A stretch of 64,000 bases of DNA, taken from positions 6,331 to 70,330 of the forward strand of contig DLLG01000011.1 of NCBI GenBank assembly GCA_002479075.1, written 5' to 3'. The notes under the pieces were generated by a model that was not told where the DNA came from, made no database searches, and saw only the letters and a program-made list of their open reading frames with translations. Of this stretch, positions 1 to 64,000 are shown piece after piece (position 1 is the first letter of the stretch; each line of letters opens with the position of its first letter). This DNA is from Clostridiales bacterium UBA7568 (GTDB lineage: Bacteria; Bacillota; Clostridia; Oscillospirales; CAG-272). The translations under genes and the position numbers were made by a program.

Positions 1-1412
1 GATGCCATCGGGAAGATCAGAAGAGCCGAAACCGAGCTCGCTCCCGCAATGCAGAGCAAAGGCAAAACAATCCGTCTCAGGACAGGCAGTTTTGCCCCCG
101 TTATATGCAGGAGCCTGCCCGCCGAAAGCGCAACGTTCATCGTTTCCGTTATATAAATGCAGACGATATATCCCGTAATGCCCATTTCCGGAAGAAGAAC
201 GGACACAAGAAGAATACTGACAGCGGCATCCAGAATATTTACACGCATACAGTACAACTGCTGACCAAGCCCCTTCAGCATACCGTCAACAGTTGTGTCA
301 AGATACATAAGCGGTACGGTCGGTGCGAGGAGCTTTATATATTTTGCGGCTTCGGAGCTGTTATATATCAGCATACCGAGCGGTTCCGAAAAACAGATAA
401 ATATCCCTGCCGTGCCGATGCCGAGTAGTAGCGCCGCGCCGCAGGCGCGCCTGACCATATAGCATATCTCCTTATCTCCCTTTATTTTCCCGTTCCTTGC
501 GGAAAGCTCTGATAATTCGGGAATTATCAAAGATGAAAATACCGTGCACAGAGCGGAGGGAAAAAGCAGAACCGGAAGCGCCATTCCGGAGACCGTGCCG
601 TATGCGGAGAGTGAAGCCGCCCTGTCCGCACCGTATTTTTCAAGCCCGCGCGGAATGAGCATATGCTCAACCGTCACAAGCCCGCTGCGCAGACACGACG
701 AAAGCATTATCGGAAGCGCTATCGCAACGACGCTGCCGCATCTGTCCCCCTCGCAAAGCGAAGGATGAAGATGCTTTTTTCTGTCTGCAAGGTAAAATAT
801 GAGAAGATACGAAAATGAAAGTCCCTCCGATATGCTCATCCCGAGCACAAGCGCAAGGCAGGCATATTCCGCCCCGAGCGGACAGAGCTTTCCGAGAAAG
901 AGAACCGTTGTTCCGATCTTTATAAACTGCTCAAACACTCCGGAAAGCGCGCTTTTTGCCGATCGCCTGACGGCATAAAAGTAGCCGGAAAACACGTTTG
1001 AAACGGCAATGAACGGCAAAGCGAAGGCAAGCGTCCGAAAGCACATCGAAACGCTGCCGTCGCCTATCGCCTTTTCCGCAAGCAAGCCCGAAAAAGCAAA
1101 CAGCAATATTCCCGCTCCGCCGCCGAAACATATGGCATAGACAACACATTTTCTGACAGCACGGATGATACCTCCGTCGCAATCCTTTGCCATCGCCTCC
1201 GTCACAAGTCTCGTCACGGCGAGATTTATCCCAGACCCCGCAAGCGTCACGGCAAAAACATAAACGCTCATTATAAGAGAGAACAATCCCATCCCCTCCG
1301 AGCCTATTCCCCGCGCGACGTAGGCGTTGAAAACGACGCTGACCGTTCTCATAAAAATCGAAACAACGCTCAGAAGCAGCGCGCTTTTTACAAATTTACT
1401 GAGTCTTGACAT
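1..1412 (-). CDS. SpoVB/MurJ-type (MOP superfamily) flippase-like membrane protein; 3' end lies outside the window
   Basis: Absent from the ORF track because there is no in-window stop. Manual minus-strand translation from ATG 1412..1410 (GGGAGAAAA upstream) reads MSRLSKFVKSALLLSVVSIFMRTVSVVFNAYVARGIGSEGMGLFSLIMSVYVFAVTLAGSGINLAV... The frame stays open to position 1. The protein is multi-TM with the G.EGMG N-terminal motif typical of SpoVB/MurJ-like proteins. Confidence 0.6.
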   Translation of the reverse strand, partial: MSRLSKFVKSALLLSVVSIFMRTVSVVFNAYVARGIGSEGMGLFSLIMSVYVFAVTLAGSGINLAVTRLVTEAMAKDCDGGIIRAVRKCVVYAICFGGGAGILLFAFSGLLAEKAIGDGSVSMCFRTLAFALPFIAVSNVFSGYFYAVRRSAKSALSGVFEQFIKIGTTVLFLGKLCPLGAEYACLALVLGMSISEGLSFSYLLIFYLADRKKHLHPSLCEGDRCGSVVAIALPIMLSSCLRSGLVTVEHMLIPRGLEKYGADRAASLSAYGTVSGMALPVLLFPSALCTVFSSLIIPELSELSARNGKIKGDKEICYMVRRACGAALLLGIGTAGIFICFSEPLGMLIYNSSEAAKYIKLLAPTVPLMYLDTTVDGMLKGLGQQLYCMRVNILDAAVSILLVSVLLPEMGITGYIVCIYITETMNVALSAGRLLHITGAKLPVLRRIVLPLLCIAGASSVSALLIFPMA

Positions 1413-1509
1413 AAAACCTGTTGTTTTCTCCCGAAATTTTGAGTATAATAAGAGTAGCAATATAAACTTATTCGTTATCTCCGAAAAACATTCTTGCGGG
1501 AGGAAAAGT

Positions 1510-2424
1510 ATGAATATAAAAAGCAAAAAATTGCAGGCGCTGCTGCTCGATGCGGGCGCGCTCGTCATAAGCGGACTTCTTTTCGCCGTCGCATACAATA
1601 TGTTCTTTTTGCCCGGCGAAATATTCATCGGCGGCGCGGGCGGCGTTGCGGAGGTACTGAATTTTCTTTTCGGTCTGCCGACAGGTCTTATGATAATCGC
1701 AATAAACGTGCCGCTGGCTCTGCTCTTCTGCATTTTTTACGGCTACCGTTCCGGCATAAAGAGCTTCATCGGAATAACGGTCACCTCGCTTGCGATAGAT
1801 TTTATAACCTTCCTGCCGCAGGCCTTCCCGCAGCCGAAGGAAAATGCTTTTCTCTGCGCAATCTTCGGCGGTATATCGCTGGGGGCGGCGATCGGTATAC
1901 TGCTTTACAGGGGTTTTACAACGGGCGGCTCGGATTTTGTCGCTCTGCTCATAAAGATACGGGCAAAGGGCATCCCGACGGCTACCCTCATCGCCATAGT
2001 TGACGCTTTCGTCATAATCGGAGCGGCGATTGTAACCAAAAACTTTCTCTCCGTCTTTTATTCGCTCGTCTCCGTGTTGATTTCTTCGCTTATGATCGAA
2101 ACGGTCACCGGCGGCTTTGACAGATCGAAAATGGCGTTTATATTCTCCTCAAAATATGATGAAATCGCATCCGCTGTCGCAGAGAAGATCGGCAGGGGCG
2201 TAACAATGATGGACGGAGAAGGCTGGTATACAAAAGAAAAGAAAAAAATCGTGTTCTGCGTTGTCAAAAAGAATGAAATATTCCTGTTGAAAACAATCGC
2301 CAAGGAGATCGATCCGAAGGCGTTTATCGTCCTCGGCGATTCGACGGAAACCATCGGCGAAGGGTTCAAAGAGGACATCTCGGACAGCTCCTTCAAGCCG
2401 AAGGATTTTAAGAAAAAGTCATAA
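1510..2424 (+). CDS. YitT-family membrane protein (DUF2179 C-terminal domain)
   Basis: Frame of ORF 1327..2424. The internal ATG at 1510 follows GGGAGGAAAAG and gives MNIKSKKLQALLLDAGALVISGLLFAVAYNMF... It has several TM helices followed by a soluble C-terminal domain (GRGVTMMDGEGWYTKEKKKIVFCVV). Confidence 0.75.
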   Translation: MNIKSKKLQALLLDAGALVISGLLFAVAYNMFFLPGEIFIGGAGGVAEVLNFLFGLPTGLMIIAINVPLALLFCIFYGYRSGIKSFIGITVTSLAIDFITFLPQAFPQPKENAFLCAIFGGISLGAAIGILLYRGFTTGGSDFVALLIKIRAKGIPTATLIAIVDAFVIIGAAIVTKNFLSVFYSLVSVLISSLMIETVTGGFDRSKMAFIFSSKYDEIASAVAEKIGRGVTMMDGEGWYTKEKKKIVFCVVKKNEIFLLKTIAKEIDPKAFIVLGDSTETIGEGFKEDISDSSFKPKDFKKKS

Positions 2425-2716
2425 GCGACAAAAACCATAAGTCAAAAGTCTCCCCAGAGGAAGATTTGCAAGGGTGCGGAGCACCACCATTGCAGGCCTC
2501 GCCGAGAGGAGGGATTTGCTGGTTTGCGAAAGCAAGCCAAGCAGGCGTCGCCGAGACGGGTTGGATATGCCGGATTGTATGTCGATAAAGCTGGAATGAC
2601 GGGACGGGAAACCCGTCCCCTACATTGCAACGCCGTATATGCAGGCAATAAAATACTTACACAAACCAATTGCTAAAGTTTCTTTTGCCCTACTTTTCAA
2701 GCATAACAAAACAAAA

Positions 2717-2749
2717 ACAGAGATGAAAAATCATCTCTGTTTTCTTTTT
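2717..2749. terminator. Bidirectional rho-independent terminator
   Basis: Perfect 10-bp stem acagagatga / tcatctctgt with an aaaa loop. A T-run follows on the + strand and an A-run precedes it (a T-run on the - strand). It lies just beyond the stop of the minus-strand lipoprotein gene. Confidence 0.6.
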
Positions 2750-2816
2750 ATAAAGTTTTACCAGACAAATAACCAACGTTTCTTTTGCCTACTTTTCTTT
2801 CCAAAGAAAAGTACGG

Positions 2817-4628
2817 TCAATAAACGCTTAGAGTTACGAGCTGTGCGGGGAACTGGGAAACACCAATCTTCGCTGCGTTATCGCCTGTGATATAGGATGT
2901 CGCGCTTGCGCTGATCGTGTTGTATGTGTTGTATGTGCCGAGGTATCTGTCTTCGCCTGCTACGTTTGTGATGAAGATATGAAGCTCTTCGTTCCAAGTG
3001 TATACTGCGGTCGGCTCTGTTGTAAGGCGGATGCCTGCTTTGCCTTCCTTGTATTCGTAAATATCAATATATGTCTTTGCGTCGCCTGCCATAAAGTAGA
3101 GACGATAGCCGCCTTCAACAGCTTCAACGAATACATCGGCAGCTGCTGCCGCGCTGGTTGTTGTTGCGAGGTAGTTGCCGCTCATTTCGCCTGTGAAATA
3201 GAGAGTCTTTTCAAGGTTGCCCTGAACGAGAGAGAACTTATAAGCCTTGCCTGCTGCGGGAGCTTCGGCAACTGTTCTCGTATACTCGATCGCATAGAGA
3301 TATGCGGGGAACTGGGAAACGCCGATCTTCGCCGCGTTGTCGCCTGTGATATAAGATGTTGCGCTTGCGCTGATCGTGTTGTATGTGTTGTATGTGCCGA
3401 GGTATCTGTCTTCACCTGCTACGTTTGTGATGAAGATATGAAGCTCTTCGTTCCAGGTATATACTGCGGTCGGCTCTGTTGTAAGGCGGATGCCTGCTTT
3501 GCCTTCCTTGTATTCGTGGATATCAATATAGGTCTTTGCGTCGCCTGCCATAAAGTAGAGACGATAACCGCCTTCAACAGCTTCAACATATACGTCAACT
3601 GCCTTGGAAATGCTTTCTGTTGTTGCGAGGTAGTTGCCGCTCATTGCGCCTGTGAAATAGAGAGTCTTTTCAAGGTTGCCCTGAACAAGACCGAACTTAA
3701 AGGCTGTATCCGTTGCAACTTCTGTTATAGCGGATTTTTTGATCTCAACCTTATAAAGGTATGCGGGAAACTGGGAAACGCCGATCTTCGCCGCGTTGTC
3801 GCCTGTGATATAAGATGTTGCGCTTGCGCTGATCGTGTTGTATGTGTTGTATGTGCCGAGGTATCTGTCTTCGCCTGCTACGTTTGTGATGAAGATATGG
3901 AGCTCTTCGTTCCAGGTGTATACTGCGGTCGGCTCTGTTGTGAGGCGGACGCCTGCTTTGCCTTCCTTGTATTCGTAAACATCAATGTATGTCTTTACGT
4001 CTTCTGCGAAGAAGTAGAGACGATAGCCGCCTTCAACAGCTTCAACGTAAACGTCAGCTGCCGCCATAGCGTCTTCTGTTGTTGCGAGGTAGGTGCCGCT
4101 CATAGAACCTGCGAAAAAGAGAGTCTTTTCAAGGCTGCCCTGAACGAGACCGAACTTGAAGGCTGTGTCTGTCTTTACTTCTTTTACAACTTCAAGACCG
4201 CCTGCCTTCGGAACAGCGGGAACATAATGAGTAAATGTTACGGACTTTGACTCTTCGCCCTTTTTGATTGTTGCCGTGAGCTCGTAACGAAGCTCTTCTT
4301 CGGGAGTTTCGTTCATTTCGATTGTAACAATCTTGTCTCCGGGAACGATTTTGATACCGTCTTCGGGACCTGTAAGCACTTTTACTGTCCATTCAACATC
4401 AAAAGTTTCTCCGTTGATGGTTACAACGCTTACACGTTTGAAGGGTCTGGGAGTTTTTTCAGCGGCAGCATCATACATTGCGCGAATATACCGCTTTGCG
4501 TTTTCAAGTGTGTCAACCTCTTCGATATTCGGAGCTTCCGTTGTTGTCTGCGACGGATTTGTTCCGCATCCCGCAAAGATCACCGCACAAAAAGTGAGTG
4601 CCAAAAGGAAAGCTATGATTCTTTTCAT
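2817..4628 (-). CDS. Lipoprotein with three tandem 153-aa repeats, function unknown
   Basis: 603-aa ORF with lipobox signal MKRIIAFLLALTFCAVIFAGC. A 144-aa unique N-terminal part is followed by three near-identical 153-aa units (AFKFGLVQGxLEKTLYFxGxMSGxYLATT...YNTYNTISASATSYITGDNAAKIGVSQFPA). I do not recognise the family. Confidence 0.85.
   Translation of the reverse strand: MKRIIAFLLALTFCAVIFAGCGTNPSQTTTEAPNIEEVDTLENAKRYIRAMYDAAAEKTPRPFKRVSVVTINGETFDVEWTVKVLTGPEDGIKIVPGDKIVTIEMNETPEEELRYELTATIKKGEESKSVTFTHYVPAVPKAGGLEVVKEVKTDTAFKFGLVQGSLEKTLFFAGSMSGTYLATTEDAMAAADVYVEAVEGGYRLYFFAEDVKTYIDVYEYKEGKAGVRLTTEPTAVYTWNEELHIFITNVAGEDRYLGTYNTYNTISASATSYITGDNAAKIGVSQFPAYLYKVEIKKSAITEVATDTAFKFGLVQGNLEKTLYFTGAMSGNYLATTESISKAVDVYVEAVEGGYRLYFMAGDAKTYIDIHEYKEGKAGIRLTTEPTAVYTWNEELHIFITNVAGEDRYLGTYNTYNTISASATSYITGDNAAKIGVSQFPAYLYAIEYTRTVAEAPAAGKAYKFSLVQGNLEKTLYFTGEMSGNYLATTTSAAAAADVFVEAVEGGYRLYFMAGDAKTYIDIYEYKEGKAGIRLTTEPTAVYTWNEELHIFITNVAGEDRYLGTYNTYNTISASATSYITGDNAAKIGVSQFPAQLVTLSVY
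2820..4196 (-). repeat. 3 x 459-bp in-frame tandem repeat inside the lipoprotein CDS
   Basis: The string aactgggaaac(a/g)cc(a/g)atcttcgc(t/c)gcgtt(a/g)tcgcctgtgatata(g/a)gatgt recurs at 2851, 3310 and 3769. The period is exactly 459 bp, with long identical runs between copies. Confidence 0.9.
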
Positions 4629-4647
4629 TTTTATCTCCTCATAAAAT

Positions 4648-5994
4648 TTAATTGTTGATCGTTATATCGTCTGCCGATAAAACCTTTATCTGATATTCGC
4701 CGTCGTAATGATCCACTATGCCTCTTACACTTATATTTTTGCCTTCATATCTCTCCGCTGTGACAAGCTTGCCGTCCTTACCCATAAGAACCGCCGTGCG
4801 TACTGTGACGGTTACCCCGTCTTTTTCGCAGGTGATCGTCATCGCCCCTTTTGAGGAGCTGTCGTCGGAGGAGGTTGTATATATGCTTTTGACGGTGAGA
4901 TCTTCCATCGAAACGCTTGTGTAAAGCGAAAGCTCTGCAAAACGGTATTCCTTGCCGCCGTCTTCGAGGGTGACCATACCGCTTGCAAATTTTTCAGCCG
5001 ACACCAAAGCAAACGCAGGCTTATGCCCATCGCTTATCTTTTTGATATTGTTTGGGTCGTCCGGCTTCATCTGACGGTACGTAAGTCCTGAGACCTGATA
5101 GCTGTCGCCCGCCTCATAATACTGCACCGTGCCGACGATTCTCGCCCTGTTGCCGACGGAAATTATCGAAAGCCCCGCTCCGGAGAGCCCGAAGCCGTAA
5201 TAAACGGTCATACCGAAATACAAGCCGGAATCGGAGTCGTAATCTTCGATATAAACGCTTCTTCCGTCGTTACGGGTGATAATGCCTTCAAAAGCAACCT
5301 TTGTGTTTGTGTAATCAGATACGTTGAGCCGCAGCTCTCTGAGCGTCAGCTCAACCGCGTCGCCATAGTAGAAATCGGGGTCCTTTTCGCCCGAATAAAC
5401 ATTGAGTTTTTCCGCTCTTGCCTGCGCCAGAGCCGAAAGGCAGATGCTTCCGTAACGGTTGTTTCCCGTTGAGGAAGCAGCGGCAAGACCGTTTTGAAGA
5501 ATTTCAAGGTTCAGATTTCTGTATTCTCCGTCCTCGCTTTCCTTATACCAGACCCAGACAAGATATCTTGAGTTGGTCGAATCGCGATTCCATTTATCAT
5601 CGTCCGATTCGACAATGATACTGACAGCGGAGGACAGCTTCGCCCTTGTGAATTCGGAAGCCTTTTTGCCGTATTCTTCGATTTTTCCCGTCGATTCCGG
5701 AGTGTCTATCGCAAGGTATCTTGCTTTAAGGACACCGCCTTCGATGACGTCCTCCGGAACGTGAAAATGCGTTGTGTCACCGTCGACATAGGTCTTTACG
5801 GTCACGACCTGCTTTTTCGTTTCGGAATTCATATTGAGCTTCAGCTCGGATACATAATCCTTCTTTTCAATCTGCGCCGTTCCTCCGGCGGAGGAGGTGG
5901 TTGTTGAACCGCCTTCCCCGGGAGTACACGAAGAAAGACAAAGGATAACGATTATCAGAGCCAGCAAAAGCGAAAGTACTCTTTTTGTTTTCAT
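4648..5994 (-). CDS. Secreted thermonuclease (SNase) family lipoprotein with a C-terminal OB-fold-like extension
   Basis: 448 aa with lipobox LLALIIVILCLSSC. SNase-like motifs are VDGDTTHFHV, ARYLAIDTPES, YLVWVWY and NLEILQNGLA. A long beta-rich C-terminal region follows. Confidence 0.8.
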   Translation of the reverse strand: MKTKRVLSLLLALIIVILCLSSCTPGEGGSTTTSSAGGTAQIEKKDYVSELKLNMNSETKKQVVTVKTYVDGDTTHFHVPEDVIEGGVLKARYLAIDTPESTGKIEEYGKKASEFTRAKLSSAVSIIVESDDDKWNRDSTNSRYLVWVWYKESEDGEYRNLNLEILQNGLAAASSTGNNRYGSICLSALAQARAEKLNVYSGEKDPDFYYGDAVELTLRELRLNVSDYTNTKVAFEGIITRNDGRSVYIEDYDSDSGLYFGMTVYYGFGLSGAGLSIISVGNRARIVGTVQYYEAGDSYQVSGLTYRQMKPDDPNNIKKISDGHKPAFALVSAEKFASGMVTLEDGGKEYRFAELSLYTSVSMEDLTVKSIYTTSSDDSSSKGAMTITCEKDGVTVTVRTAVLMGKDGKLVTAERYEGKNISVRGIVDHYDGEYQIKVLSADDITINN

Positions 5995-6018
5995 CTGTTT
6001 ATTTGCTTTCGGAAATTA

Positions 6019-7443
6019 TCAATATTCGCATTCTTCGATTGCGTCTTCGAACGCTTTCTTTATCATAGCGTCAACGTCGCCGCCGTCATCTGCGGAGAGA
6101 CACTTTGCAAGAAGTGCACCGACCTGATCGCGGGCCTTGGACGAGCCGTTGAATGCGGGAGATGTGTAATATGCTTCTTCCTGTTCAAGACATACCTTTG
6201 CGGAGAGAGCGGCGATGTTTGTTCCGCCGTTTGCGCCGTCGATGAACGCCTTGTATTCCGCGTTGTCGGAAACGGACTTGATTACGGGAACGTAACCGGA
6301 AGCCATTGAGAATTCAGCCTGGAATTCAACCGTTGTTGCAAGGTACTTGACGAAGAGCCAGGAAGCAACTACTTCCTGAGGATTCTGGTTTGCCTTCTTG
6401 AAGATGCAAAGGCTGGGTCCCTGGGAAATAACCTTCTTGTTTGTTGCGCTTACCTGAGGGATTGTCGTTATGCCTACGTCAAACGGATATGAACCGTCTG
6501 CATTTGCTGTCGGACGCTGGTGTGTTGCACCTGCGGAAGAACCAATAGACATATAGCTCTTTACTTCGTTTGTCGAAGTGAAGAGGCCGGATGTATAGTT
6601 GCCGTAGATTTTCTGAGTTGTGAGGTAGCCCTTCTGGTACCAGTCTCTGAACATCTTGACAAAGTTTCTGTTTGTTTCGTTATTGAAGAGGAAATGATCG
6701 CCTGTTGCGCTTGTGTAGTCGGAGTCGTACTGTTCGCACATTGTGATGAACCAGTTTGCTTCGCTGTCATAGCCGAGCGGAATGCTCTTTGGGTCGATCT
6801 CTTTGATCTTCTTGCAAAGAGCTTCCATCTCTTCCCAGGTTGTGGGCGGGGTGAGGTTGTGCTCTGCGAAGAAAGTTGCGTTGTAATAAAGAACCTCTGT
6901 TGACTTGGAAAGAGGCATTGTGTACATAAGTCCGTCGCCGAACTGTTTGCCTTCGTTGTAATAGCCTTCGATAAAGTCAGCTATCTGAGCCTCTGTAAGT
7001 CCGAGAGTTTCCTTTGAGCCGTCTGCTCTTGTGATTTCAATCTTGCTGTTTATAAGGCTGTCAAGAGTGATAACGGAGCCTGCAAGGTTGTAAAGAGCAA
7101 CGTGATCCGGATAGCAGTACGCGATGTTGGGCTGAGCGCCTGTTGTAATCTCGGTGCTTATCTGGTCTCTTACGTCATCATAACCGCCGATCTTTGTGTG
7201 CTCGATGTGGATGTTGGGGTAGAGCTTATTGAAATCAGCGATATAAGTTTCGAGAACGTCAGTAAGATTCGAGCCCATTGTGTGATAAAACGTGATTGTA
7301 ACGTCGCTGCCGTCATATCCTACTTCGGGGACTTCAAAGTTACCGACTTTTTTGTCTCCGTTCGGATCCGGCTTCGTTCCGCACGAGAACAGCATTGTCA
7401 TCGTGAGAGCGAGAAGCATAATGATTGCCAAAAACTTCTTCAT
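6019..7443 (-). CDS. ABC transporter substrate-binding lipoprotein (family-1, sugar-type)
   Basis: 474 aa with lipobox TMLFSCG. Size and composition fit extracellular solute-binding protein family 1. It is adjacent to MalFG-type permeases. Confidence 0.8.
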   Translation of the reverse strand: MKKFLAIIMLLALTMTMLFSCGTKPDPNGDKKVGNFEVPEVGYDGSDVTITFYHTMGSNLTDVLETYIADFNKLYPNIHIEHTKIGGYDDVRDQISTEITTGAQPNIAYCYPDHVALYNLAGSVITLDSLINSKIEITRADGSKETLGLTEAQIADFIEGYYNEGKQFGDGLMYTMPLSKSTEVLYYNATFFAEHNLTPPTTWEEMEALCKKIKEIDPKSIPLGYDSEANWFITMCEQYDSDYTSATGDHFLFNNETNRNFVKMFRDWYQKGYLTTQKIYGNYTSGLFTSTNEVKSYMSIGSSAGATHQRPTANADGSYPFDVGITTIPQVSATNKKVISQGPSLCIFKKANQNPQEVVASWLFVKYLATTVEFQAEFSMASGYVPVIKSVSDNAEYKAFIDGANGGTNIAALSAKVCLEQEEAYYTSPAFNGSSKARDQVGALLAKCLSADDGGDVDAMIKKAFEDAIEECEY

Positions 7444-7497
7444 AACTGGTTTTTTCCTCCAAAAATTTTTGTTTTATGTTAAAAGCCCTGCGGCTGT

Positions 7498-8388
7498 TTA
7501 ACCTTTGATACCGCTTCTGCTGACACCCTTCATAATGTATTTCCTGAGGAATACAAATACGAGGAAAAGCGGGAATGATACTATGGCGACAGCCGCCATC
7601 TGAACAGGATAGTTTACGTCGCCCGTCGTTTCCGTAAAGGCGTTGCGCAAACCGTTTGTTATCATCTGGTGAGCTTCGTCGTTTGCAACGAGGCGGGGCC
7701 AGATATATGAGTTCCAGGCACCCATCATTTTGAGAATCGTAATCGAGATGAGCGTCGGGAGGGAGAGCGGGATCATAACCTTCCAGAGGTATTTGATGTC
7801 GCTCGTGCCGTCAACCTTGGCGGCAAGATAGAGCTCGTTCGGTATCTGCAGGAAGTTCTGGCGGAGAAGATATATATAGAATACGCTGACAAGGAACGGC
7901 ACTATGAGAACAGTGTATGTGTTTTTCCAGCCGAGACCGGAAACCGTTATATAGTTTGTGATTGTGAAAAGCTCGCCGGGGATCATCATCGTCGCAAGGA
8001 GAGCGGCAAAGAGGACGTTCTTGCCCTTGAATTCAAGCCTTGCGAAAGCGAATGCGGAAAGCACCGTTATCACAAGGGAGAGAATCGTCGATACAAGCCC
8101 GACATAAAGGGTGTTGAGGAAGAGTCTTCCGAGATTTGCGGTTGTAAAAGCCTCCGCATAGTTTGAGAAGAGAATTCTGTTCGGCCAGAAGGTCGGAATG
8201 CTCCGTCTGTATTCATCAAGGCTTTTAAGGGATGAGTTCAGCATCCAATAAAAGGGGAACAGGACAGCGAGTGCCATAAATATCAGGAAAGCATAAATGA
8301 GAATGATAACCAGCGCTTTGACAACCTTCTGCTTTGCCGATACCTTCTGCATATCCCTTTCGTGCATTGTTGAAATATTACTTTTCAT
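7498..8388 (-). CDS. Carbohydrate-type ABC transporter permease (MalG-like)
   Basis: 296 aa with 6 TM helices and EAA loop LAAKVDGTSDIKYLWKVMIPLSLP. Confidence 0.85.
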   Translation of the reverse strand: MKSNISTMHERDMQKVSAKQKVVKALVIILIYAFLIFMALAVLFPFYWMLNSSLKSLDEYRRSIPTFWPNRILFSNYAEAFTTANLGRLFLNTLYVGLVSTILSLVITVLSAFAFARLEFKGKNVLFAALLATMMIPGELFTITNYITVSGLGWKNTYTVLIVPFLVSVFYIYLLRQNFLQIPNELYLAAKVDGTSDIKYLWKVMIPLSLPTLISITILKMMGAWNSYIWPRLVANDEAHQMITNGLRNAFTETTGDVNYPVQMAAVAIVSFPLFLVFVFLRKYIMKGVSRSGIKG

Positions 8389-8401
8389 TTCCGCCCTCCT
8401 C

Positions 8402-9346
8402 TCAATAATGAACTTTCTTCTTGCTTACATAGAGGTTTATAAGCGTTACGATAAGAATTATTACGAACAGTATCAATGCGGCGGCGCTCGCTCTTCCCTG
8501 CTTGTTTGTGCTGAGCGAGTCATATATGAAGCCGACCATTGTGTTCAGACGTTTCGAATCGTGAACCGGTCCCATAGTGTCTCCGAAAATACCGACGATG
8601 CTCGTATATTCCTTGAAACCGCCGATAAATCCCGTGATGACGACGTATGCGATCATCGGGGAAAGGAGCGGAACGGTTATTCTTGTGAATACGCGTGCTC
8701 TCGGCGTTCCGTCAACTCTTGCCGCGTCATAATACTGCTTGTTTATGCTCTGAAGTCCGCCGAGGAGGATAAGTATCTTGAACGGAAGCGCATTCCATAC
8801 GATGTAAATAATCATAACCGTCATATTCGCGGCGTATGTCGAGCCGGCATTTATCCAGTTGACTGCGTGCCCGCCGAAAAATTCGATTATGTTGTTTATG
8901 ATACCTGCGGTAACGATGATGTCGTTTCCCTTTGTGCCGAGGTTGCCGACGATGTTGAACATTGCAGCGAACACCATACCGATTGCGATCGAGTTTGTTA
9001 CGTAAGGAAGGAAGAATATTGTCTGCAATACCTTCTGAAGGGGCTTTATGGAGTTGAGACATACGGCGATGAGAAGTGCGAGAAACGACGATATAAGAAC
9101 AGTCGGCACGCAGATGAGCACCGTATTTTTAAGACATTTCAGAAAGCTCTTGTATTTGATGACCTTTGTGAAATTTCCGATACCGAACTGAAAGACCCTT
9201 CCGCCGATGGCTTCAAGGCCGCTGTAATCCTCGAGAAACGCCATACGCACGGTGTTTATTATGGGCCACACCGTGAAAACAAGCAGCAGGACTATCGCCG
9301 GCGAGAGATAGAGCCACGCTTTCCATTGTTGTTTGCTTTCGACCAT
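8402..9346 (-). CDS. Carbohydrate-type ABC transporter permease (MalF-like)
   Basis: 314 aa, multi-TM, with EAA loop DAARVDGTPRARVFTRITVPLLSP. Confidence 0.85.
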   Translation of the reverse strand: MVESKQQWKAWLYLSPAIVLLLVFTVWPIINTVRMAFLEDYSGLEAIGGRVFQFGIGNFTKVIKYKSFLKCLKNTVLICVPTVLISSFLALLIAVCLNSIKPLQKVLQTIFFLPYVTNSIAIGMVFAAMFNIVGNLGTKGNDIIVTAGIINNIIEFFGGHAVNWINAGSTYAANMTVMIIYIVWNALPFKILILLGGLQSINKQYYDAARVDGTPRARVFTRITVPLLSPMIAYVVITGFIGGFKEYTSIVGIFGDTMGPVHDSKRLNTMVGFIYDSLSTNKQGRASAAALILFVIILIVTLINLYVSKKKVHY

Positions 9347-9348
9347 TT

Positions 9349-10449
9349 TTACACCTCAAAATAAATTCTTTCTTCGGTTTCTTTATCGAAAATGAATACC
9401 TTGTGACGCTTGAGCGAATAGCTGACCGTTCCCGATTCGGTGTTTACCTTGTTGTCCGCATTGATTATCGAGCGGATAACGGGCGAAAGCGACGCTTCGC
9501 TTGTCGATACGACGCTTACGTCCCTGCCCATAACTTCAACGCTTGAAAGCTTGCAATGCATAGGACCGTAATCATCCAGAATGAAGCCCTCCGGGCGGAT
9601 GCCGACGAAAACCTCGCCATCTCTTGCGCCGGGAACCGAAAGGACGCGCTCCTCGCCGATATAAAGCATTTTGTCTCTGACGTAGCCCTCGAAAACGTTT
9701 ATCGGGGGGGTGCCGAGGAATTTTGCAACGAAGAGGTTCTTCGGATCGTCATAAACCTCCTGCGGAGCGCCTATCTGCTGAACGATACCAGTCTTCATAA
9801 CGACGATCATATCCGAAATGCTCATTGCCTCTTCCTGATCGTGTGTGACGAAGACAGTCGTTATCTTTGTTTCTCTCTGAATTCTTCTGATTTCCTCTCT
9901 CGTCTGGAGACGGAGACGCGCGTCAAGGTTTGAAAGGGGCTCGTCAAGAAGGAGCACTCTCGGCATTTTGACAAGAGCGCGCGCGATCGCAACTCTCTGC
10001 TGCTGACCGCCGGAAAGCTCGCTGGGCTTGCGATCCATAAGCTCGTCTATCTGAACGAGTCTTGCCGCCTCATATGCTCTTTCAAGCATTTCCTCTTTCG
10101 ACAGCTTATCCGCGCCGCGGAGGTTCTGAAGCGGGAAGAGAATGTTCTGCTTAACCGTCATATGCGGATAGAGGGCGTAGTTCTGGAAAACAAGTCCGAC
10201 ACCTCTGTTTTCGGGGGAGAGATCGGTAACGTCGTCATCACCGAAGAAGATCTTACCCGATGTCGGCTTTTGCAGTCCGCAGATCATATAAAGGGTTGTG
10301 CTCTTTCCGCAGCCCGAAGGTCCGAGAAGACCGATGAGCTTGCCATCCGGTATCTCAAACGTGAAATCGTTGACGGCAACGACCTCTTCGTTTGATTTTT
10401 TATTCCGGCTGGGGAATATCTTTGTCAGGTTCTGTAATACGACTTTCAT
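9349..10449 (-). CDS. ABC transporter ATP-binding protein (MalK/UgpC/MsmX type)
   Basis: Walker A GPSGCGKST, signature LSGGQQQRVAIARAL and Walker B LLLDEPLSNLD, plus a C-terminal regulatory domain. Confidence 0.9.
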   Translation of the reverse strand: MKVVLQNLTKIFPSRNKKSNEEVVAVNDFTFEIPDGKLIGLLGPSGCGKSTTLYMICGLQKPTSGKIFFGDDDVTDLSPENRGVGLVFQNYALYPHMTVKQNILFPLQNLRGADKLSKEEMLERAYEAARLVQIDELMDRKPSELSGGQQQRVAIARALVKMPRVLLLDEPLSNLDARLRLQTREEIRRIQRETKITTVFVTHDQEEAMSISDMIVVMKTGIVQQIGAPQEVYDDPKNLFVAKFLGTPPINVFEGYVRDKMLYIGEERVLSVPGARDGEVFVGIRPEGFILDDYGPMHCKLSSVEVMGRDVSVVSTSEASLSPVIRSIINADNKVNTESGTVSYSLKRHKVFIFDKETEERIYFEV

Positions 10450-10509
10450 TTTATATCCTTTCTCAAGTTATTTTTTTCGCTTTTTAAAGAAAAAATGCCT
10501 CCGTAGCTT

Positions 10510-11298
10510 TTAATATGGGCTGCGGGAGGCTCTCTCCGCAGATACTCTTTTCTTATACTCGATCATTTCCTCTTCGCTTGCGAAGATCATCTGGCTCGCC
10601 ATATCGACGACGACTGTCCCTGCGAGAATGTCGTGAATAAAGGGTCTCGTCTTTTTGGCAAAGAAAAGAATTATCTGCAACAACAGCTCGGCTCCGAGCA
10701 CGATAAGCCCGATGCTTCCGATGCTGTTGAAAAGTATCATCAATATTATATATACGGGGATCATTGTTTCAAGGGTATACTTTCCGAGAAAGGTGCGGAC
10801 GAAAAGCATAATATTGTTCATTCTGACGCCGTCTTCTCTGATAACGCCGAGACCGAACACCTTTTTGCCGACAGTCTGCCCGTTTTTAAGAAAGAGCGGA
10901 ACGGCAAATTCCATAGCGGCATAAGCGAGGAGGATCGAGACGGATGTTATCAGAAGCGCAAGATTTATGACTTTGTTATATTCGGACATAGCTTCCTTAT
11001 CCGCTATGAGAGCGTCATAAGCCTTTTTATACTGCTCCTGCTCTTCTTCCGTCATAGCGGTCGCTTCTTTTTCTGACATACGGAATTTTACGCCGTATTC
11101 CTGCTCATATTCCGCATAATACTGCTCAAGACGGTCGCTATAGCTGTCATAAGAGGTTATCTCCGAGAGAGCAACGGCAAAGCCCGTTGCGACGATGCAG
11201 ATAAGTATTGCGTCAAGAATGAAAGCCGATATTCTTTTCAGCACGCTTGCTTTTTGAAGATCAAAAATCATACCGATCTGCCTTTCCGACGGAAACAC
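10510..11298 (-). CDS. RDD-family membrane protein
   Basis: 262-aa ORF with a GTG start at 11298. An alternative ATG at 11271 gives MIFDLQKASVLKRISAFILDAILICIV. The RDD-like layout shows GQTVGKKVFGLGVIREDG. Confidence 0.6.
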   Translation of the reverse strand: MFPSERQIGMIFDLQKASVLKRISAFILDAILICIVATGFAVALSEITSYDSYSDRLEQYYAEYEQEYGVKFRMSEKEATAMTEEEQEQYKKAYDALIADKEAMSEYNKVINLALLITSVSILLAYAAMEFAVPLFLKNGQTVGKKVFGLGVIREDGVRMNNIMLFVRTFLGKYTLETMIPVYIILMILFNSIGSIGLIVLGAELLLQIILFFAKKTRPFIHDILAGTVVVDMASQMIFASEEEMIEYKKRVSAERASRSPY

Positions 11299-11520
11299 CC
11301 TCTGAGTTTATTGAATATTAACAACACGAATGTATAAATTCACACAAAATTTTGAAACATTTTACATTATTCAGCATATCACATTTTTTTCTTTTCGTCA
11401 ACCGATTTGCCGAATAAATAAAATATTTTTTAGATAGTGTGTATCGGGGTGTGCTTTTTTATGTTGTTTCCCCGCCCGCGAAAAAATTTTTTCTGCGGTT
11501 TTTCTCCTTTCAAAAACCTG

Positions 11521-11548
11521 TTGACTTTCTCTGCGGCGGTGGTATAAT
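11521..11548 (+). promoter_or_regulatory. Sigma-A-type promoter for the HD/GNAT pair
   Basis: TTGACT (11521-11526), 16-nt spacer, TATAAT (11543-11548) with a TGg extended -10. It lies 37 nt upstream of the ATG at 11585. Confidence 0.6.
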
Positions 11549-11584
11549 GGGCTTAAAAAACGTCCCGAAAAGGAGGAAAAAGCA

Positions 11585-12181
11585 ATGAGAAAAAGCAATA
11601 TTTCGCGCGAGGAAGCACTTGCGCTTCTCGAAAAATACAACAAGGATCCGTTTCACATCCGGCACGCGCTGACGGTCGAAGGAGTTATGCGATACTTTGC
11701 AAGGTCGCTCGGCTATGGCGACGAGGAGGATTACTGGGGCATTACCGGTCTGCTTCACGATATAGATTTCGAGCTTTATCCGGAGCAGCACTGCAAAAAA
11801 GCCCCCGAGCTGCTCAGAGAGGGCGGCGTCGGGGACGATATGATATATTCCGTATGCTCACACGGCTACGGCATCTGCTGCGACGTTGAGCCAAAGCACG
11901 AAATGGAGAAGGTGCTCTTTGCGGCGGACGAGCTTACGGGGCTGATATGGTCGGCGGCGCTTATGCGTCCGTCAAAGAGCGTTTCGGATATGGAGGTTTC
12001 AAGCCTGAAAAAGAAATTCAAGGATAAGAAATTCGCCGCAGGCTGCTCGCGTGACGTTATCCGGACAGGCGCAGAGCGGCTCGGCTGGGAGCTTGACAAG
12101 CTCTTTGAAGAAACGATCGCCGCGATGCGGACCTGCGAAAAGTCCGTCGCGGATTTTATGCAGAATTATAATCTGCAATGA
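11585..12181 (+). CDS. HD-domain metal-dependent phosphohydrolase
   Basis: 198 aa with the HD signature in GLLHDIDFELYPEQH. It belongs to the small stand-alone HDIG-like family. Confidence 0.75.
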   Translation: MRKSNISREEALALLEKYNKDPFHIRHALTVEGVMRYFARSLGYGDEEDYWGITGLLHDIDFELYPEQHCKKAPELLREGGVGDDMIYSVCSHGYGICCDVEPKHEMEKVLFAADELTGLIWSAALMRPSKSVSDMEVSSLKKKFKDKKFAAGCSRDVIRTGAERLGWELDKLFEETIAAMRTCEKSVADFMQNYNLQ

Positions 12182-12663
12182 GCACGGTTTTCAGAAAAGC
12201 AACGGACGGCGATCTGCCCGCAGTACTTGCGCTTTATCGCTCCGTTCTCGGCACGGAGGGCTGCACCTGGGACGAGGATTATCCCTCCGAAAGAGAGGCA
12301 AAGGGAGACCTTTCCTCCGGCGGACTTTATGTTTTCGAGTCCGACGGAAAGCTCATCGGCGCGATTTCCGTCCTTTCGGGAGAAGAGTTTGACGACCTTG
12401 CCGGATGGCGGGGCGAGAGCGGCGGCAGTTGCGAGCTTTCCCGCCTTGCCGTTGCAACGGAGGAGCAGGGGAAAGGGCGGGCGAAAACCGTCGCACGCGA
12501 AGCGCTGAAAGAAGCCAGGAAAAAGGGCTATACCTCCGCAAGGCTCCTTGTTTCAAAGGTAAACCTCGCGGCTGTCGGGCTTTACCGCTCCCTCGGCTTC
12601 GATTTTGTCGGCGAATGTCATAAATACGGCATCGACTTTTTCGCCTGCGAGAAGATTTTATGA
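12178..12663 (+). CDS. GNAT-family N-acetyltransferase
   Basis: 161 aa with acetyl-CoA loop EEQGKGRAKTVAREAL. Its start overlaps the upstream stop as ATGA. Confidence 0.8.
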   Translation: MSTVFRKATDGDLPAVLALYRSVLGTEGCTWDEDYPSEREAKGDLSSGGLYVFESDGKLIGAISVLSGEEFDDLAGWRGESGGSCELSRLAVATEEQGKGRAKTVAREALKEARKKGYTSARLLVSKVNLAAVGLYRSLGFDFVGECHKYGIDFFACEKIL

Positions 12664-12667
12664 AAAA

Positions 12668-12705
12668 ACCGCCCTCCCGCTTGGGCTTGCGGAAGGGCGG
12701 TTTTT
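12668..12705. terminator. Bidirectional terminator between convergent genes
   Basis: Stem accgccct (12668-12675) pairs with agggcggt (12694-12701). A ttttt run follows and an aaaaaa run precedes. Confidence 0.6.
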
Positions 12706-12747
12706 ATATGGATTGCGGAGGGGGATACCGCAAGGAAGGAATACCGC

Positions 12748-13755
12748 TTATTTGCAAAGGCTTTCGAATACGGACGTTATTTTTTCGCATTCCTCACGCG
12801 ACGACATAACTCCGAGGACGTATTTTCCGCAGACCTTGACGGAAACGTATTCTGCGTGAACGCAAATCCATTTGCCGGGATCGAGTCCGGATTCCATTTC
12901 CTTTGCGACCTTCTGCGCGTCCTTTTCGTCCTTGACCTCAACCATTACAAGCGAAAATCCGTAACCGACCATCGGCTCGCAGATCACGCCTTCCTTTTCA
13001 AGCAGATCGACGTTCTCCTCTATTCCGAAGAAGTACGGCGCGCGCTCGGAGGTGACGTCCATCTTTGTCACACCCATTGAAAGCTCCGCTCCTGTGCGGA
13101 CTTTTTTCATAAGACCGACAATTGTCTGCTTTGCATCCGGATCAATGTCTGTTTTCAGATCCTCCGTGCAGAGGATTATAAACGCATAATTGCCCTCGGA
13201 GCCAACCGTTTTCATCGTTGCCGGCTTTTCCGCATCATCTATATTCAGATTCGATTCTTTTTCGAGAAAAGCTTGGAAAGCATCCAGATCCGCGCCGTCT
13301 TTGAGTTCGAAAACGTTTGCGACGAAGGGTGTGCCGCCGGAGAGACAGAAAAGTGAACCCGAGTTTACATATTCGGGAAACTCGGTTCCGTATGTAAAGC
13401 CGTATATATAGGGCGAATAGCCTTTCGGATAGCGTTGAACACTTATATCGGTTTCAAGGCTGTCAAAGCAGGGGTGCTCGTCCAGTCTGCCCATTATTTC
13501 CGTCAGATTCTTGCCGGAATTTTCGCGGAGCAGGGTTTTGAGATATGCCGCCATAGCCTCGGATGCCGTCGGCTTTTCGACGGGCACGTCGGGTTTTGCG
13601 GTTGTCGTGCCGGGGGCTGTGCCGGTTGTCGTTGTACCGGTTGTCGTTGTGCCGGTTGTCGTTGTTGTGCTCGGCTTGTCATTGCCGGACACGCATCCCG
13701 CAATGACAACCGCAATTGTCAAGGTTATCAGCACAAAGGCTATAATTCTTTTCAT
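12748..13755 (-). CDS. Lipoprotein with a Thr/Gly-rich linker, function unknown (possibly DUF4358-like)
   Basis: 335 aa with lipobox LTIAVVIAGC and a TTTTGTTTTGTTTTGT linker encoded by a 15-bp triple repeat. It is the last gene of a sigma/anti-sigma operon. Confidence 0.65.
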   Translation of the reverse strand: MKRIIAFVLITLTIAVVIAGCVSGNDKPSTTTTTGTTTTGTTTTGTAPGTTTAKPDVPVEKPTASEAMAAYLKTLLRENSGKNLTEIMGRLDEHPCFDSLETDISVQRYPKGYSPYIYGFTYGTEFPEYVNSGSLFCLSGGTPFVANVFELKDGADLDAFQAFLEKESNLNIDDAEKPATMKTVGSEGNYAFIILCTEDLKTDIDPDAKQTIVGLMKKVRTGAELSMGVTKMDVTSERAPYFFGIEENVDLLEKEGVICEPMVGYGFSLVMVEVKDEKDAQKVAKEMESGLDPGKWICVHAEYVSVKVCGKYVLGVMSSREECEKITSVFESLCK

Positions 13756-13779
13756 CGTTTTTACCTCTTTTCGGGTGTA

Positions 13780-14667
13780 TCATTTATAAATCAGTTCTTT
13801 TCCCTCGCAATTTTCCGCAAGGTACTCTATAATGTTCCGAACGGCTTTTTTGCTTATCCGGTATGTGCCACTCTGCTCCGGCATTTTTGCGTATACATCG
13901 CCGGAAGTCGAGATGCGGACTGCATAATTCTCTGCCGCAAGGGACGGAATGTCCATTATGATCGTTATGCAAATGTCGCTCGGCTCTTCGGAAAAACGGC
14001 TGATTTTCGCCTTGCTGTTTCCGAAAACTGCGGAATATATCAGACTCTCATCCGCGTTTTCAAACTCAACCGTCCTCTCGTTTCCGTCCGCTCCCTTGAA
14101 GGAATAGCTGACGGTTTTTATCTTTGCCGTTTTCTCAAATGCAATGTTTTCTTTCCATTCGCCGACAGTCTCCGGCAGATACACGGCATTTGTCAGAACG
14201 CTGAAGCTTCTGCCTTGGGCGGTTCTGGCTGCAATTGCATATTCTTTTGAGATGTTTTCTATTTTATAGAATTCGAATTTTACTTCATCCTCGTCCGTTT
14301 GCTTCGGAAGTTTGCCGGAGGCGATCATCTCGGAAACATACTCCTCCGGAATATCGCCGACTCTGTTATAAAATTCGGAGCTGTAAGTAAAGCCCGTATA
14401 AGAACTGACCGTAGCCGTTGTATGGGTGATGTTGTCCGGATTTGCGACATATTTTGCCTCGTACTTTCCCGAAAGGTCCGGCAAGGGGCGGTTTTGCCAG
14501 GCAACCGAGCCCGCGCCTATACCGATCGCAATCAGAAACCCCGCCGCAAACGCAAGGATGCGCCCTATATTCGGTTTTCTCTTTTTGCAATCTTCGGTTG
14601 GCATTGCCTCGTCTATGAAACTGTCGTCTATCCAGCCGATTATCTCATCGATTTTCTCTTTTTTCAT
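13780..14667 (-). CDS. Putative membrane-anchored anti-sigma factor
   Basis: 295 aa with a 4-nt ATGA overlap with the upstream sigma gene. A short cytoplasmic N-terminus is followed by one TM helix (ILAFAAGFLIAIGIGAG) and an extracytoplasmic domain. Confidence 0.55.
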   Translation of the reverse strand: MKKEKIDEIIGWIDDSFIDEAMPTEDCKKRKPNIGRILAFAAGFLIAIGIGAGSVAWQNRPLPDLSGKYEAKYVANPDNITHTTATVSSYTGFTYSSEFYNRVGDIPEEYVSEMIASGKLPKQTDEDEVKFEFYKIENISKEYAIAARTAQGRSFSVLTNAVYLPETVGEWKENIAFEKTAKIKTVSYSFKGADGNERTVEFENADESLIYSAVFGNSKAKISRFSEEPSDICITIIMDIPSLAAENYAVRISTSGDVYAKMPEQSGTYRISKKAVRNIIEYLAENCEGKELIYK

Positions 14668-15215
14668 ACTTCGAAGCCCTCCTTTTCCAAAAACTTTTTA
14701 AGCTCCGCGCGCAGCCTCGAAAGCGTCATATTGACGCTCCCCTCGCTCATTCCGAGCGACTCGGAAATGCTGCGAATATCGCTCATATACCAATACCTGC
14801 GGACAAAAATTATCCGTTTTTTCTTTTCAAGCGAGCCGAGGAAGCGGTTTATCGCATCGCTGATCAGCGACGATTCGATCTCATCGTCACACGTTGCAAA
14901 AACCTCAGAAAGTTCTTCATCCGTCAGTTCCGCTTCCGAAAAGCCTCTCTTTTTCGCAGATCTTTTCCGAAGTCTGTCGATCGACAGCCCGCGGACAAGC
15001 TTTCCGAGAAAGACAGAGAGCCTTTCGGGTCTCGTCGGAGGGATGAGATTCCAGAGACGAAGGTATGCGTCGCTTACGCATTCCTCCGCGTCAAGCTCGT
15101 CGCCGAGAATGTTTTTTGCTATGTACCCGCAGTATCTTCCGTATTTTTCTTTCGTGCGGGCGATTCCTTCTTCGGAACGGGCAAAAAACAATTCGATTAT
15201 TTTTTCGTCCTCCAA
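14664..15215 (-). CDS. ECF-type sigma-70 family RNA polymerase sigma factor
   Basis: 183 aa. Region 2 reads DAEECVSDAYLRLW and the region 4 HTH reads ISESLGMSEGSVNMTLSRLRAELKKFL. Confidence 0.85.
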   Translation of the reverse strand: MEDEKIIELFFARSEEGIARTKEKYGRYCGYIAKNILGDELDAEECVSDAYLRLWNLIPPTRPERLSVFLGKLVRGLSIDRLRKRSAKKRGFSEAELTDEELSEVFATCDDEIESSLISDAINRFLGSLEKKKRIIFVRRYWYMSDIRSISESLGMSEGSVNMTLSRLRAELKKFLEKEGFEV

Positions 15216-15434
15216 ATGCGTTCCCTCCTTCCGGTCCGTTTCGTAAAAGCGCCTTACATCAATAATAACCGCAAAAGCGTCCGGAAGTTAACACATTTTT
15301 TAAAAAATTTTTCAAAAAAGCATTTTTTGTGCCGCGCGGCGGGGCTTTTGAGGAAAAATATTTCTTTTCCTTCCCTAAAACCTCGGGCATCCTTTGCAAA
15401 TATATAAATAAATTTGTTTTTTTCGGAAAAACTC

Positions 15435-15463
15435 TTTACAAGCGGAAATCTTTATGCTATAAT
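15435..15463 (+). promoter_or_regulatory. rpsO promoter
   Basis: TTTACA (15435-15440), 17-nt spacer, TATAAT (15458-15463). A ~115-nt leader follows before the rpsO ATG. Confidence 0.6.
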
Positions 15464-15578
15464 CGTATTTGCGAAAATTCGGCAGCGCAGCCTGCGGACA
15501 TAAGGTTTTTTAAAAACGCTTCACCCGCCGCCCGCTTCGATGCCCGAACGCAAAAATATTTTTATGAGGTGAAACACA

Positions 15579-15842
15579 ATGCTTAAGGAACAGAAACAGC
15601 AGATTATCACAGAAAACGCTATTCACGAAGGCGACACAGGCTCGCCCGAGGTTCAGATTGCCATTCTCACGGCAAGAATCAACCATCTCAACGAGCATCT
15701 CAAGCTCAACAACAACGACCACCACAGCCGCAGAGGTCTTCTCAAAATGGTTGGTCAGAGAAGAAGCCTTCTCTCTTATCTCCAGAAGAAGGACATCAAT
15801 CGTTACCGTGCTATAATCGATAAGCTCGGCATAAGAAAATAA
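15579..15842 (+). CDS. rpsO: 30S ribosomal protein S15
   Basis: 87 aa with [25 protein letters not shown]...[15 protein letters not shown], a classic S15 sequence. Confidence 0.97.
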
Positions 15843-15851
15843 GTTTTTCCG

Positions 15852-15879
15852 AAAGGGACGGATATTCTCCGTCCCTTTC
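15852..15879 (+). promoter_or_regulatory. rpsO-pnp intergenic hairpin (attenuator or processing-site candidate)
   Basis: aaagggacgg / ccgtcccttt form a 10-bp stem directly after the rpsO stop. There is no T-run on the + strand, so it is not a clean terminator. Confidence 0.4.
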
Positions 15880-16022
15880 AAAAATTACAGCGTCTTTTAT
15901 GCGGCGGAAGCGGATTTTGTATAGCAGTTAATAAAGTCCCCGAAAAAACGTCGGAGATTTCGTTAAATGCTAAACAAAAGCCCCCGCCGCAGAAGAAATA
16001 AAATAAATTCAGGAGGCAAAAA

Positions 16023-18119
16023 ATGTTTGAAAATTACAAAGTATTCAATTATGAATACGCAGGCAGACCTCTCAAAGTTGAGGTCGGCAAGGTTGCAGGG
16101 CTCGCAAACGGCTCCTGTATGATAAGCTACGGAGAGACGGTCATCCTCGCTTGTGCGACGGCATCGCCGAAGCCCAGAGACGGCATCGATTTTCTTCCCC
16201 TTTCCGTTGACTACGACGAAAAACTCTATGCTGTCGGCAGAATTCCCGGCAGCTTTACAAGACGTGAAGGCAGACCCGGCGAAAAGGCAATCCTTACAAG
16301 CCGCGTTATCGACAGACCTATCCGTCCCCTCTTCCCGAAGGATCTTCGTAACGACGTAGCTCTTACTCTTACGGTTATGAGCGTCGATCCCGATTGCTCA
16401 CCCGAAATAACGGCTATGATCGGTGCGTCCATAGCCCTTTCCATTTCGGACATCCCGTGGAACGGACCTATCGGCGGCGCGTTCGTCGGTATGATCGGCG
16501 ACAGATTCATCATCAACCCGACAGCCGAGGAGAGAAAAGAAAGCGTTCTCGAACTGACAGTCGCGGCTTCCGAAAAGAAAGTCGTTATGATTGAAGCGGG
16601 CGCAAAGGAAGTATCGGACGACGATATGTACAATGCGATTATGCTTGCTCACGAAGAGATAAAGAAGCTCCTCGTATTCATCAATGAAATCATTGCCGCA
16701 GTCGGCAAGCCGAAGTTTGATTATCCTTCCTGCGAGCTTGATCACGATATGTTCGATAAGATTTTCGACTATTGTGAAAAAGCCGTTATGGAAGCTCTTG
16801 ACACGGATGACAAGACCGTTCGTGACGCAAAAATGCAGCCCATTCAGGACGACATCCTCGAAAAGTTCTCCGAAGAATATCCGGATCTTCCCGTTGTTCT
16901 TCCCGAGCTTATATATAAAATTCAGAAGAAGATTGTCCGTCGTTGGCTCCTTGTTGACAAAAAGCGTGTTGACGGAAGAAGAATGGATCAGATCCGCCCG
17001 CTCGCAAGCGAGGTCGGCGTTCTTCCCAGAACACACGGCTCGGGTCTCTTTACAAGAGGTCAGACACAGGTTCTTTCCGTTGTGACTCTCGGACCGATGA
17101 GCGACGCGCAGATGCTTGACGGTCTTGACGACGAAAAAGAAAAACGCTATATGCATCATTACAATATGCCCGGCTATTCGACAGGCGAGGCTAAATCCCT
17201 CCGCACACCCGGACGCAGAGAAATCGGTCACGGCGCGCTCGCGGAGAGATCGCTCATTCCCGTACTTCCCTCAAAGGAAGAATTCCCTTATGCTATCCGC
17301 GTCGTAAGCGAAGTTGTTTCTTCAAACGGCTCAACATCTCAGGGCTCCGTATGCGGTTCGACTCTTGCTCTTATGGACGCAGGCGTTCCGATAAAGGCTC
17401 CCGTTGCAGGTATCTCCTGCGGACTTATCACAGCCGAGGACGGCTCCTGGGACACAATGATAGACATTCAGGGTCTTGAAGACTTCTACGGCGATATGGA
17501 CTTCAAGGTCGCCGGAACACACAAGGGTATCACCTCCATTCAGATGGACCTCAAGATCGACGGTCTTACTCCCGAAATCATAAAGAACGCCCTCGAAACA
17601 ACTCATAAGGGCAGAGATTACATTATCGACGAAGTAATTCTCAAGGCAATTCCGGAACCCAGAGCAGACGTCGGCAAGTACGCTCCGAAGATGATCTCTA
17701 TGAAGATCAATCCCGATAAGATCAGAGAAGTTATCGGTAAAGGCGGCGAGGTCATCCAGAAGATCACGGCAGAAACAAACACGAAGATCGATATCGAAGA
17801 AGACGGTTCAATCTTCATTCTCGCCGTAAATAAAGAGGATGCTTACGTTGCGAAGGGCATAATCGACGCTATCGTATTCGAGCCCGTTGAAGGCTGCTGC
17901 TACACCGGCACGGTCACAAGAATCATTCCGATTGGCGCATTTGTTGAAATCGCTCCCGGAAAAGAAGGCCTTGTTCATATCTCCAAGCTCGATACAAAGA
18001 GAGTTGAAAATGTTGAAGATGTTGTTTCCGTCGGCGATAAGGTAACGGTCAAGTTCCTTGGCACGGACGAAAAAGGCAGAATCAACCTTTCCAGAAAAGA
18101 CGCTCTTAAAGAGGAATAA
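16023..18119 (+). CDS. pnp: Polyribonucleotide nucleotidyltransferase (PNPase)
   Basis: 698 aa with two RNase PH domains, a KH domain (IREVIGKGGEVIQKI) and an S1 domain (GTVTRIIPIGAFVEIAPGKEGLVHIS). Confidence 0.97.
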   Translation: MFENYKVFNYEYAGRPLKVEVGKVAGLANGSCMISYGETVILACATASPKPRDGIDFLPLSVDYDEKLYAVGRIPGSFTRREGRPGEKAILTSRVIDRPIRPLFPKDLRNDVALTLTVMSVDPDCSPEITAMIGASIALSISDIPWNGPIGGAFVGMIGDRFIINPTAEERKESVLELTVAASEKKVVMIEAGAKEVSDDDMYNAIMLAHEEIKKLLVFINEIIAAVGKPKFDYPSCELDHDMFDKIFDYCEKAVMEALDTDDKTVRDAKMQPIQDDILEKFSEEYPDLPVVLPELIYKIQKKIVRRWLLVDKKRVDGRRMDQIRPLASEVGVLPRTHGSGLFTRGQTQVLSVVTLGPMSDAQMLDGLDDEKEKRYMHHYNMPGYSTGEAKSLRTPGRREIGHGALAERSLIPVLPSKEEFPYAIRVVSEVVSSNGSTSQGSVCGSTLALMDAGVPIKAPVAGISCGLITAEDGSWDTMIDIQGLEDFYGDMDFKVAGTHKGITSIQMDLKIDGLTPEIIKNALETTHKGRDYIIDEVILKAIPEPRADVGKYAPKMISMKINPDKIREVIGKGGEVIQKITAETNTKIDIEEDGSIFILAVNKEDAYVAKGIIDAIVFEPVEGCCYTGTVTRIIPIGAFVEIAPGKEGLVHISKLDTKRVENVEDVVSVGDKVTVKFLGTDEKGRINLSRKDALKEE

Positions 18120-18131
18120 AAGCATTAAAAA

Positions 18132-18162
18132 AGCCACCCTGCGAGGGTGGCTTTTATTTTTT
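18132..18162 (+). terminator. pnp rho-independent terminator (copy A)
   Basis: agccaccct-gcg-agggtggct stem-loop followed by ttttatttttt. Confidence 0.8.
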
Positions 18163-18369
18163 CGGCGGATATGGTTTCCGTTCGTCTGTAAGCGAGAGTA
18201 TATAATCCGTTGACGTTTCAAAAAGCTTTGCGAGCTTTATAAGCACTTCAACAGGAAGCCCCCGCTGACCGTTTTCATATTGCGAATAAGTATTCTGTTT
18301 TATATAAAGACGCTTTGCAACATCCGCCTGCGTCATATCCAAATCTTCTCTGAGATCCTTCAGTCTCAT
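18154..18369 (-). CDS. XRE-family helix-turn-helix transcriptional regulator
   Basis: 71 aa reading MRLKDLREDLDMTQADVAKRLYIKQNTYSQYENGQR. Its stop codon lies inside the T-run of the pnp terminator. Confidence 0.8.
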   Translation of the reverse strand: MRLKDLREDLDMTQADVAKRLYIKQNTYSQYENGQRGLPVEVLIKLAKLFETSTDYILSLTDERKPYPPKK

Positions 18370-18425
18370 CTTACCTCCGTCACCTTAACAAGGTTCTCCG
18401 CAACAGTATATACAAGTATTAAAAA

Positions 18426-18444
18426 ATATCTCACTGCGAGATAT
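18426..18444. promoter_or_regulatory. Palindromic operator candidate (ATATCTC-n5-GAGATAT)
   Basis: Perfect 7-bp inverted repeat abutting the -35 of the SHOCT-gene promoter, in the divergent XRE/SHOCT intergenic region. Confidence 0.4.
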
Positions 18445-18472
18445 TGACTTTTATCTCATATTGTGATAAAAT
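18444..18472 (+). promoter_or_regulatory. Promoter of the SHOCT membrane-protein gene
   Basis: TTGACT (18444-18449), 17-nt spacer, TAAAAT (18467-18472) with a TGa extended -10. Confidence 0.5.
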
Positions 18473-18557
18473 TTTCTCGACAACGGTAACAAATTTGGCA
18501 TTTTCAGCGTATGTGAGGGCGAGAATGAAATATTTGTAAAAACAGGAGGAAACAACA

Positions 18558-19112
18558 ATGAAGAAAAAACTAACGCTCGCTATGATGGTAATCACGATAA
18601 TTGAAGCCGTGTGTATGTTTATACCGGGAGTAGTTGAGATTGGTAGCAATGATATGAACGCCTTTGCCGATTTCAGGGGAGGAAATGCCGGCATCGCAAA
18701 CACGTTTAGTAAAATAACACTTTTGTTATTGGTAGCATCGTTTGTATGTCTCTTTTCAGCCCTTTTGGAAAAGCGCAACATCCTCTCAAGGCTATCCGCT
18801 TGGCTCCCTTTAGCAAGTTTTGTATCACTTTTGGCGTTTATTGGCGGTTGTGGTCAAATCGACTACACAGACTACAAATTCGATTGTTATCAAATAGGCG
18901 GGCTTGGCAGTATATTGGTTATTCTTTCCGTGGTTTCGGCGGTTTTATCACTTGTAGTCAAATATGCAAAGTTCAACGACGCTCCGGCAAAAAAGATTCC
19001 GGTCGATCAGACAAGCAAGGCTGACGAAATCAAAAAATATAAAGACCTTCTTGACAGCGGCATAATCACGCAGGAAGAGTTTGAAGCAAAAAAATCCGAG
19101 TTGCTCAAGTAA
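18558..19112 (+). CDS. Membrane protein with a C-terminal SHOCT domain
   Basis: 184 aa with four TM helices. The C-terminus is ADEIKKYKDLLDSGIITQEEFEAKKSELLK, a SHOCT-type short oligomerisation motif. Confidence 0.7.
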   Translation: MKKKLTLAMMVITIIEAVCMFIPGVVEIGSNDMNAFADFRGGNAGIANTFSKITLLLLVASFVCLFSALLEKRNILSRLSAWLPLASFVSLLAFIGGCGQIDYTDYKFDCYQIGGLGSILVILSVVSAVLSLVVKYAKFNDAPAKKIPVDQTSKADEIKKYKDLLDSGIITQEEFEAKKSELLK

Positions 19113-19177
19113 CGGCATCGTCCAAAGATATCGTACACCATTGTCATAAGGCTCTCACATTTTGCTCACCGCTCCGA

Positions 19178-19265
19178 CACGGACGAAAAGCCTTTGCAGA
19201 AAAGACGCTCTCAAAGAGGAATAAAAGCATTAAAAAAGCCACCCTTGCAAGGGTGGCTTTTTTTG
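19178..19265 (+). repeat. Degenerate second copy of the pnp 3' end plus terminator (copy B)
   Basis: cacggacgaaaag...agaaaagacgctctcaaagaggaataaaagcattaaaaaagccacccttgcaagggtggcttttttt matches 18062-18160. Differences are an 11-12-nt deletion, one substitution and a changed loop. The reading frame is broken. Confidence 0.85.
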
Positions 19266-19295
19266 CAGGAGGAGCGATTTTGCTCCTCTTTATTT

Positions 19296-19670
19296 TCAGA
19301 TCAGATCTTTATATGCCGCAGCAAAGAGCTCCCTTGCCCTCTCCGTTCTGCCGGAAAGATACAGAAAGCCGAAGATCGCCTCGAAGCCCGTTGCCCTATG
19401 GTACTGGGCGGGGGTTGAATGTTTCGGAGTCGTCTTTGTTTTATGATTTCTGCCCAAGAGATAAATATTGTTTTCCTCCTCCGTCAGAAGAGGGAGAAGC
19501 TCCTCCAGCCTGTCGCTCTGCGCCTCGGCGCAAACGAGCTTCTGCGCCATAGCGGAGAGCTTTCCCGTATCGGAAATGCCGAGCGCCGCCAGTCTTTCCC
19601 TTATATAAACCTCAAGAACCGCATCGCCGACATAAGCATAAACGGAAGCTGAATAATCCTGTTTATTCAA
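19296..19670 (-). CDS. mrnC: Mini-ribonuclease III
   Basis: AYVGDAVLEVYIRERL and LLGRNHKTK motifs. The track ORF starts at TTG 19706, inside gtrA. TTG at 19670 (TTGAATAA overlap with the gtrA stop) gives a typical N-terminus. Confidence 0.75.
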   Translation of the reverse strand: MNKQDYSASVYAYVGDAVLEVYIRERLAALGISDTGKLSAMAQKLVCAEAQSDRLEELLPLLTEEENNIYLLGRNHKTKTTPKHSTPAQYHRATGFEAIFGFLYLSGRTERARELFAAAYKDLI

Positions 19671-20223
19671 TTGGCTTTTCCTCCGATTTGCTTTTTTTGA
19701 AAACAAGCACTTTGCTTATAATATAGTTGCAGATTATAACAACAATCGCTGCAATGACCTTTGAAAGTATCTCCGCGAGGTTGCGTTCTTTTCCGAGCAG
19801 GAATACCGAAACAAGCGTCGGAAACAGCTTTGCAAGGGCAAACGTGCCGGCATAAGTAATGATAAAGTCGAGCCCGAAGGTCACAAGACGCGAGCCTGCG
19901 AAGGTCACGAGCTGTTTCCCCGTCGAAACTGCCTTATCCGCATCCGTAAACACCCATTTTTTGTTCGTAAAAAACGCAAAGAGCACTGCGCAGATCCATT
20001 GGAGAACCTGAGCGACGGTATAAACCGCTATATATCTCCCGCCGGTTACCTCCTCTGCGGGTATGCCGAGTACCGCTCTGCCTGCGGCGAGGATGCCGTA
20101 ATAAACAACCCAGCCGACGAGCGTCGTAAGTACGCCGAATATGAGATACATTATTATCTCGCGGTACTTCGTCAGATGAAGCCCGTCGATTATTTTATCA
20201 AAAAAATTCTTTTTTTCTTTCAT
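19663..20223 (-). CDS. GtrA-family membrane protein
   Basis: 186 aa with a 4-TM GtrA-like layout (IMYLIFGVLTTLVGWVVYY...). Confidence 0.75.
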   Translation of the reverse strand: MKEKKNFFDKIIDGLHLTKYREIIMYLIFGVLTTLVGWVVYYGILAAGRAVLGIPAEEVTGGRYIAVYTVAQVLQWICAVLFAFFTNKKWVFTDADKAVSTGKQLVTFAGSRLVTFGLDFIITYAGTFALAKLFPTLVSVFLLGKERNLAEILSKVIAAIVVIICNYIISKVLVFKKSKSEEKPIE

Positions 20224-20230
20224 ATGTTTT

Positions 20231-20815
20231 TTAAACCTCTGTTTTCAGTTTTTCGACAGCCGAAAGGTATTCCTCCTCGCTTACGGCAATATTTATCGCA
20301 TTTATCAGCGCATTTGCGGAAAGGTTCGTCGGCAGGGAGAGCAAAGCTGCAAGCCTTTTGCGTTTTTCCGAGCTACCCTCCCCTCCTGAAAGCCCGAGAA
20401 GATAAAAATCCGTTTTTGTTACGGTCGGCGCGCGGCGCACAACTGTTCCCGAAAACGGCAGAAGCGCATTTTCAAGCCAGCTGCGATCCATTCCCTCGAC
20501 GCCGAGAAGCCCCGCTTTGGAAGGTTCTGCCTTGCGTTTTTCCTTTCCCCTGACCTCGGGAGTGTAAATATCGAAAATTTTGTCGGGCGGAAGAATTCCG
20601 TGAATATAGTTGCGGATGACAAGTCCCGCACCGTCGCTGTCCGTCAGAACGATGACCCCGCCCGCCTCCGCAAGCCTGCGGATAAGGGCGGCTTTCTCAT
20701 CCTTTCTGAAAATTCCGAAGCCGTCCGTCGTAATGACGGTCGCTCTTGCGACGGAGAGTATGCGCTCCCTGTCATACTTGCCCTCAACGATTATCGGAAG
20801 TGAAATTTCAAGCAT
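20231..20815 (-). CDS. Toprim-domain protein, ribonuclease M5-like
   Basis: 194 aa with Toprim motifs IIVEGKYD and VLTDSDGAGLVIRNYI, plus a C-terminal extension. Confidence 0.6.
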   Translation of the reverse strand: MLEISLPIIVEGKYDRERILSVARATVITTDGFGIFRKDEKAALIRRLAEAGGVIVLTDSDGAGLVIRNYIHGILPPDKIFDIYTPEVRGKEKRKAEPSKAGLLGVEGMDRSWLENALLPFSGTVVRRAPTVTKTDFYLLGLSGGEGSSEKRKRLAALLSLPTNLSANALINAINIAVSEEEYLSAVEKLKTEV

Positions 20816-20818
20816 TTA

Positions 20819-21907
20819 TCAGCCTCTCAATGATTTCGGAGTATATATTTTCGCCGCAAGCTCATAAACAAGTCCCCATTTATCAGAGACCGTACTTTTC
20901 AGGGCGACGTCTGTTTTATAGGTTTCGAGAACTGCGTTCTCGATCACGGCAACGGGCACGTTTTCAACGGATTTATAAACGAGCTTTGCCCTGTATTCGT
21001 TCATACCGAGCGCCCTTGCAAGCGACGACTGCGGCATACCGGCAAGTGCCGCCGTTTTCATCTTCAGCATCTCGGAATATATTTTCCCGAGCTTCGCAAC
21101 GACAGACACAGGCTCCTCCCGCATATCTCGGCAAAAGTCAAGCACGGTTAGCATTTCGCGCAGGTTCCATTTTGCGGCGGCGTTTGACATTGCAAAGGGC
21201 ATATCGTCCTTTGCGTTCTGAACGCAAACCGTGCGCACGTCCTCCTCCGTTATCGGAGTTGCCTCGCTTATATGGGCGAAATTCTTATATGCCGCCAGCT
21301 TTTCCGTCTCGGAAAGAACGGCGAGCATTCGTCCGGAGCAAAGCTCGCAGAGAGCGGCAGCGGCTTCGTCCGTCAGATACAGACACCCGTTTTTCCCCGC
21401 AATGAGCTTTTTTGCCCAGGCAATAAGCTTGCCAGACGAAAGCAAATCAAACTTTACAAATTTGCAGAAAGGCGAGAGCTTTTTGAAAAGCGCGGACTGT
21501 TCAAAACGGTAGTCTGCTTCAAGCTCGTCCGAGCGGAAATTCAGTATTGTAAATGCGTCTCCTCCGCCCCCGGAGATGACCCCCGCCAGCGCCTCGACCG
21601 ACGACGGTTTTCCCGCAATCGCGCCGAGATCGACGACTTCGACAAGCGTCATATCCTGCATCATCGGCGCGGCGAAAAGTGCGTCAGCAAGGGAGGAAAG
21701 TCCGCTTTTTTCATCCGAAAACGAGACGGAGAAACGGTTGAAAACGTCAAAGCCCTCTGCCGTCATTACGGCTTTTGCAATTCTCTCCGTCCAGACGGTT
21801 TTCAGGTAATCCTCCTCGCCGAAAAACACAAGCGTTTCGGCTTTTCCGGACGATATTATGTCCGCAAGAGCGTCCGGAGAAAGTATCTTGCTTTCATTTT
21901 TCGCCAT
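20819..21907 (-). CDS. holA: DNA polymerase III subunit delta
   Basis: 362 aa with N-terminal VFFGEEDYLK. The call rests mainly on size and pattern, so confidence is moderate. Confidence 0.65.
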   Translation of the reverse strand: MAKNESKILSPDALADIISSGKAETLVFFGEEDYLKTVWTERIAKAVMTAEGFDVFNRFSVSFSDEKSGLSSLADALFAAPMMQDMTLVEVVDLGAIAGKPSSVEALAGVISGGGGDAFTILNFRSDELEADYRFEQSALFKKLSPFCKFVKFDLLSSGKLIAWAKKLIAGKNGCLYLTDEAAAALCELCSGRMLAVLSETEKLAAYKNFAHISEATPITEEDVRTVCVQNAKDDMPFAMSNAAAKWNLREMLTVLDFCRDMREEPVSVVAKLGKIYSEMLKMKTAALAGMPQSSLARALGMNEYRAKLVYKSVENVPVAVIENAVLETYKTDVALKSTVSDKWGLVYELAAKIYTPKSLRG

Positions 21908-21994
21908 CTGCGGTCTCCTTTCCGAGTGTTATGGAATTTAATGGAGTTTTCCCCATTTTCCACAAAGTTATAAACATTCTGCGCTTCTTTGCGC

Positions 21995-22477
21995 TTATCC
22001 GACAAAATCAGCCAGCATACGCAGGGCTGTCTCTGTCGTTTGGTCTCTGACGGCTTTTCTGTCGCCCGAAAAGAGATTTTTTGCAATCTTTACATTGCCT
22101 TTTTTGTCTGCGCAGGCGATATAAACCAGCCCGATCGGCTTTTCCTCCGAGCCGCCGTCCGGCCCCGCGATTCCCGTCACCGCGACGGAAAAATCAACGT
22201 CCAGCGCGCTGACAGCGCCCGCTGCCATCTCCGCCGCCGTCTGCTCCGATACTGCGCCGAACTTTTCAAGCGTTTCACGGCGCACGCCGAGCAGCTTTTC
22301 CTTTATCTCGTTTGCATATGACACAACCCCGCCGAAAAATACCGAGGAGACGCCGGCAAGATCGGTTACGGTCTTGGCGATCTGCCCTCCCGTGCATGAT
22401 TCGGCTGTGCAGAACACCTCTCCGCGCGCCTTCAGCGTTTCGGCAATTTTTCGCACGATTTCGACATTATCCGACAT
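21995..22477 (-). CDS. CinA C-terminal domain / nicotinamide-nucleotide amidohydrolase (PncC-like)
   Basis: 160 aa with the TAESCTGG motif (FCTAESCTGGQIA) and GLVYIA. Confidence 0.8.
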   Translation of the reverse strand: MSDNVEIVRKIAETLKARGEVFCTAESCTGGQIAKTVTDLAGVSSVFFGGVVSYANEIKEKLLGVRRETLEKFGAVSEQTAAEMAAGAVSALDVDFSVAVTGIAGPDGGSEEKPIGLVYIACADKKGNVKIAKNLFSGDRKAVRDQTTETALRMLADFVG

Positions 22478-22582
22478 ATTTCAAAACCTCAATTCAACGA
22501 TTTTTCCAAAACAACCGAGCCCCTGCCTGCGTTATTCGCTTTCGACAGAGCCCGACAATATCCGACCCGCTCCGACGGCGGA

Positions 22583-23830
22583 TCAGTCCTCATAAAGCGG
22601 ATATTTCTTGCAGATTTTATCAACCTCCGCGCGGATATGGTCTGCGGAGTTTTCAAAATCGAACGTCGCAAGAGCGATAAGCTTTCCGATGAGGGTGAAA
22701 TCCTCCTCGCAAAGTCCTCTTGTCGTTGCCGCAGGCGTACCGAGGCGGATGCCGCTTGTGACAAACGGGCTTTCCGGATCGCCCGGAACAGCATTTTTGT
22801 TGCAGGTTATGCCAACCTCGTCCAATCGCCGTTCAAGCTCCTTGCCCGTCACGCCCGTGCCGATAAGGTTTACAAGGACGAGATGATTGTCCGTTCCGCT
22901 CGTAACGAGCGAAAACCCCTCGGTCACAAGCGACTTTTCAAGCGCTTTTGCATTCTTTATTATGCGGCTCTGGTAGTCCCTGAATTCGGGCTTGAGCGCC
23001 TCTCCGAAGCACACCGCCTTCCCCGCGATTATATGCATAAGCGGGCCGCCCTGCGTGCCGGGGAAGATCGCCTTATCTATCTGTTTTGCAAGCTCTGCTT
23101 TGCAAAGGATCATTCCGCCGCGGGGACCGCGGAGGGTCTTGTGAGTCGTTGTCGTTACAACATCCGCATAGGGGAAAGGCGAGGGGTGAAGCCCTGCCGC
23201 AACAAGCCCCGCGATATGTGCCATATCGACCATAAAATAAGCCCCGACGTCCTTTGCCGTCTTTGAAATTCTCTCAAAATCGATCGTTCTCGGATACGCC
23301 GACGCGCCCGCAACTATCAGCTTCGGGTGACATTCGTGCGCCAGACGGTCGATCTCGTCGTAATCTATGCGTCCCGTCTCCGCGGAAACGCCGTAAGGGA
23401 CGAAATTATAATACATTCCCGACATATTGACGGGACTACCGTGCGTCAGATGACCACCCTCGGCAAGGCTCATTCCCATAACGGTGTCGCCGGGCTTGAG
23501 CAGCGCAAAATAGACCGCAAGGTTTGCCTGCGCCCCGCTGTGCGGCTGGACGTTTGCGTGCTCTGCGCCGAAGAGCGCTTTCGCGCGGTCTCTCGCTATA
23601 TTTTCAACAATATCAACGCAGGCGCAGCCGCCGTAATATCTCTTTCCGGGGAAGCCCTCGGCATATTTGTTCGTCAGTATCGATCCCATCGCCGCCATAA
23701 CGGGCTCCGAAACGAAATTTTCCGAGGCGATCAGCTCGATGCCCCTTCTCTGACGGAGAAGCTCCGCCTCCATTGCCGCTCCGACCTCAGGATCGTAGTT
23801 TTTGACTATCTCTATATTTCTCTCTGCCAT
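22583..23830 (-). CDS. glyA: Serine hydroxymethyltransferase
   Basis: 415 aa with PLP-lysine region [16 protein letters not shown]. Confidence 0.97.
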
Positions 23831-23979
23831 AATGCCCCCGTGCGTTTTTGTTTATAATAACAATATATCACAGTCCGGAGCAATTATCAACCCCGCCCGC
23901 CAAAAAATACTTGATAAACCGATGCGGGCGTGATATAATACTCTTGTTATATAAAATTCTCCGCAAAGGACAGGTATCA

Positions 23980-25791
23980 ATGGCAAATCAGAAAAACATA
24001 CGCAACTTCTCAATAATAGCCCATATAGACCACGGCAAGAGCACCCTTGCGGACAGGCTTCTCGAAAAGACGCAGAGCGTTTCTTCGCGCGAGATGGAGG
24101 AGCAGCTTCTTGACAATATGGATATTGAGCGTGAAAGAGGAATAACGATAAAAGCCCGCGCCGTCAAGATGAATTATCACGCAAAAAACGGCGAGGACTA
24201 TGAATTCAACCTTATCGACACCCCCGGACACGTCGACTTCAATTACGAGGTCTCCCGCTCCCTTGCCGCCTGCGAGGGCGCGCTGCTCATCGTTGACGCA
24301 ACGCAGGGCATTGAGGCGCAGACGCTCGCGAACACATATCTCGCTCTTGAAAACGACCTTGAAATCATCCCCGTCATAAACAAAATCGACCTCCCCTCCG
24401 CAGATATTGAAGGCACAAGAAATGAAATCGAGGATGTCATCGGCATTCCCGCGGAGGACTGCCCCGCCGTTTCCGCAAAAACAGGGCAGAATATCGAGGA
24501 TGTGCTTGAAAGAATAGTAAGCGACATTCCCGCCCCCAAGGGCGACCCCGAAGCGCCGCTCAAATGCCTGATTTTCGATTCGTATTACGATTCGTACAGA
24601 GGCGTTGTCGTAAATGTGCGCGTTGCGGACGGCAAAGTCCGCGTCGGGACAAAGATAAAAATGATGAACACGGGCGCGATATTCGACGTAACCGAGGTCG
24701 GATATATGTCCGCCTTCGGGCTTGTCCCCGCAAAGGAGCTTGCGGCGGGCGAGGTCGGATATATAACGGCGAGCATAAAGAACGTTTCGGATACGCGCGT
24801 CGGCGATACGGTCACAGAGGTTGACAATCCGACGGAGATCCCCTTTGAAGGCTTCAAAAAGGCACAGCCGATGGTCTTTGCCGGAATTTATCCCGCAGAC
24901 GGCGCAAAATATCCCGATCTTCGGGACGCGCTGATGAAGTTGCAGCTAAACGACGCCGCTCTGACCTTTGAGCCGGAGACGAGTATTGCTCTGGGCTTCG
25001 GTTTCCGTTGCGGATTTCTGGGTCTGCTTCATATGGAAATCATCGAGGAGCGCATAGAGCGGGAGTTCAATCTCGACCTTGTCACAACCGCGCCGAGCGT
25101 TATTTATAAAATTACAACCAAGGACGGCGTAACCTCTTATATAGACAACCCCGCCGTGTATCCCTCGCCGGATGAAATATCCGTCGCCGAGGAGCCGATA
25201 GTTTCCGCAAGCATAATCGTCCCTTCCGAGTTTGTCGGCGGGATTATGGAGCTTTGCAAGGACAGACGCGGCGTATTCATCGATATGAAATATATCGATA
25301 AAACGAGAATGGAGCTGCATTATACGCTCCCGCTCAACGAAATCATTTATGACTTCTTCGACGCGCTCAAAAGTCGCTCAAAGGGCTATGCTTCCCTTGA
25401 CTATGAATTCAAGGGCTATGCGGAGAGCAAGCTCGTCAAGCTCGATATTCTTCTCAATATGGAGGTTGTCGACGCGCTTTCGTTCATTGTTCACGCAGAC
25501 AAGGCATATGCAAGAGGCAGAAAGATTGTCGAAGCGCTTAAGGACAATATCCCCCGCCAGCTCTTTGAGGTACCGGTTCAGGCGGCTGTCGGAGGAAGAG
25601 TCATCGCAAGAGAGACCGTCAAAGCTATGCGCAAGGACGTGCTTGCCAAGTGCTACGGCGGCGATATAACAAGAAAAAAGAAGCTGCTTGAAAAGCAGAA
25701 AGAGGGCAAAAAACGTATGAGAAAGCTGGGCTCTGTCGAAGTTCCGCCGGAAACGTTTATGGCTGTTCTCAAGCTCGGAGACGACGAATAA
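23980..25791 (+). CDS. lepA: Translation elongation factor 4
   Basis: Frame of ORF 23848..25791. The ATG at 23980 gives [33 protein letters not shown] and NKIDL G-motifs are present. Confidence 0.97.
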
Positions 25792-25809
25792 AAAAGGAGG
25801 AAACGGAAT

Positions 25810-26949
25810 ATGAGATCGCTCGGAATATATGTTCATATCCCTTATTGCGCCAAAAAATGCGCCTATTGCGATTTTTATTCCGTTCCGTCACGAGAGTCGT
25901 CAAAGGCATATTGCTCCGCGCTTATAAAGCAGATTGAAAGCTACGGAAAAAAAGCGACGGGATATATCGTCGATACAATATATATCGGCGGAGGAACTCC
26001 GTCATATATAGACGCAGAGGACATTTTTGACGTAATCGGCGCGATAAGAAGAACGTTCAACGTCGATAAAAACGCGGAGATTTCTATGGAAGCAAACCCC
26101 GGCACCCTTGACGGCGACAAGCTCGCGGTTTACAGGAGCGCGGGGATAAACCGTCTCAGCCTCGGACTTCAAAGCGCCCATAACGACGAGCTGAAAACGC
26201 TTTCCCGCATACATACGTATGAGGATTTTGAAAGCTCGTTTCTCCTCGCTCGCCTTGAGGGGTTTGATAACATAAATGTTGATATTATGTATGCCCTGCC
26301 GGAGCAGACGCCGGAAAAGCTGGCTGAAACAATCGAAACGGTCACCGCGCTTTCTCCGGAGCATATCTCATTTTACGGGCTGAAGATTGAGGAAAACACG
26401 CCCTTTGCGTATAATAAAGCCATATCCGAAAGTCTGCCGGACGAAGAAACTCAATACAAAATGTATATGGATTCGGCAAAGACGCTTGAAGAGCGGGGAT
26501 ACCGTCAGTATGAAATAAGCAACTTCGCAAAAGACGGATATGCCTGTCGTCATAATATGAAATATTGGAAATGCAACGACTACCTCGGCTTCGGCGCGGC
26601 GGCTGCGTCGTTTTTTGAGGGGCGGCTCTTTTCGCAGGTGAAAAATATAGATTATTTCATTGAGGATCCGCTTTCCGTTTTTCTCATCGACAGTACGGAG
26701 GAGATAACGCCGAAAAAGTTTGAAACGCAATATGTTATGCTCGGCTTCCGCCTTTCGGAAGGAATTTCCCTCGGCGAATACAGGCTCCGTTGCGGCGGCG
26801 ACTTCATCGCAAAATACGGCGAAAGATTAAAGCCGTTTCTTGAAAAGAAGCTGGTCGTCAAAACGTCCGGCGGCTTTAAGCTCTCCCGCAGGGGTATGCT
26901 CGTTTCAAACTATATTCTCAGCGAAATTCTTGATTTTGACGAAGATTGA
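25810..26949 (+). CDS. hemW: Radical SAM heme chaperone HemW (HemN-like)
   Basis: 379 aa with CAKKCAYCDF (CxxxCxxC) near the N-terminus and a HemN C-terminal domain. Confidence 0.85.
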   Translation: MRSLGIYVHIPYCAKKCAYCDFYSVPSRESSKAYCSALIKQIESYGKKATGYIVDTIYIGGGTPSYIDAEDIFDVIGAIRRTFNVDKNAEISMEANPGTLDGDKLAVYRSAGINRLSLGLQSAHNDELKTLSRIHTYEDFESSFLLARLEGFDNINVDIMYALPEQTPEKLAETIETVTALSPEHISFYGLKIEENTPFAYNKAISESLPDEETQYKMYMDSAKTLEERGYRQYEISNFAKDGYACRHNMKYWKCNDYLGFGAAAASFFEGRLFSQVKNIDYFIEDPLSVFLIDSTEEITPKKFETQYVMLGFRLSEGISLGEYRLRCGGDFIAKYGERLKPFLEKKLVVKTSGGFKLSRRGMLVSNYILSEILDFDED

Positions 26950-26961
26950 CTTTATTCTTTC

Positions 26962-26990
26962 TTGACAAATCATTTCTTTTATGATATAAT
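26962..26990 (+). promoter_or_regulatory. Consensus promoter of the (now split) host tRNA-Ser gene
   Basis: TTGACA (26962-26967), 17-nt spacer, TATAAT (26985-26990) with a TGa extended -10. It lies 30 nt upstream of the tRNA 5' end at 27021. Confidence 0.7.
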
Positions 26991-27020
26991 CTTATCCGCT
27001 GTGAAAACAGCGGTATATAC

Positions 27021-27061
27021 GGAGAGGTATCGAAGTGGTCATAACGGGGCTGACTCGAAAT
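27021..27061 (+). pseudogene. 5' half of a tRNA-Ser(CGA) gene, truncated in the anticodon loop
   Basis: GGAGAGGTATCGAAGTGGTCATAACGGGGCTGACTCGAAAT is 38/41 identical to the 5' half of the intact tRNA at 27221. Homology stops after the anticodon loop and no pairing 3' strand follows. Confidence 0.85.
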
Positions 27062-27220
27062 TTTCCGAAGAGCTGTTAGTTCTGTCCGCCTGAAAACCTT
27101 GATTTTACTTAGGCTTCCAAATTTAAAATCGAATAATTTTTTGCTTTCTCTCCTGCTTTTCTCTCCAAAAGTTTTTTGAACGATTTTTGGTCGAAAAGAA
27201 AAGCGGATTGAAATATACAC

Positions 27221-27309
27221 GGAGACGTATCGAAGTGGTCATAACGGGGCGCACTCGAAATGCGTTTGCCCTAACGGGCACGTGAGTTCGAATCTCACCG
27301 TCTCCGCCA
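27221..27309 (+). tRNA. tRNA-Ser (anticodon CGA), class II with long variable arm and encoded CCA
   Basis: Hand-folded. Acceptor GGAGACG/CGTCTCC, anticodon stem GCGCA/TGCGT with loop CTCGAAA, variable arm GCCC-TAAC-GGGC, T arm GTGAG-TTCGAAT-CTCAC, discriminator G plus CCA. Confidence 0.9.
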
Positions 27310-27387
27310 TCGAAAAGCCAGTAACCATGCGGTGTTGCTGGCTTTTTCATTTTTTCTCAAAAAATAAATTTTACGCAATTTTCGGAT

Positions 27388-27420
27388 TTTAGGAGAGAAA
27401 ATCATCATTTCTCTCCTAAA
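27388..27420. terminator. 13-bp perfect inverted repeat at the integrase 3' end
   Basis: tttaggagagaaa-atcatca-tttctctcctaaa overlaps the int stop codon. Confidence 0.45.
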
Positions 27421-28613
27421 TCATTTGAAACCCAACGGCTTCCGAAATCGCCTCTTTCAGGCAAAATAAGTCCTGTTTCCATTGCCTGTGCCGAGGAGAT
27501 TTTGGAACTGTAATCCAGGTGAGCATAAATATTTGCCGTTGTTGTAAAATCGCTGTGACCAAGCCACTCTTGAATATGCTTTAGCGGTACGCCGTTAGCA
27601 AGAAGCAGTGAAGCACAGCTATGACGAAGGTCGTGAAATCGCATACGGCGCAAACCGTGCTGTTCCAAAAACTTCGGGAAATAAGAAGTTAGATAACCCG
27701 CTCGCATACGCTCGCCCATTTCATCTACAAACACAAAACCCTCATATTCATAATTGTAACAGTTGCCGCATATCTTCTTGTTCAATTCCTGCGCTTCCCT
27801 TACCTGCATAAAGTAGTCTCGAAAACTGCCGACAAGCGGTAAAGTACGCAAGCTTGATTTGGTCTTTGCCGATTGTTGCTCGATTTCCGTATACTTACCG
27901 TTTACGGAAATTGAAGTTACCGTTCGCTTAATCGAAATCGTGCCACGCTCAAAGTCTATGGCGTCCCATTTAAGCCCCAACACCTCGCCACGGCGAAAGC
28001 CGTAAAAAGCGGCTACAAGCACCGGCAGTTCTAGTTTTGTTCCTCTAAGCGCTTCAAACATTTTCTGCATTTCCTCTGCCGAAAGAAATACAGGCTGAAA
28101 ATCGTTTTTCTTCGGTCGGTCAACCTTATCAGCCACATTCTGCATCAGCATATCGGTTTTCACCGCATATTTGAGCGCCGAATGAATAACGGCGTGGTAG
28201 TGTATGACCGTGTTGGGTTTTACCTTTTTGAGCATCTCGGAATAAAACATTTGCAAATGCCTTGCTTCAAGCTCACGGAGTGTCAGCTTCTTCTTACGGA
28301 AATAAGGTTCGATAACGCTTTTTATAAGTCCTAAGTAAGAAGAATACGTCGCAATCGCCAGCCTTCCTTTGGCGATTTCCAACCACTCCAGAAGATAATC
28401 GGCAAACAACATATCGCTGCTTAACTCTCCGACTTCTTCGGGAACTTCAAATTCTGCCCGCAGTTTAGCAAGCTCGGCTTCCGCTTTTCGTTTGTTGCCC
28501 TTTTCGGGCAGTCCCAAGGAAATCCACTTTGTTTTTCGTTGCCCCTTGGCGTTTTTGTAATTCAGTACGGCATAGTAATTGCCGTTTTTAACCGATAAAT
28601 GTCCTGCTACCAT
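27405..28613 (-). CDS. Tyrosine-type site-specific integrase
   Basis: 402 aa with catalytic-domain motifs RFHDLRHSCASLLL and GHSDFTTTANIYAHL. ATG at 28613 is preceded by an AGGAGG RBS. Confidence 0.92.
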   Translation of the reverse strand: MVAGHLSVKNGNYYAVLNYKNAKGQRKTKWISLGLPEKGNKRKAEAELAKLRAEFEVPEEVGELSSDMLFADYLLEWLEIAKGRLAIATYSSYLGLIKSVIEPYFRKKKLTLRELEARHLQMFYSEMLKKVKPNTVIHYHAVIHSALKYAVKTDMLMQNVADKVDRPKKNDFQPVFLSAEEMQKMFEALRGTKLELPVLVAAFYGFRRGEVLGLKWDAIDFERGTISIKRTVTSISVNGKYTEIEQQSAKTKSSLRTLPLVGSFRDYFMQVREAQELNKKICGNCYNYEYEGFVFVDEMGERMRAGYLTSYFPKFLEQHGLRRMRFHDLRHSCASLLLANGVPLKHIQEWLGHSDFTTTANIYAHLDYSSKISSAQAMETGLILPERGDFGSRWVSNDLGEK

Positions 28614-28737
28614 TTTTAATTCCTCCTAAAATCTTAATTTTGCAGAGCAGAACTCCAAACCGACAGCATTATTATAGCATCGGTTTGGGGTTCTCTCCAT
28701 TCTGTGAATTGTTTTGCCGTATTCGTATCTGTACGAA

Positions 28738-29646
28738 TCAGCGAGCGTCTCGGTTTCGTTCTCTCTGCCGCTTTAACAGCTCCAAGCCTTTTATAATATC
28801 TCGGCGTATTTGCTCATCGGTGTAGCCCTGCGGAAAATACTTTTTAAAATCCTCACGCTTAAATTTTATCTGCTCCTGCTGATTCGGTTTTTCCTCCGAC
28901 ATCACCGCATAAATCATTTGGTTGTCCAGCATACCCTGCTGACTTAACTTTTTCAGCCGTATGCTTTGTGCGTGAGACGGTGTGCAGTCGTTCAGTTCCA
29001 TAGCGTCAAGCAGTATTCTCTGCTCTGACTTGTCTAAGTACGAAATTTCTACCGCAGGATTGAAAGCAATTTTGCCTTCGTCTACCATTGCAAGCAGTTC
29101 GGGGATTAAGTAGGTCAAACGGATATAACGCTGAATCTGTCTTCCGCTATCTACCGATTCATCAGCCATTTTTTCTCTTGACCACTTCTGGACAAGTTGT
29201 CCAGAAGCTACACCCTGATGTTTTATTGCTTCCAGTTTCATCTTATAGGCAAAGGCTTTTTCACTCGGCAAAATCGTCTCTCTTTGTAAATTTGCGTCTA
29301 CCATTGCGATAACTGCTTCATCATCGGACATCTCACGCACGATTACGGGCATTGTTTCAATTCCTAACACTCGACACGCTGCAAGCCTACGATGACCTGA
29401 GATAAGTTCGTAGCCACCGTCAGGCAAGGGTCTTGCAAGTGCCGGAGTGATTGCGCCTACCTTGCGTATGCTTTCAATCATTCGCTCCATTTCCTCATTG
29501 TTCTGCACTTTAAATGGATGATTTTTAAAGGGATGAAGTTCTGAAAGCGGAATGTTTTGAACACGCTCTAACTTTACATCGTCCCGCATTTCCTGCGTGG
29601 TGAATAAATCGTCCAGTTTAGGTAAAGTAAAATCTGATTTTCTCAT
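28738..29646 (-). CDS. ParB/Srx N-terminal-domain protein of the element backbone
   Basis: Frame of ORF 28738..29676. The second ATG at 29646 has the better RBS (AGAGAGGAAAA). The ParB box reads YELISGHRRLAACRVLG. Confidence 0.75.
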   Translation of the reverse strand: MRKSDFTLPKLDDLFTTQEMRDDVKLERVQNIPLSELHPFKNHPFKVQNNEEMERMIESIRKVGAITPALARPLPDGGYELISGHRRLAACRVLGIETMPVIVREMSDDEAVIAMVDANLQRETILPSEKAFAYKMKLEAIKHQGVASGQLVQKWSREKMADESVDSGRQIQRYIRLTYLIPELLAMVDEGKIAFNPAVEISYLDKSEQRILLDAMELNDCTPSHAQSIRLKKLSQQGMLDNQMIYAVMSEEKPNQQEQIKFKREDFKKYFPQGYTDEQIRRDIIKGLELLKRQRERNRDAR

Positions 29647-29666
29647 TGTTGTTTTCCTCTCTTTCG

Positions 29667-29909
29667 TTATTTCCATTTGAGCTCGCTTTCGGCGGGGCGT
29701 AAAAAGGTCGCCTCAATGTCCGCCTGAAATCGGTGCCACCGTTCCGCTTCTCGCCGCAGCATAGGCGCATCGACAAACCCCAGCGTATTCGCTTTCACCG
29801 CAAGCTGATTGATGTTGTTGCCGATGGTAGACAGCTTGCGCATTGCTTCATAGAAATTGCCGTCCGGTTTTTCTCTCGGCTCATACCCTCGAATCAGCAA
29901 ACGAATCAC
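29667..29909 (-). CDS. MobC-family relaxosome accessory protein (N-terminus uncertain)
   Basis: TIGNNINQLAVKAN motif. The same frame stays open upstream to about 29990 (KRIKKQFWLSSQEAAELKRKAELAGISETAV, RHH-like) without an ATG/GTG/TTG. The start is therefore non-canonical or the gene is damaged. Confidence 0.6.
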   Translation of the reverse strand: MIRLLIRGYEPREKPDGNFYEAMRKLSTIGNNINQLAVKANTLGFVDAPMLRREAERWHRFQADIEATFLRPAESELKWK

Positions 29910-30023
29910 CGCCGTTTCCGATATTCCGGCAAGCTCTGCTTTTCTTTTAAGCTCTGCCGCCTCTTGGGATGAGAGCCAAAACTGTTTCTTAATTCTTTTG
30001 TTAATAACCGTTCCTTTCCGAGA

Positions 30024-30108
30024 GAGGTTTTAGGAGACATCCTAACGAGTTTTTACTGTTTGGGAGTACAAACAGTCTGCTCGCTACGATAGCGCAGCCT
30101 AAAACCTC
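30024..30108. promoter_or_regulatory. Nested inverted repeats, oriT candidate
   Basis: GAGGTTTTAGG (30024-30034) pairs with CCTAAAACCTC (30098-30108). They enclose the hairpin CTGTTTG-n6-CAAACAG (30056-30075). The site lies between the two MobC/RHH genes. Confidence 0.35.
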
Positions 30109-30121
30109 CGCCCTGTTTTTA

Positions 30122-30382
30122 TTACTTCAGTAAGTCCTCTATCACGCTCAGTCGATAGAGGATTTCGCTTTTTTCAAGGGACTCCAAATCCTTTTTGAGC
30201 TGTCTTACCTGTCGAAAAGTCTTGTAGATTTTCTCATCGGTTGCGGCTTTTACGTTCTTTCCAAGTCCCAATCTTCTGAGATATTCCGACATGGATAGTC
30301 CGCAATACATTGCGCTTTCGCTGAGCTTTTCTTTCTCGGCGGGTGTTACTCTTACGTTGATTCCTTGTGTTTTACTTCTCAT
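30122..30382 (-). CDS. Ribbon-helix-helix (MobC/CopG-like) protein
   Basis: MRSKTQGINVRVTPAEKEKLSESAMYCGLSMSEYLRRLGLG is an RHH pattern. ATG at 30382 follows AAGGA. Confidence 0.6.
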   Translation of the reverse strand: MRSKTQGINVRVTPAEKEKLSESAMYCGLSMSEYLRRLGLGKNVKAATDEKIYKTFRQVRQLKKDLESLEKSEILYRLSVIEDLLK

Positions 30383-30438
30383 AAATATCAAATCCTTTCT
30401 TTTGTTTGTGACGACAATGACGGTTGTGACGGTGTTTT

Positions 30439-31464
30439 CTATATAGAGATCTCGCCGTCATTTCCGTCACCGCTGTCATTCATTTCAAGCCGAATCAGGC
30501 GGCTTGTCCCCGTGCGTTTGGTTCTGTATTCAATGCCCTGTGGCATCAAAACCTCTGCCGAAAACCTCGCCAGCAGCTTGGTTACCACGTTTGCCGTGGT
30601 TTCAGTTTCGTTCATTTCGGTAAGTAGCTGACTTGCTGTGCCTTGCCAAGTTCTGCGCAAGGCTATGAAGGAAACAAGACGAAAAAGAAAGTTGGGAATC
30701 TCTTCTCGGTGAAGATCTTCGGCGTTCTTTCGTTCCACAAGCTCCCATAAATGGGTTCCGTTATCGAACTTCAGGGTAAGCTCCTGATACTCTATATCTC
30801 GTCCCGTAGCAAGGAGCGTTCCCATCTCGCTTGAGCGACTGCGTTTCAAAATAAAACTCGTATCAGCAGCTCCCGTGATACCCGTTGAACCCGTAACCTC
30901 GTTGAATGGGTCGTTGGCATCCTTCATTTTGCGAACGTGATGAACGACCACCACCGCTATCCCGAACCTATCCGAAATGGTTTTTAGCGCCGTGATATCG
31001 TCGTAATCTCCTGCATACATTCCGCTTTTACCGATGGTGTTTCGAGAGTCACGAACCTTTTGAAAAGTATCGATAATCACAAGCTTTGTGTTCGGAAAGT
31101 CGGTTAGATAATCTTCAATCTGATGCTCTAAACCATTCCCGATCTGAAAACTCGTGGTAGCAATTCGAAGCTCGGCAGGCGCTTCATCGGTCAGCTGATA
31201 CAAGCGGTTTTGAATACGAATGTGGGTATCTTCCAAGCACAGATACAGCACGTCGCACTTGTGGGTTTCAAATTCCCACACGGGATTTCCTCTTGCCACC
31301 TGCATACCGAGCCACAGCATCAGCCAGCTTTTACCGATCTTACTTGCGCCCGATAATACGCTCAGTCCCTGCGGTATCAAGCCTTCCACAACGAACAGTG
31401 TCTTGCGGAGCGGCGTTGATAACAAGGTGTCCGCATCAACGGTTCTCAATTTTTCAACTTGCAT
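30439..31464 (-). CDS. RecA-fold AAA_25/RepA-like ATPase
   Basis: ATG at 31464 follows GAAGGAGG. Walker A reads SGASKIGKSW and Walker B reads KLVIIDTF; VVVVHHVRK is also present. Confidence 0.7.
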   Translation of the reverse strand: MQVEKLRTVDADTLLSTPLRKTLFVVEGLIPQGLSVLSGASKIGKSWLMLWLGMQVARGNPVWEFETHKCDVLYLCLEDTHIRIQNRLYQLTDEAPAELRIATTSFQIGNGLEHQIEDYLTDFPNTKLVIIDTFQKVRDSRNTIGKSGMYAGDYDDITALKTISDRFGIAVVVVHHVRKMKDANDPFNEVTGSTGITGAADTSFILKRSRSSEMGTLLATGRDIEYQELTLKFDNGTHLWELVERKNAEDLHREEIPNFLFRLVSFIALRRTWQGTASQLLTEMNETETTANVVTKLLARFSAEVLMPQGIEYRTKRTGTSRLIRLEMNDSGDGNDGEISI

Positions 31465-31684
31465 TTTTCTCACCTCCTTCCTCCATAACATAGTTGATGA
31501 CATTGACCTTCGGGATCTTAAAGGCATTTCCGATTTTGATGCCGGAGATATATCCGTCGTTGATAAGGTCGTATGCCAAGTGTCTGCTGATGCCCAACAT
31601 TTTCTGAAGCTGAGCCACGGTTACGATGTCCGGATAGTCCGGAAACATCATCTTGTAGAGTTCTCTTAACTCTGTTTTTCTCAT
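31454..31684 (-). CDS. Excisionase-family helix-turn-helix protein
   Basis: 76 aa with VTVAQLQKMLGISRHLAYDLINDGYISGIKIGNAFKIPK. RBS is GGAGG. Confidence 0.7.
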   Translation of the reverse strand: MRKTELRELYKMMFPDYPDIVTVAQLQKMLGISRHLAYDLINDGYISGIKIGNAFKIPKVNVINYVMEEGGEKNAS

Positions 31685-32351
31685 AATCTGTTACCTCCTT
31701 CTGAGAATGTTCAGCCACACGGTTTTCGTGGCTATGTAAAGAGCTCGGTATAAGGAGAGGCAGCCTTATGCCGACTCTTTCGCCGGTCTGCCTGAATGTC
31801 GTTCCTGCTCCGGAATCTCACCGCAACGTTTTGTTTTTCCTGGCACGCTCATATCGTGGCGATACTTTACCGAAAAACATATCTCATTCAGCCGGTCATT
31901 AAGTTGTCAAGGTTCACTGAAGGTTTTTTATCTCCTCAAGGAGTAGCCGGCGAGGTACGGGGTGAATATCCGAAGAAGAAAATTATTTTTCGCTCATTAC
32001 CCCGTACTAACCAATTGGCGAATTCTTTTGGAGTTTGGCAAAAAATTTTTTATAACCTCACTTTTAGTTGCTGACTTTTTGAGAAAATGGACAAATTGTT
32101 TTTTCTTTTTCGCTTGAAAACGGCGTGTTATCAGGGTTTTGTCCCTTCACTTATTCCGAAAGAGGTCGGCGTATGCACACCCATTTTTACGAAAAAATTC
32201 TTCGTGCGAAAAGAAAAAACAGCCGAAAACCCTTTATTTACGGGCATTTTTGGCTGAAAAAATATTTTGAAATTTTTTGAAATTCATAGAAAAACGGGTG
32301 AAAATCTGCTATAATTATGAAAAGGTCAACTTATGATATGACGGTGATGTT

Positions 32352-33728
32352 ATGATTTTAAAAAGAATACCTGACAAATTGAAAAAGGATATTGAGCAGT
32401 TTCATTCTTCTAATAGCGACTCGAATGAGATATGGCTTCTCTCGGCAGATTCGGGAATGGGCAAGACCTATGCGGCGTTATCTTACTGCGTCGAAAATAA
32501 GGATAGCCTTTACTTTTCCTTTCGGCATATCAGCGCTGAACTTGCTCGGAAAACCTTTGCGGAGCGTTATCCCGATGTATTCAGGGATTGTGCAACTTGG
32601 TCGGCATTCTTCGATTGCCTACAAGTCTTTGGCAAAAGAAAACGCCCAACCGTCTTTTTTGACGATGTGGGCGAACGAAATGATAAGAATGATTTTTATG
32701 CGGCATTAAAGAACTTTTCAGAAGTAAGCAACGGTTGCGGTGTGCTTGTAGTGTTAATCGGCAGACCTTGGGAACAGATTGAAATACCCTGCCAAACGCT
32801 CTATATAACGCCATATTCCACGCAAGAGATTGCCGAAACGCTGTCCGTAAGCGACAAGGAATCGGTAGACATATTTTGCCTGTCGGCGGGTATTACGGAA
32901 CTTTTATCTCTTTACGATACGAGCATTTCTTTTGAAGAAAATGTAAAAGCGTTGCTTTATATCAATTCCCCGTTTTATCGACTAATAAATGATAAGATGT
33001 GCGAATGTTTCCGAACGCCCGAAAGCTACAACACGCTGCTATATGCAATGGTGAACGGTTATAATCGCATCACCGAACTGTCGGCGTTTTCAGGTTATCC
33101 GAAAAACAAATGCGATAAGTACATTAAAACGCTGTGCGAATTCGGTCTTGTCCGTAAGGAACCCGAAAAGAACGGACACACAAAGTATTATCCGGCGAAC
33201 AGCTACATTGCCCTGTGGTATAAAACTCTGCTGACCGCTGTACCAAACTCAGACGGCTGTTTCGGTGAAGATGTTTATAATCGTTTCGTGAGATATTTTA
33301 ACGATGAGATACTTTCTACATTTTACAAAGAAATGTGCGCCTATTGGTTAGATAAAAATCTCAATTCCATCTCAACGGACTACATTGACACCAAAGATTT
33401 AAGCTATCGGAATGTCAAAGTCGGCGAGGTAGCCTTTGATTTTGCCTGCGAGAAAAAACGGGCGGTATATGCCTATTACGATACAATTCCCGGTGAAAAA
33501 CTTACGCAAAAGCTCTGGAAAGAGATTGAAAGAAGCACTACAAAAGACAGACCGTTTTACGAGAATGAATACGTTATCTGCACCGTAAACCGTGTTCCTG
33601 ATAGCTACTGGACATTGAGCAAGCATTATGATAACGTGCATATCGTCAAGCTTTCTTCTCTATTTGCTACCTATAACAAGGAATATAACCGCCGTATGCA
33701 CCCTCGGTTTGTTCCGTCGTTTGTCTGA
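32352..33728 (+). CDS. P-loop ATPase of the DUF234 / archaeal-ATPase type (ATPase + wHTH + C-terminal nuclease-like module)
   Basis: 458 aa with Walker A SADSGMGKTY and Walker B VFFDDVG. A central wHTH-like region reads ITELSAFSGYPKNKCDKYIKTLCEFGLV. The C-terminal VGEVAFDFACEKK resembles the DUF234 core. Confidence 0.55.
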   Translation: MILKRIPDKLKKDIEQFHSSNSDSNEIWLLSADSGMGKTYAALSYCVENKDSLYFSFRHISAELARKTFAERYPDVFRDCATWSAFFDCLQVFGKRKRPTVFFDDVGERNDKNDFYAALKNFSEVSNGCGVLVVLIGRPWEQIEIPCQTLYITPYSTQEIAETLSVSDKESVDIFCLSAGITELLSLYDTSISFEENVKALLYINSPFYRLINDKMCECFRTPESYNTLLYAMVNGYNRITELSAFSGYPKNKCDKYIKTLCEFGLVRKEPEKNGHTKYYPANSYIALWYKTLLTAVPNSDGCFGEDVYNRFVRYFNDEILSTFYKEMCAYWLDKNLNSISTDYIDTKDLSYRNVKVGEVAFDFACEKKRAVYAYYDTIPGEKLTQKLWKEIERSTTKDRPFYENEYVICTVNRVPDSYWTLSKHYDNVHIVKLSSLFATYNKEYNRRMHPRFVPSFV

Positions 33729-33840
33729 GTCTTAATATAATTCTCAAAGCCTTCTCCCAATTTTTTTGGAAAAGGGCTTTTCCTTTGCCGTGCAATTTAT
33801 AACTTTTTCGTTTCAATCCCGAATAAACCCCTATTAAACC

Positions 33841-33869
33841 TTGAAAAATCCTAAGAATTGTGTTATACT
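33841..33869 (+). promoter_or_regulatory. Promoter of the HTH-fic pair
   Basis: TTGAAA (33841-33846), 17-nt spacer, TATACT (33864-33869) with a TGt extended -10. Confidence 0.55.
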
Positions 33870-33913
33870 TTATGATGTATAATTGTATTTTCGTGAAAAC
33901 GGAGGATTTCACC

Positions 33914-34102
33914 ATGGATAACAACCTTGAACGCTGGTATTCAATGAAAGAGATAATGGAATATTTGGGCGTTAGCCGTGATACAGTTCTCGACTGGATT
34001 GAACGTCGCAATATGCCCGCCGCTAAGATAGGCAGACTGTGGAAATTCAAGGTCAGCGAAGTCGATGCTTGGATGAAATCCGGCGTTGCGGCTGATAAGT
34101 AA
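33914..34102 (+). CDS. Excisionase/MerR-like helix-turn-helix protein
   Basis: ATG at 33914 follows ACGGAGGA. It reads MDNNLERWYSMKEIMEYLGVSRDTVLDWIERRNMPAAKIGRLWKFKVSEVDAWM. Confidence 0.7.
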   Translation: MDNNLERWYSMKEIMEYLGVSRDTVLDWIERRNMPAAKIGRLWKFKVSEVDAWMKSGVAADK

Positions 34103-34122
34103 TTGTAATTTGGAGGTGCGAT

Positions 34123-34728
34123 ATGGCACTTGAAAATAAATTAGGTCTTACAAATTCTGCCGATCTTGCCCGTGAAGAAGAACGCATCAGCAAGAAAAAG
34201 GCTGCGGAGCTTTTTGAAAAAGGCATTTTAGCCAATCTTCCTGTCGGTAAGTTTTCTTCATTGCAGGCAATCCATAAATATCTCTTTGAGGATATTTACG
34301 ACTTTGCAGGCAAACTCAGAACAGTCAATATTGCAAAAGGAAATTTCCGTTTTGCACCGCTTATGTACTTGCAAGCGGCACTTGAAAACATTGATAAAAT
34401 GCCGCAGTCTACCTTTGACGAGATAGTAGAAAAGTATGTTGAGATGAACATCGCCCACCCTTTCCGTGAGGGCAACGGACGAAGCACTCGCATTTGGCTC
34501 GACCATATTTTGAAAACCGAAATCGGCAAAGTAGTGGACTGGAGCAAGCTTGATAAAGAAGATTACTTGCTTGCAATGGAGCGTAGCCCGATAAAAGATA
34601 TTGAAATCAAACACCTTTTGAAAAACGCACTTACCGATGAAATAGACAGCCGTGAGGTCTATATGAAAGGTATCGACCACAGCTACTATTACGAAGGATA
34701 CACAACCTTCAAGACGGAAGAATTGTAA
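34123..34728 (+). CDS. fic: Fic-family protein (AMPylase type), class-III-like with a C-terminal inhibitory motif
   Basis: 201 aa with active-site HPFREGNGRSTR (HxFx[DE]GNGRxxR). The C-terminal SYYYEG matches the (S/T)xxxE(G/N) auto-inhibition motif. Confidence 0.88.
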   Translation: MALENKLGLTNSADLAREEERISKKKAAELFEKGILANLPVGKFSSLQAIHKYLFEDIYDFAGKLRTVNIAKGNFRFAPLMYLQAALENIDKMPQSTFDEIVEKYVEMNIAHPFREGNGRSTRIWLDHILKTEIGKVVDWSKLDKEDYLLAMERSPIKDIEIKHLLKNALTDEIDSREVYMKGIDHSYYYEGYTTFKTEEL

Positions 34729-34732
34729 AATC

Positions 34733-34779
34733 CCAAAGTGTCAACTATGGGATTCCAAAGTGCCAAATTGACACTTTGG
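34733..34779. promoter_or_regulatory. 12-bp perfect inverted repeat upstream of the methylase/restriction array
   Basis: CCAAAGTGTCAA (34733-34744) pairs with TTGACACTTTGG (34768-34779). A third half-site-like copy, ttCCAAAGTGcCAA, lies in the loop. The right arm supplies a TTGACA -35-like hexamer. Confidence 0.45.
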
Positions 34780-34841
34780 AACCGTGAATGCGAAATTTGT
34801 AGATGATTGAGGAAAAATCCTCTAATATAGGAGAATTCTAT

Positions 34842-35258
34842 ATGGATAATCATACCGAAGAACAGCGGCGTAAAAATATGCAAGCTGTAAAGAATAAAGA
34901 CTCCAAAATCGAAGTTATGTTACGTAAGGAATTGTGGGAACGAGGACTACGATATCAAAAGAACAGCAAAAAAGTTTTCGGCAAACCCGATATTGTATTT
35001 ATCGGCAAGAAAGTCGCCGTCTTTTGCGATAGCGAGTTTTGGCACGGATATGATTGGGATAACAAAAAGCAAGAAATAAAGTCTCGGCGAGAATTTTGGA
35101 TCCCCAAAATCGAACGAAACATACAACGAGATATAGAGGTAAACGAGAGACTCAAAACCGAGGACTGGACTGTTTTAAGGTTTTGGGGAAACGATATAAA
35201 GAAAAATTTGACTGTTTGTGCTGATAAAATTGAAAAGGCGGTAAAAGAAAATGTCTAA
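34842..35258 (+). CDS. vsr: Very-short-patch repair endonuclease
   Basis: ATG at 34842 follows AGGAG. Core Vsr signature is FGKPDIVFIGKKVAVFCDSEFWHGYDW. Its stop overlaps the next ATG (ATGTCTAA). Confidence 0.88.
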   Translation: MDNHTEEQRRKNMQAVKNKDSKIEVMLRKELWERGLRYQKNSKKVFGKPDIVFIGKKVAVFCDSEFWHGYDWDNKKQEIKSRREFWIPKIERNIQRDIEVNERLKTEDWTVLRFWGNDIKKNLTVCADKIEKAVKENV

Positions 35259-36255
35259 ACTGAAATCAATTGATTTGTTTGCCGGTATCGGCGGTATTCG
35301 GCTTGGTTTTGATAAAGCATTTAAAGAAGATATTGAAACGGTTTTCGTTAGCGAATGGGATGAATTTGCTCAAAAAACCTACAAAGCAAATTTTGAAGAC
35401 AGTTTCGAAATCGCAGGAGACATTACCAAAATCGACGAAAAAGAAATCCCTTCATTTGATATTTGTTTAGCAGGTTTCCCATGTCAGGCATTTAGTCTCG
35501 CCGGGCATAGAATGGGATTCGACGACAATTACAAAGGATTATGCAGAGGAACTCTGTTTATGGATGTTGCCCGAATTTGTGAATATCACAAACCGAAAGT
35601 TATCTTCTGTGAAAATGTTAAGGGTTTGGTTATACACGACAAAGGTAGAACTTTTAAGATTATCTGTAAGACATTTGAAGATTTAGGATACAGAGTGTTT
35701 TATCAAGTTCTAAACAGTAAAAATTACGGTGTGCCGCAAAATAGAGAAAGAATTTATATTGTTGCATTCAGGAATGATATTGCGCCCGATGAATTTGTCT
35801 TTCCGGACATTATAGATGACAGCAAACGATTGTGGGATATCAGAGAAGAAAAACCTGTGCCTGCAAAATATTATCTTAGCGATGTTTATCTGGATACACT
35901 TAGAAAGCATAAAGCTCGACACGAATCTAAAGGTAACGGATTTGGTTATGAAATTCGTGATTGGAGCGATATTGCAGGAGCAATCGTATGCGGTGGTATG
36001 GGTAGAGAAAGAAACCTCGTTATTGACAAGCGTCAAAAGAACCTTGTTCCCACAACGCATATTAAAGGAAACATCAATAAAGAAGGTATTCGTAAAATGA
36101 CACCTCGTGAATGGGCCCGTTTACAAGGATTTCCTGACAGCTTTGTTCTTCCCCTTGCCGATACACACCTATACAAGCAGTTTGGAAACAGTGTTACTGT
36201 TAATGTTATTGAAGCTATTGCAAATAAAATCAAGGAGGTTTTGACAAATGCCTGA
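35251..36255 (+). CDS. DNA (cytosine-5)-methyltransferase, copy 1
   Basis: Motif I DLFAGIGG, IV GFPCQAFS, VI ENVKGL, VIII QNRERIYIVAF, X QFGNSVTVNV. Confidence 0.93.
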   Translation: MSKLKSIDLFAGIGGIRLGFDKAFKEDIETVFVSEWDEFAQKTYKANFEDSFEIAGDITKIDEKEIPSFDICLAGFPCQAFSLAGHRMGFDDNYKGLCRGTLFMDVARICEYHKPKVIFCENVKGLVIHDKGRTFKIICKTFEDLGYRVFYQVLNSKNYGVPQNRERIYIVAFRNDIAPDEFVFPDIIDDSKRLWDIREEKPVPAKYYLSDVYLDTLRKHKARHESKGNGFGYEIRDWSDIAGAIVCGGMGRERNLVIDKRQKNLVPTTHIKGNINKEGIRKMTPREWARLQGFPDSFVLPLADTHLYKQFGNSVTVNVIEAIANKIKEVLTNA

Positions 36256-37444
36256 TTTGTGCGGAAATAAAGGCGAATGGTCAGAAATATATATTTTTCT
36301 TAAACTTATGAGCGACGGAAAAGTATATGCCGCTGATAAAAACATGAATCGCTTAACAAATGTTTTTCTCAATATTATTAAAATCATACGTGAGGAATAC
36401 AAAAATCAAAAATATGAATATTACACAGGCCCTGTCGTTAAAATCTTCTTGAATGAAACTGAAGTAGGACCAGATGTAAATATAACCGATTTTCAGACGG
36501 CAAGAGATCAACTTTGGAATGTGCTGAAAAATGCTACTCGTGGAAACGGTATTACTTGTGATACTGTCGAGACATTCCTGAGTTCAATCTATGTTACAAA
36601 ATTAAAAGCGCCTGCGGCACAACAAAATGAATTTTTTGGTGGTACACAAGATATAACCATGCAAGTTCAAGATTACAGAAATGGTATTGCATCTGTTATT
36701 GGATTTTCGTGCAAATCCGACTTTACCGCAAAATCCACTTTGTTTAACGCAAGCAAAGATAACACAAATTTCACATTCGAAATCGTTGGTAATATTGATG
36801 ACACCTTGATGAATCGATTCAACAATACATATACCATACGAAACAAGAAGAATAAAGAAACCGGGTTAATGGAGCCACATGAGGTTATAGCAATTCGGGA
36901 ACGCATACAACTTTTAAAAGCTGCTGAATGTGATATTGTTTACAGCAATATGCCCGTAAACAGTGCAAAACGGAATTTAATACTTTCAGGCGGTAACGAA
37001 ATGCCGTTGATAGTCGCTAACATGCTTAAAGCCTATTACTTTGAGGGAGAAGGTCAAGCGGCAAATTCATCTATTGAATATGCATTAGATTATGTTGTTC
37101 GCAATAATTCTGCAGAATATGAATTTGACGATACAGCGAGCATGTACAGAAGAAAGATCGGAACACTTTTGTATGATATGTTTACCGGAATGCGTTTAGC
37201 TAAGGCTTGGGATGGCAGAAGCAGTGTAAATGGTGGATATATCGTTGCAAAAGACGATGGCGATGTTGTTGCGTATCACTCTTGCATGGCTGACGAGTTT
37301 AAAGATTTTCTTATTCACCAATTAGGATTTGAATCTCCTTCTGCATCAAGACATCAATATATACAGATATACAAAGATAATGGAAAGTATTATTTGAAAT
37401 TAAATCTTCAGGTAAGATTTAAGGGCGTTTCTGACGAAGAATAA
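36248..37444 (+). CDS. Type II restriction endonuclease, HpaII-like (tentative)
   Basis: 398 aa with an 8-nt overlap with the upstream MTase. The N-terminal NKGEWSEIYIFLKLMSDGKVYAAD resembles, from memory, the HpaII-family N-terminus. It sits in the R position of a Vsr-M-R arrangement. Confidence 0.55.
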   Translation: MPDLCGNKGEWSEIYIFLKLMSDGKVYAADKNMNRLTNVFLNIIKIIREEYKNQKYEYYTGPVVKIFLNETEVGPDVNITDFQTARDQLWNVLKNATRGNGITCDTVETFLSSIYVTKLKAPAAQQNEFFGGTQDITMQVQDYRNGIASVIGFSCKSDFTAKSTLFNASKDNTNFTFEIVGNIDDTLMNRFNNTYTIRNKKNKETGLMEPHEVIAIRERIQLLKAAECDIVYSNMPVNSAKRNLILSGGNEMPLIVANMLKAYYFEGEGQAANSSIEYALDYVVRNNSAEYEFDDTASMYRRKIGTLLYDMFTGMRLAKAWDGRSSVNGGYIVAKDDGDVVAYHSCMADEFKDFLIHQLGFESPSASRHQYIQIYKDNGKYYLKLNLQVRFKGVSDEE

Positions 37445-37471
37445 CTTGACTAAAATTGAAAGGGAAATCCC

Positions 37472-38410
37472 ATGAAAGTTGGTAGTTTATTCTCAGGCAT
37501 AGGCGGGATTGACTTAGGGTTCGCTCAAGCCGGATTTCAAATTTGCTGGGCTAACGAAATTGATCCGGATGCTTGCAAAACCTATAGACTCAACTTTCCG
37601 TCAACTCGTTTGATTGAGGGAGACATAAAAGATATTGAGCCCCGCTCATTAGAACCAGTTGATGTGATAACCGCCGGATTTCCATGCCAATCGTTTTCCG
37701 TTTGTGGAAATCAAAAAGGTTTTAATGATAAACGAGGGAATTTATTCTTTGAAATAATGAGAATAATTGATGTGCTCAATCCAGTAATTGTTTTCTTAGA
37801 AAATGTCGCTAACCTTACGGAACATGACAACGGAAGAACTTTTAATGTTATTCATAACGAGTTAGTGTGCAGAGATTATTCTATCAGATACGTTATAGCC
37901 GATGCTTGCGATTATGGTATCCCTCAACATCGCACAAGAACATATATAGTTGCATTTAAATCGCAAGAAATGTGTGATAACTTTAAATTCCCTGACAAAT
38001 GCATACTTGAAAAGCGGATATTTGGTATTATCGATAAAACCGCAAAAGTTGAAGATTCTTATTATTTAAAAAAAGATTCTAATCAGTATCGAAAACTAAC
38101 TGAATTTATCAAGGATGATAAGCAAATATATCGTTTTTCGGATTATGGTATTCAGTCAAGTAAAGACGGAATATCTTTCACGTTAAAAGCGAATATGGGC
38201 ACTTGGAGAGAACGGGTTCCGTATATAAAAGACAATTATGGCATTAGGAAGATTACCCCTTACGAATGCTTAGCATTACAAGGGTTTTCTCAAGGATATC
38301 ATTTTCCCAAAATCCCGATATCAAGTGCATATAAACAATGCGGTAATAGCGTTGTTGTGCCAGTAGTTAAAGGAATAGCCGAGCAGATAGCGATAGTAAT
38401 TGCACCATAG
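37472..38410 (+). CDS. DNA (cytosine-5)-methyltransferase, copy 2
   Basis: Motif I SLFSGIGG, IV GFPCQSFS, VI ENVANL, VIII QHRTRTYIVAF, X QCGNSVVVPV. The target-recognition region differs from copy 1. Confidence 0.93.
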   Translation: MKVGSLFSGIGGIDLGFAQAGFQICWANEIDPDACKTYRLNFPSTRLIEGDIKDIEPRSLEPVDVITAGFPCQSFSVCGNQKGFNDKRGNLFFEIMRIIDVLNPVIVFLENVANLTEHDNGRTFNVIHNELVCRDYSIRYVIADACDYGIPQHRTRTYIVAFKSQEMCDNFKFPDKCILEKRIFGIIDKTAKVEDSYYLKKDSNQYRKLTEFIKDDKQIYRFSDYGIQSSKDGISFTLKANMGTWRERVPYIKDNYGIRKITPYECLALQGFSQGYHFPKIPISSAYKQCGNSVVVPVVKGIAEQIAIVIAP

Positions 38411-38433
38411 TATTAAATCAAAGGAGCATAAAA

Positions 38434-39837
38434 ATGGAGCGAGAAAATATTTCAATTGATCTATTATTACTTTCCGATGGAAATCCCAGATTAGATCCAT
38501 CGTTGGGAGAAGACGAAGCTATTTTTAATATGGTTAATGACCAAAACGATAAGTTGTTTGAGCTCGCCTCTGATATTGTAAAACACGGACTGAATCCATT
38601 AGATACAATAGGTGTTTATCCATCTGAAACATATCATGGTTTTTATGAAGTTGGCGAAGGTAACCGACGTATATGTGCATTAAAACTATTGATTTCCCCT
38701 GGGCGCATTCAACATATTAATGGCAGTTTGTATTCAAAATTCCTGTCATTATCAAAGACATACTCCGCACCTAACTTGATAGAAGTGGGAGTATTCAATG
38801 ATGAAATCTCTATGCGACATTGGATGGAAATTCGTCATATGGGTGAGCAAAGTGGTAAAGGATTATCAAAGTGGAATTCTGTACAAAAAGCTCGCTTTAA
38901 TCGAATGCAAACGGGTTCTGATGCACTGCTTGATTTTTGGGACTGGATGATTGCGAATAGTATCCTTTCTGAAGCAGAAATCTTAAGTGTCACAAAAACC
39001 AATTGGCAACGTATTCTTCGTGAAAAGTATTTTCCATTTTTAAAAATTCAATATGACGGAAATTATTCTGTTTTACCTAAAGACATAGATGTTTTCACAT
39101 ATCGAATCAGAGAAGTCCAAAAAAAGTTGGATGGGCAAACAGTGGCTATAGTGTATGACCAAATAAGGATTGAAGAATTTTTTAATTCTATTTCAAATGT
39201 GCTATACGGAAAGTCCTATCAAGAAGTAGTAAATGAAGAGTCGGAACAAATCGATATTCTTCCTCCTTTGCAAGAAACTAACATTAGTAACGAAACGGAA
39301 CAAGTTGGTGACATTTCCACATCTCAAGGCAGCTCTGTTAGTGGTTCAACTATTGAAGAAAACGATGATAGCACCCTTTCTCAAACAATATCAAATACTG
39401 TACAAACCATCGGAAGAGATGTTTTTAATGGTTGTGGCACAATTATTCCATATGGATATCCTATTCGCACTGACAATATGCGATTAAATAAAATCATCAA
39501 TGAACTTAAAAGAATAAATGCTGATGATTATCCAAATGCTTGTGGAACTCTTTTGAGAACACTTTTTGAACTTTCGGCAAAGGTATATTTAGAAAAGCAG
39601 GATGGACAAGATCATACTGAAACCGAATTTTCACCAGCTATTAAACAAGCAGCTAATCTATTACGTCAGCAACGATGTATCGATAACAGTCAACATTCGG
39701 CCATTAATAGCGATATCGACAATTTAAGAAAGATTTTTAATGGTTATATGCATAATACTGAATCTTACCCAAGCAGCGAAGCACTTAAAAATTTCTTTAA
39801 ATGCCACCGTGTGTTTATTCAAGAGTGTTTAAAGTAA
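38434..39837 (+). CDS. Uncharacterised protein: N-terminal ParB/Srx-fold domain, Ser/Thr-rich linker, C-terminal helical domain
   Basis: 467 aa. The ParB-type signatures are DGNPRL and YEVGEGNRRICALKLL. A low-complexity linker spans about aa 270-320. The C-terminal domain contains LRKIFNGYMH, a loose R-x7-H that is only HEPN-reminiscent. Confidence 0.6.
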   Translation: MERENISIDLLLLSDGNPRLDPSLGEDEAIFNMVNDQNDKLFELASDIVKHGLNPLDTIGVYPSETYHGFYEVGEGNRRICALKLLISPGRIQHINGSLYSKFLSLSKTYSAPNLIEVGVFNDEISMRHWMEIRHMGEQSGKGLSKWNSVQKARFNRMQTGSDALLDFWDWMIANSILSEAEILSVTKTNWQRILREKYFPFLKIQYDGNYSVLPKDIDVFTYRIREVQKKLDGQTVAIVYDQIRIEEFFNSISNVLYGKSYQEVVNEESEQIDILPPLQETNISNETEQVGDISTSQGSSVSGSTIEENDDSTLSQTISNTVQTIGRDVFNGCGTIIPYGYPIRTDNMRLNKIINELKRINADDYPNACGTLLRTLFELSAKVYLEKQDGQDHTETEFSPAIKQAANLLRQQRCIDNSQHSAINSDIDNLRKIFNGYMHNTESYPSSEALKNFFKCHRVFIQECLK

Positions 39838-39852
39838 CAGGAAGGTGATATT

Positions 39853-41502
39853 GTGATTAAGAATATAAATATTATTCAATATCGAAAACTCAAGGATTTG
39901 ACTTTAGGTTTTACTAAAAATATTAATGCAATTTCAGGCACTAATGGTACTTGCAAAACATCATTATTGCATCTGTTAGGTAATTCTTTGCAAGCTCCAA
40001 CGAAAACATGCAGTTGGATAACCGATGAGAAATGTTTGCCTATAATCAAAGCTGTAAATAATGTGACGAATCCAAAGGTTGAAAGTCTTACTCGTGGAGA
40101 TCAAACATATAATGATCCCGCTCACGGAGTAAAAGGTCCTTTATTTTCAGTTGATTATTATGGTGCAGAATCCTTAAACTTCAGACGTCATAATTCTACG
40201 CAAATGACTCGTTATGCCGTAAAACCAAAATATCAACCGGGAACAAAAGACACATTACCATATTGCCCTGTAATTTATTTAGGACTTTCAAGATTAGTGC
40301 CTTTTGGTGAGTTTCAGAATGATGATGCATTATCTAACATAAAGAAGAAACTGCCTCAATCATATCAAGATGAAATTGCCGAACTGTACAAAAAATTCAC
40401 CAATTATGAAATCTTATTTAATGCCACTAAACAGATGGGCGACATAAAGGTAAGAAGTGAATTTTCAAGCAATGTAGAAGGTATCGACTCTAATACAATA
40501 TCTGCTGGTGAGGACAACTTGAGCATTATACTCACAGCACTTATTTCACTAAAATACTATTATGAATCTATATCTTCTGCTAATGACGTAGAGAGTGTTC
40601 TCTTGATTGACGAAATGGATGCAACATTACATCCCGCCTTCCAAATTAAACTTTTGAATTTATTCCGTGAAATGTCTGAAGCATATAAGATGCAGGTGGT
40701 ATTCACAACACATAGTATGTCTCTTTTGGAAGAGATGCTTGCAAAAAAGGACAATGTACTATATTTAATTGATAATGTAACTTCAGTTTTCCAAATGGAA
40801 GATCCTGATATCTACAAAATCAAAATGCATTTACAATCCTTAACGCAAGAAGACATCTATGAAGATAAAGTAATACCTTTATTTACCGAAGATGATGAGG
40901 CACGCTGCTTGCTTGAATTACTTTTTGATTACTATCAGAAAACATATTCTGAGTTCCGAAATGTTAGCGGGCTGTTCCACAAGGTTCTCACTAACATTAG
41001 TGCAGAAAACTTAACAGGAATATTCACAGACAGTAAACTTTTACATACTACAATGCGGTCTATTTGTGTTTTGGATGGCGACCACAAGTCTGATATAACA
41101 AACTTCATTGTGGCTCTTCCCGGAAAGGCCGCTCCCGAAGCGGTATTGTTAAATTATATTGAGAAGCTTTATGATGATGACGATCCTTTTTGGAGAGATA
41201 GAACCATAGTTGACAAAGGTTATACAAAAAACTACTATATTACTAATATAAAAAATATAGTTGATAATTTTGAAGCAGATCTTGTTAGATTGCACGAAAA
41301 CGGCGAGTCTGCCAAAGGAAAACGCCGAGCGTTCAATAAAAAACTTTTTAATGATAACCAAAACTTTTTCAAGTTAGTATTCAAACATTGGATTCATAAT
41401 CCCATAAACAAATCCGAAGTTGAGCGCTTCTATAACGAACTTCATATCTTATTCCTGAAAGTAGCGCCTTATCACGAAATTAATCCAAAGGAATGGGCAT
41501 AA
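39853..41502 (+). CDS. OLD-family-like protein: ABC-type ATPase fused to a Toprim-like C-terminus
   Basis: 549 aa with a GTG start after AGGAAGGTG. Walker A ISGTNGTCKTSLL, signature-like ISAGEDNLS, Walker B VLLIDEMDATLHP and H-loop FTTHS are present. C-terminal LFTEDDEA and CVLDGDHKSD resemble the Toprim E and DxD motifs. Confidence 0.6.
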   Translation: MIKNINIIQYRKLKDLTLGFTKNINAISGTNGTCKTSLLHLLGNSLQAPTKTCSWITDEKCLPIIKAVNNVTNPKVESLTRGDQTYNDPAHGVKGPLFSVDYYGAESLNFRRHNSTQMTRYAVKPKYQPGTKDTLPYCPVIYLGLSRLVPFGEFQNDDALSNIKKKLPQSYQDEIAELYKKFTNYEILFNATKQMGDIKVRSEFSSNVEGIDSNTISAGEDNLSIILTALISLKYYYESISSANDVESVLLIDEMDATLHPAFQIKLLNLFREMSEAYKMQVVFTTHSMSLLEEMLAKKDNVLYLIDNVTSVFQMEDPDIYKIKMHLQSLTQEDIYEDKVIPLFTEDDEARCLLELLFDYYQKTYSEFRNVSGLFHKVLTNISAENLTGIFTDSKLLHTTMRSICVLDGDHKSDITNFIVALPGKAAPEAVLLNYIEKLYDDDDPFWRDRTIVDKGYTKNYYITNIKNIVDNFEADLVRLHENGESAKGKRRAFNKKLFNDNQNFFKLVFKHWIHNPINKSEVERFYNELHILFLKVAPYHEINPKEWA

Positions 41503-41505
41503 CAC

Positions 41506-42384
41506 ATGAAAGGAGGAAATAATTTGCCACTAACACCATCACCGCTTAGATATCCTGGCGGGAAAACTAAACTGTATAATTATGTTAAATCAATTATAGA
41601 AGCTAATAATTTGATTGGAGAGACATATATCGAGCCTTTTGCCGGTGGATCGGGGTTGGCTTTAAAACTATTATTGAATAACGATGTGAAGAGAATTGTA
41701 ATCAATGATTTGGATCCAGCGATATATGCGTTTTGGTATTGTGTGCTTAATCATCCTGATGAAATGTGCGATTTTGTTACTACAGTTTCGTTGACGGTTG
41801 AAGAATGGGATAATCAACACAGTATCTACGTCAATCAGCAAAATCACACTCAATTAGAATTAGCTAAAGCAACATTGTTTTTGAACAGAACCAATGTGTC
41901 TGGTGTTATTACTGGCGGTGTGATTGGAAAGCGAGATCAAACCGGTAAGTACAAAATAGACGCTCGTTTTAACAGAGAAGAACTTGCAAGGAAAATACGA
42001 ACAATATCTGCATTATCAAATAAAATTGATTTGTATAATTTAGATGCTGTGACTTTTTTGCAAAATGAACTGCACCATTATTACAAAGCCTTTATCAACT
42101 TTGATCCTCCATATGTGGTCAAGGGTGGTCAATTATATAAGAACTCCTTTACAGAGGAGGATCACCGATCGCTTAGAAACCAAATTGCCAAGTGCAAAAG
42201 AAAATGGATAGTCACGTATGATATGTGTGATCTAGTTGCGAAACTTTATTCTGGCTTTAGAAGAAGTACTGTAGATATTTACTATAGTGCAAATGGAGCA
42301 AAAAAAGCTAAGGAATATATCTTCTTTAGTAATAATTTAATATTGCCCGAAGACACAACTTTTATAAAAGACAATGAGAATTGA
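41506..42384 (+). CDS. Dam-like N6-adenine DNA methyltransferase (D12 class)
   Basis: LRYPGGKTKL, EPFAGGSGLAL, NDLDP and the catalytic NFDPPY. TTG at 41524, after AAAGGAGG, may be the true start. The gap to the upstream gene is only 4 nt. Confidence 0.85.
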   Translation: MKGGNNLPLTPSPLRYPGGKTKLYNYVKSIIEANNLIGETYIEPFAGGSGLALKLLLNNDVKRIVINDLDPAIYAFWYCVLNHPDEMCDFVTTVSLTVEEWDNQHSIYVNQQNHTQLELAKATLFLNRTNVSGVITGGVIGKRDQTGKYKIDARFNREELARKIRTISALSNKIDLYNLDAVTFLQNELHHYYKAFINFDPPYVVKGGQLYKNSFTEEDHRSLRNQIAKCKRKWIVTYDMCDLVAKLYSGFRRSTVDIYYSANGAKKAKEYIFFSNNLILPEDTTFIKDNEN

Positions 42385-42401
42385 CGATTCCACAGACAAA
42401 T

Positions 42402-42432
42402 ACAGGCACGAGAGAATGACTCCCGTGCCTGT
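42402..42432. terminator. Hairpin terminator between the convergent dam-like and tnpV-side genes
   Basis: acaggcacg (42402-42410) pairs with cgtgcctgt (42424-42432). Confidence 0.5.
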
Positions 42433-42434
42433 TA

Positions 42435-42581
42435 TCATTTTATGTATTTGATTATAAGTTCATCGACGCCGTCGGTGTATTTGCCTTGGGAAATTAGCTT
42501 ATTGCGGTATTCAAGCAAGCATTGAAGGATGAAATGGTGTTCTACGTCGGTTAGGCGAAGGTAATATTTCCGTTTTCTCAT
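42435..42581 (-). CDS. Small protein (48 aa) translationally coupled to tnpV
   Basis: Below the track size cutoff, found manually: MRKRKYYLRLTDVEHHFILQCLLEYRNKLISQGKYTDGVDELIIKYIK. It has an ATGA overlap with the tnpV stop. Confidence 0.5.
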   Translation of the reverse strand: MRKRKYYLRLTDVEHHFILQCLLEYRNKLISQGKYTDGVDELIIKYIK

Positions 42582-42949
42582 ACGTACACCACATCGGAAT
42601 AGACAGTTTCAATCACACGCTCTCGGACGTTATTCATTTTCTGCACCCACTTCATTTGGTCGGTGGCTTTGAGGTGTTCGGTAATGTCTTCCTTTTCGGC
42701 GTGTTCTTTTACGAGCCGAGAAAAGAGGCTCTGCGCTTGTTCTTCGATATCTGCAAGGTGGGAATGGAGCTTGCCGGAAGTGAGCAGATTATAATACAAA
42801 ATTTTGCGGTGGTGCTTTATGTAGTTTAGTCTGCGCTGCCCCCATACGCCGATGGGGCGTTCTTCTTCAGTGGGTGGAAGCAGATTCGGCAAGCGGTAAT
42901 CGCCTTGCATAGTGTAAGTTCCGCCTTGTTGTTCAAAGATTGATTTCAT
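42578..42949 (-). CDS. tnpV: TnpV-like transposon-associated protein
   Basis: 123 aa. MKSIFEQQGGTYTMQGDYRLPNLLPP...IGVWGQRRLNYIKHHRKILYYNLLTSGKLHSHLADIEEQA matches my recollection of the Tn4451 TnpV family. Confidence 0.65.
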   Translation of the reverse strand: MKSIFEQQGGTYTMQGDYRLPNLLPPTEEERPIGVWGQRRLNYIKHHRKILYYNLLTSGKLHSHLADIEEQAQSLFSRLVKEHAEKEDITEHLKATDQMKWVQKMNNVRERVIETVYSDVVYV

Positions 42950-42962
42950 ATGTAATCCTCCT

Positions 42963-43265
42963 TTACGATTCCTTCAGCAAATCCTCAAACGGTGTTTCGG
43001 TGGAGATGAACGCATCGTAGGCAAAGTTCGCCCCTAAACGGAATCCCATAATGAAACTATCAAGATTGGATTCGCCGTTTACAACACCCCAGGCGTTCAC
43101 ATAGTCGAGGAACCATTTCTTCTGTTCATTGTGCAGAGCGTTGGTTAGCAAATCTTCGTTCTTCATAAGAATTTCCATTTGCTTCTTCACTGCTTTGTTC
43201 TGTTTGGTACTGCGTGCCTGCGGATCGATGTTGCCGTAATAAAACTCTTCAATAAATCGTGCCAT
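42963..43265 (-). CDS. Hypothetical protein (100 aa) of clostridial mobile-element type
   Basis: ATG at 43265 follows AAGGGGGG and gives MARFIEEFYYGNIDPQARSTKQNK... The upstream part of the track ORF looks spurious. Confidence 0.5.
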   Translation of the reverse strand: MARFIEEFYYGNIDPQARSTKQNKAVKKQMEILMKNEDLLTNALHNEQKKWFLDYVNAWGVVNGESNLDSFIMGFRLGANFAYDAFISTETPFEDLLKES

Positions 43266-43382
43266 TGTTTGCACCCCCCTTACGGCTATAGTGTAGCAAA
43301 AAACTTTTTGGAGTGCGATTGTGCAAATTTTGAAATCGCACATAGAAAAAGCACCCGCCCGAAGGCAGGTGCTCAAAAGCTG

Positions 43383-43964
43383 TTATTTACTCCGTTCTTT
43401 CTGCATAAGGTGGTGGAACTCATTTATCGTCTGAATATGCCAAGAAGTTTTACGGATGATACTGCGAAAATATGGGGAGCAGAAAAACTCGATTAGGAAT
43501 ACTTTGGGAATGTAATAGGTGTTGTGCTTTATAAAGTGCTTAAGCCGTCCCTTGCCGCACCAGTTGGTAACGGTGGACTTTGCATATCCGGTTAGCTTAA
43601 CGACCTCCTGAGAGGTAATAACGTCCTTATAGTCGGATAAAAGATCGGCATAATATTCGTGGAGCAATTTCAACGCTTCTTCTGACATCTCAACAGGAAG
43701 TGTTATTTTATGATTTCCCTTATACCATCCTTTAGGAGCAGAATAGTATTCGGGAAACTTGCCCTTTCTTTCTAAGTATTTCTGTACGTCTGCTTTCTTG
43801 ATTTTATAGCATCGGGTTTTCTTGCCCGAATACTCACATGGGACTGCTCCGCTTTTAAGCAGATACAGAGCAGTGGACTTGCTGATGTGGCAAATACGAT
43901 AGAATTGCTCTTTCGTAATGACTTCGGGAACCTCGTTCCAATTGATCGGTCTGTGATATTTCAT
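43383..43964 (-). CDS. Helix-turn-helix (excisionase-type, duplicated) DNA-binding protein
   Basis: 193 aa with two HTH-like segments: ITKEQFYRICHISKSTALYLLKSGAVPC and ITSQEVVKLTGYAKSTVTNWCGKGRLKH. Confidence 0.6.
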   Translation of the reverse strand: MKYHRPINWNEVPEVITKEQFYRICHISKSTALYLLKSGAVPCEYSGKKTRCYKIKKADVQKYLERKGKFPEYYSAPKGWYKGNHKITLPVEMSEEALKLLHEYYADLLSDYKDVITSQEVVKLTGYAKSTVTNWCGKGRLKHFIKHNTYYIPKVFLIEFFCSPYFRSIIRKTSWHIQTINEFHHLMQKERSK

Positions 43965-44236
43965 AGCAATACGCCTTTCAAACTAATTTGTCGGATTGAA
44001 GTTCGTCCTGTGTGTATTGCCATTGGGTTTTATTTTGTGTCTGTTCTCTCCTGAGTTCTCTCCAAAACGCTCTCAGTTCTCTCCTAAATGCGATTTTTAA
44101 TTCGATTCGAACTTCCTCAGCGAAATGGAGTTTTAGAAGAGCGACACCCGAAAAAGCCTTATTTAATGCGTGTTTCGGCGAATATCAAACTGCCTGAAAA
44201 AACCTGCAAAAATCAGCGAGTGTCCAAAGGATTAAA

Positions 44237-44294
44237 GACTCGAAATCAGTTTGCGCAAAAGCGCACAAGGGTTCGAATCCCTTCCTCTCAGCCA
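44237..44294 (+). pseudogene. 3' half of the split tRNA-Ser(CGA) gene (attR side)
   Basis: GACTCGAAAT-CAGT-TTGCGCAAAAGCGCAC-AAGGGTTCGAATCCCTT-CCTCTCA-G-CCA. Its anticodon-stem and acceptor 3' strands pair with the 5' half at 27021-27061, apart from a G1:A72 mismatch. Confidence 0.8.
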
Positions 44295-44462
44295 GAAGCA
44301 AAACAATCTGAACATTATCATCAATGGTGATACGTTCGGATTTTTGATTTTTATGAGTTATTTTATATTTTAGAAATTACTGTGGTTCTTATAATACCAA
44401 TTCATATTGTTATATGCACTCCAATAATTTTTATGTAACATCTTGTCGAAATATGAAAATTA

Positions 44463-44471
44463 TGATATAAT
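44463..44471 (+). promoter_or_regulatory. Extended -10 element (TGATATAAT)
   Basis: A perfect TGnTATAAT lies 32 nt upstream of the TTG at 44503. No good -35 was seen. Confidence 0.35.
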
Positions 44472-44502
44472 ATTTTTGCATAAAGTGGTTGGGAGTGGTT
44501 TT

Positions 44503-45729
44503 TTGCGAAAGATTTTTCTTTTTTTGATTATAACAGTTAGTATTATTAGTCTTTTTTCAATATCAGCATATGCTGATAATACTGTTGCTATAGGCGATGT
44601 TAACTCCAATAGCAGCGGCGAATTGGTTGCCCAAGTTGAATCTTCTCAAGATTTGTCATCAATTTGTGCTGACCTTGTAAAATCAACGCAGTCTTGGGTT
44701 TCTTTAATAATGATAATTTTTTTGGCACTATATGTGCTTCTATTTAAGAAGGATATGCCTAAAATTTGGAAATTAATCGTCCCTGCCGTTTTGATAATAG
44801 TTACTTTTGGGGTTAGGCTATCATTGTATTTTAAGTGTTCGGATTTTTTACTCACTTTGATTGTGACGGGGATACAAATTATTTATTTCTTGATATTAAT
44901 CAGATTTTGGAAAAAGACTCAAACGATTACGCACGAAACAGCCATTCCCAAAAACGCTCTTGAAAAAAAGGCCTGTACAGTAATTCAAAAGCTTCTTAAT
45001 AAGAGCCATTATGCGATAGAATGTATACAATTATACACGATTCAAGCCAATACCGACCAAACGATCACTTCATTCCAAATAGATTTTCTTGGCGGAAGTT
45101 CCAAACAAGGAGTAAATATTAACGCTTTATTCTCAACTTCGTTGAAAATACCTACAGAGCATATTACTTCAATGGAAACTATCCAAACACTATATACTCA
45201 ATTTATTGCAGAAGGAAATGTTACCGAAAGTCAAGAAAATGCCGTTTCGGTATTGATTTTAAATGAAATCAAAAAATTAAAACAAACATTAAATGGAATT
45301 AAATCGACAAATGAGATTTCAGAAAACGAATGTTATTTAGCAAGAATTTTGCTTGTTTATTTATCGTTATACGCAACAATTAATGAGCATGATACATATA
45401 TTGGATTAGGCAGAGAATGTCTTGATTTGAAAAATCCTGATTTAGAACCATTGCTATTTACATATGAAAGAACTGGCATACTTGGAGCGATACTTTTGAA
45501 CCAAATACCTTATGTTTTTTCATATAGACGTGGTGGCGGAAAAACAGGGCGTTTTTACTACACATTTTCTTGCGGTTCCAAGAAAAAATATATAGTGTTG
45601 GTATCCATGAAAAATAAAAACAAATCATATTACATTGATAATTTTATGGCTAACAATATTAAAACTATACGACAACAGTTGATTAAGATTTTGAATCCTA
45701 ACAATGCATCTGAAAAGGTTGGTGATTAG
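44503..45729 (+). CDS. Hypothetical multi-pass membrane protein with a ~250-aa soluble C-terminal domain
   Basis: Frame of ORF 44443..45729. TTG at 44503 follows GGGAGTGG and gives (M)RKIFLFLIITVSIISLFSISAYA (signal-like). Three or four TM helices follow, then an unrecognised domain. The gene is very AT-rich. Confidence 0.55.
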   Translation: MRKIFLFLIITVSIISLFSISAYADNTVAIGDVNSNSSGELVAQVESSQDLSSICADLVKSTQSWVSLIMIIFLALYVLLFKKDMPKIWKLIVPAVLIIVTFGVRLSLYFKCSDFLLTLIVTGIQIIYFLILIRFWKKTQTITHETAIPKNALEKKACTVIQKLLNKSHYAIECIQLYTIQANTDQTITSFQIDFLGGSSKQGVNINALFSTSLKIPTEHITSMETIQTLYTQFIAEGNVTESQENAVSVLILNEIKKLKQTLNGIKSTNEISENECYLARILLVYLSLYATINEHDTYIGLGRECLDLKNPDLEPLLFTYERTGILGAILLNQIPYVFSYRRGGGKTGRFYYTFSCGSKKKYIVLVSMKNKNKSYYIDNFMANNIKTIRQQLIKILNPNNASEKVGD

Positions 45730-45730
45730 T

Positions 45731-46078
45731 TTGAAAAAAAATAAAATTAATCCAAGAGATTTATCAGCACAACACGTGCGAATAAAGATTGATAACAAAG
45801 AATATTATCAACAACTTTCAACTATGATAAAGCAAGCTTCTCAGTTGCAAATCATTTCGGAATCGTTTGATGAGATAGTGATAGTTTCAAAACAAGGGAA
45901 ACAAGACATACATAATTTATTTCCCAAGATTAAAACGCTTGATACAGAATTGTCTTTTTTCGAACGCAAAAAGGATAAACGATTAAAAAAACTAATCAGA
46001 TTTTTTGCACCAACCACAAAACGAAAACAAACTTCAGAAATTGTAAATATTAGCGGCGTTCTAATAAATGAAGGGTAA
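45731..46078 (+). CDS. Hypothetical small basic protein
   Basis: Frame of ORF 45704..46078. TTG at 45731 lies 2 nt after the upstream stop. I recognise no family. Confidence 0.4.
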   Translation: MKKNKINPRDLSAQHVRIKIDNKEYYQQLSTMIKQASQLQIISESFDEIVIVSKQGKQDIHNLFPKIKTLDTELSFFERKKDKRLKKLIRFFAPTTKRKQTSEIVNISGVLINEG

Positions 46079-46132
46079 TTATTAAACCGCACACATGTGC
46101 AAAGAGCGAAAGCTCACTGCCCTCTGCTCGTT

Positions 46133-46294
46133 TCAAGCCGTTTTCCGGCTCTCTGTGCCTTTATCTTGTCTTTTCCGTTTCTCAAACTCTTTTCTGCTTT
46201 GCTCGGCCTCGAAAAAAGCTTGAATTTGCGGAAGGAAGTGTCGTGCGAGGATTTCCAATTTATGTTTTGGAATATTACTTCTGTTCGCTGTCAT
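46133..46294 (-). CDS. Small hypothetical protein (53 aa), mobile-element-type
   Basis: Found manually: MTANRSNIPKHKLEILARHFLPQIQAFFEAEQSRKEFEKRKRQDKGTESRKTA. Two further mini-ORFs follow on the same strand (46300-46545). Confidence 0.35.
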   Translation of the reverse strand: MTANRSNIPKHKLEILARHFLPQIQAFFEAEQSRKEFEKRKRQDKGTESRKTA

Positions 46295-46839
46295 ACGGCG
46301 ACACGGCTTTTATTTGTTGTCGGTCATTCCTCCATTACATATTCATTTGCATATCGCCATCATCATAGCTGTCTTGATTTTGTTTTTTCTTTTGTCTGCG
46401 TTTGCGTTCACGGACAAATTTTTGGGAAGTGTTTGCCATTATTTGTTTCTTCTATCATCGCAATATCAGCTGCAAGATAAAAGCATCGACAGTAATATTG
46501 CTCCAACCGCCACCCATTTCAGCTTGAACTTCCACGGAGTCAAATCATTGGCTTTCAACTAGTTCATCATTCGGCATATTTCCGTGTGTATTTGTTCTTT
46601 CAAGGAGTCCGTGTGCCTCAATAATTTGTCCTTGGTTGAATACTCTATTGAGTCCATCTTGCCTGTTGCCGCCTTGCGCATTTCCGTTAAACACGGCCTG
46701 AGCGTCTGTACGATTAGATCGTTCAAGTCCTGATGCGTCGGAAGTTCGGATATCAAATCCGTGTTTCTTACAATGCTGTTTCCAACTGACGAAAAGTTTT
46801 CCGCTATTTTGTTGTAATAAAAGCATTTCCAATATTCTT

Positions 46840-47277
46840 TTGTCTATCAAGCAAGGTATTATTACGCCGTCCACAAAACAACGCCTTGAAGAATTGGAAG
46901 GTCAAGAGAAAGAATTTGAAATCGAAATTGCGAAGGAAAACATTACGAGACCTACGCTTGACCGTGATCAGATTAGATTTTGGTTTCATCGATTTAGGAA
47001 AATTGATGCGTCCAAGCCTGAAAATCGCAGAAGACTTGTTGATAGTTTCGTAAACTCGGTGATTTTACATAATGATCATATTGAATTCTATTTTAATTTC
47101 AAAAAGGGTGCGAAAACGCTTTCTTTGACCGACTTGGAAAAATGTTCGGATATGTTTGACTCTCTCCCGCCAAAAACAAAACAGACGCCGATCGGCGTCT
47201 GTTTTGCTTTTCTCAGGTGGGATTCGAACGGGAGCGGTAGTGAATGGCCTGCCGGTGGCAGGTCAGAGCCGCGATGA
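46840..47277 (+). pseudogene. C-terminal fragment of a large serine recombinase
   Basis: LEELEGQEKEFEIEIAKENITRPTLDRDQIRFWFHRFRKIDASKPENRRRLVDSFVNSVILHNDHIEFYFNFKKG is the coiled-coil and C-terminal pattern of Firmicute large serine recombinases. No catalytic or zinc-ribbon domain lies upstream. A terminator-like hairpin (47181-47202) sits in its 3' part. Confidence 0.55.
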
Positions 47278-47341
47278 CCGAGCGGCAAATTTGTATAGTC
47301 AAGCGTCCGCCAAAGTGCCATTTGAAGTTTTTCGTTTTGTA

Positions 47342-47370
47342 TTGACTTTTCAAACGCGAAGTGCTATAAT
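47342..47370 (+). promoter_or_regulatory. Promoter of the cation/proton antiporter gene
   Basis: TTGACT (47342-47347), 17-nt spacer, TATAAT (47365-47370). Confidence 0.6.
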
Positions 47371-47489
47371 CAACCACGGAAATGAAGTTCTTCCGCAAGG
47401 GCAACCTTGAAACCGCGTTTACGCTGATGACTTCTGCGAATTTTTATCGCAGGGCATCGGCTTTTTTGTTGCCCTGAAAGGAGGACTTT
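47371..47489 (+). promoter_or_regulatory. Structured 5' leader (riboswitch or attenuator candidate)
   Basis: About 119 nt between the -10 and the ATG. It contains hairpins CTGCGA-n7-TCGCAG and CAGGGCA-n13-TGCCCTG, the latter abutting the AAAGGAGG RBS. Confidence 0.3.
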
Positions 47490-48677
47490 ATGTCGTTTTT
47501 AACATCACTCGCTATTATTTTGTTATCCGCGCTGTTGCTCGGAAGTGCGTTCCGCAAAATCAAACTTCCGTCGCTTATAGGAATGTTGCTCGTCGGAATA
47601 GTGTTTAGCCCGCACGTTTTAAGCTTTATTTCGTCCGATATTCTGAATATCTCAAGCGATTTGAGACAACTTGCTTTGATTATCATATTGACCCGCGCAG
47701 GGCTGTCATTAAAACTTGACGACCTTAAAAAAGTAGGCAGACCCGCAATTTTGCTTTGCTTTTTGCCGGCTACATTTGAAATAATCGGTTATGTTGTGCT
47801 TGCTCCGCTTATTTTGGGGTTATCGATACAAGAAAGCGCGTTAATGGGAGCGGTAATGGGGGCAGTATCGCCCGCGGTTGTAGTTCCTCGTATGCTAAAA
47901 CTTAAAGAAGAGGGCTACGGGACAAACAAAAGTATTCCTCAAATGATAACGGCGGGCGCGTCCTGCGATGACGTTTTCGTAATAGTTTTATTTACGGCGC
48001 TGCTTACAACCGTAAGCGTTGGCGGTTTCGACTTTAACGTAATATGGCAAATCCCCGTATCTATCGTTTTGGGTATAACCTTGGGCGTGTTCTGCGGCTA
48101 TGTATTCTCAGTGTTTTTCAAACGTTTCAAAGTGCGCGATACCGTAAAAATCATAATTTTGTTAAGCATTTCGTTTCTGTTTGTTGCGCTTGAAAACTTA
48201 ATAAAAGAGTACGTTCCTTTTTCAGGACTTATTGCAGTAATATCCCTTGGAATTATGTTCAATATGAAGTCCGAAGAACGGGCAAGCAGGCTATCGGTCA
48301 GATATGAAAAACTGTGGGTTTTCGCCGAAATAATTTTGTTTGTTCTTGTTGGCGCGGAAGTCGATATTTCATATGTGCTTTCTGACGGCAGTAGCGTAAT
48401 TATTGTTTTGTTTTGCGCACTGATATTCAGAATAATCGGCGTTTTTGTATGCCTTATAAAAACGCCGCTCAATTTCAAAGAAAGGCTGTTCTGCGCGATT
48501 GCATATATTCCCAAGGCGACCGTTCAGGCGGCAATCGGCGCAATTCCGCTTTCGGCAGGACTTGAATGTGGTCAGACAATTCTGACCTGCGCTGTTTTGG
48601 CAATACTTATCACCGCCCCGCTCGGCGCGATTGCGACCGATTTATCATATAAAAAACTGCTTACAAAAATGAAATAG
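47490..48677 (+). CDS. Cation:proton antiporter (Na+/H+ exchanger family)
   Basis: 395 aa, about 11-12 TM helices, CPA-type sequence pattern. Confidence 0.7.
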   Translation: MSFLTSLAIILLSALLLGSAFRKIKLPSLIGMLLVGIVFSPHVLSFISSDILNISSDLRQLALIIILTRAGLSLKLDDLKKVGRPAILLCFLPATFEIIGYVVLAPLILGLSIQESALMGAVMGAVSPAVVVPRMLKLKEEGYGTNKSIPQMITAGASCDDVFVIVLFTALLTTVSVGGFDFNVIWQIPVSIVLGITLGVFCGYVFSVFFKRFKVRDTVKIIILLSISFLFVALENLIKEYVPFSGLIAVISLGIMFNMKSEERASRLSVRYEKLWVFAEIILFVLVGAEVDISYVLSDGSSVIIVLFCALIFRIIGVFVCLIKTPLNFKERLFCAIAYIPKATVQAAIGAIPLSAGLECGQTILTCAVLAILITAPLGAIATDLSYKKLLTKMK

Positions 48678-48800
48678 AATTTGGTTCATATCAGTCACGT
48701 CTGAAATCCGGGCGTGTGGCGAGATAGTAACAGCCCCTTGATTCGGAAAAGAATCAAGGGGCTGTATGGCGTTATTCATTTGTATTATTCAGTCTTGTTC

Positions 48801-50108
48801 TTACTCCGGCATTTTCTTTTTTGTCAGGGTGAGCCGTTCCGAGAGTGCAATCAGAAAGGTCAGTCCCTGCGCGATCGGAACCGTCAGCCAGACGCCCTCC
48901 AACTTGAGGAATGACGGCAGAATCAGTAACAGAACAAATGTCAGCACCGGCTCCGCATAGACAAGCGTGTAGGAGAGAACGTTTTTCTCGGTCGCGTAGT
49001 AATACGATGTCGTGATGCGGACGAACGCGAGAAAAAGCATCGGGGCAAGAAAGTACGGCAGATAACGGATAACGCCCGTGTTGGCTTCACCGGACGCGCC
49101 GAAGAGTACGCCCACCTTTCCTCGTGCAAAAAATACGCCGACCATACAGACAAATGAGATCGCAAGCGCGGTGATATATGCCGCTCTGACCGTTTGCTTA
49201 ACGCCGTCGGAATCCTTCTGACCGTAGTGAAGGCTGATGAGCGGTTGGCAGCCGTCGCCGACGCCCTGCAGCAGCAGATAGATGATTGAAGTTACATATC
49301 CGATACAGCCGTAAATGGCAACCGCCTGCTCGTTTCCGTACAGAAGCAGAAAACGGTTCATCAGAAGCAGCGTGATCATCGGAGAAAATGTCAGTCCGAA
49401 GGGAGAGAGCGCCACCTTCAGCGTCTCGCCCCATACGGGAAACTGCTTTTTCGGCGACAGCAATTTAACGCCCAACCGCTTGCGTAAAAAGAATATCACG
49501 GCGACAAGCATTGTAACCGCCTGCCCGATGATTGTTGCCAACGCAGCGCCTGCCATCCCGAGCGAGAGCACCCGGACGAAGGTAAAATCAAGAGCGACAT
49601 TGGTCAGAAAGCCGAGGATCATAGCGACCATAGCGAAGGTCGAGCCGTTCATATTGCGAATGAACGGAACAAAGCCGGTCGCCAGAAGCTGAAAAATCGC
49701 GCCGAGCGCAATGATTTTTACATATTCCGCGGACATACGAAGCGTGTCTCCCGTCGCACCGAAAAATGTCAGGATAGGCTTTGCAAGCAGGAAAAGTACA
49801 AGCGTCAGAAGCGCGCCCACGGACAGCATAAGAAACGTAGTCGCCGAAAAGCATTCGCGCGACTCTTTTTCTTTGTCTTGCGCTCGGAAGATCGTGAACC
49901 GTATCGCGCCCGCAAGCCCGATTCCAGTTCCGACTGCCTGAATAAAAGCTGAGAGCGGATAGCCCAGCGTAATCGCCGCGATTCCCGCATCACCCAGACT
50001 TCTGCCGACAAAAAAGCCGTCAACGATCGTATAAACGCCCGAAAGCGCAAACGCGAGAACCGACGGCAGAACATAAGAAAGAAATTCTTTATTTCTGTTT
50101 GTTTTCAT
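48801..50108 (-). CDS. MATE-family efflux transporter
   Basis: Frame of ORF 48801..50135. ATG at 50108 follows AGGGGG and gives MKTNRNKEFLSYVLPSVLAFALSGVYTIVDGFFVG. It has 12 TM helices. Confidence 0.85.
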   Translation of the reverse strand: MKTNRNKEFLSYVLPSVLAFALSGVYTIVDGFFVGRSLGDAGIAAITLGYPLSAFIQAVGTGIGLAGAIRFTIFRAQDKEKESRECFSATTFLMLSVGALLTLVLFLLAKPILTFFGATGDTLRMSAEYVKIIALGAIFQLLATGFVPFIRNMNGSTFAMVAMILGFLTNVALDFTFVRVLSLGMAGAALATIIGQAVTMLVAVIFFLRKRLGVKLLSPKKQFPVWGETLKVALSPFGLTFSPMITLLLMNRFLLLYGNEQAVAIYGCIGYVTSIIYLLLQGVGDGCQPLISLHYGQKDSDGVKQTVRAAYITALAISFVCMVGVFFARGKVGVLFGASGEANTGVIRYLPYFLAPMLFLAFVRITTSYYYATEKNVLSYTLVYAEPVLTFVLLLILPSFLKLEGVWLTVPIAQGLTFLIALSERLTLTKKKMPE

Positions 50109-50552
50109 CGCGCGCCCCCTGCATTTCTCTTTCAAAAACCGTGTTGAAAAGCGACACGGCGTCCATCATTTGCCTGATGCGTTCCTCGCCTATGAGATCG
50201 AAAACACGATTTTCCAATCTGTATAATGGCGCAAGCATTTCGCCTGCGTAAGTATTGCCTTGCTCTGTCAGACAGATATATTTTTCTCGTCTGTCACCCG
50301 TTCCGACCGACAGGGAAACATACCCCTCGTCTTTCAGCCCACGCATAACTGTTGCGACCGTCTGCTTAGAAAGCCCGGTGCGGTCTGCGATTTGTTTTTG
50401 CGTGATCGGCTCGTGACCGTAAGCTGCGTACAGGACAAGCAGACGGGGTAGGGGTTATAATTCCGCTCCGTGCACCATTCCGTATACAGCGCATTTGTCT
50501 GACCCCACACTTTCCAGAAGTTTCCGCTGGTTTTCTCCATAATTGCCCCCAT
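50089..50552 (-). pseudogene. MarR-family regulator interrupted by a frameshift
   Basis: The N-terminal half lies in ORF 50334..50594 and the C-terminal half in ORF 50089..50346. A one-nt frame change within ACCCCTACCCCG (plus-strand 50443-50456) restores ...RLLVLYAAYGHEPITQKQIADRTGLSKQTVATVMRGLKDEGYVSL... Confidence 0.7.
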
Positions 50553-50755
50553 AATAGTACTTGAAAATATTATTTTAGCGCTTTTGAATACCATTTGTCA
50601 AGTGGTTTGTGGAATTTACCGCAGAGAAACGCCACCCGACTTTTTGCAGTCGGGTGGCTACGCGGTTATGATTTTAAATTGACAAACAGATATACTGCTT
50701 CCGGGCATCCGACGCTATAAACACTTACTTACGTTTCCGACGTGTTTATACATCG

Positions 50756-51370
50756 CTAATCCCTGTAAAAATAAAAGTCACATTTATCGCTGCCTCGTCC
50801 TATCGTGCCTTGCCGCTCAAAGGCTATGCCGCACATATCTCCGTAAACGCGGTCGTCGCTCAGGCAGAAAGTGCCCGTCAGCTCTTTACAGCCCAGCAAC
50901 TCGCAATACTTCACATATGGGCATTGCAGAACATCGACGCGATAATGCCTGCTGTCGGATTCGATTTCCGCAAATCTGAAACCCGCTTCTCCGTTGAACA
51001 TAGTACCGATCATCTTGGGGAAAATCTTAAAGAAAAGAGGTCGGACAAAAGGTATCTTCGTTGCAATATGCAGACGCTTCCGATCAGGCTCCATGCCTAT
51101 TCTTACGGATTCTTCTATCAAGGCTATGGCTTCCTCGCGCGGGATATATTTGATCATTTGCAGATAAATAGCCGCCCGCGGGAAGATCATCCGTTCGGTA
51201 TGTATCTTTTCCTTTTCGGAAAGTCCCTTATATTCGTCACATAATTCGTTGCAAAGATTTACTGCGTCATTGACGAGAGCATCGGTCTGCCCGGCACCGA
51301 GCTTCTTTCTCAGTTCACCCAAGAGATAAGAAAAACCGCCGGGTTTTTTGTAATATCTTTTGCTTATCAT
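50756..51370 (-). CDS. L-2-amino-thiazoline-4-carboxylate hydrolase-family-like protein (tentative)
   Basis: ATG at 51370 follows GGAGGAG and gives MISKRYYKKPGGFSY... The Cys-rich C-terminus is CPYVKYCELLGCKELTGTFCLSDDRVYGDMCG. Confidence 0.45.
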   Translation of the reverse strand: MISKRYYKKPGGFSYLLGELRKKLGAGQTDALVNDAVNLCNELCDEYKGLSEKEKIHTERMIFPRAAIYLQMIKYIPREEAIALIEESVRIGMEPDRKRLHIATKIPFVRPLFFKIFPKMIGTMFNGEAGFRFAEIESDSRHYRVDVLQCPYVKYCELLGCKELTGTFCLSDDRVYGDMCGIAFERQGTIGRGSDKCDFYFYRD

Positions 51371-51671
51371 AATTCTATGCTCCTCCGCAAATCCTGACTT
51401 ATTTATATTGTACCATAAATACACCCGTTTTTCAACCAATCCCGTGTGAGCAAAAACAGAACCTGTTTTTCGCGGTTTGTGACAAGTGACTATGCAGTCC
51501 GATCGGCTAACGTATTGCATTTTCAGAAAAAACGAACTTGTTTTTCATATTTTGACGCAAATATAGAACTTTTGACCGCAGTATGTTATAATACTTGAGG
51601 AAAAAATAAAACATAAAACTTTTCCGACAAAACGTCGCGCTCAATCGTTATATATACAGGAGGAGAGGAAT

Positions 51672-52166
51672 ATGCCGGAAAATTCGCAATGTGCGGGCGA
51701 ATGGTTTGAGGCATTCTACGAACGGAATTACAGGCAGGTATATCGTTTGTGCTTTACATATATGAAAAATCGGTCGGAAGCCGAGGATTGCACAGAGGAT
51801 GTATTCGTCAAGGTTTTAACAGGAAATTTTTCCTTCAACGACGAGATTCACGAGAAAAAATGGCTGACTGTCACAGCGATCAACCTTTGCAAGGACCGCC
51901 TGAAGCATTGGTGGCGAAAGCAGGTCACCGCTATTGACGAAGCCGCTGAAATTCCGGATGAGAATGCCGAGCCCATAGACGAGACTCTTGAGATCGTCAA
52001 AAAGCTGCCCGCAAAATATAAAGATGTCGTTTATCTGCATTACTATATGGATTACAAAACAGACGAGATTGCAGTAATGCTCAAAAAGCCGCCGTCAACC
52101 ATACGCAATTATTTGCGCGAGGCGAGAGAAATTCTCCGGCGACAGATAGGAGGTTTTGAGTCGTGA
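51672..52166 (+). CDS. ECF-type sigma-70 family sigma factor
   Basis: 164 aa. Region 2 reads EAEDCTEDVFVKVL and the region 4 HTH reads TDEIAVMLKKPPSTIRNYLREAREILR. Confidence 0.85.
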   Translation: MPENSQCAGEWFEAFYERNYRQVYRLCFTYMKNRSEAEDCTEDVFVKVLTGNFSFNDEIHEKKWLTVTAINLCKDRLKHWWRKQVTAIDEAAEIPDENAEPIDETLEIVKKLPAKYKDVVYLHYYMDYKTDEIAVMLKKPPSTIRNYLREAREILRRQIGGFES

Positions 52167-52804
52167 GTGAAAAGAAAATCAAAGATTCGATCGATAATAT
52201 CGAGCCGGCTTCCGGCGCGAAAGAACGGATGTATCGGAATATTATGAAAAAAGCGTCGCAGGCGGCTCCGGAAGAAAAGCCTGCCGAGCCGAAAAGAAAA
52301 TCTGCCGGAATTCTGCGCTATATATTGCCTGTTGCTGCTTGCTTTTGCCTGTTGGTGATCGGAATTGCAAGGTTCCTTCCCGGCATAACGCCGGCAGGAC
52401 CGGGCGAAAGCACCGTGCTGGGCGGCAGTCCGTTTGTCGAAGTAAAAAATGCGGAAGCATTCAAAGCGCTTTCTATCACACTTGACGCTCCGGAGGGTGC
52501 GCAGAATACTTCATATGCAATTATAGACGATAAGATTGCGGAAATTAAATTTGAACTTGACGGGAAGAACTATCTTGCCCGCGCTTCGGCGCAGGAGGGC
52601 GATTTTTCCGGGCTGAACGGGCAGGAGTTTTCGGAGGAAACCATAGATGCCGAAACCAACGCAATCCTCGTGAGTGTGAATACGGGCACAGGTAACTATC
52701 AGAAAATCATTTGGACGGACGGACGGATCAACTATTGTCTGTACGGTACGGACGGGGCAAACAGAGAACAAATCATCTCGGTATATCAAGCTCTGAAAAA
52801 ATAA
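52163..52804 (+). CDS. Putative anti-sigma factor (single-pass membrane protein)
   Basis: The GTG start overlaps the sigma stop. A cytoplasmic N-terminus is followed by TM helix ILRYILPVAACFCLLVIGIA and an extracytoplasmic domain. Confidence 0.55.
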   Translation: MSEKKIKDSIDNIEPASGAKERMYRNIMKKASQAAPEEKPAEPKRKSAGILRYILPVAACFCLLVIGIARFLPGITPAGPGESTVLGGSPFVEVKNAEAFKALSITLDAPEGAQNTSYAIIDDKIAEIKFELDGKNYLARASAQEGDFSGLNGQEFSEETIDAETNAILVSVNTGTGNYQKIIWTDGRINYCLYGTDGANREQIISVYQALKK

Positions 52805-52956
52805 TATTCGGAAATGTCGGAAGAATTTTTTGAAATTTTTCCGACATTTTTGTTTTCCGGATCGTTATGTATTACGGAAGCAAAAAAACGACGGCGCAGC
52901 GTACGGGCGAGGTCTTATGCTTTCGCAATAATAACCTTCAAAGGAGCTAACTGAAA

Positions 52957-53634
52957 ATGAAAATCAAAAAGATCGCACTTATTTTTTTATCAATTCTGAT
53001 GATATTCAGCTTTGCGGCTTGCGGCAAAGGAACAAACGACAACAACAACGACAATAAAAACGACGATAACGGAAAGAACAATACCGTCGTTACCGCAACT
53101 CCGGCAGAGATCGAGCAGAAGATCGCCGAAGCTGTCGGCAATGACAACTATCTCTGCAACGTTGACATTGACAAGGATTGGCTGAAAAACATCTACCGTC
53201 TTGACACAAGCAAGATAGAGAGCTACGTTGCAAAGCAGAACTCTATCGGAAGCGTAAACCCCGACACGGTCATCGTCCTTAAAACCAAAGACGGCTACGC
53301 AGACGAGGCAGTTAAGGCAATAAACGAGGGCTACGACCAGATTGTCAGCTACATACGCCAGTATCCCTTCGGTACGGCAAAGGTCCTGAACGCCCGCCTT
53401 TATCAGAGCGGAGACTATGTGATCTATGTTATCGCCGGCGCAAGCTATGACGGCGAGGATGCGGAAGCGGAAAACAAGCTGGCTGTCTCCGAATATGCAA
53501 AAATCGACGAGGTTATCAAAAGCGTGTTCGGTAAACTTCCGAAAAATTCTGCCGTTGTGCCCGAGGAGAACGGCAGTAGCGGAGGTCTGATCGTTCCGGA
53601 CGATAACGATATGCCTGTATTCGGAAAAAATTAA
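52957..53634 (+). CDS. Lipoprotein, DUF4358-like
   Basis: Lipobox FSFAACG followed by an Asn/Asp-rich linker. TVIVLKTKDGYADEAVKAINEGYDQ resembles DUF4358 proteins that accompany MBOAT/DHHW pairs. Confidence 0.5.
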   Translation: MKIKKIALIFLSILMIFSFAACGKGTNDNNNDNKNDDNGKNNTVVTATPAEIEQKIAEAVGNDNYLCNVDIDKDWLKNIYRLDTSKIESYVAKQNSIGSVNPDTVIVLKTKDGYADEAVKAINEGYDQIVSYIRQYPFGTAKVLNARLYQSGDYVIYVIAGASYDGEDAEAENKLAVSEYAKIDEVIKSVFGKLPKNSAVVPEENGSSGGLIVPDDNDMPVFGKN

Positions 53635-53636
53635 AA

Positions 53637-55031
53637 ATGGTTTTCTCCAGTCTGACATTTCTTTTATGGTTTTTGCCCTGTGTCCTGCTGGTGTATTTCA
53701 TCGTTCCGAAAAAAGCAAAAAACGCGGTACTCTTTGTGTTCAGCCTGCTGTTTTATGCTTGGGGCGAACCGATCTATGTCGGATTGATGATCTTCTCTAC
53801 CGTCCTCGACTACTGTTGCGGACGGGCGGTTGATAAATACCGTGGGACACCGACGGCAAAAATCGGTCTGCTTGTATCCGTAATTGTAAATCTGAGTTTG
53901 CTTTGCCTCTTTAAATATACGGATTTTCTCATCGGCACGATAAACGGAATTTTCGGAAGCAGTATTCCTCTTCTGAATCTGCCCTTGCCTATCGGCATCT
54001 CGTTTTACACCTTCCAGACGATGAGCTACACCATAGACGTCTATCGCGGCGATGCCAAAGTACAGAAAAACATCATCTCCTTCGGGGCATATGTGTCCCT
54101 GTTTCCCCAGCTTATTGCAGGGCCGATCGTGCGTTATCAGACCATTGCCGACCAGATTGACGAGCGCACCCATTCCTTCGATAAATTCGGAGACGGCGTC
54201 AAGCGGTTTGTCTGCGGTCTCGGAAAAAAGGTGCTGATCGCCAATAACATCGGGCTTCTATGGAACACAATTTCGAAAGCGGAAAGTCTGACGGTTGTTT
54301 CCGCGTGGCTCGGAATCATAGCCTTTGCGTTTCAGATCTATTTTGACTTTTCCGGCTATTCGGATATGGCAATCGGTCTCGGCAAAATGTTCGGCTTTGA
54401 TTTTCTGGAAAACTTCGATCACCCGTATTGCTCAAAAAGTGTCACGGAGTTCTGGCGGCGCTGGCATATTTCAATGGGAACCTGGTTCAGGGACTATGTT
54501 TATATCCCGCTGGGCGGAAACCGGAGAGGGCTTGCCGTTCAGCTCCGCAACATTGCCATAGTATGGCTGCTCACAGGCTTTTGGCACGGAGCCAGCTGGA
54601 ACTATGTGCTCTGGGGCGTATTTTACGGAGTGATTCTGATTATCGAAAAGTTCTTCCTGCTGGACAAGCTGAAAAAAGCGCCTGCGTTTGTCGGGCACAT
54701 ATATACGTTGCTTTGCGTCGCGATCGGTTGGGTGCTGTTCGCCTTTGAGGACATCGGAAAAGGCTGGACATTTTTCAAGGCTCTCTTCGGAGGGGTCGCC
54801 TTCTGTAATTCCGCATCGCTCTATCAGCTCCTGTCATATCTGCCGCTGCTCCTGCTGTGTGCAGTCGCCTCGACGCCCCTCGGCACAAAGCTCTATCACA
54901 AGCTGGGCGAGAAATGTAACGCCGCTCTTATGACAGCTGCCGATACAACCGGCATCGTTGCCGTAACGGGACTTGCCATAGCTTATCTCATCAGCGGGTC
55001 CTATAACCCGTTCCTGTATTTCCGTTTTTAA
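53637..55031 (+). CDS. MBOAT-family O-acyltransferase (AlgI/DltB-like)
   Basis: 464 aa, multi-TM, with conserved FWRRWHISMGTWFRDYVYIPLGGNR. Confidence 0.88.
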   Translation: MVFSSLTFLLWFLPCVLLVYFIVPKKAKNAVLFVFSLLFYAWGEPIYVGLMIFSTVLDYCCGRAVDKYRGTPTAKIGLLVSVIVNLSLLCLFKYTDFLIGTINGIFGSSIPLLNLPLPIGISFYTFQTMSYTIDVYRGDAKVQKNIISFGAYVSLFPQLIAGPIVRYQTIADQIDERTHSFDKFGDGVKRFVCGLGKKVLIANNIGLLWNTISKAESLTVVSAWLGIIAFAFQIYFDFSGYSDMAIGLGKMFGFDFLENFDHPYCSKSVTEFWRRWHISMGTWFRDYVYIPLGGNRRGLAVQLRNIAIVWLLTGFWHGASWNYVLWGVFYGVILIIEKFFLLDKLKKAPAFVGHIYTLLCVAIGWVLFAFEDIGKGWTFFKALFGGVAFCNSASLYQLLSYLPLLLLCAVASTPLGTKLYHKLGEKCNAALMTAADTTGIVAVTGLAIAYLISGSYNPFLYFRF

Positions 55032-55045
55032 GGAGGACTTTCCTG

Positions 55046-56152
55046 ATGCGTAATAAAATAATTACTTCTGTTTTTTGTCTGCTTCTGGCTGTCGGCGTTA
55101 TATCCGGCTTTCTTGTGCCGGACAAGTATTATTCCGAAAGCGAAAAGCGAACGCTGACGCAGAAAAACGCGATCTCTATCTCTGATTTTCCGAGCGGAAA
55201 AATGGGAACGGAAATCGAAAAATACCTTGCGGATCAGTTTCCCCTGCGGGACGGTTGGATCACAATAAAAACCCTGACAGAACGGTTCAGCGGAAAAACG
55301 CAGATTTCCGGCGTCTATTTCGGCAAGGGCGGTTACCTGATCGATGCCTTTACCGGATACAGCCAAAAACAATTCTATGCCAACATCGAAGCTCTTGCAA
55401 AATTATCCGACTCCCTGAAAGCCGCCGGCATTCCGACGCAGGTGATGCTCGTGCCGACATCGGCACAGATCCTTTCCGACAAGCTGCCCGCCTATGCGCC
55501 CGGCCTTGACCAAAAGGCATTTCTTGAATACGCAAAGGCGCAGGGACTGGACACCGTTAATGTGTTTGATATTCTTTCGGCGCACAAAAGCGAATATATC
55601 TATTATAAAACCGACCACCATTTCACAAGCCTCGGAGCATACTACTGCTATGTCGCCTGGATGCAGTCGCAGGGAAAGACGGCTGAGCCGCTTTCCGCCT
55701 GGCACAGCAAGGAGCTATGCGACAATTTCCGCGGTACAACGTACAATAAGGTCAATTATCCCTTCGCCGCAACAGATGTCATCACAGCCTATTATAAAAC
55801 TCTGACGCATACCGTAAGCTACAACGGCGGAAACTATGTAACAGACAGTATTTACGAGTTCAAATATCTGAAAGGAAAAGACCAGTATGCCGCTTTTCTG
55901 AATTCCAACCAGTCTACAACCGTTGTTTCCGGCAACGGCGAAGGCAAGCTGCTGATCCTGAAGGACTCCTATGCCAACTGTTTTTCGCAGTTTGCAATTG
56001 ACGACTATGCCGAAACGCATCTGATCGACCTTCGCTTTTTCAAGGGATCTGTTGAAGATTATATCGAGGAAAACGGTATCACGCAGGTGCTTGTGCTTTA
56101 TAATATTCCGAACTTTGCGCAGGATACGGCTATCGCCAATGCGATAAAATAA
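55046..56152 (+). CDS. DHHW-family (AlgX/AlgJ-like) protein
   Basis: 368 aa with an N-terminal anchor and YYKTDHHFTSLGAY (a DHHW-type motif with F in place of W). Confidence 0.7.
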   Translation: MRNKIITSVFCLLLAVGVISGFLVPDKYYSESEKRTLTQKNAISISDFPSGKMGTEIEKYLADQFPLRDGWITIKTLTERFSGKTQISGVYFGKGGYLIDAFTGYSQKQFYANIEALAKLSDSLKAAGIPTQVMLVPTSAQILSDKLPAYAPGLDQKAFLEYAKAQGLDTVNVFDILSAHKSEYIYYKTDHHFTSLGAYYCYVAWMQSQGKTAEPLSAWHSKELCDNFRGTTYNKVNYPFAATDVITAYYKTLTHTVSYNGGNYVTDSIYEFKYLKGKDQYAAFLNSNQSTTVVSGNGEGKLLILKDSYANCFSQFAIDDYAETHLIDLRFFKGSVEDYIEENGITQVLVLYNIPNFAQDTAIANAIK

Positions 56153-56250
56153 AAAAGCATATTTCGGAAAGCACCCATTTAAAGCATTCTCCTTCCCCCC
56201 AAAAAACAAAAGGCGCACAAAATGCGCCTTTTGTTTTTCTTTATGGCTCT

Positions 56251-56418
56251 TTAAAAGATCAAAAGCAATGCGCACGCAACCGCAACGGCTCCGCCGATTG
56301 CGCTGACAACAGAATAAATCTTTTTCGATTCCGGATCTTGTTTCTCTTTTACCAGGTAATAAATGCCCGCGCAGAGAACAAGAACGCCGATGATAAGACC
56401 GATAATTTTGATTGCCAT
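56251..56418 (-). CDS. Small two-TM membrane protein translationally coupled to the P-type ATPase
   Basis: ATG at 56418 follows GGAGGAAG and shares one nt with the ATPase TAA (TAATG). It reads MAIKIIGLIIGVLVLCAGIYYLVKEKQDPESKKIYSVVSAIGGAVAVACALLLIF. Confidence 0.5.
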   Translation of the reverse strand: MAIKIIGLIIGVLVLCAGIYYLVKEKQDPESKKIYSVVSAIGGAVAVACALLLIF

Positions 56419-58289
56419 TATTTCTTCCTCCATTTCAATAAGAATGCCGAGTTTGTTATAACAAGCACCGAGCCCGCATTATGTACAAGCGCTCCGACAA
56501 CGGGATTCAGCGTTCCGATGATCGCCAAAGCGATTGCAACAAAATTCAGCGTCATCGAGAAAATCATATTGAGCCTGACCGTTGTCATCATCCGTTTCGA
56601 GAGCGCAAAAAGATGCGGAAGCTCTTTGACTTCATCATCAACAAGCGCAATATCCGCCGCATCGACGGCAATATCGCTACCGACACCGCCCATAGCGATG
56701 CCGACATCCGCTTTTTTCAGCGCCGGCGCATCGTTTACTCCGTCGCCTATCATACAGACAGGCATATTTTTTCCCTGGTATTCGCCGATATATCTCAGCT
56801 TATCCTCCGGCAGGCAACCCGCCCTCACCTCGCCGATATGAAGTTCTCCGGCAATCGTTTCTGCGGCATTTTCGTTGTCGCCCGTGAGAAGAACGGGCTG
56901 TATGCCCAGTTCCGAAAGAGATGAAATCGTTTTTGCGCTTTCCTTTCGCAGAGTGTCCGCCAAGGCAATAAATCCGGTGAACACGCCGTTTATCGCAACG
57001 TAAATTACCGTGCAGCCCTTGCGCAGATAATCCTCGGCATTGCTCGGCGGCGTCATATCTATACCGTGTCCGGAAAGCAGTTCGCAGTTGCCCGCAAGAA
57101 TGTTCTTTCCGCCAACAGCAGCGCATACTCCGCGTCCGGGAATCATCACGAAATCCGTCGTCTCTGCAAGCGCGGCACCAGTCTTTTTGTAGCAACGGAC
57201 AATCGCCTTCCCCAAAGGATGCTCCGAAAGCTGCTCTGCGGAAGCCGCCAGACGATATATCTCGTCTTTATCAAACTCCGCCGAAACGCTCTCTGTCGCA
57301 ACGACCTCCGGTATTCCGCAGGTCAGAGTGCCCGTCTTATCAAACGCAATGACCTTTGCTTTTGACAGCCGCTCAAGAGCGTCGCCCTCGCGGACAAGGA
57401 AGCCGTGTTTCGTTGCGTTTCCGATAGCAGCCATAATCGCCGTCGGCGTCGCAAGCACCAATGCGCAGGGGCAGAACACAACAAGGATCGTAACGGCGCG
57501 GATGATCTGCCCGGTGATAAGCCAGGTCAGCCCGGCGGCGGAAAGCGCAATCACAACAATCCAGGTCGCCCATCTGTCGGCAAGACCGACGATCTTTGCT
57601 TTTCCCGCATCTGCCGACTGCACAAGCCGTATCATACGCTGAATCGAGCTGTCCTCGCCGACTTTTGTTGCCTTCATTTCAAATGCTCCGAATTGATTGA
57701 CAGTTCCGCTTGACACCGTATCTCCGACGGTCTTGTCAACCGGCAGCGATTCGCCGGTCATAACCGCCTGATTTACAGAGGTCTGCCCCGAGACGATCAC
57801 CCCGTCAACAGGAACGCTTTCTCCCGGCAGCACACGGATGCGATCACCGACTTTTACCTGTTCTGCGGGAACGATCTCCTCCCTTCCGTCGCGCAAAATT
57901 CTTGCCGTCTGCGGCGTCAGGTGCACCAGCTTTTCAATTCCGGCGCGCGCCCTGGCAACCGTCAGCTCCTCCAGCAAGGCGCCGAGCTGCATAATGACCG
58001 CAACCTCGCCCGCCGCGAAATCCTCACCGATACAGACGGATGCGATCAGGGCAAGAGACACAAGCACGTCCGCTTTGATGTCAAATGCGGTCACGAGACC
58101 TATAATCGCCTCCAGAACAATCGGCACGCCGCAAAGGATGATTGCGATCCAAGCCATATCAAACGGAAGCGGTTGAAATTTAAAAAGGCTGCATATAACC
58201 GCGGCTCCCGAAATCACAAGCAGGACAATATCCTTTTTAATTCCGCCGAGCGAAAGCAGTCGCTCCAGTTTTTTCATAATTCGTTTCAT
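56418..58289 (-). CDS. Heavy-metal-translocating P1B-type ATPase (no obvious N-terminal HMA domain)
   Basis: ATG at 58289 follows AAGGAG. Motifs are CPC (VFCPCALVLATP), DKTGTLT, TGDN and GDGVNDAPAL. Confidence 0.9.
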   Translation of the reverse strand: MKRIMKKLERLLSLGGIKKDIVLLVISGAAVICSLFKFQPLPFDMAWIAIILCGVPIVLEAIIGLVTAFDIKADVLVSLALIASVCIGEDFAAGEVAVIMQLGALLEELTVARARAGIEKLVHLTPQTARILRDGREEIVPAEQVKVGDRIRVLPGESVPVDGVIVSGQTSVNQAVMTGESLPVDKTVGDTVSSGTVNQFGAFEMKATKVGEDSSIQRMIRLVQSADAGKAKIVGLADRWATWIVVIALSAAGLTWLITGQIIRAVTILVVFCPCALVLATPTAIMAAIGNATKHGFLVREGDALERLSKAKVIAFDKTGTLTCGIPEVVATESVSAEFDKDEIYRLAASAEQLSEHPLGKAIVRCYKKTGAALAETTDFVMIPGRGVCAAVGGKNILAGNCELLSGHGIDMTPPSNAEDYLRKGCTVIYVAINGVFTGFIALADTLRKESAKTISSLSELGIQPVLLTGDNENAAETIAGELHIGEVRAGCLPEDKLRYIGEYQGKNMPVCMIGDGVNDAPALKKADVGIAMGGVGSDIAVDAADIALVDDEVKELPHLFALSKRMMTTVRLNMIFSMTLNFVAIALAIIGTLNPVVGALVHNAGSVLVITNSAFLLKWRKK

Positions 58290-58304
58290 AAGCAAAACTC
58301 CTTT

Positions 58305-58345
58305 ATACCTTAGGGGGTATATGTATATTATACCCAGGTGGGTAT
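58305..58345. promoter_or_regulatory. Two CsoR-type operator-like palindromes upstream of the ATPase
   Basis: ATACCttagggGGTAT (58305-58320) and ATACCCaggtGGGTAT (58330-58345). Confidence 0.55.
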
Positions 58346-58406
58346 ATGTTGTCAATAGAAAAAACAAAAAAGACGGCAAAAAAGCCGTCTTTTTTCAGAA
58401 AGTGTC

Positions 58407-58688
58407 TTATTGCATATTGGCAAAGCGCTCGACAGCCTTTGTAAAGCTCTCGATGGTTTTGTCTGCGTCGCCGTGCTCAATACCGTCGCGCACGCAATGC
58501 CTGATGTGTCCCTCAAGCACAACTTTTCCGCAACCATTGAGCGCAGATTTTGCCGCATTGATCTGCGAAAGAATATCCTCACAGGGAATATCTTCATCGA
58601 CCATCCTGTCAATAGCCTGGATCTGACCGATGATCTTTTTCAGCCTGCGGTGCAGGTTTTCGGAATCCATACATTGTTTCACTATCAT
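58407..58688 (-). CDS. CsoR/RcnR-family (DUF156) metal-sensing repressor
   Basis: ATG at 58688 follows GGAGGT. It reads LHRRLKKIIGQIQAIDRMVDEDIPCEDILSQINAAKSAL...HIRHC, with the family C-H-C ligand pattern. Confidence 0.88.
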   Translation of the reverse strand: MIVKQCMDSENLHRRLKKIIGQIQAIDRMVDEDIPCEDILSQINAAKSALNGCGKVVLEGHIRHCVRDGIEHGDADKTIESFTKAVERFANMQ

Positions 58689-58696
58689 TACCTCCG

Positions 58697-58712
58697 ATAC
58701 CATTAGGGGTAT
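58697..58712. promoter_or_regulatory. CsoR-type operator-like palindrome upstream of the repressor gene
   Basis: ATACCattaggGGTAT has the same ATACC-n6-GGTAT architecture as the site at 58305. Confidence 0.5.
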
Positions 58713-58823
58713 GAGCAAATTGTAGCATAAAAGCGCGGCGCTGTCAAGATAAACTCTCTTTGAACGGTACACGCCGAAGGCGATGGACACATTGCATTTT
58801 TTCTCTTTCTGCTCCGCCGGTTT

Positions 58824-60254
58824 TCATATGACAGAATCTGCGGAGGTTTTCGGTTCGGACTGCGCCGCCCGGCTTAATTGCCGATACGTCTTCGAAATGA
58901 TGACCGCGGATATGACCGCCGTCAGAATATCGGAGGCGGGCATTGAATAAAGAACGCCGTCCAGCCCGAAAAATAGTGGCAGGAGCAACGCAAGCCCGAC
59001 GCCAAACACAATCTCGCGAACCATCGAAAGCAGCGTTGATTCGACGGCTTTTCCCATTGCCTGGAGGAAGATGAACGTCGCTTTATTGACGCAGGCAAGT
59101 ATCATCATACAAAGATAAACACGGAATGCCCGAACTGCAAACTCCGTATAGTATATGCTCTCGTTTTTTGCCCCGAAAATGCCGATGAGCGCATTCGGGA
59201 AAAATTCAACGATTACAAGCGCAACGGCACCGAGCACGGCTTCGGAAACGAGGAGCGTTGTAAACAGCTTTTTCACCCGCTCAGGACGCTTCGCGCCCAT
59301 ATTGAAACCGACAATCGGAATACACCCCGCCGCCATACCGATGACAACCGAAATCACAATCTGGAAAAACTTCATCACAATTCCGACAACAGCCATCGGT
59401 ATCTGCGCATACTGCTCCTGCCCGAAAACAGGATCCTGCGCACCGTATTTGCGGAGCATATTATTGATTGCCGCCATTGCCGCAACAAGCGAGATCTGCG
59501 CAAGAAAGCTGCAAAGCCCGAGCGAAACAATCCTCCCGATGACGCTCTTTTTTGGAGCAAACGATGCCTTGTCGAGCTTTATGCTCTTTGTGCGGAACAG
59601 ATACAGAATTGCCAGAACCGCCGTCAGCACCTGACCGATAACCGTTGCAACGGCAGCGCCCATCATACCCCATCTGAAAACGAAAATGAAGATCGGATCA
59701 AGTATAACGTTTGCGAGCGCGCCGGCAAGCGTTGAGACCATTGCGAATTTCGGGCTTCCGTCCGCACGGATGACAGGATTCATTGCCTGCCCAAACATAT
59801 AAAACGGGATTCCGAGCGTGATATAAAAGAAATACTCCTTTGAAAACTCAAAAGTCTCTGCATTGACGCGACCGCCGAAAACAGTAATCAATTCGTCGTC
59901 AAAAACAAGGTAAAGGGCCGTCAGAACACAGCCCGCGGCAACAGTCAGAAGAATCGCATTGCCGACGGAATGTTTTGCCTCATCTCTTTTCCCCTCCCCG
60001 AGGAGCCCGCTGACCATAGCACAGCAACCGTCGCCAAAGCAAACCGCGATACCGAGCGCAATAACCGTCAGCGGAAAAACTACCGTGTTTGCGGCGTTCC
60101 CGTATGAGCCGAGATAGCTTGCGTTTGCGATAAAAATCTGATCGACAATGTTATAAAGCGCTCCGACAAGCAGGGAAATAACGCAGGGAACGGCGTACTT
60201 TTGCATAAGCCTTCCGACGTTTTCCGTGGCGAGGAAATTTTGTGATCGTTCCAT
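58824..60254 (-). CDS. MATE-family efflux transporter
   Basis: 476 aa with 12 TM helices and N-terminus LMQKYAVPCVISLLVGALYNIVDQIFI. Confidence 0.88.
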   Translation of the reverse strand: MERSQNFLATENVGRLMQKYAVPCVISLLVGALYNIVDQIFIANASYLGSYGNAANTVVFPLTVIALGIAVCFGDGCCAMVSGLLGEGKRDEAKHSVGNAILLTVAAGCVLTALYLVFDDELITVFGGRVNAETFEFSKEYFFYITLGIPFYMFGQAMNPVIRADGSPKFAMVSTLAGALANVILDPIFIFVFRWGMMGAAVATVIGQVLTAVLAILYLFRTKSIKLDKASFAPKKSVIGRIVSLGLCSFLAQISLVAAMAAINNMLRKYGAQDPVFGQEQYAQIPMAVVGIVMKFFQIVISVVIGMAAGCIPIVGFNMGAKRPERVKKLFTTLLVSEAVLGAVALVIVEFFPNALIGIFGAKNESIYYTEFAVRAFRVYLCMMILACVNKATFIFLQAMGKAVESTLLSMVREIVFGVGLALLLPLFFGLDGVLYSMPASDILTAVISAVIISKTYRQLSRAAQSEPKTSADSVI

Positions 60255-60508
60255 ATATGATACCTCCGTAAAAAAATAATGCGCAAGCCCGACGTCCGGA
60301 CTTACGCATTTCTGCTACGCAACTGTTTTATTATAGCATTTTCAAAAGGAAATTTCAAAGGGCATTTTCAATAAAAATTCCCGCAATTCAGCAGGCAAAA
60401 AGCAAGAAATTTTTACAACAGAGGAGTTTTTCCAGTTTGCAGACATTGCCGGGGCGGGGCTCACTCATCCGCCGTTTTTATTCCCATAACATTTTCCCCA
60501 TATCCCCC

Positions 60509-60537
60509 TTGACTTTCCCTCCGCGTTATGATATAAT
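60509..60537 (+). promoter_or_regulatory. pnuC promoter
   Basis: TTGACT (60509-60514), 17-nt spacer, TATAAT (60532-60537) with a TGa extended -10. Confidence 0.6.
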
Positions 60538-60652
60538 GCCTGAAGCTGAATATGAATCTGCCACCGGGCAGAGGCAGTGCATTATGCGCTCGCAAACACA
60601 TCGTTAGGTCTTTGAAGATGTGTTTACGGGTGCGTTTTTTTTGGAGGTTTTT
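60538..60652 (+). promoter_or_regulatory. Structured pnuC 5' leader (riboswitch or attenuator candidate)
   Basis: About 115 nt. The hairpin AAACACATC-n14-GATGTGTTT is followed by acgggtgcgTTTTTTTT immediately before the GGAGG RBS, which looks like a terminator. Confidence 0.35.
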
Positions 60653-61363
60653 ATGATAAAAAGACTTTTTGGCTACTTTTCAAAGGGGGAGCTGCTTTTA
60701 TGGAGCTTTTCCGTCACACTCATTCTGGCGTCGTTCGGCATTTTCGGCGGGAACGGCGCGCTGACGCTTATAGCGTCGCTCGTCGGCGTGACGTCAATCC
60801 TCATAAACGCAAAAGGAAACCCCATAGGGCAGCTGCTGATGATCGTTTTCAGCCTACTTTACGGGATAATTTCCTATTCCTTTTCCTACTACGGAGAAAT
60901 GCTCACATATCTCGGAATGACAATGCCGGCATCTGTGTTTTCCCTCATATCCTGGCTCAGACACCCATACAAGGGCAAGCGCTCGGAGGTTCGGGTCAAC
61001 TCAATATCCGCCCTTGAAGCGACGGTTATGTTTTTTGCCGCCGCAGCGGTTACTGCCGGATTTTATTTCATCCTGAAATTCTTCAACACGGCAAATATCG
61101 TTCCGAGCACGATTTCCGTAACGACAAGTTTTCTCGCCGTTTATCTTACTTTCCGAAGAAGCCCCTATTTCAGCCTTGCATATGCGGCAAACGACATTGT
61201 TTTAATCGTTCTCTGGACGCTGGCAAGCCTTGATGACAGTCGTTATATCTCCGTAACCGTTTGCTTTTCGGCATTCCTGATAAACGATATATACGGGTTT
61301 ATCGGCTGGAAAAGGCTGAAAGCAAAACAAGCCGAAACGGCGGCTCCGAAATCCGTATTATAA
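60653..61363 (+). CDS. pnuC: Nicotinamide riboside transporter PnuC family
   Basis: ATG at 60653 follows GGAGG. It is 236 aa with 7 TM helices and a PnuC-like pattern (SILINAKGNPIGQ, WLRHPY). Confidence 0.7.
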   Translation: MIKRLFGYFSKGELLLWSFSVTLILASFGIFGGNGALTLIASLVGVTSILINAKGNPIGQLLMIVFSLLYGIISYSFSYYGEMLTYLGMTMPASVFSLISWLRHPYKGKRSEVRVNSISALEATVMFFAAAAVTAGFYFILKFFNTANIVPSTISVTTSFLAVYLTFRRSPYFSLAYAANDIVLIVLWTLASLDDSRYISVTVCFSAFLINDIYGFIGWKRLKAKQAETAAPKSVL

Positions 61364-61588
61364 GGAACGCCGCATACTCCCCGCTTTCTGCTTTGCCGGA
61401 GACTGCGGCAAACGTAGCTTTTAAAAATGCGCAAAAACCGGGTCGCACGGGGCTTGCGTATTTTTTCTTTCCGACGGCCTTTGTATTTTGAAAAAAATTC
61501 TTCCCGCAGTTGACATCACAGCATAAATATTATATAATTATATTATTATATTATGGGTCATTGCGAAGGTTCGCAGAAAGGACATAAA

Positions 61589-62473
61589 ATGATAAGAAGT
61601 ATGACAGCTTACGGACGCGCCAAAAGCGAAACCCCCGAGCGCAGCGTTCTTGTTGAGATAAAGTCGGTCAACAACCGCTATCTCGACTGCACAATCAAGA
61701 TTCCCCGCCTTTTCGGATTTCTTGAGGACAAAATCAAAGCCCGCCTCACGGAAAGAGGCATTTCAAGAGGAAAAATCGATGTTTTCGTTACGATTGACAT
61801 TCTCGAAAATCCGGGAATAGAAGTCGAACTGGACAGGGCTTATGTAAAGAGCTATATCGATGCGCTCCGTCGTCTTTCGGATGAGTTCGGGCTCCCCTGC
61901 GACATTTCAACGATGCGCATTGCCCAGAACAGAGACATTTTCACCGTCAAAAAGGCGGATGAGGATATCGATGCGGAATGGCAGAAGCTGCTCCCCGTTC
62001 TGGACGAGGCGATCGACGCTTTCCTTGCCGCAAGAGAGACCGAAGGCGCAAATATGAAAGCGGACATAGTTGAAAAGCGCAACAGGGTTGAGGTTCTTGC
62101 AAAAAAGATTGCTCCGCTCTCCGAGGCAGACGTCAAGGGGCAGTTTGAAAGAGTCCGCAACCGCATCGCCCAGATAGCAGGGGACGGCATAAACTTTGAC
62201 GAGGGCAGACTGCTGACGGAATGTGCCCTTGCCGCAGACAAGCTGGCGATCGACGAAGAGCTCGTCCGTCTCGATTCGCATTTTGCCGCATTTGACGAGA
62301 TCGTTAAATCAGACGAGCCTGTCGGCAGGAAGCTGGATTTCCTGCTTCAGGAGATAAACAGAGAGACAAACACAATCGGCTCAAAGGCAAACAATGCGGA
62401 AATTGCAAAGCTCGTTGTTGAAATCAAGGCAGAGCTTGAAAAAATCCGCGAACAGATACAGAATATTGAATGA
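61589..62473 (+). CDS. yicC: YicC/YloC-family stress-induced protein
   Basis: ATG at 61589 gives MIRSMTAYGRA... The C-terminus is QEINRETNTIGSKAN. This is a classic YicC. Confidence 0.88.
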   Translation: MIRSMTAYGRAKSETPERSVLVEIKSVNNRYLDCTIKIPRLFGFLEDKIKARLTERGISRGKIDVFVTIDILENPGIEVELDRAYVKSYIDALRRLSDEFGLPCDISTMRIAQNRDIFTVKKADEDIDAEWQKLLPVLDEAIDAFLAARETEGANMKADIVEKRNRVEVLAKKIAPLSEADVKGQFERVRNRIAQIAGDGINFDEGRLLTECALAADKLAIDEELVRLDSHFAAFDEIVKSDEPVGRKLDFLLQEINRETNTIGSKANNAEIAKLVVEIKAELEKIREQIQNIE

Positions 62474-62500
62474 TTCCGAAAGGACGGCACAAATAATTTT

Positions 62501-62776
62501 ATGATGAAATTTATCAATATCGGCTTCGGAAATATGGTTGCGGCGCATAGAGTTGTCGCTGTTGTCAGCCCCGAATCCGCGCCGATAAAACGACTTGTTG
62601 CAGAGCAGAAGGAAGCGGGCGGACTTATCGACGTTTCCTGCGGCAGACGCACCCGCTCCGTTATAATTACGGACAGCGACCACGTTATCCTCTCCGCTCT
62701 CGCGGCGGAAACAATCTCCGGCAGACTTGAGGGTCTGTTTGAGCCGGATGACGAAGACGAGGATGACGACGAATGA
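62501..62776 (+). CDS. remA: RemA/YlzA (DUF370) regulator
   Basis: [30 protein letters not shown]...[20 protein letters not shown], followed by an acidic tail. Confidence 0.88.
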
Positions 62777-63387
62777 GCGGCGGCAAGAGAGGATTGCTCT
62801 TCGTTATTTCCGGTCCCGCCGGCAGCGGAAAGAGCACTATAAACAAAAAGCTCGTCGAATCCGGAAAGTTTGAATTCTCCGTCTCCGCGACGACAAGAAA
62901 GCCGAGGGCGGGCGAGATCGACGGCGTGCATTATCATTTCATCTCACGCGAGGACTTTGAAAAAAAGATCGCGGCGGGAGAAATGCTCGAATATGCGGAA
63001 TATGTCGGCAATTTTTACGGAACGCCGAGAGCGGCTGTCGAAAGCTGTCTTGACGCGGGAAAAAACATCATCCTTGAAATTGAGGTTCAGGGTGCGGCGC
63101 AGGTAAAGGAAAAGATGCCCGAGGCTGTTATGGTTCTGATTCTCCCGCCGGACGCAAAAACGCTTGAAGAACGCCTGCGCGGCAGAGGAACGGAAACGGA
63201 TGAGATCATCCGGAGGAGGATGGAAGCATCAAAATATGAGCTCGAATATTTTTCAAACTACGATTACATCGTCATAAACGGACACGGTCAGTCGGACGAG
63301 GCGGCAGAGCTCATTTTGTCAATAGAAAAAGCGGAAAAGGCGCGCACCTTCCGCAATACCGAAATCAAAGAAAATTTTTATAATTAA
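62773..63387 (+). CDS. gmk: Guanylate kinase
   Basis: P-loop [30 protein letters not shown] and EIEVQGA. Confidence 0.95.
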
Positions 63388-63404
63388 GCAGGAGATAAAA
63401 CGTT

Positions 63405-63695
63405 ATGATGATCAAGCCTTCAATCGACCAGCTCACAAAGGGCAAAATGAACCGCTATATGCTCGTTATGGCAACGGCAAAATGCGCAAGAATGGTAACG
63501 GATGAATACGTTGCGCAGAGAGAAAAAGCGGAAAAGATGATTGAAAGAAAAGAAACGGATAAAACTATCGCCGCGCTCATAAAGGGCGATGTCAGAGATA
63601 AGAAAGCCGTTGAAAACGCTGTTCAGCGTCTTTACAGCGGCGAATTCGAAGTCGTTGATCCCGAGGCGGACAAGGAAATTCACGACGACCTTTAA
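63405..63695 (+). CDS. rpoZ: DNA-directed RNA polymerase subunit omega
   Basis: PSIDQLTKGKMNRYMLVMATAKCARMV, in the gmk-rpoZ synteny. Confidence 0.85.
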   Translation: MMIKPSIDQLTKGKMNRYMLVMATAKCARMVTDEYVAQREKAEKMIERKETDKTIAALIKGDVRDKKAVENAVQRLYSGEFEVVDPEADKEIHDDL

Positions 63696-63701
63696 TCCGA
63701 A

Positions 63702-64000
63702 ATGAAGAAATATGACCGTGCCGTCGGCGTAAGACTTCTCGACCTCCCGTATCATCTGGACTCGGTTTTCACCTATTATATAAGCGATTCCGAGACGGAA
63801 GAGATCCGGCGGGGGATGTTTGTCATCGTTCCGTTCGGCGCGGGAAACAGAAAGCAGACGGGAATAATCGAAATCGGAGAACATTCCGAGGAGGGCGACG
63901 AGCTGCCGCTCAAGCCCGTCATATCTGTCATAAACCCGGAGCTTGCGCTGACAGAGGAGATGCTCGGAATGCTCGGATTCCTCCGCGAAAGAACCCTTTG
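63702..64000 (+). CDS. priA: Primosomal protein N' (PriA), N-terminal fragment running off the window
   Basis: Absent from the track because there is no stop. The ATG at 63702 gives MKKYDRAVGVRLLDLPYHLDSVFTYYISDSETEEIRRGMFVIVPFGAGNRKQTGII, a PriA 3'-DNA-binding-domain pattern. It occupies the position after rpoZ. Confidence 0.75.
   Translation, partial: MKKYDRAVGVRLLDLPYHLDSVFTYYISDSETEEIRRGMFVIVPFGAGNRKQTGIIEIGEHSEEGDELPLKPVISVINPELALTEEMLGMLGFLRERTL

Follow-up and report, generated by a model that had tools for sequence, protein, structure and literature searches.

A non-phage element in a gut Clostridia bacterium appears to split the host tRNA-Ser(CGA) gene and bring a whole replacement, a layout that is the norm among its relatives

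The closest described counterpart of the locus reported here is the tRNA-dependent lysogeny of the actinobacteriophages Fionnbharth, LeBron, Gaia and others, where the requirement of the element's tRNA for survival has been shown by experiment (Guerrero-Bustamante and Hatfull, mBio 2024, PMC10865867). In these phages a tyrosine integrase acts at an attB within a host tRNA gene, the core is short (8-17 bp), the tRNA is rebuilt at neither attL nor attR, the phage carries a tRNA that agrees in isotype and anticodon with the gene it disrupts, and tRNA-rebuilding and tRNA-replacing members are mixed in one integrase family. The element described here is alike in each of these features, with a core of 10 bp, and it recalls Gaia in particular, which has a tRNA-Leu(CAA) downstream of int; the strategy is not without precedent. 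Prophage Lj965 of Lactobacillus johnsonii (Ventura et al. 2003/2004) is cited in the phage paper (PMC10865867) as also encoding a cognate tRNA in place of one that is not rebuilt and, as cited there, it is likewise a Firmicutes case, but a prophage and a single one. There are several points of difference from the actinobacteriophages: the host belongs to the gut Clostridia, the carrier lacks structural, lysis and repressor genes and instead has ParB/MobC/NikA/TnpV-type genes and a defence cargo, the targets in the surveyed loci are tRNAs with long variable arms (Ser, Leu), the cut falling in the anticodon loop, the carried tRNA is situated within the attP arm in the orientation of the host promoter and typically 140-185 bp away from the core, and elements are inserted into one another's carried tRNAs. 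The need for the element's tRNA is experimental in the phages and conjectural in the Clostridia element, where it is hinted at indirectly by the 22% share of UCG among the Ser codons of host ORFs in the window and by conservation of the layout in the family.

Williams, in 2002, reportedly recognised the anticodon loop as one sublocation class of tRNA integration. The tRNA-targeting genomic islands and prophages brought together in the Islander concept (PMC4383910) share with our element a tyrosine integrase, a tRNA target, a crossover in the anticodon loop, an int beside the att site and an island end marked by a displaced tRNA fragment. Classical islands, however, have the matching tRNA segment beside the core, so that integration yields an intact gene plus a displaced fragment, whereas the Clostridia element leaves two orphan halves and has a separate complete copy of its own. 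A third comparison is with the integrative mobilizable elements of Firmicutes, which according to a Faecalibacterium study form tandems and "matryoshkas" (PMC12084326). As described there, these are also small, integrase-bearing elements of gut Clostridia with mobC-type genes, defence cargo and no T4SS, inserted next to or within each other; the main text takes the 3' end of tRNA-Ser as the integration site and makes no mention of a replacement tRNA, whereas the nesting of the present elements runs specifically through the tRNA that each carries.

Within the window, by which we mean the whole 64,000-nt (64-kb) stretch of DNA that was analysed, the element runs from 27062 to 44246 (17,185 bp) downstream of lepA-hemW and is flanked by a 10-bp direct repeat, GACTCGAAAT, which corresponds to tRNA positions 30-39 and is taken as the core. 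Its left copy (27052-27061) closes the host tRNA-Ser(CGA) 5' half on the attL side (27021..27061, + strand), which ends in the anticodon loop, and its right copy at attR (44237..44246, +) is followed by the host 3' half (44247..44294, +). The 9-mer ACTCGAAAT occurs three times in the 64 kb, once in each of these pieces and once in a complete tRNA-Ser(CGA) at 27221..27309 (+; ARAGORN, Rfam 52.1 bits), the only tRNA that ARAGORN calls in the window. The three tRNA-Ser pieces of the sequence-only reading, the 5' half (i), the complete gene (ii) and the 3' half (iii), are all found where it had placed them.

Pieces (i) and (iii) are the halves of one host tRNA-Ser(CGA) gene that has been cut in the anticodon loop. 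The join of 27021-27061 with 44247-44294 is called by ARAGORN as an 89-nt tRNA-Ser(cga) with six of seven acceptor pairs and all five anticodon-stem pairs, whereas the chimeras of (i) with the 3' part of (ii) and of the 5' part of (ii) with (iii) have three of five anticodon-stem pairs each and are not called, so that the compensatory pairing by which (iii) had been assigned to (i) holds. The imperfect acceptor that had also been pointed out comes down to the A at 44290, which gives a G1·A72 mismatch and is the sole flaw of the joined gene; the 1-72 pair is kept in all full-length intact genes of the same anticodon-stem type from other genomes among the matches listed, and the substitution may hint at decay of the split host gene. 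Uninterrupted genes resembling the join in other genomes are identical to it at 87 of 89 positions (L021, 54.0 bits in Rfam) and 85 of 89 (L029, 54.3 bits), where L numbers denote the loci compared. L029 is a syntenic empty site, with lepA (88% identity) and hemW (63%) followed by the uninterrupted gene; had element-free relatives carried the type of gene seen at 27221 the reading would have suffered, but the gene after hemW in L029 is of the (i)+(iii) type. Nor does the 3' fragment behave as a generic repeat, since its T-arm motif and the core are found nowhere else in the 64-kb window.

The host 5' half starts 72 nt 3' of hemW, as it does at L029, and is preceded by a promoter at 26962..26990 (+) that matches the consensus at 12 of 12 positions (TTGACA, a spacing of 17, TATAAT) and has a TG ahead of the -10. 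The same promoter and the tRNA start also lie 3' of hemW in relatives with 84-85% HemW identity, the contigs of which all end within the tRNA D-arm. As it stands after integration, the 26962..26990 promoter points across the host 5' half and the spacer at the element's tRNA. At the two junctions neither ARAGORN nor Rfam finds a tRNA, and the element-side flanks of the core are not tRNA-like, which agrees with the earlier claim that the host gene is not rebuilt; neither junction can rebuild it because the attachment site of the element has no tRNA half beside the core.

The whole second allele that had been proposed to ride in the element beside int is the gene at 27221-27309, which has G73, an encoded CCA, seven of seven acceptor pairs and five of five anticodon-stem pairs. 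It lies 160 bp in from the left end of the element, in the same orientation as the host promoter and convergent with int, and sits between arm-type repeat motifs. On its left is the left arm, the P' arm or spacer (27062..27220, +), in which similarity to relatives starts right after the core, tandem TTTCTCTCC motifs are present at 27145-27153 and 27158-27166, and consensus scans found neither promoter nor terminator. Directly 3' of the tRNA is a hairpin with a T run resembling an intrinsic terminator (27312..27347, +), conserved in relatives, and at the 3' end of int is an inverted pair of arm motifs, TTTAGGAGAGAAA and TTTCTCTCCTAAA (27388..27420), conserved in close relatives.

The tyrosine integrase (27405..28613, - strand; 402 aa) matches Pfam Phage_integrase (8e-27) together with SAM-like N-terminal domains, and phrog_1 (4.5e-70); residues R207/R208, K250, H327, R330, H353 and Y363 are among the invariant columns of alignment A1, and their spacing looks as expected for the catalytic set. 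A backbone module common to close integrase relatives follows (28738..31684, all on the - strand), made up of ParB-like (28738-29676), MobC (29667-29909), a NikA/MbpA-like RHH protein of the relaxosome accessory type (30122-30391), an AAA_25 helicase-like ATPase (30439-31527) and a small excisionase-type HTH_17 protein (31454-31684). Beyond an ORF of 458 aa (32352..33728, +), the sole family match of which is a weak one to a phage replication-initiator family, the cargo consists of restriction and defence genes throughout (33860..42384, +): HTH_17 with Fic (PDC-S04); Vsr, an m5C methylase and an HpaII-type endonuclease; another m5C methylase; PD-Lambda-5 A; an AAA_15 ATPase; and PD-Lambda-5 B (a Dam-like methylase). 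The right-end module (42578..43964, -) encodes TnpV (42578-42949), DUF6809 (42963-43376) and a double-HTH_17 excisionase-like protein (43383-43964), and adjoins the core in the relatives L159, L161, L300 and L380-L386. It is succeeded by the right arm, or P arm (44040..44091, +), in which the arm motif GTTCTCTCC stands three times in direct orientation, at 44044, 44056 and 44077. The motif TTCTCTCC occurs 14 times in the window against 2.06 expected, and eight of the 14 copies lie either upstream of int or at the ends of the element, with clustering on both arms.

A module for integration and excision is therefore present, comprising int and three HTH_17 excisionase-type genes. Among the element ORFs that were compared with Pfam, PHROGs and NCBIfam there were no phage capsid, tail, terminase, lysis or repressor genes, and because of this the carrier is not a case of lysogeny; it works like tRNA-dependent lysogeny as a non-phage element. 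No relaxase gene, T4SS gene or oriT was recognised in it either, and with MobC and the NikA/MbpA-like protein present the element is probably mobilizable.

Relatives of the integrase show that the arrangement is not an accident but the norm of a large family of gut-bacterial elements. A complete tRNA convergent with int, together with a displaced 5' half that has the anticodon of this tRNA, was found at 52 loci (33 Ser-CGA, 16 Leu-CAA, 2 Leu-TAA and 1 Ser-TGA), and Ser-GCT (L182) and Ser-GGA (L173) raise the loci that share the layout to at least 54. In nearly all of them the nearest 5' half is some 140-185 nt upstream of the tRNA, with greater distances in a few stacked loci. The layout is also present in five GTDB genomes, including that of the isolate Brotocaccenecus cirricatena (L023), in which the host half is that of a very different tRNA-Ser. 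Close integrase relatives (73-87% identity) occur in unrelated host contexts and align with the window only 3' of ACTCGAAAT, that is over the spacer, tRNA, terminator and int; this alignment pattern points to the core as the boundary of the element and to a tRNA that travels with it.

The right ends of these relatives lie beyond the 10-kb flanks taken from int and were found from an alignment of the right-end HTH_17 proteins (A2), which gave matches where a single-protein query had given none. Junctions resembling attP, in which the right-end module, core, spacer, tRNA and int follow one another, were recovered at L159, L148, L161, L220, L300 and L377, and neither side of the core bears a tRNA half. 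Independent attR junctions, with the right end, the core and only a 3' half, are seen at L380 and L384 and, in nested form, at L385, L386 and L379; incoming elements have split the carried tRNAs of resident ones, giving nested stacks. Replacement is common in the integrase clade without being universal, as in L154, L157, L196, L181 and L205 a host-type promoter directly precedes the tRNA beside int and a displaced 5' half is absent. Among cultured phages and plasmids no close integrase was found, the best match being of 58% identity in unverified faecal scaffolds, and the exact attP and right-end patterns of the element are absent from IMG/VR. We found no published report of such a layout on non-phage elements of gut Clostridia, of one shared by at least 54 integrase relatives across Ser(CGA/TGA/GGA/GCT) and Leu(CAA/TAA), or of elements that split the tRNAs of resident elements and so give nested stacks.

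It could be argued that the carried tRNA serves mainly to resist or divert anticodon nucleases and other tRNA-directed defences, or as a codon supplement, and that the loss of the host gene is borne because UCG is read by another tRNA-Ser. The cargo is indeed entirely defence-related, an anti-defence role has been raised for phage tRNAs (PMC10865867) and tRNA-Ser(UGA) might read UCG. We nevertheless regard this as improbable, as the carried tRNA has the anticodon of the split gene in all 54 related loci and for six anticodons, which replacement predicts and codon supplementation does not; furthermore UCG is the rarer in the element, at 12% of Ser codons in its ORFs against 22% in the host ORFs of the window, and the carried tRNAs resemble ordinary host alleles of other Clostridia.

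Far less probable is classical integration, in which (ii) would be the host gene or an attL hybrid, the element would run from (ii) to (iii) and (i) would be a stray older fragment. In its favour int adjoins the intact tRNA as it does in classical islands, some members of the integrase clade look classical, and in other families of elements the 3' part of the same tRNA is duplicated (L085, L122). However, (iii) pairs with (i) and not with (ii), as the uncalled chimeras attest, and the overlap between (ii) and (iii) is limited to the 9-bp loop core. Relatives in unrelated hosts have spacers homologous to the 160-bp stretch between (i) and (ii), with similarity that starts exactly at the core, and (i) sits at its native position after hemW behind its native promoter; on these grounds classical integration was rejected.

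A chimeric contig, in which tRNA fragments of different organisms were joined at common tRNA sequence, is scarcely credible and was likewise rejected, for although short-read contigs of the locus often end inside shared D-arm sequence, the arrangement is 100% identical in contigs of independent assemblies (two from ENA, and Logan fragments), one long contig spanning both junctions and another the left one, which rules out a one-off misassembly, the host halves are mutually compensatory, and the architecture repeats in dozens of unrelated contigs and an isolate genome. All retrieved copies of the locus represent one clone, exact-protein look-ups with HemW and the ORF right of attR returned only that element-bearing clone, and searches for an element-free strain of the same species, an attP circle or a restored attB of this element found none.

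We therefore think it very probable that a 17,185-bp non-phage element has split the host tRNA-Ser(CGA) gene and brought a whole replacement with it, in the layout normal for its family. After such an integration the strong host promoter would, judging from the consensus scans, drive transcription across the orphan 5' half and the spacer as far as the element's tRNA, and this tRNA would take over the decoding of UCG. The HTH_17 excisionase-like proteins would serve excision and thereby restore the host gene, transfer may proceed through the MobC/NikA-type mobilisation genes with the aid of a helper element. The carried tRNA is also where the next element lands. To call the element "addictive" if the tRNA gene is single-copy, as the sequence-only reading did, is too strong as worded because precise excision would restore the host gene; dependence of the host would arise only against imprecise loss, loss of the element's tRNA or decay of the split gene.

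A wider scenario is offered tentatively, as one that may well not hold in full, in which splitting a tRNA gene and bringing one's own is standard in a large gut-Clostridia clade for at least six Ser and Leu tRNAs, together with nested stacks, exchange of tRNA cassettes and decay of host halves that leads to dependence. The intact target copy in each element would be a portable landing site, which later arrivals would split whilst bringing their own; tRNA cassettes would be swapped among otherwise near-identical backbones; and orphaned host halves would decay with time, of which A72 here may be an example. A core translation gene would in this way shift permanently from the chromosome to mobile DNA, and the host would come to depend on the element.

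The finding extends a mechanism shown by experiment only for actinobacteriophages to non-viral elements and to another phylum, and split-and-replace integration appears to be common in the human and animal gut microbiome. Island finders that expect an intact tRNA and a displaced 3' fragment will set the limits of such elements wrongly and will also count the carried tRNA among the host genes. The combination of integrase, short core and cognate tRNA could serve as a self-selecting integration cassette in genetically intractable Clostridia, a use that Hatfull's group has proposed for mycobacteria. The carried tRNA as an attachment site offers a simple explanation of the nested and tandem arrays at tRNA loci and, if split host genes do decay, essential tRNA genes would become element-borne and the elements hard to lose.

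The only tRNA that ARAGORN calls in the 64-kb window is a tRNA-Ser(cga) at 27221-27309 (52.1 bits in Rfam), and the raw sequence contains two tRNA halves in addition, a 5' one at 27021-27061 and a 3' one at 44237-44294, so that all three tRNA-Ser pieces of the sequence-only reading are found in the places it gave them. The sequence GACTCGAAAT is present at 27052-27061 and again at 44237-44246, and the 9-mer ACTCGAAAT occurs three times in the whole window, once in each tRNA piece. It had also been proposed that the two halves were once a single gene; this holds, as joining 27021-27061 to 44247-44294 in silico gives 89 nt that ARAGORN calls as tRNA-Ser(cga), with 6/7 acceptor pairs and 5/5 anticodon-stem pairs (7/7 and 5/5 in the intact gene), and chimeras of either half with the intact gene form only 3/5 of the anticodon-stem pairs, neither being called as a tRNA. 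The join has a single flaw, a G1·A72 mismatch, with the A at 44290. The insertion point is in the anticodon loop, where the 10-bp core corresponds to tRNA positions 30-39, and the gene is rebuilt at neither junction. The carried tRNA-Ser(CGA) is canonical, with G73 and an encoded CCA, and lies 160 bp inside the element in the same direction as the host gene. Misassembly of the locus can be rejected because contigs from independent assemblies match the window at 100% over the stretches they cover, one of them crossing both junctions.

The uninterrupted gene that the sequence-only reading suggested looking for is present in relatives. In L029, a Clostridia MAG, lepA (88% identity) and hemW (63%) are followed by an intact gene that agrees with the join at 85/89 positions and constitutes a syntenic empty site, whilst the gene at a second locus, L021, agrees at 87/89, the differences being one variable-loop base and C72; each intact gene reaches 54 bits in Rfam. 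At 84-85% HemW identity, relatives have the same perfect promoter and tRNA start directly after hemW, and therefore the 5' half is the native host 5' part and the 3' half the host 3' part. Integrase relatives (73-87% identity) are found in unrelated host contexts, and their alignment to the window begins only at the base after ACTCGAAAT, and continues through spacer (160 bp), tRNA, terminator and int. This puts the left boundary at the core and makes the complete tRNA part of the element, which spans 27062-44246 (17,185 bp). Together with the junctions this alignment confirms the earlier observation that the host gene is not rebuilt and that a complete second allele sits inside the element beside int, and supports its interpretation as a split gene with a carried replacement. 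A scan of GTDB, with one genome per species and a pattern accepting both anticodon-stem types, found at least 119 stretches, and among the matches listed there were 90 hits with CTGA/TCAG and 38 with CGCA/TGCG; to judge from these counts, either type is a normal chromosomal form of tRNA-Ser(CGA) in Clostridia.

The order of hemW followed by a same-strand tRNA-Ser(CGA) is shared by the window (25810-27061) and its close relative L029 (63% HemW identity), and in a distant Clostridia genome (L018, HemW 38% identity) the tRNA again lies ~1.1 kb downstream of hemW on the same strand, therefore the neighbourhood looks conserved. Logan short-read contigs of the locus (L003, L004, L371-L375) all end within the tRNA D-arm GTATCGAAGTGGTCATAACGG, a sequence common to many tRNA-Ser copies, and in short-read metagenomes such split-tRNA loci will be broken up systematically.

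The left end of the element encodes a tyrosine integrase of 402 aa (27405-28613, minus strand), a ParB-like protein, MobC, a NikA/MbpA-like RHH protein, an AAA_25 helicase-like ATPase and a small excisionase-type HTH_17 protein, and the right end TnpV, DUF6809 and a double-HTH_17 protein. The middle contains only cargo: an HTH+Fic gene (PDC-S04), a Vsr/m5C-methylase/HpaII-type restriction system followed by a second m5C methylase, and then PD-Lambda-5 A and B, which flank an AAA_15 ATPase. Among the element ORFs scanned, none was a phage structural, lysis or repressor gene, and none could be recognised as a relaxase or T4SS gene; the element is best regarded as an integrative defence island, probably a mobilizable one. 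The gene order at 37472-42384 differs from the plain two-gene PD-Lambda-5 arrangement, with the extra m5C methylase preceding the PD-Lambda-5 genes and the AAA_15 ATPase that separates A from B giving weak and partial matches to PtuA, GajA and AriA models. Directly to the right of attR, the right junction, the stretch at 44443-47277 has a low GC content (0.33-0.36 compared with ~0.48 for host DNA), and its ORFs of 428, 124, 127 and 145 aa have no match to a Pfam family, that of 428 aa also having none in NCBIfam, PHROGs or PADLOC. A search of this stretch for additional core copies or tRNA fragments found none; the stretch may be what is left of an older island that occupied this tRNA site. 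Further to the right there is a fluoride riboswitch at 47369-47443 on the plus strand (Rfam RF01734, 45.6 bits), with a Na_H_Exchanger-family gene just downstream (~47490-48677, mapped from L005).

The host promoter at 26962-26990 matches the consensus at 12/12 positions and has an extended -10. A consensus scan detected neither a promoter nor a terminator between it and the complete tRNA, which is directly followed by a terminator-like hairpin, and no consensus promoter was detected reading in from the right end. Given the perfect host promoter and the lack of intervening signals, the integrated element probably borrows the host tRNA promoter for the tRNA it carries, and integration itself would thereby switch on the replacement. 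As UCG makes up 22% of Ser codons in the host ORFs of the window, the tRNA is likely to matter. The window contains 14 copies of the motif TTCTCTCC (2.06 expected). Three of them lie in direct orientation 150-200 bp to the left of the core at attR, two in the spacer at 27062-27220 are likewise direct, an inverted pair falls between the terminator of the tRNA and the point where int ends, and a further copy is found upstream of int. This layout is the pattern expected of arm-type integrase sites, and such putative sites on both sides would place the tRNA gene inside the P' arm of attP. If the element excised precisely, the host gene would be recovered with its G1·A72 mismatch. A 1:72 mismatch is a mark of the bacterial initiator tRNA and disfavours EF-Tu binding, so the restored gene might be impaired; A72, one base in one clone, is the only hint of the 'addiction' that the sequence-only reading proposed.

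An alignment of five integrases (A1) was used to collect 80 metagenome and 80 IMG/VR loci, 67 of which had an adjacent tRNA and enough flank to be classified. A complete tRNA convergent with int, together with a displaced 5' half of the same anticodon, was found in 52 of the 67 (33 Ser-CGA, 16 Leu-CAA, 2 Leu-TAA and 1 Ser-TGA), and the closest displaced half lies ~140-185 nt upstream of the tRNA in nearly all and farther away in a few stacked loci. Alignment added Ser-GCT (L182) and Ser-GGA (L173) and so brought the total to 54. The same layout is present in five GTDB genomes, including the isolate Brotocaccenecus cirricatena, whose orphan host half (GGAGATGTACCCAAGTGG...) differs greatly from the tRNA that is carried. 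On this comparison of loci, splitting and replacing is a trait of the integrase family. In 6/67 loci the core is preceded by non-tRNA DNA and in 9/67 no core was found. Five of these nine (L154, L157, L196, L181 and L205; integrase identity 43-58%, same clade) lack an orphan 5' half, and the promoter immediately upstream of their int-adjacent tRNA is of the host type; they resemble either classical tRNA rebuilding or a spacer deletion in which the repeated 5' parts recombined. With such classical-looking members beside replacing ones, both modes would therefore coexist in the clade. Junctions resembling attP (L148, L159, L161, L220/L300 and L377) have the order TnpV/HTH_17 right-end module, core, spacer, complete tRNA, int, and show directly that in attP a tRNA half flanks the core on neither side. 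A second search, started from the right-end HTH_17 gene (A2), revealed two independent attR junctions (L380, L384) in which the right end and core are followed by a tRNA-Ser(CGA) 3' half without a 5' half.

Distant integrase relatives (L243-L262, 33% identity) were found on large phage-like IMG/VR contigs of ~90 kb that end just after a convergent tRNA-Asn(GTT), and these ends, seen with short flanks, may be classical prophage boundaries. Separately, L085 (121-372) and L122 have a complete tRNA-Ser(CGA) and, ~230 nt on, a duplicated 3' part starting in the D-loop (ACATAACGGGG...), which looks like a classical duplication by another element family with the same tRNA target.

Some loci are nested. 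An element-type spacer and a right-end/core junction precede the orphan 5' half in L161 and L220, L200, L199, L376 and L378 contain stacks of two or three orphan 5' halves, and in L379, L385 and L386 a foreign right end with its core lies directly against a tRNA 3' half, after which comes the terminator or int of another element; newly arriving elements therefore split the tRNAs of resident ones. The cassettes are also exchanged between backbones, to judge by near-identical backbones whose integrases are 86-87% identical and whose spacers and terminators are conserved, yet whose tRNA-Ser(CGA) cassettes are quite different: GGAGCGA/CTGA in L134, L135 and L214 as against GGAGACG/CGCA in the window, with L136, which has a different D-arm type, and L141 set apart again.

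Tyrosine integrases with an attB in a tRNA gene, a core of ~10 bp and no reconstruction of the tRNA have been described as tRNA-dependent lysogeny (Guerrero-Bustamante and Hatfull 2024, PMC10865867), where lysogens need the cognate phage tRNA to survive; the phages in which this was demonstrated infect Mycobacterium and Gordonia, and the L. johnsonii prophage Lj965 is named as a possible case outside the actinobacteria, and there too rebuilding and replacing modes coexist within phage clusters (PMC10865867). Five of its six defining features are structural and the window element has four of those five, but it is not a temperate phage; it would therefore operate like tRNA-dependent lysogeny without being a case of lysogeny. 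Full-text searches of open-access papers returned no report of the strategy in non-phage integrative elements or in Clostridia, though an earlier report is possible. In a study of Faecalibacterium IMEs (PMC12084326), which reports tandems and 'matryoshkas', the tRNA-Ser 3' end is given as an integration site, and the main text makes no mention of a replacement tRNA. Whilst the principle is already known from phages, the present case is set apart by its type of carrier and its phylum, by how broad the family is, by a tRNA placed behind the host promoter and by elements that nest through the tRNAs they carry.

Follow-up and report, generated by a model that had tools for sequence, protein, structure and literature searches.

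The window analysed here, a stretch of 64,000 nucleotides from Clostridiales bacterium UBA7568, carries three co-directional genes (Table 1) encoding a ParB/HEPN protein (gene 1), an OLD-like ABC ATPase/Toprim protein (gene 2) and a D12 adenine methyltransferase (MTase; gene 3). An earlier note on this DNA, made from the sequence alone, had described the same arrangement. The gaps of 16 and 4 nt which it gave are coordinate differences, the untranslated spacing being 15 nt between genes 1 and 2 and 3 nt between genes 2 and 3, and the tight packing that it reported stands. Shine-Dalgarno-like sequences precede genes 1 and 2. A scan for terminator-like sites found none on the + strand between 34800 and 42384, and the operon probably ends at a GC-rich hairpin located 18 nt past the stop codon of gene 3, in the interval that separates this gene from the convergent TnpV gene. 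Immediately upstream of gene 1, on the same strand, are genes for Vsr, Dcm, a HpaII-type REase and another Dcm, and the low-GC block is bounded by a tRNA-Ser and an integrase gene (27221-28613) on one side and by TnpV/DUF6809/HTH_17 genes (42578-43964) on the other. The operon is thus located in an integrative element, in agreement with the restriction and methylation island on mobile DNA proposed earlier. A separate canonical ParB_N gene is also present in the window. When homologous loci were compared, the trio was found elsewhere without conserved neighbouring Dcm/HpaII genes, and is therefore independent of the adjoining RM system.

Table 1. Genes, protein domains and downstream hairpin of the operon (positions in the window).
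Feature	Position	Strand	Residues	Details
Gene 1	38434..39837	+		ORF of 467 aa, ATG start
Gene 1, ParB/Srx N-domain	38434-38808	+	~1-125	
Gene 1, helical/HTH-like middle		+	126-272	
Gene 1, S/T-rich linker	39250-39417	+	273-328	predicted disordered
Gene 1, helical C-terminal domain	39418-39834	+	329-467	
Gene 2	39853..41502	+		ORF of 549 aa, GTG start, 1650 nt
Gene 2, N-terminal ABC (OLD/SMC-type) ATPase domain	39853..40857	+	1-335	Pfam, Foldseek
Gene 2, C-terminal Toprim-like domain and helical tail	40858..41502	+	336-549	AF2 topology, conserved residues
Gene 3	41506..42384	+		ORF of 292 aa, ATG start
Gene 3, catalytic DPPY	42103-42114	+	200-203	
Hairpin	42402..42432	.		13 bp, GC-rich; terminator-like scan

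Genes 1 and 3 correspond to PD-λ-5, the association of a ParB/HEPN protein with a methyltransferase, which is a validated anti-phage system in E. coli (Vassallo et al. 2022). The PD-λ-5 of E. coli ECOR7 gave broad protection over a ten-phage panel when cloned alone, and its cloning needed a Δmrr MG1655 host owing to its MTase (Vassallo et al. 2022). The identity of gene 1 is established by the PADLOC PD-Lambda-5_A profile PDLC03998 (E 8.8e-76; residues 1-463 aligned to profile positions 1-461 of 466), and 25 A-profiles of PD-Lambda-5 match the protein; a Pfam search gave no match. Foldseek relates it to KorB/Noc/ParB and sulfiredoxin in the PDB and to ParB-like phage proteins in BFVD, and residues N17, R19, G76-N77-R78-R79, H135, W147, R193 and H440 are invariant across distant homologues, R375 being nearly so. 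These homologues do not preserve the canonical Rx4-6H motif of HEPN proteins; H440 and R375 alone are kept. The motifs DGNPRL, GEGNRRICALKLL and LRKIFNGYMH, all present in the translation, had led to the proposal of a ParB/Srx fold, a Ser/Thr-rich linker and a loosely HEPN-like C-terminal domain, and the structural matches, the conserved residues, the predicted disorder of the linker and the label 'ParB/HEPN' of Vassallo et al. all concur with it. In the case of gene 3, the PADLOC profiles PDLC04018 (PD-Lambda-5_B, E 5.5e-111) and PDLC03358 (MTase_II, E 3.5e-89) and Pfam MethyltransfD12 (1.4e-22) establish the D12 adenine MTase first recognized from LRYPGGK and NFDPPY, both of which are in the translation; the SAM motif EPFAGGSG and the catalytic DPPY are invariant among homologues. 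The view that the trio is a defence module is supported. It resembles PD-λ-5 in the presence of ParB/HEPN and D12 MTase genes in one operon, in the same order and on the same strand, and in its carriage by a mobile element, but canonical PD-λ-5 consists of two adjacent genes, whereas here the 549-aa OLD-like ATPase-Toprim gene lies between A (the ParB/HEPN gene) and B (the MTase gene). The setting also differs, this being a gut Clostridia-type element whose A protein is ~24% identical to the enterobacterial one.

Gene 2 has the architecture of OLD proteins, in which an ABC ATPase is joined to a Toprim domain, the Toprim part being here a putative assignment from predicted fold, topology and motifs. 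The ATPase domain matches AAA_15 (1.1e-15), AAA_21 and SMC_N in Pfam and OLD, GajA, PtuA and Rad50 in Foldseek, and its Walker A (G29-S37), signature (S217-A-G-E220), Walker B (D253-E254) and H-loop (H287) residues are invariant in 42 homologues. The AF2 model of the C-terminal domain has a Toprim-like topology, in which a β-strand at 341-345 is followed by E346/D347 and another at 404-407 by D408-G-D410. Residues E346, D347, D408, D410, R492 and K496 are invariant even among relatives at 20-40% identity, and the E...DxD motif is kept in 30 of 30 divergent MTase-linked ATPases. Foldseek aligns the protein best, at near full length (514-650 columns), with the retron Eco8 OLD effector, Thermus OLD and GajA. 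The PADLOC ATPase-Toprim_I-B HMM reaches residue 417, and searches with the C-terminal domain gave neither a Pfam Toprim or DUF4435 match nor a PDB sequence match; its family, with 154 cluster representatives, is always C-terminal in proteins of ~550-615 aa. The motifs from which the earlier note had deduced this architecture (GTNGTCKTS, LLIDEMDATLHP, FTTHS, TEDDEA and VLDGDHKSD) are all found in the translation and, the quoted motifs being invariant across 42-45 homologues, they are not a product of chance.

The ABC ATPase and, probably, the Toprim-like E/DxD residues are shared with OLD classes 1-4 (P2 Old/Thermus OLD; GajA; the retron Eco8 effector; PARIS AriA/AriB), but the Toprim-like domain of gene 2 is too divergent for Pfam and PDB sequence profiles, and the gene constantly found with gene 2 codes for a D12 MTase, a setting missing from the published four-class scheme. 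That gene 2 falls outside Gabija, PARIS, Septu and solitary OLD had been put forward earlier and is borne out. In the case of Gabija (class 2), no UvrD-like GajB helicase occurs among the nine operon proteins and the GajA profiles cover the ATPase motifs only; for Septu, the operon contains no HNH protein (PtuB) and the PtuA matches are limited to the ATPase motifs. The genes neighbouring gene 2 contain no RT domain, whereas a retron-linked OLD (class 3) lies beside a reverse transcriptase and an ncRNA. The PARIS profiles (class 4) AriA (E 1.9e-16) and AriAB (1.1e-12) match the ATPase part only, DUF4435 is found in none of 42 gene 2 family members, and the protein is not split into AriA and AriB.

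The partners of gene 2 were counted in genome loci taken from the best 80 matches per scan, with mechanically called ORFs; the metagenome set is biased towards close relatives. Of the 53 genome loci in this sample that have 2.5 kb of flank or more, 50 show a gene 2 relative adjoining a PD-λ-5_B-type D12 MTase, at a median gap of 21 nt, and the remaining three have a weaker D12 MTase nearby. This pairing, which rules out the solitary OLD class 1, spans many phyla and both gene orders; a ParB/HEPN gene is also present in 14 of the 53 loci. The same MTase type follows nearly all homologues of gene 1. Within the best 80 matches per scan, the trio itself, whose conservation as a neighbourhood was in question, recurs in six gene orders, with gene 2 between A and the MTase in 13 loci, and the canonical adjacency of A followed by the MTase is seen in 67 other loci, while a second ATPase-Toprim lineage, 26% identical, occupies the same middle slot. 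In viral contigs, 59 MTases of the PD-λ-5_B family are accompanied by A only (31), ATPase-Toprim only (21), both (2) or neither (5). At least one partner is thus present in 54 of 59, against none of 17 distant D12 MTases, and gene 3 is not the ordinary orphan Dam that might have been suspected. In the MTase tree, loci with A, with the ATPase-Toprim gene or with both do not form separate groups but are intermingled, also in the window's own clade, in which two loci (L012 and L016) are without A and one (L127) is without the ATPase. The linkage is obligate and independent of gene order, and the MTase therefore looks like a hub for two interchangeable sensor-nuclease proteins. These counts also bear on the idea that gene 2 is an unrelated, self-sufficient class-1-like OLD or HEC-04-like gene inserted beside PD-λ-5 (genes 1 and 3) by the 'sink' dynamics of defence islands. 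HEC-04-type proteins do function as single genes, and L127, L012 and L016 are close pairs lacking one partner or the other; yet the relatives of gene 2 are essentially never solitary and their association is specific to the PD-λ-5_B-type MTase clade, which makes this explanation, already disfavoured, improbable.

In 12 loci an intact MTase accompanies a broken effector, the reverse being observed in 1-2 loci, although some frameshifts in this count may be assembly errors. With effectors decaying before the MTase, the pattern fits an RM-like logic. The operon shares this trait with type II RM systems having D12 (Dam/DpnII-class) MTases, as it does the dedicated, tightly linked adenine MTase beside putative nucleases; it differs in its candidate nucleases, a ParB/HEPN and an ABC/Toprim protein, which are coupled to NTPases and have no recognised REase fold, and no known REase family was found among the best PADLOC matches of genes 1 and 2. 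The decay is also compatible with addiction, and the MTase could in principle shield the element DNA from host restriction while the ParB-like and ABC ATPase proteins would serve in maintenance, partition or a toxin-antitoxin-like addiction. The integrative element carrying the operon, the relatives found in prophages and ICEs, and the maintenance roles of ParB and SMC-like ATPases would suit such a function. Against it, PD-λ-5 cloned alone blocked infection in the ten-phage panel, the nuclease-type catalytic residues are invariant and the canonical ParB_N gene of the window is a distinct one, so that we regard a non-defence role as very improbable, more so than a fortuitous insertion of gene 2.

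The best PADLOC match of gene 2 is HEC-04 (E 2e-18, residues 140-442 only), the Hma-embedded candidate 04, a validated ABC ATPase-Toprim which works as a single gene (Payne et al. 2024 preprint). Both are single polypeptides embedded in a methylase-containing defence system, but the similarity is remote and HEC-04 works alone, inside Hma, whereas the gene 2 family is tied to the PD-λ-5_B-type MTase. A second analogy, drawn by Vassallo et al., who termed PD-λ-5 a 'compacted RM+Abi system', is with PrrC-EcoprrI and the Rlo genes, in which an ABC-ATPase-linked nuclease inside an RM locus provides a second, abortive layer; PrrC, however, is a HEPN anticodon nuclease associated with a type I RM system, and here a lone D12 MTase is accompanied by a ParB/HEPN protein and an ATPase with a Toprim domain. 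These parallels suggest that gene 2 might be a PARIS/PrrC-like abortive module that would watch the MTase or PD-λ-5 and not DNA methylation, and would fire, probably as a tRNase, when a phage disables the primary system with an anti-restriction factor (Ocr or another DNA mimic, a SAM lyase or a Stp-like peptide). ABC ATPase/Toprim genes are often embedded in methylase systems (Hma, BREX, type I RM), where they are proposed back-ups triggered by anti-defence proteins, the Toprim domains of P2 Old and PARIS cut tRNA, and the position of gene 2 between A and the MTase in the 13 loci mentioned above would suit such a guard. Nevertheless, in most loci the MTase is the sole partner of the ATPase-Toprim protein and there is no second nuclease that it could back up, a single MTase would be an uncommon object for a guard, and the resemblance to HEC-04 is remote and partial; we therefore find a guard function rather unlikely, if less so than the two preceding alternatives.

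The explanation we favour, and hold to be slightly more probable than not, is that the operon is a three-gene variant of PD-λ-5, in which the PD-λ-5_B-type MTase is the fixed hub around which a modular family is built, with gene 1, gene 2 or both as its methyl-mark-gated sensor-effector partners. The earlier note had divided the roles of effector and sensor between the OLD-like and the ParB-like proteins. This division finds no support: most loci have a single partner, so that co-operation between genes 1 and 2 is not required, and each of them is seen beside the MTase without the other far more often than with it, which makes each more likely a self-contained sensor-effector. The MTase would m6A-mark a short motif on the resident DNA, providing the methylation-based self-marking suggested before. 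The products of genes 1 and 2 would each fuse an NTP-dependent DNA-engaging module (a ParB-type NTPase clamp and HTH in gene 1, the ABC ATPase head in gene 2), silent on methylated DNA, to a nuclease (HEPN-like in gene 1, Toprim in gene 2) that unmethylated incoming DNA would switch on. The activated nuclease would cut the invader DNA, or else host RNA or tRNA, with abortive infection in the latter case. There are precedents for OLD-type ATPases as DNA sensors in P2 Old, whose Toprim cuts tRNA, and in PARIS and Gabija, where the Toprim cuts tRNA or DNA, tRNA being the substrate in PARIS. Escape would be harder for a phage facing two effectors of different mechanism that obey a single methyl mark. 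One MTase clade serving the ParB/HEPN protein, the ATPase-Toprim protein or both thereby offers a testable methyl-mark-gated hypothesis for the mechanism of PD-λ-5 and for self/non-self discrimination by OLD proteins.

The three genes had at first been presented as an undescribed module. The PADLOC PD-Lambda-5_A/_B matches place genes 1 and 3 in a named system, and what appears to be new is the gene 2 family with its PD-λ-5_B-type MTase pairing, for which no name was found in the defence-profile libraries or the literature searched. OLD-ABC RM-like operons may reportedly have been described already by Krishnan et al. in 2020. The conserved two-gene pair defined here was recognised in 168 genomes out of a set of about 185,000 species representatives, among Firmicutes, Proteobacteria (including E. 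coli, Haemophilus and Neisseria), Actinobacteria, Bacteroidales and others. It is without a name in PADLOC 2.0, which would then report it merely as a seeming orphan 'PD-Lambda-5_B' or type II methylase. Could the MTase-tied ATPase-Toprim proteins be a fifth, methylation-coupled OLD class, forming with the MTase a widespread two-gene 'OLD-RM' system where they stand in for the classical restriction enzyme, PD-λ-5 being the sister arrangement on the same MTase hub and the effectors combinable? We advance this only tentatively, at a little under an even chance. If so, it would constitute a new context class for the OLD family and would illustrate how effectors can be exchanged as modules around a modification enzyme.

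A last observation concerns the annotation of gene 3, in which an in-frame TTG at 41524 is preceded by a much better ribosome binding site, AAAGGAGG, at 41509-41516. The true start may therefore be this TTG, 18 nt downstream of the annotated ATG at 41506.

Genes 1 and 3 belong to a named anti-phage system. Gene 1 matches the PADLOC profile PD-Lambda-5_A over its full length (E 8.8e-76) and gene 3, a D12-class methyltransferase (MTase), matches PD-Lambda-5_B (E 5.5e-111). By this profile search, two genes of the module that the earlier note had put forward as undescribed fall within PD-λ-5, a two-gene system of an E. coli ECOR7 prophage that was found by functional selection, is annotated as "ParB/HEPN, methyltransferase", acted on 9/10 phages tested (all but one) and required a Δmrr host for its cloning (Vassallo et al. 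2022, PMC9519451). The earlier description of gene 1 thus re-derives a published annotation. Genes 1 and 3 add a new member to this known system, and the three-gene arrangement, with an OLD-like ATPase gene (gene 2) between them, is a new variant.

The co-directional layout of the three genes was described correctly, and all the motifs quoted for them are present in the translations (features are collected in the table). The intergenic gaps are 15 nt between genes 1 and 2 and 3 nt between genes 2 and 3, and the ribosome-binding sites of genes 1 and 2 are good. The annotated ATG of gene 3 has a poor one, and a stronger AAAGGAGG stands before an in-frame TTG at 41524, so that the true start may lie there, 18 nt downstream, giving a protein of ~286 aa; the homologue profiles start aligning near residue 10. 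The terminator scan found no terminator-like site on the + strand inside the gene run, and the promoter scan of the region is uninformative, since it returned fewer matches than shuffled sequence.

Coordinates of the trio, of its neighbours and of a second ATPase-Toprim lineage
Feature	Position	Strand	Remarks
Integrative element	27221-47400		low GC, ~20 kb; adjoins tRNA-Ser(cga)
Tyrosine integrase	27405-28613
ParB_N protein	28738-29676
AAA_25 protein	30439-31527
ORF, 458 aa	32352-33728		heads co-directional gene run
Fic protein, 201 aa	34123-34728	as trio	upstream of trio
Vsr	34803-35258	as trio	upstream of trio
C5 MTase (first)	35251-36255	as trio
HpaII-family REase	36248-37444	as trio
C5 MTase (second, Dcm)	37472-38410	as trio
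Gene 1	38434-39837	+	467 aa
Gene 2	39853-41502	+	549 aa, GTG start
Gene 3	41506-42384	+	292 aa as called from ATG
Hairpin	42402-42432		13-bp stem, 3' of gene 3; terminator-like scan
ORF, 428 aa	44443-45729		multi-pass membrane-like
Second ATPase-Toprim lineage	L136:6393-8036		547 aa; ILEDDVE, IFDADV; also L137-L139, L143, L151, L152

Gene 2 encodes an ABC ATPase: it matches AAA_15, AAA_21 and SMC_N in Pfam, and the Walker A, signature, Walker B and H-loop motifs do not vary among its homologues. No Pfam or PDB sequence matches the C-terminal third of gene 2: against PDB sequence profiles the full-length protein gave matches through the ATPase motifs only, and the C-terminal domain alone only spurious globin matches. 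In the structural model, E346/D347 follow strand 341-345 and D408-G-D410 follows strand 404-407, the layout of a Toprim domain, and these four acidic residues are invariant even with relatives of 20-40% identity. Furthermore, the PADLOC profile of the retron ATPase-Toprim_I-B aligns through residue 417, and Foldseek ranks the retron Eco8 OLD effector, Thermus OLD and GajA highest, with 514-650 columns aligned. The OLD-type architecture predicted for gene 2 is thereby supported at the level of fold and motif, and the C-terminal domain is a putative Toprim in the strict sense. The strand-E...strand-DxD motif occurs in 30/30 divergent MTase-linked ATPases, 28 of which match the gene-2 C-terminal profile; this domain family comprises 154 cluster representatives among 1.84 billion and is C-terminal in every case, in proteins of ~550-615 aa.

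None of the context classes published for OLD proteins (solitary, Gabija, retron, PARIS) accommodates gene 2, and no helicase, RT, HNH or DUF4435 partner was found in the trio operon. Its best PADLOC match is HEC-04, a validated single-protein ATPase-Toprim embedded in Hma systems, but the match is remote (E 2e-18). WonAB, an OLD-ABC and REase system, was considered and judged unrelated. The pair of ATPase-Toprim and PD-λ-5_B-type MTase has no name in PADLOC 2.0, the OLD class scheme or the literature searched, although a prior computational description is possible; nothing specific on an OLD class linked to MTases, or on how PD-λ-5 works, emerged from the literature searches.

Scanning a single genome for each species gave 168 relatives of gene 2, of which the best 80 loci were analysed; the samples, the best 80 per scan, are partly biased to close relatives, and ORF calling was mechanical. 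These 80 loci come from Firmicutes, Proteobacteria (Xenorhabdus, Pantoea, Haemophilus, Neisseria, Rhizobium), Collinsella, Bacteroidales, Kiritimatiellia and others. Among the 53 with at least 2.5 kb of flank on both sides, a strong gene-3-type MTase adjoins the ATPase in 50 (median gap of 21 nt in ATPase-MTase pairs) and a weaker D12 MTase lies nearby in the other 3, whereas a PD-λ-5_A homologue is also present in only 14. The same pair is found in E. coli genomes, in an ICE and beside integrases, where RefSeq calls it "ATP-dependent nuclease" or "AAA family ATPase" and "DNA adenine methylase"; the MTases match PD-Lambda-5_B at ~1e-122, and the ATPases hit no named system in PADLOC, only generic ATPase motifs. 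As for gene 1, nearly all its homologues have the MTase directly behind them, the canonical PD-λ-5 arrangement, often in prophages, and in gut-Firmicute relatives above ~55% identity an ATPase usually stands in the middle. This ATPase is of the gene-2 type or of a second lineage, 26% identical in the ATPase domain and carrying E-DD and DxD motifs, so that related loci differ in the ATPase-Toprim lineage that fills the middle slot.

A census anchored on the MTase, covering 59 family-level MTases with upstream flank in viral contigs, gave the gene-1 type alone in 31 loci, the ATPase-Toprim alone in 21, both in 2 and neither in 5; among more distant D12 MTases of viral contigs, 0/17 had either partner. 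The MTase is not an ordinary orphan Dam, the case that the earlier note had named as a refutation: 54 of the 59 have one or both partners. Over all loci, with A, T and M for the gene 1, 2 and 3 types, the orders are A>M (67 loci), T>M (48), A>T>M (13), M>T (8), T>A>M (5), A>M>T< (4), A>M>T> (4), T>M>A< (3) and T>M>A> (1), the trio occurring in six of them. Co-conservation of the three genes is borne out: the trio recurs, but as a minority arrangement. In the MTase tree the A-M, T-M and trio architectures are interleaved, and the clade of gene 3 itself includes loci that have T-M but lack A (L012, L016) and one, L127, that has A-M but lacks T. Mirror-tree distances correlate positively but modestly, both for ATPase and MTase (Pearson 0.55, Spearman 0.31) and for A and MTase (Pearson 0.92, Spearman 0.42); neither is relied on. 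That two independent systems are merely co-localised is disfavoured by the near-obligate, clade-specific linkage. One metagenome contig (L164:237-5419) carries a four-gene arrangement, in which two PD-λ-5_A paralogues in tandem (483 and 423 aa) precede the MTase and an ATPase-Toprim gene.

The model that best fits these loci places the MTase at a hub, where two partners can replace each other or be combined. Each would join a nuclease-type domain to an NTPase-coupled module that engages DNA; the methyl mark would hold both silent on resident DNA, unmethylated DNA would switch them on, and the output would be the cleavage of DNA or of RNA/tRNA. There are precedents: according to recent work, in P2 Old the ATPase senses DNA structures and the Toprim cuts tRNA, as does the Toprim of PARIS. 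An effector is fragmented with the MTase intact in 12 loci and the reverse is seen in 1-2, numbers to which assembly errors may contribute; such effector-first decay lends weak support to a restriction-modification (RM)-like logic. The main rival is that the ATPase-Toprim gene acts as a guard or back-up, for which PrrC-EcoprrI and the OLD-ABC modules found inside BREX and Hma systems are good precedents and which accounts for the embedded position of the gene; the many loci that pair an ATPase-Toprim with a lone MTase are harder for it to explain.

As modelled by AlphaFold (pLDDT 81), gene 1 comprises a ParB/KorB/Noc/sulfiredoxin-like N-terminal region, a helical middle, a disordered linker (residues 273-328) and a helical C-terminal domain. 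For the latter Foldseek gave no significant match (HepT at E 5.6 in PDB, nothing in BFVD); the whole protein matched nothing in Pfam, NCBIfam or PDB sequence profiles, and a scan of all 45 homologues gave DUF5677 and DUF4145 below threshold only. In homologues down to 18% identity, the NPR and GNRR of the ParB NTP pocket, H135, W147, R193 and H440 are invariant and R375 nearly so. As H440 is kept and R432 of the R-x7-H string is not, the wording "loosely HEPN-like" was accurate. A tblastn search of phage GenBank with gene 1 returned 5 partial N-terminal matches only. In viral contigs L118-L121, 359-aa proteins (4980-6059) share only the ParB-like N-terminal part; they have no adjacent gene-3-type MTase, a C5 MTase lies ~1 kb downstream on the opposite strand, and they may represent a different ParB-based module.

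The placement of the trio in a restriction/methylation island on a mobile element is borne out by its surroundings. A block with a GC content of 0.33-0.41, against ~0.48, lies between the tRNA-Ser and tyrosine integrase and the TnpV, DUF6809 and HTH_17 genes on the right, after the defence genes, which indicates an integrative element of ~20 kb; it appears to end before the Na+/H+ exchanger gene at 47490. A direct-repeat search for att sites gave no convincing repeat, only one of 17 nt that is probably due to chance. The Pfam search left the 428-aa ORF without a match; it lies in the window's lowest-GC stretch (0.325).

The genes from Vsr to Dcm (34803-38410), directly upstream of gene 1, are an HpaII-type RM cluster separate from the trio. 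The second Dcm was considered as part of the system and rejected, because the Dcm/HpaII genes accompany the trio in the three closest loci only. In a 98% identical locus (L008) both C5 MTases are near-identical to those of the window (E 1e-230 and 4e-184) but the intervening REase shows only distant similarity (E 5e-62), which suggests that the REase allele has been exchanged between conserved MTases. The 458-aa ORF, which has a P-loop-like GMGKT motif and only a weak TrmB wHTH match (E 0.0012) and was placed in no family by PADLOC or NCBIfam, is an uncharacterised ATPase-like gene. The Fic protein matches the PADLOC candidate PDC-S04 (E 1e-105) and NCBIfam NmFic (7e-96), and is a putative further defence or toxin gene of the island.
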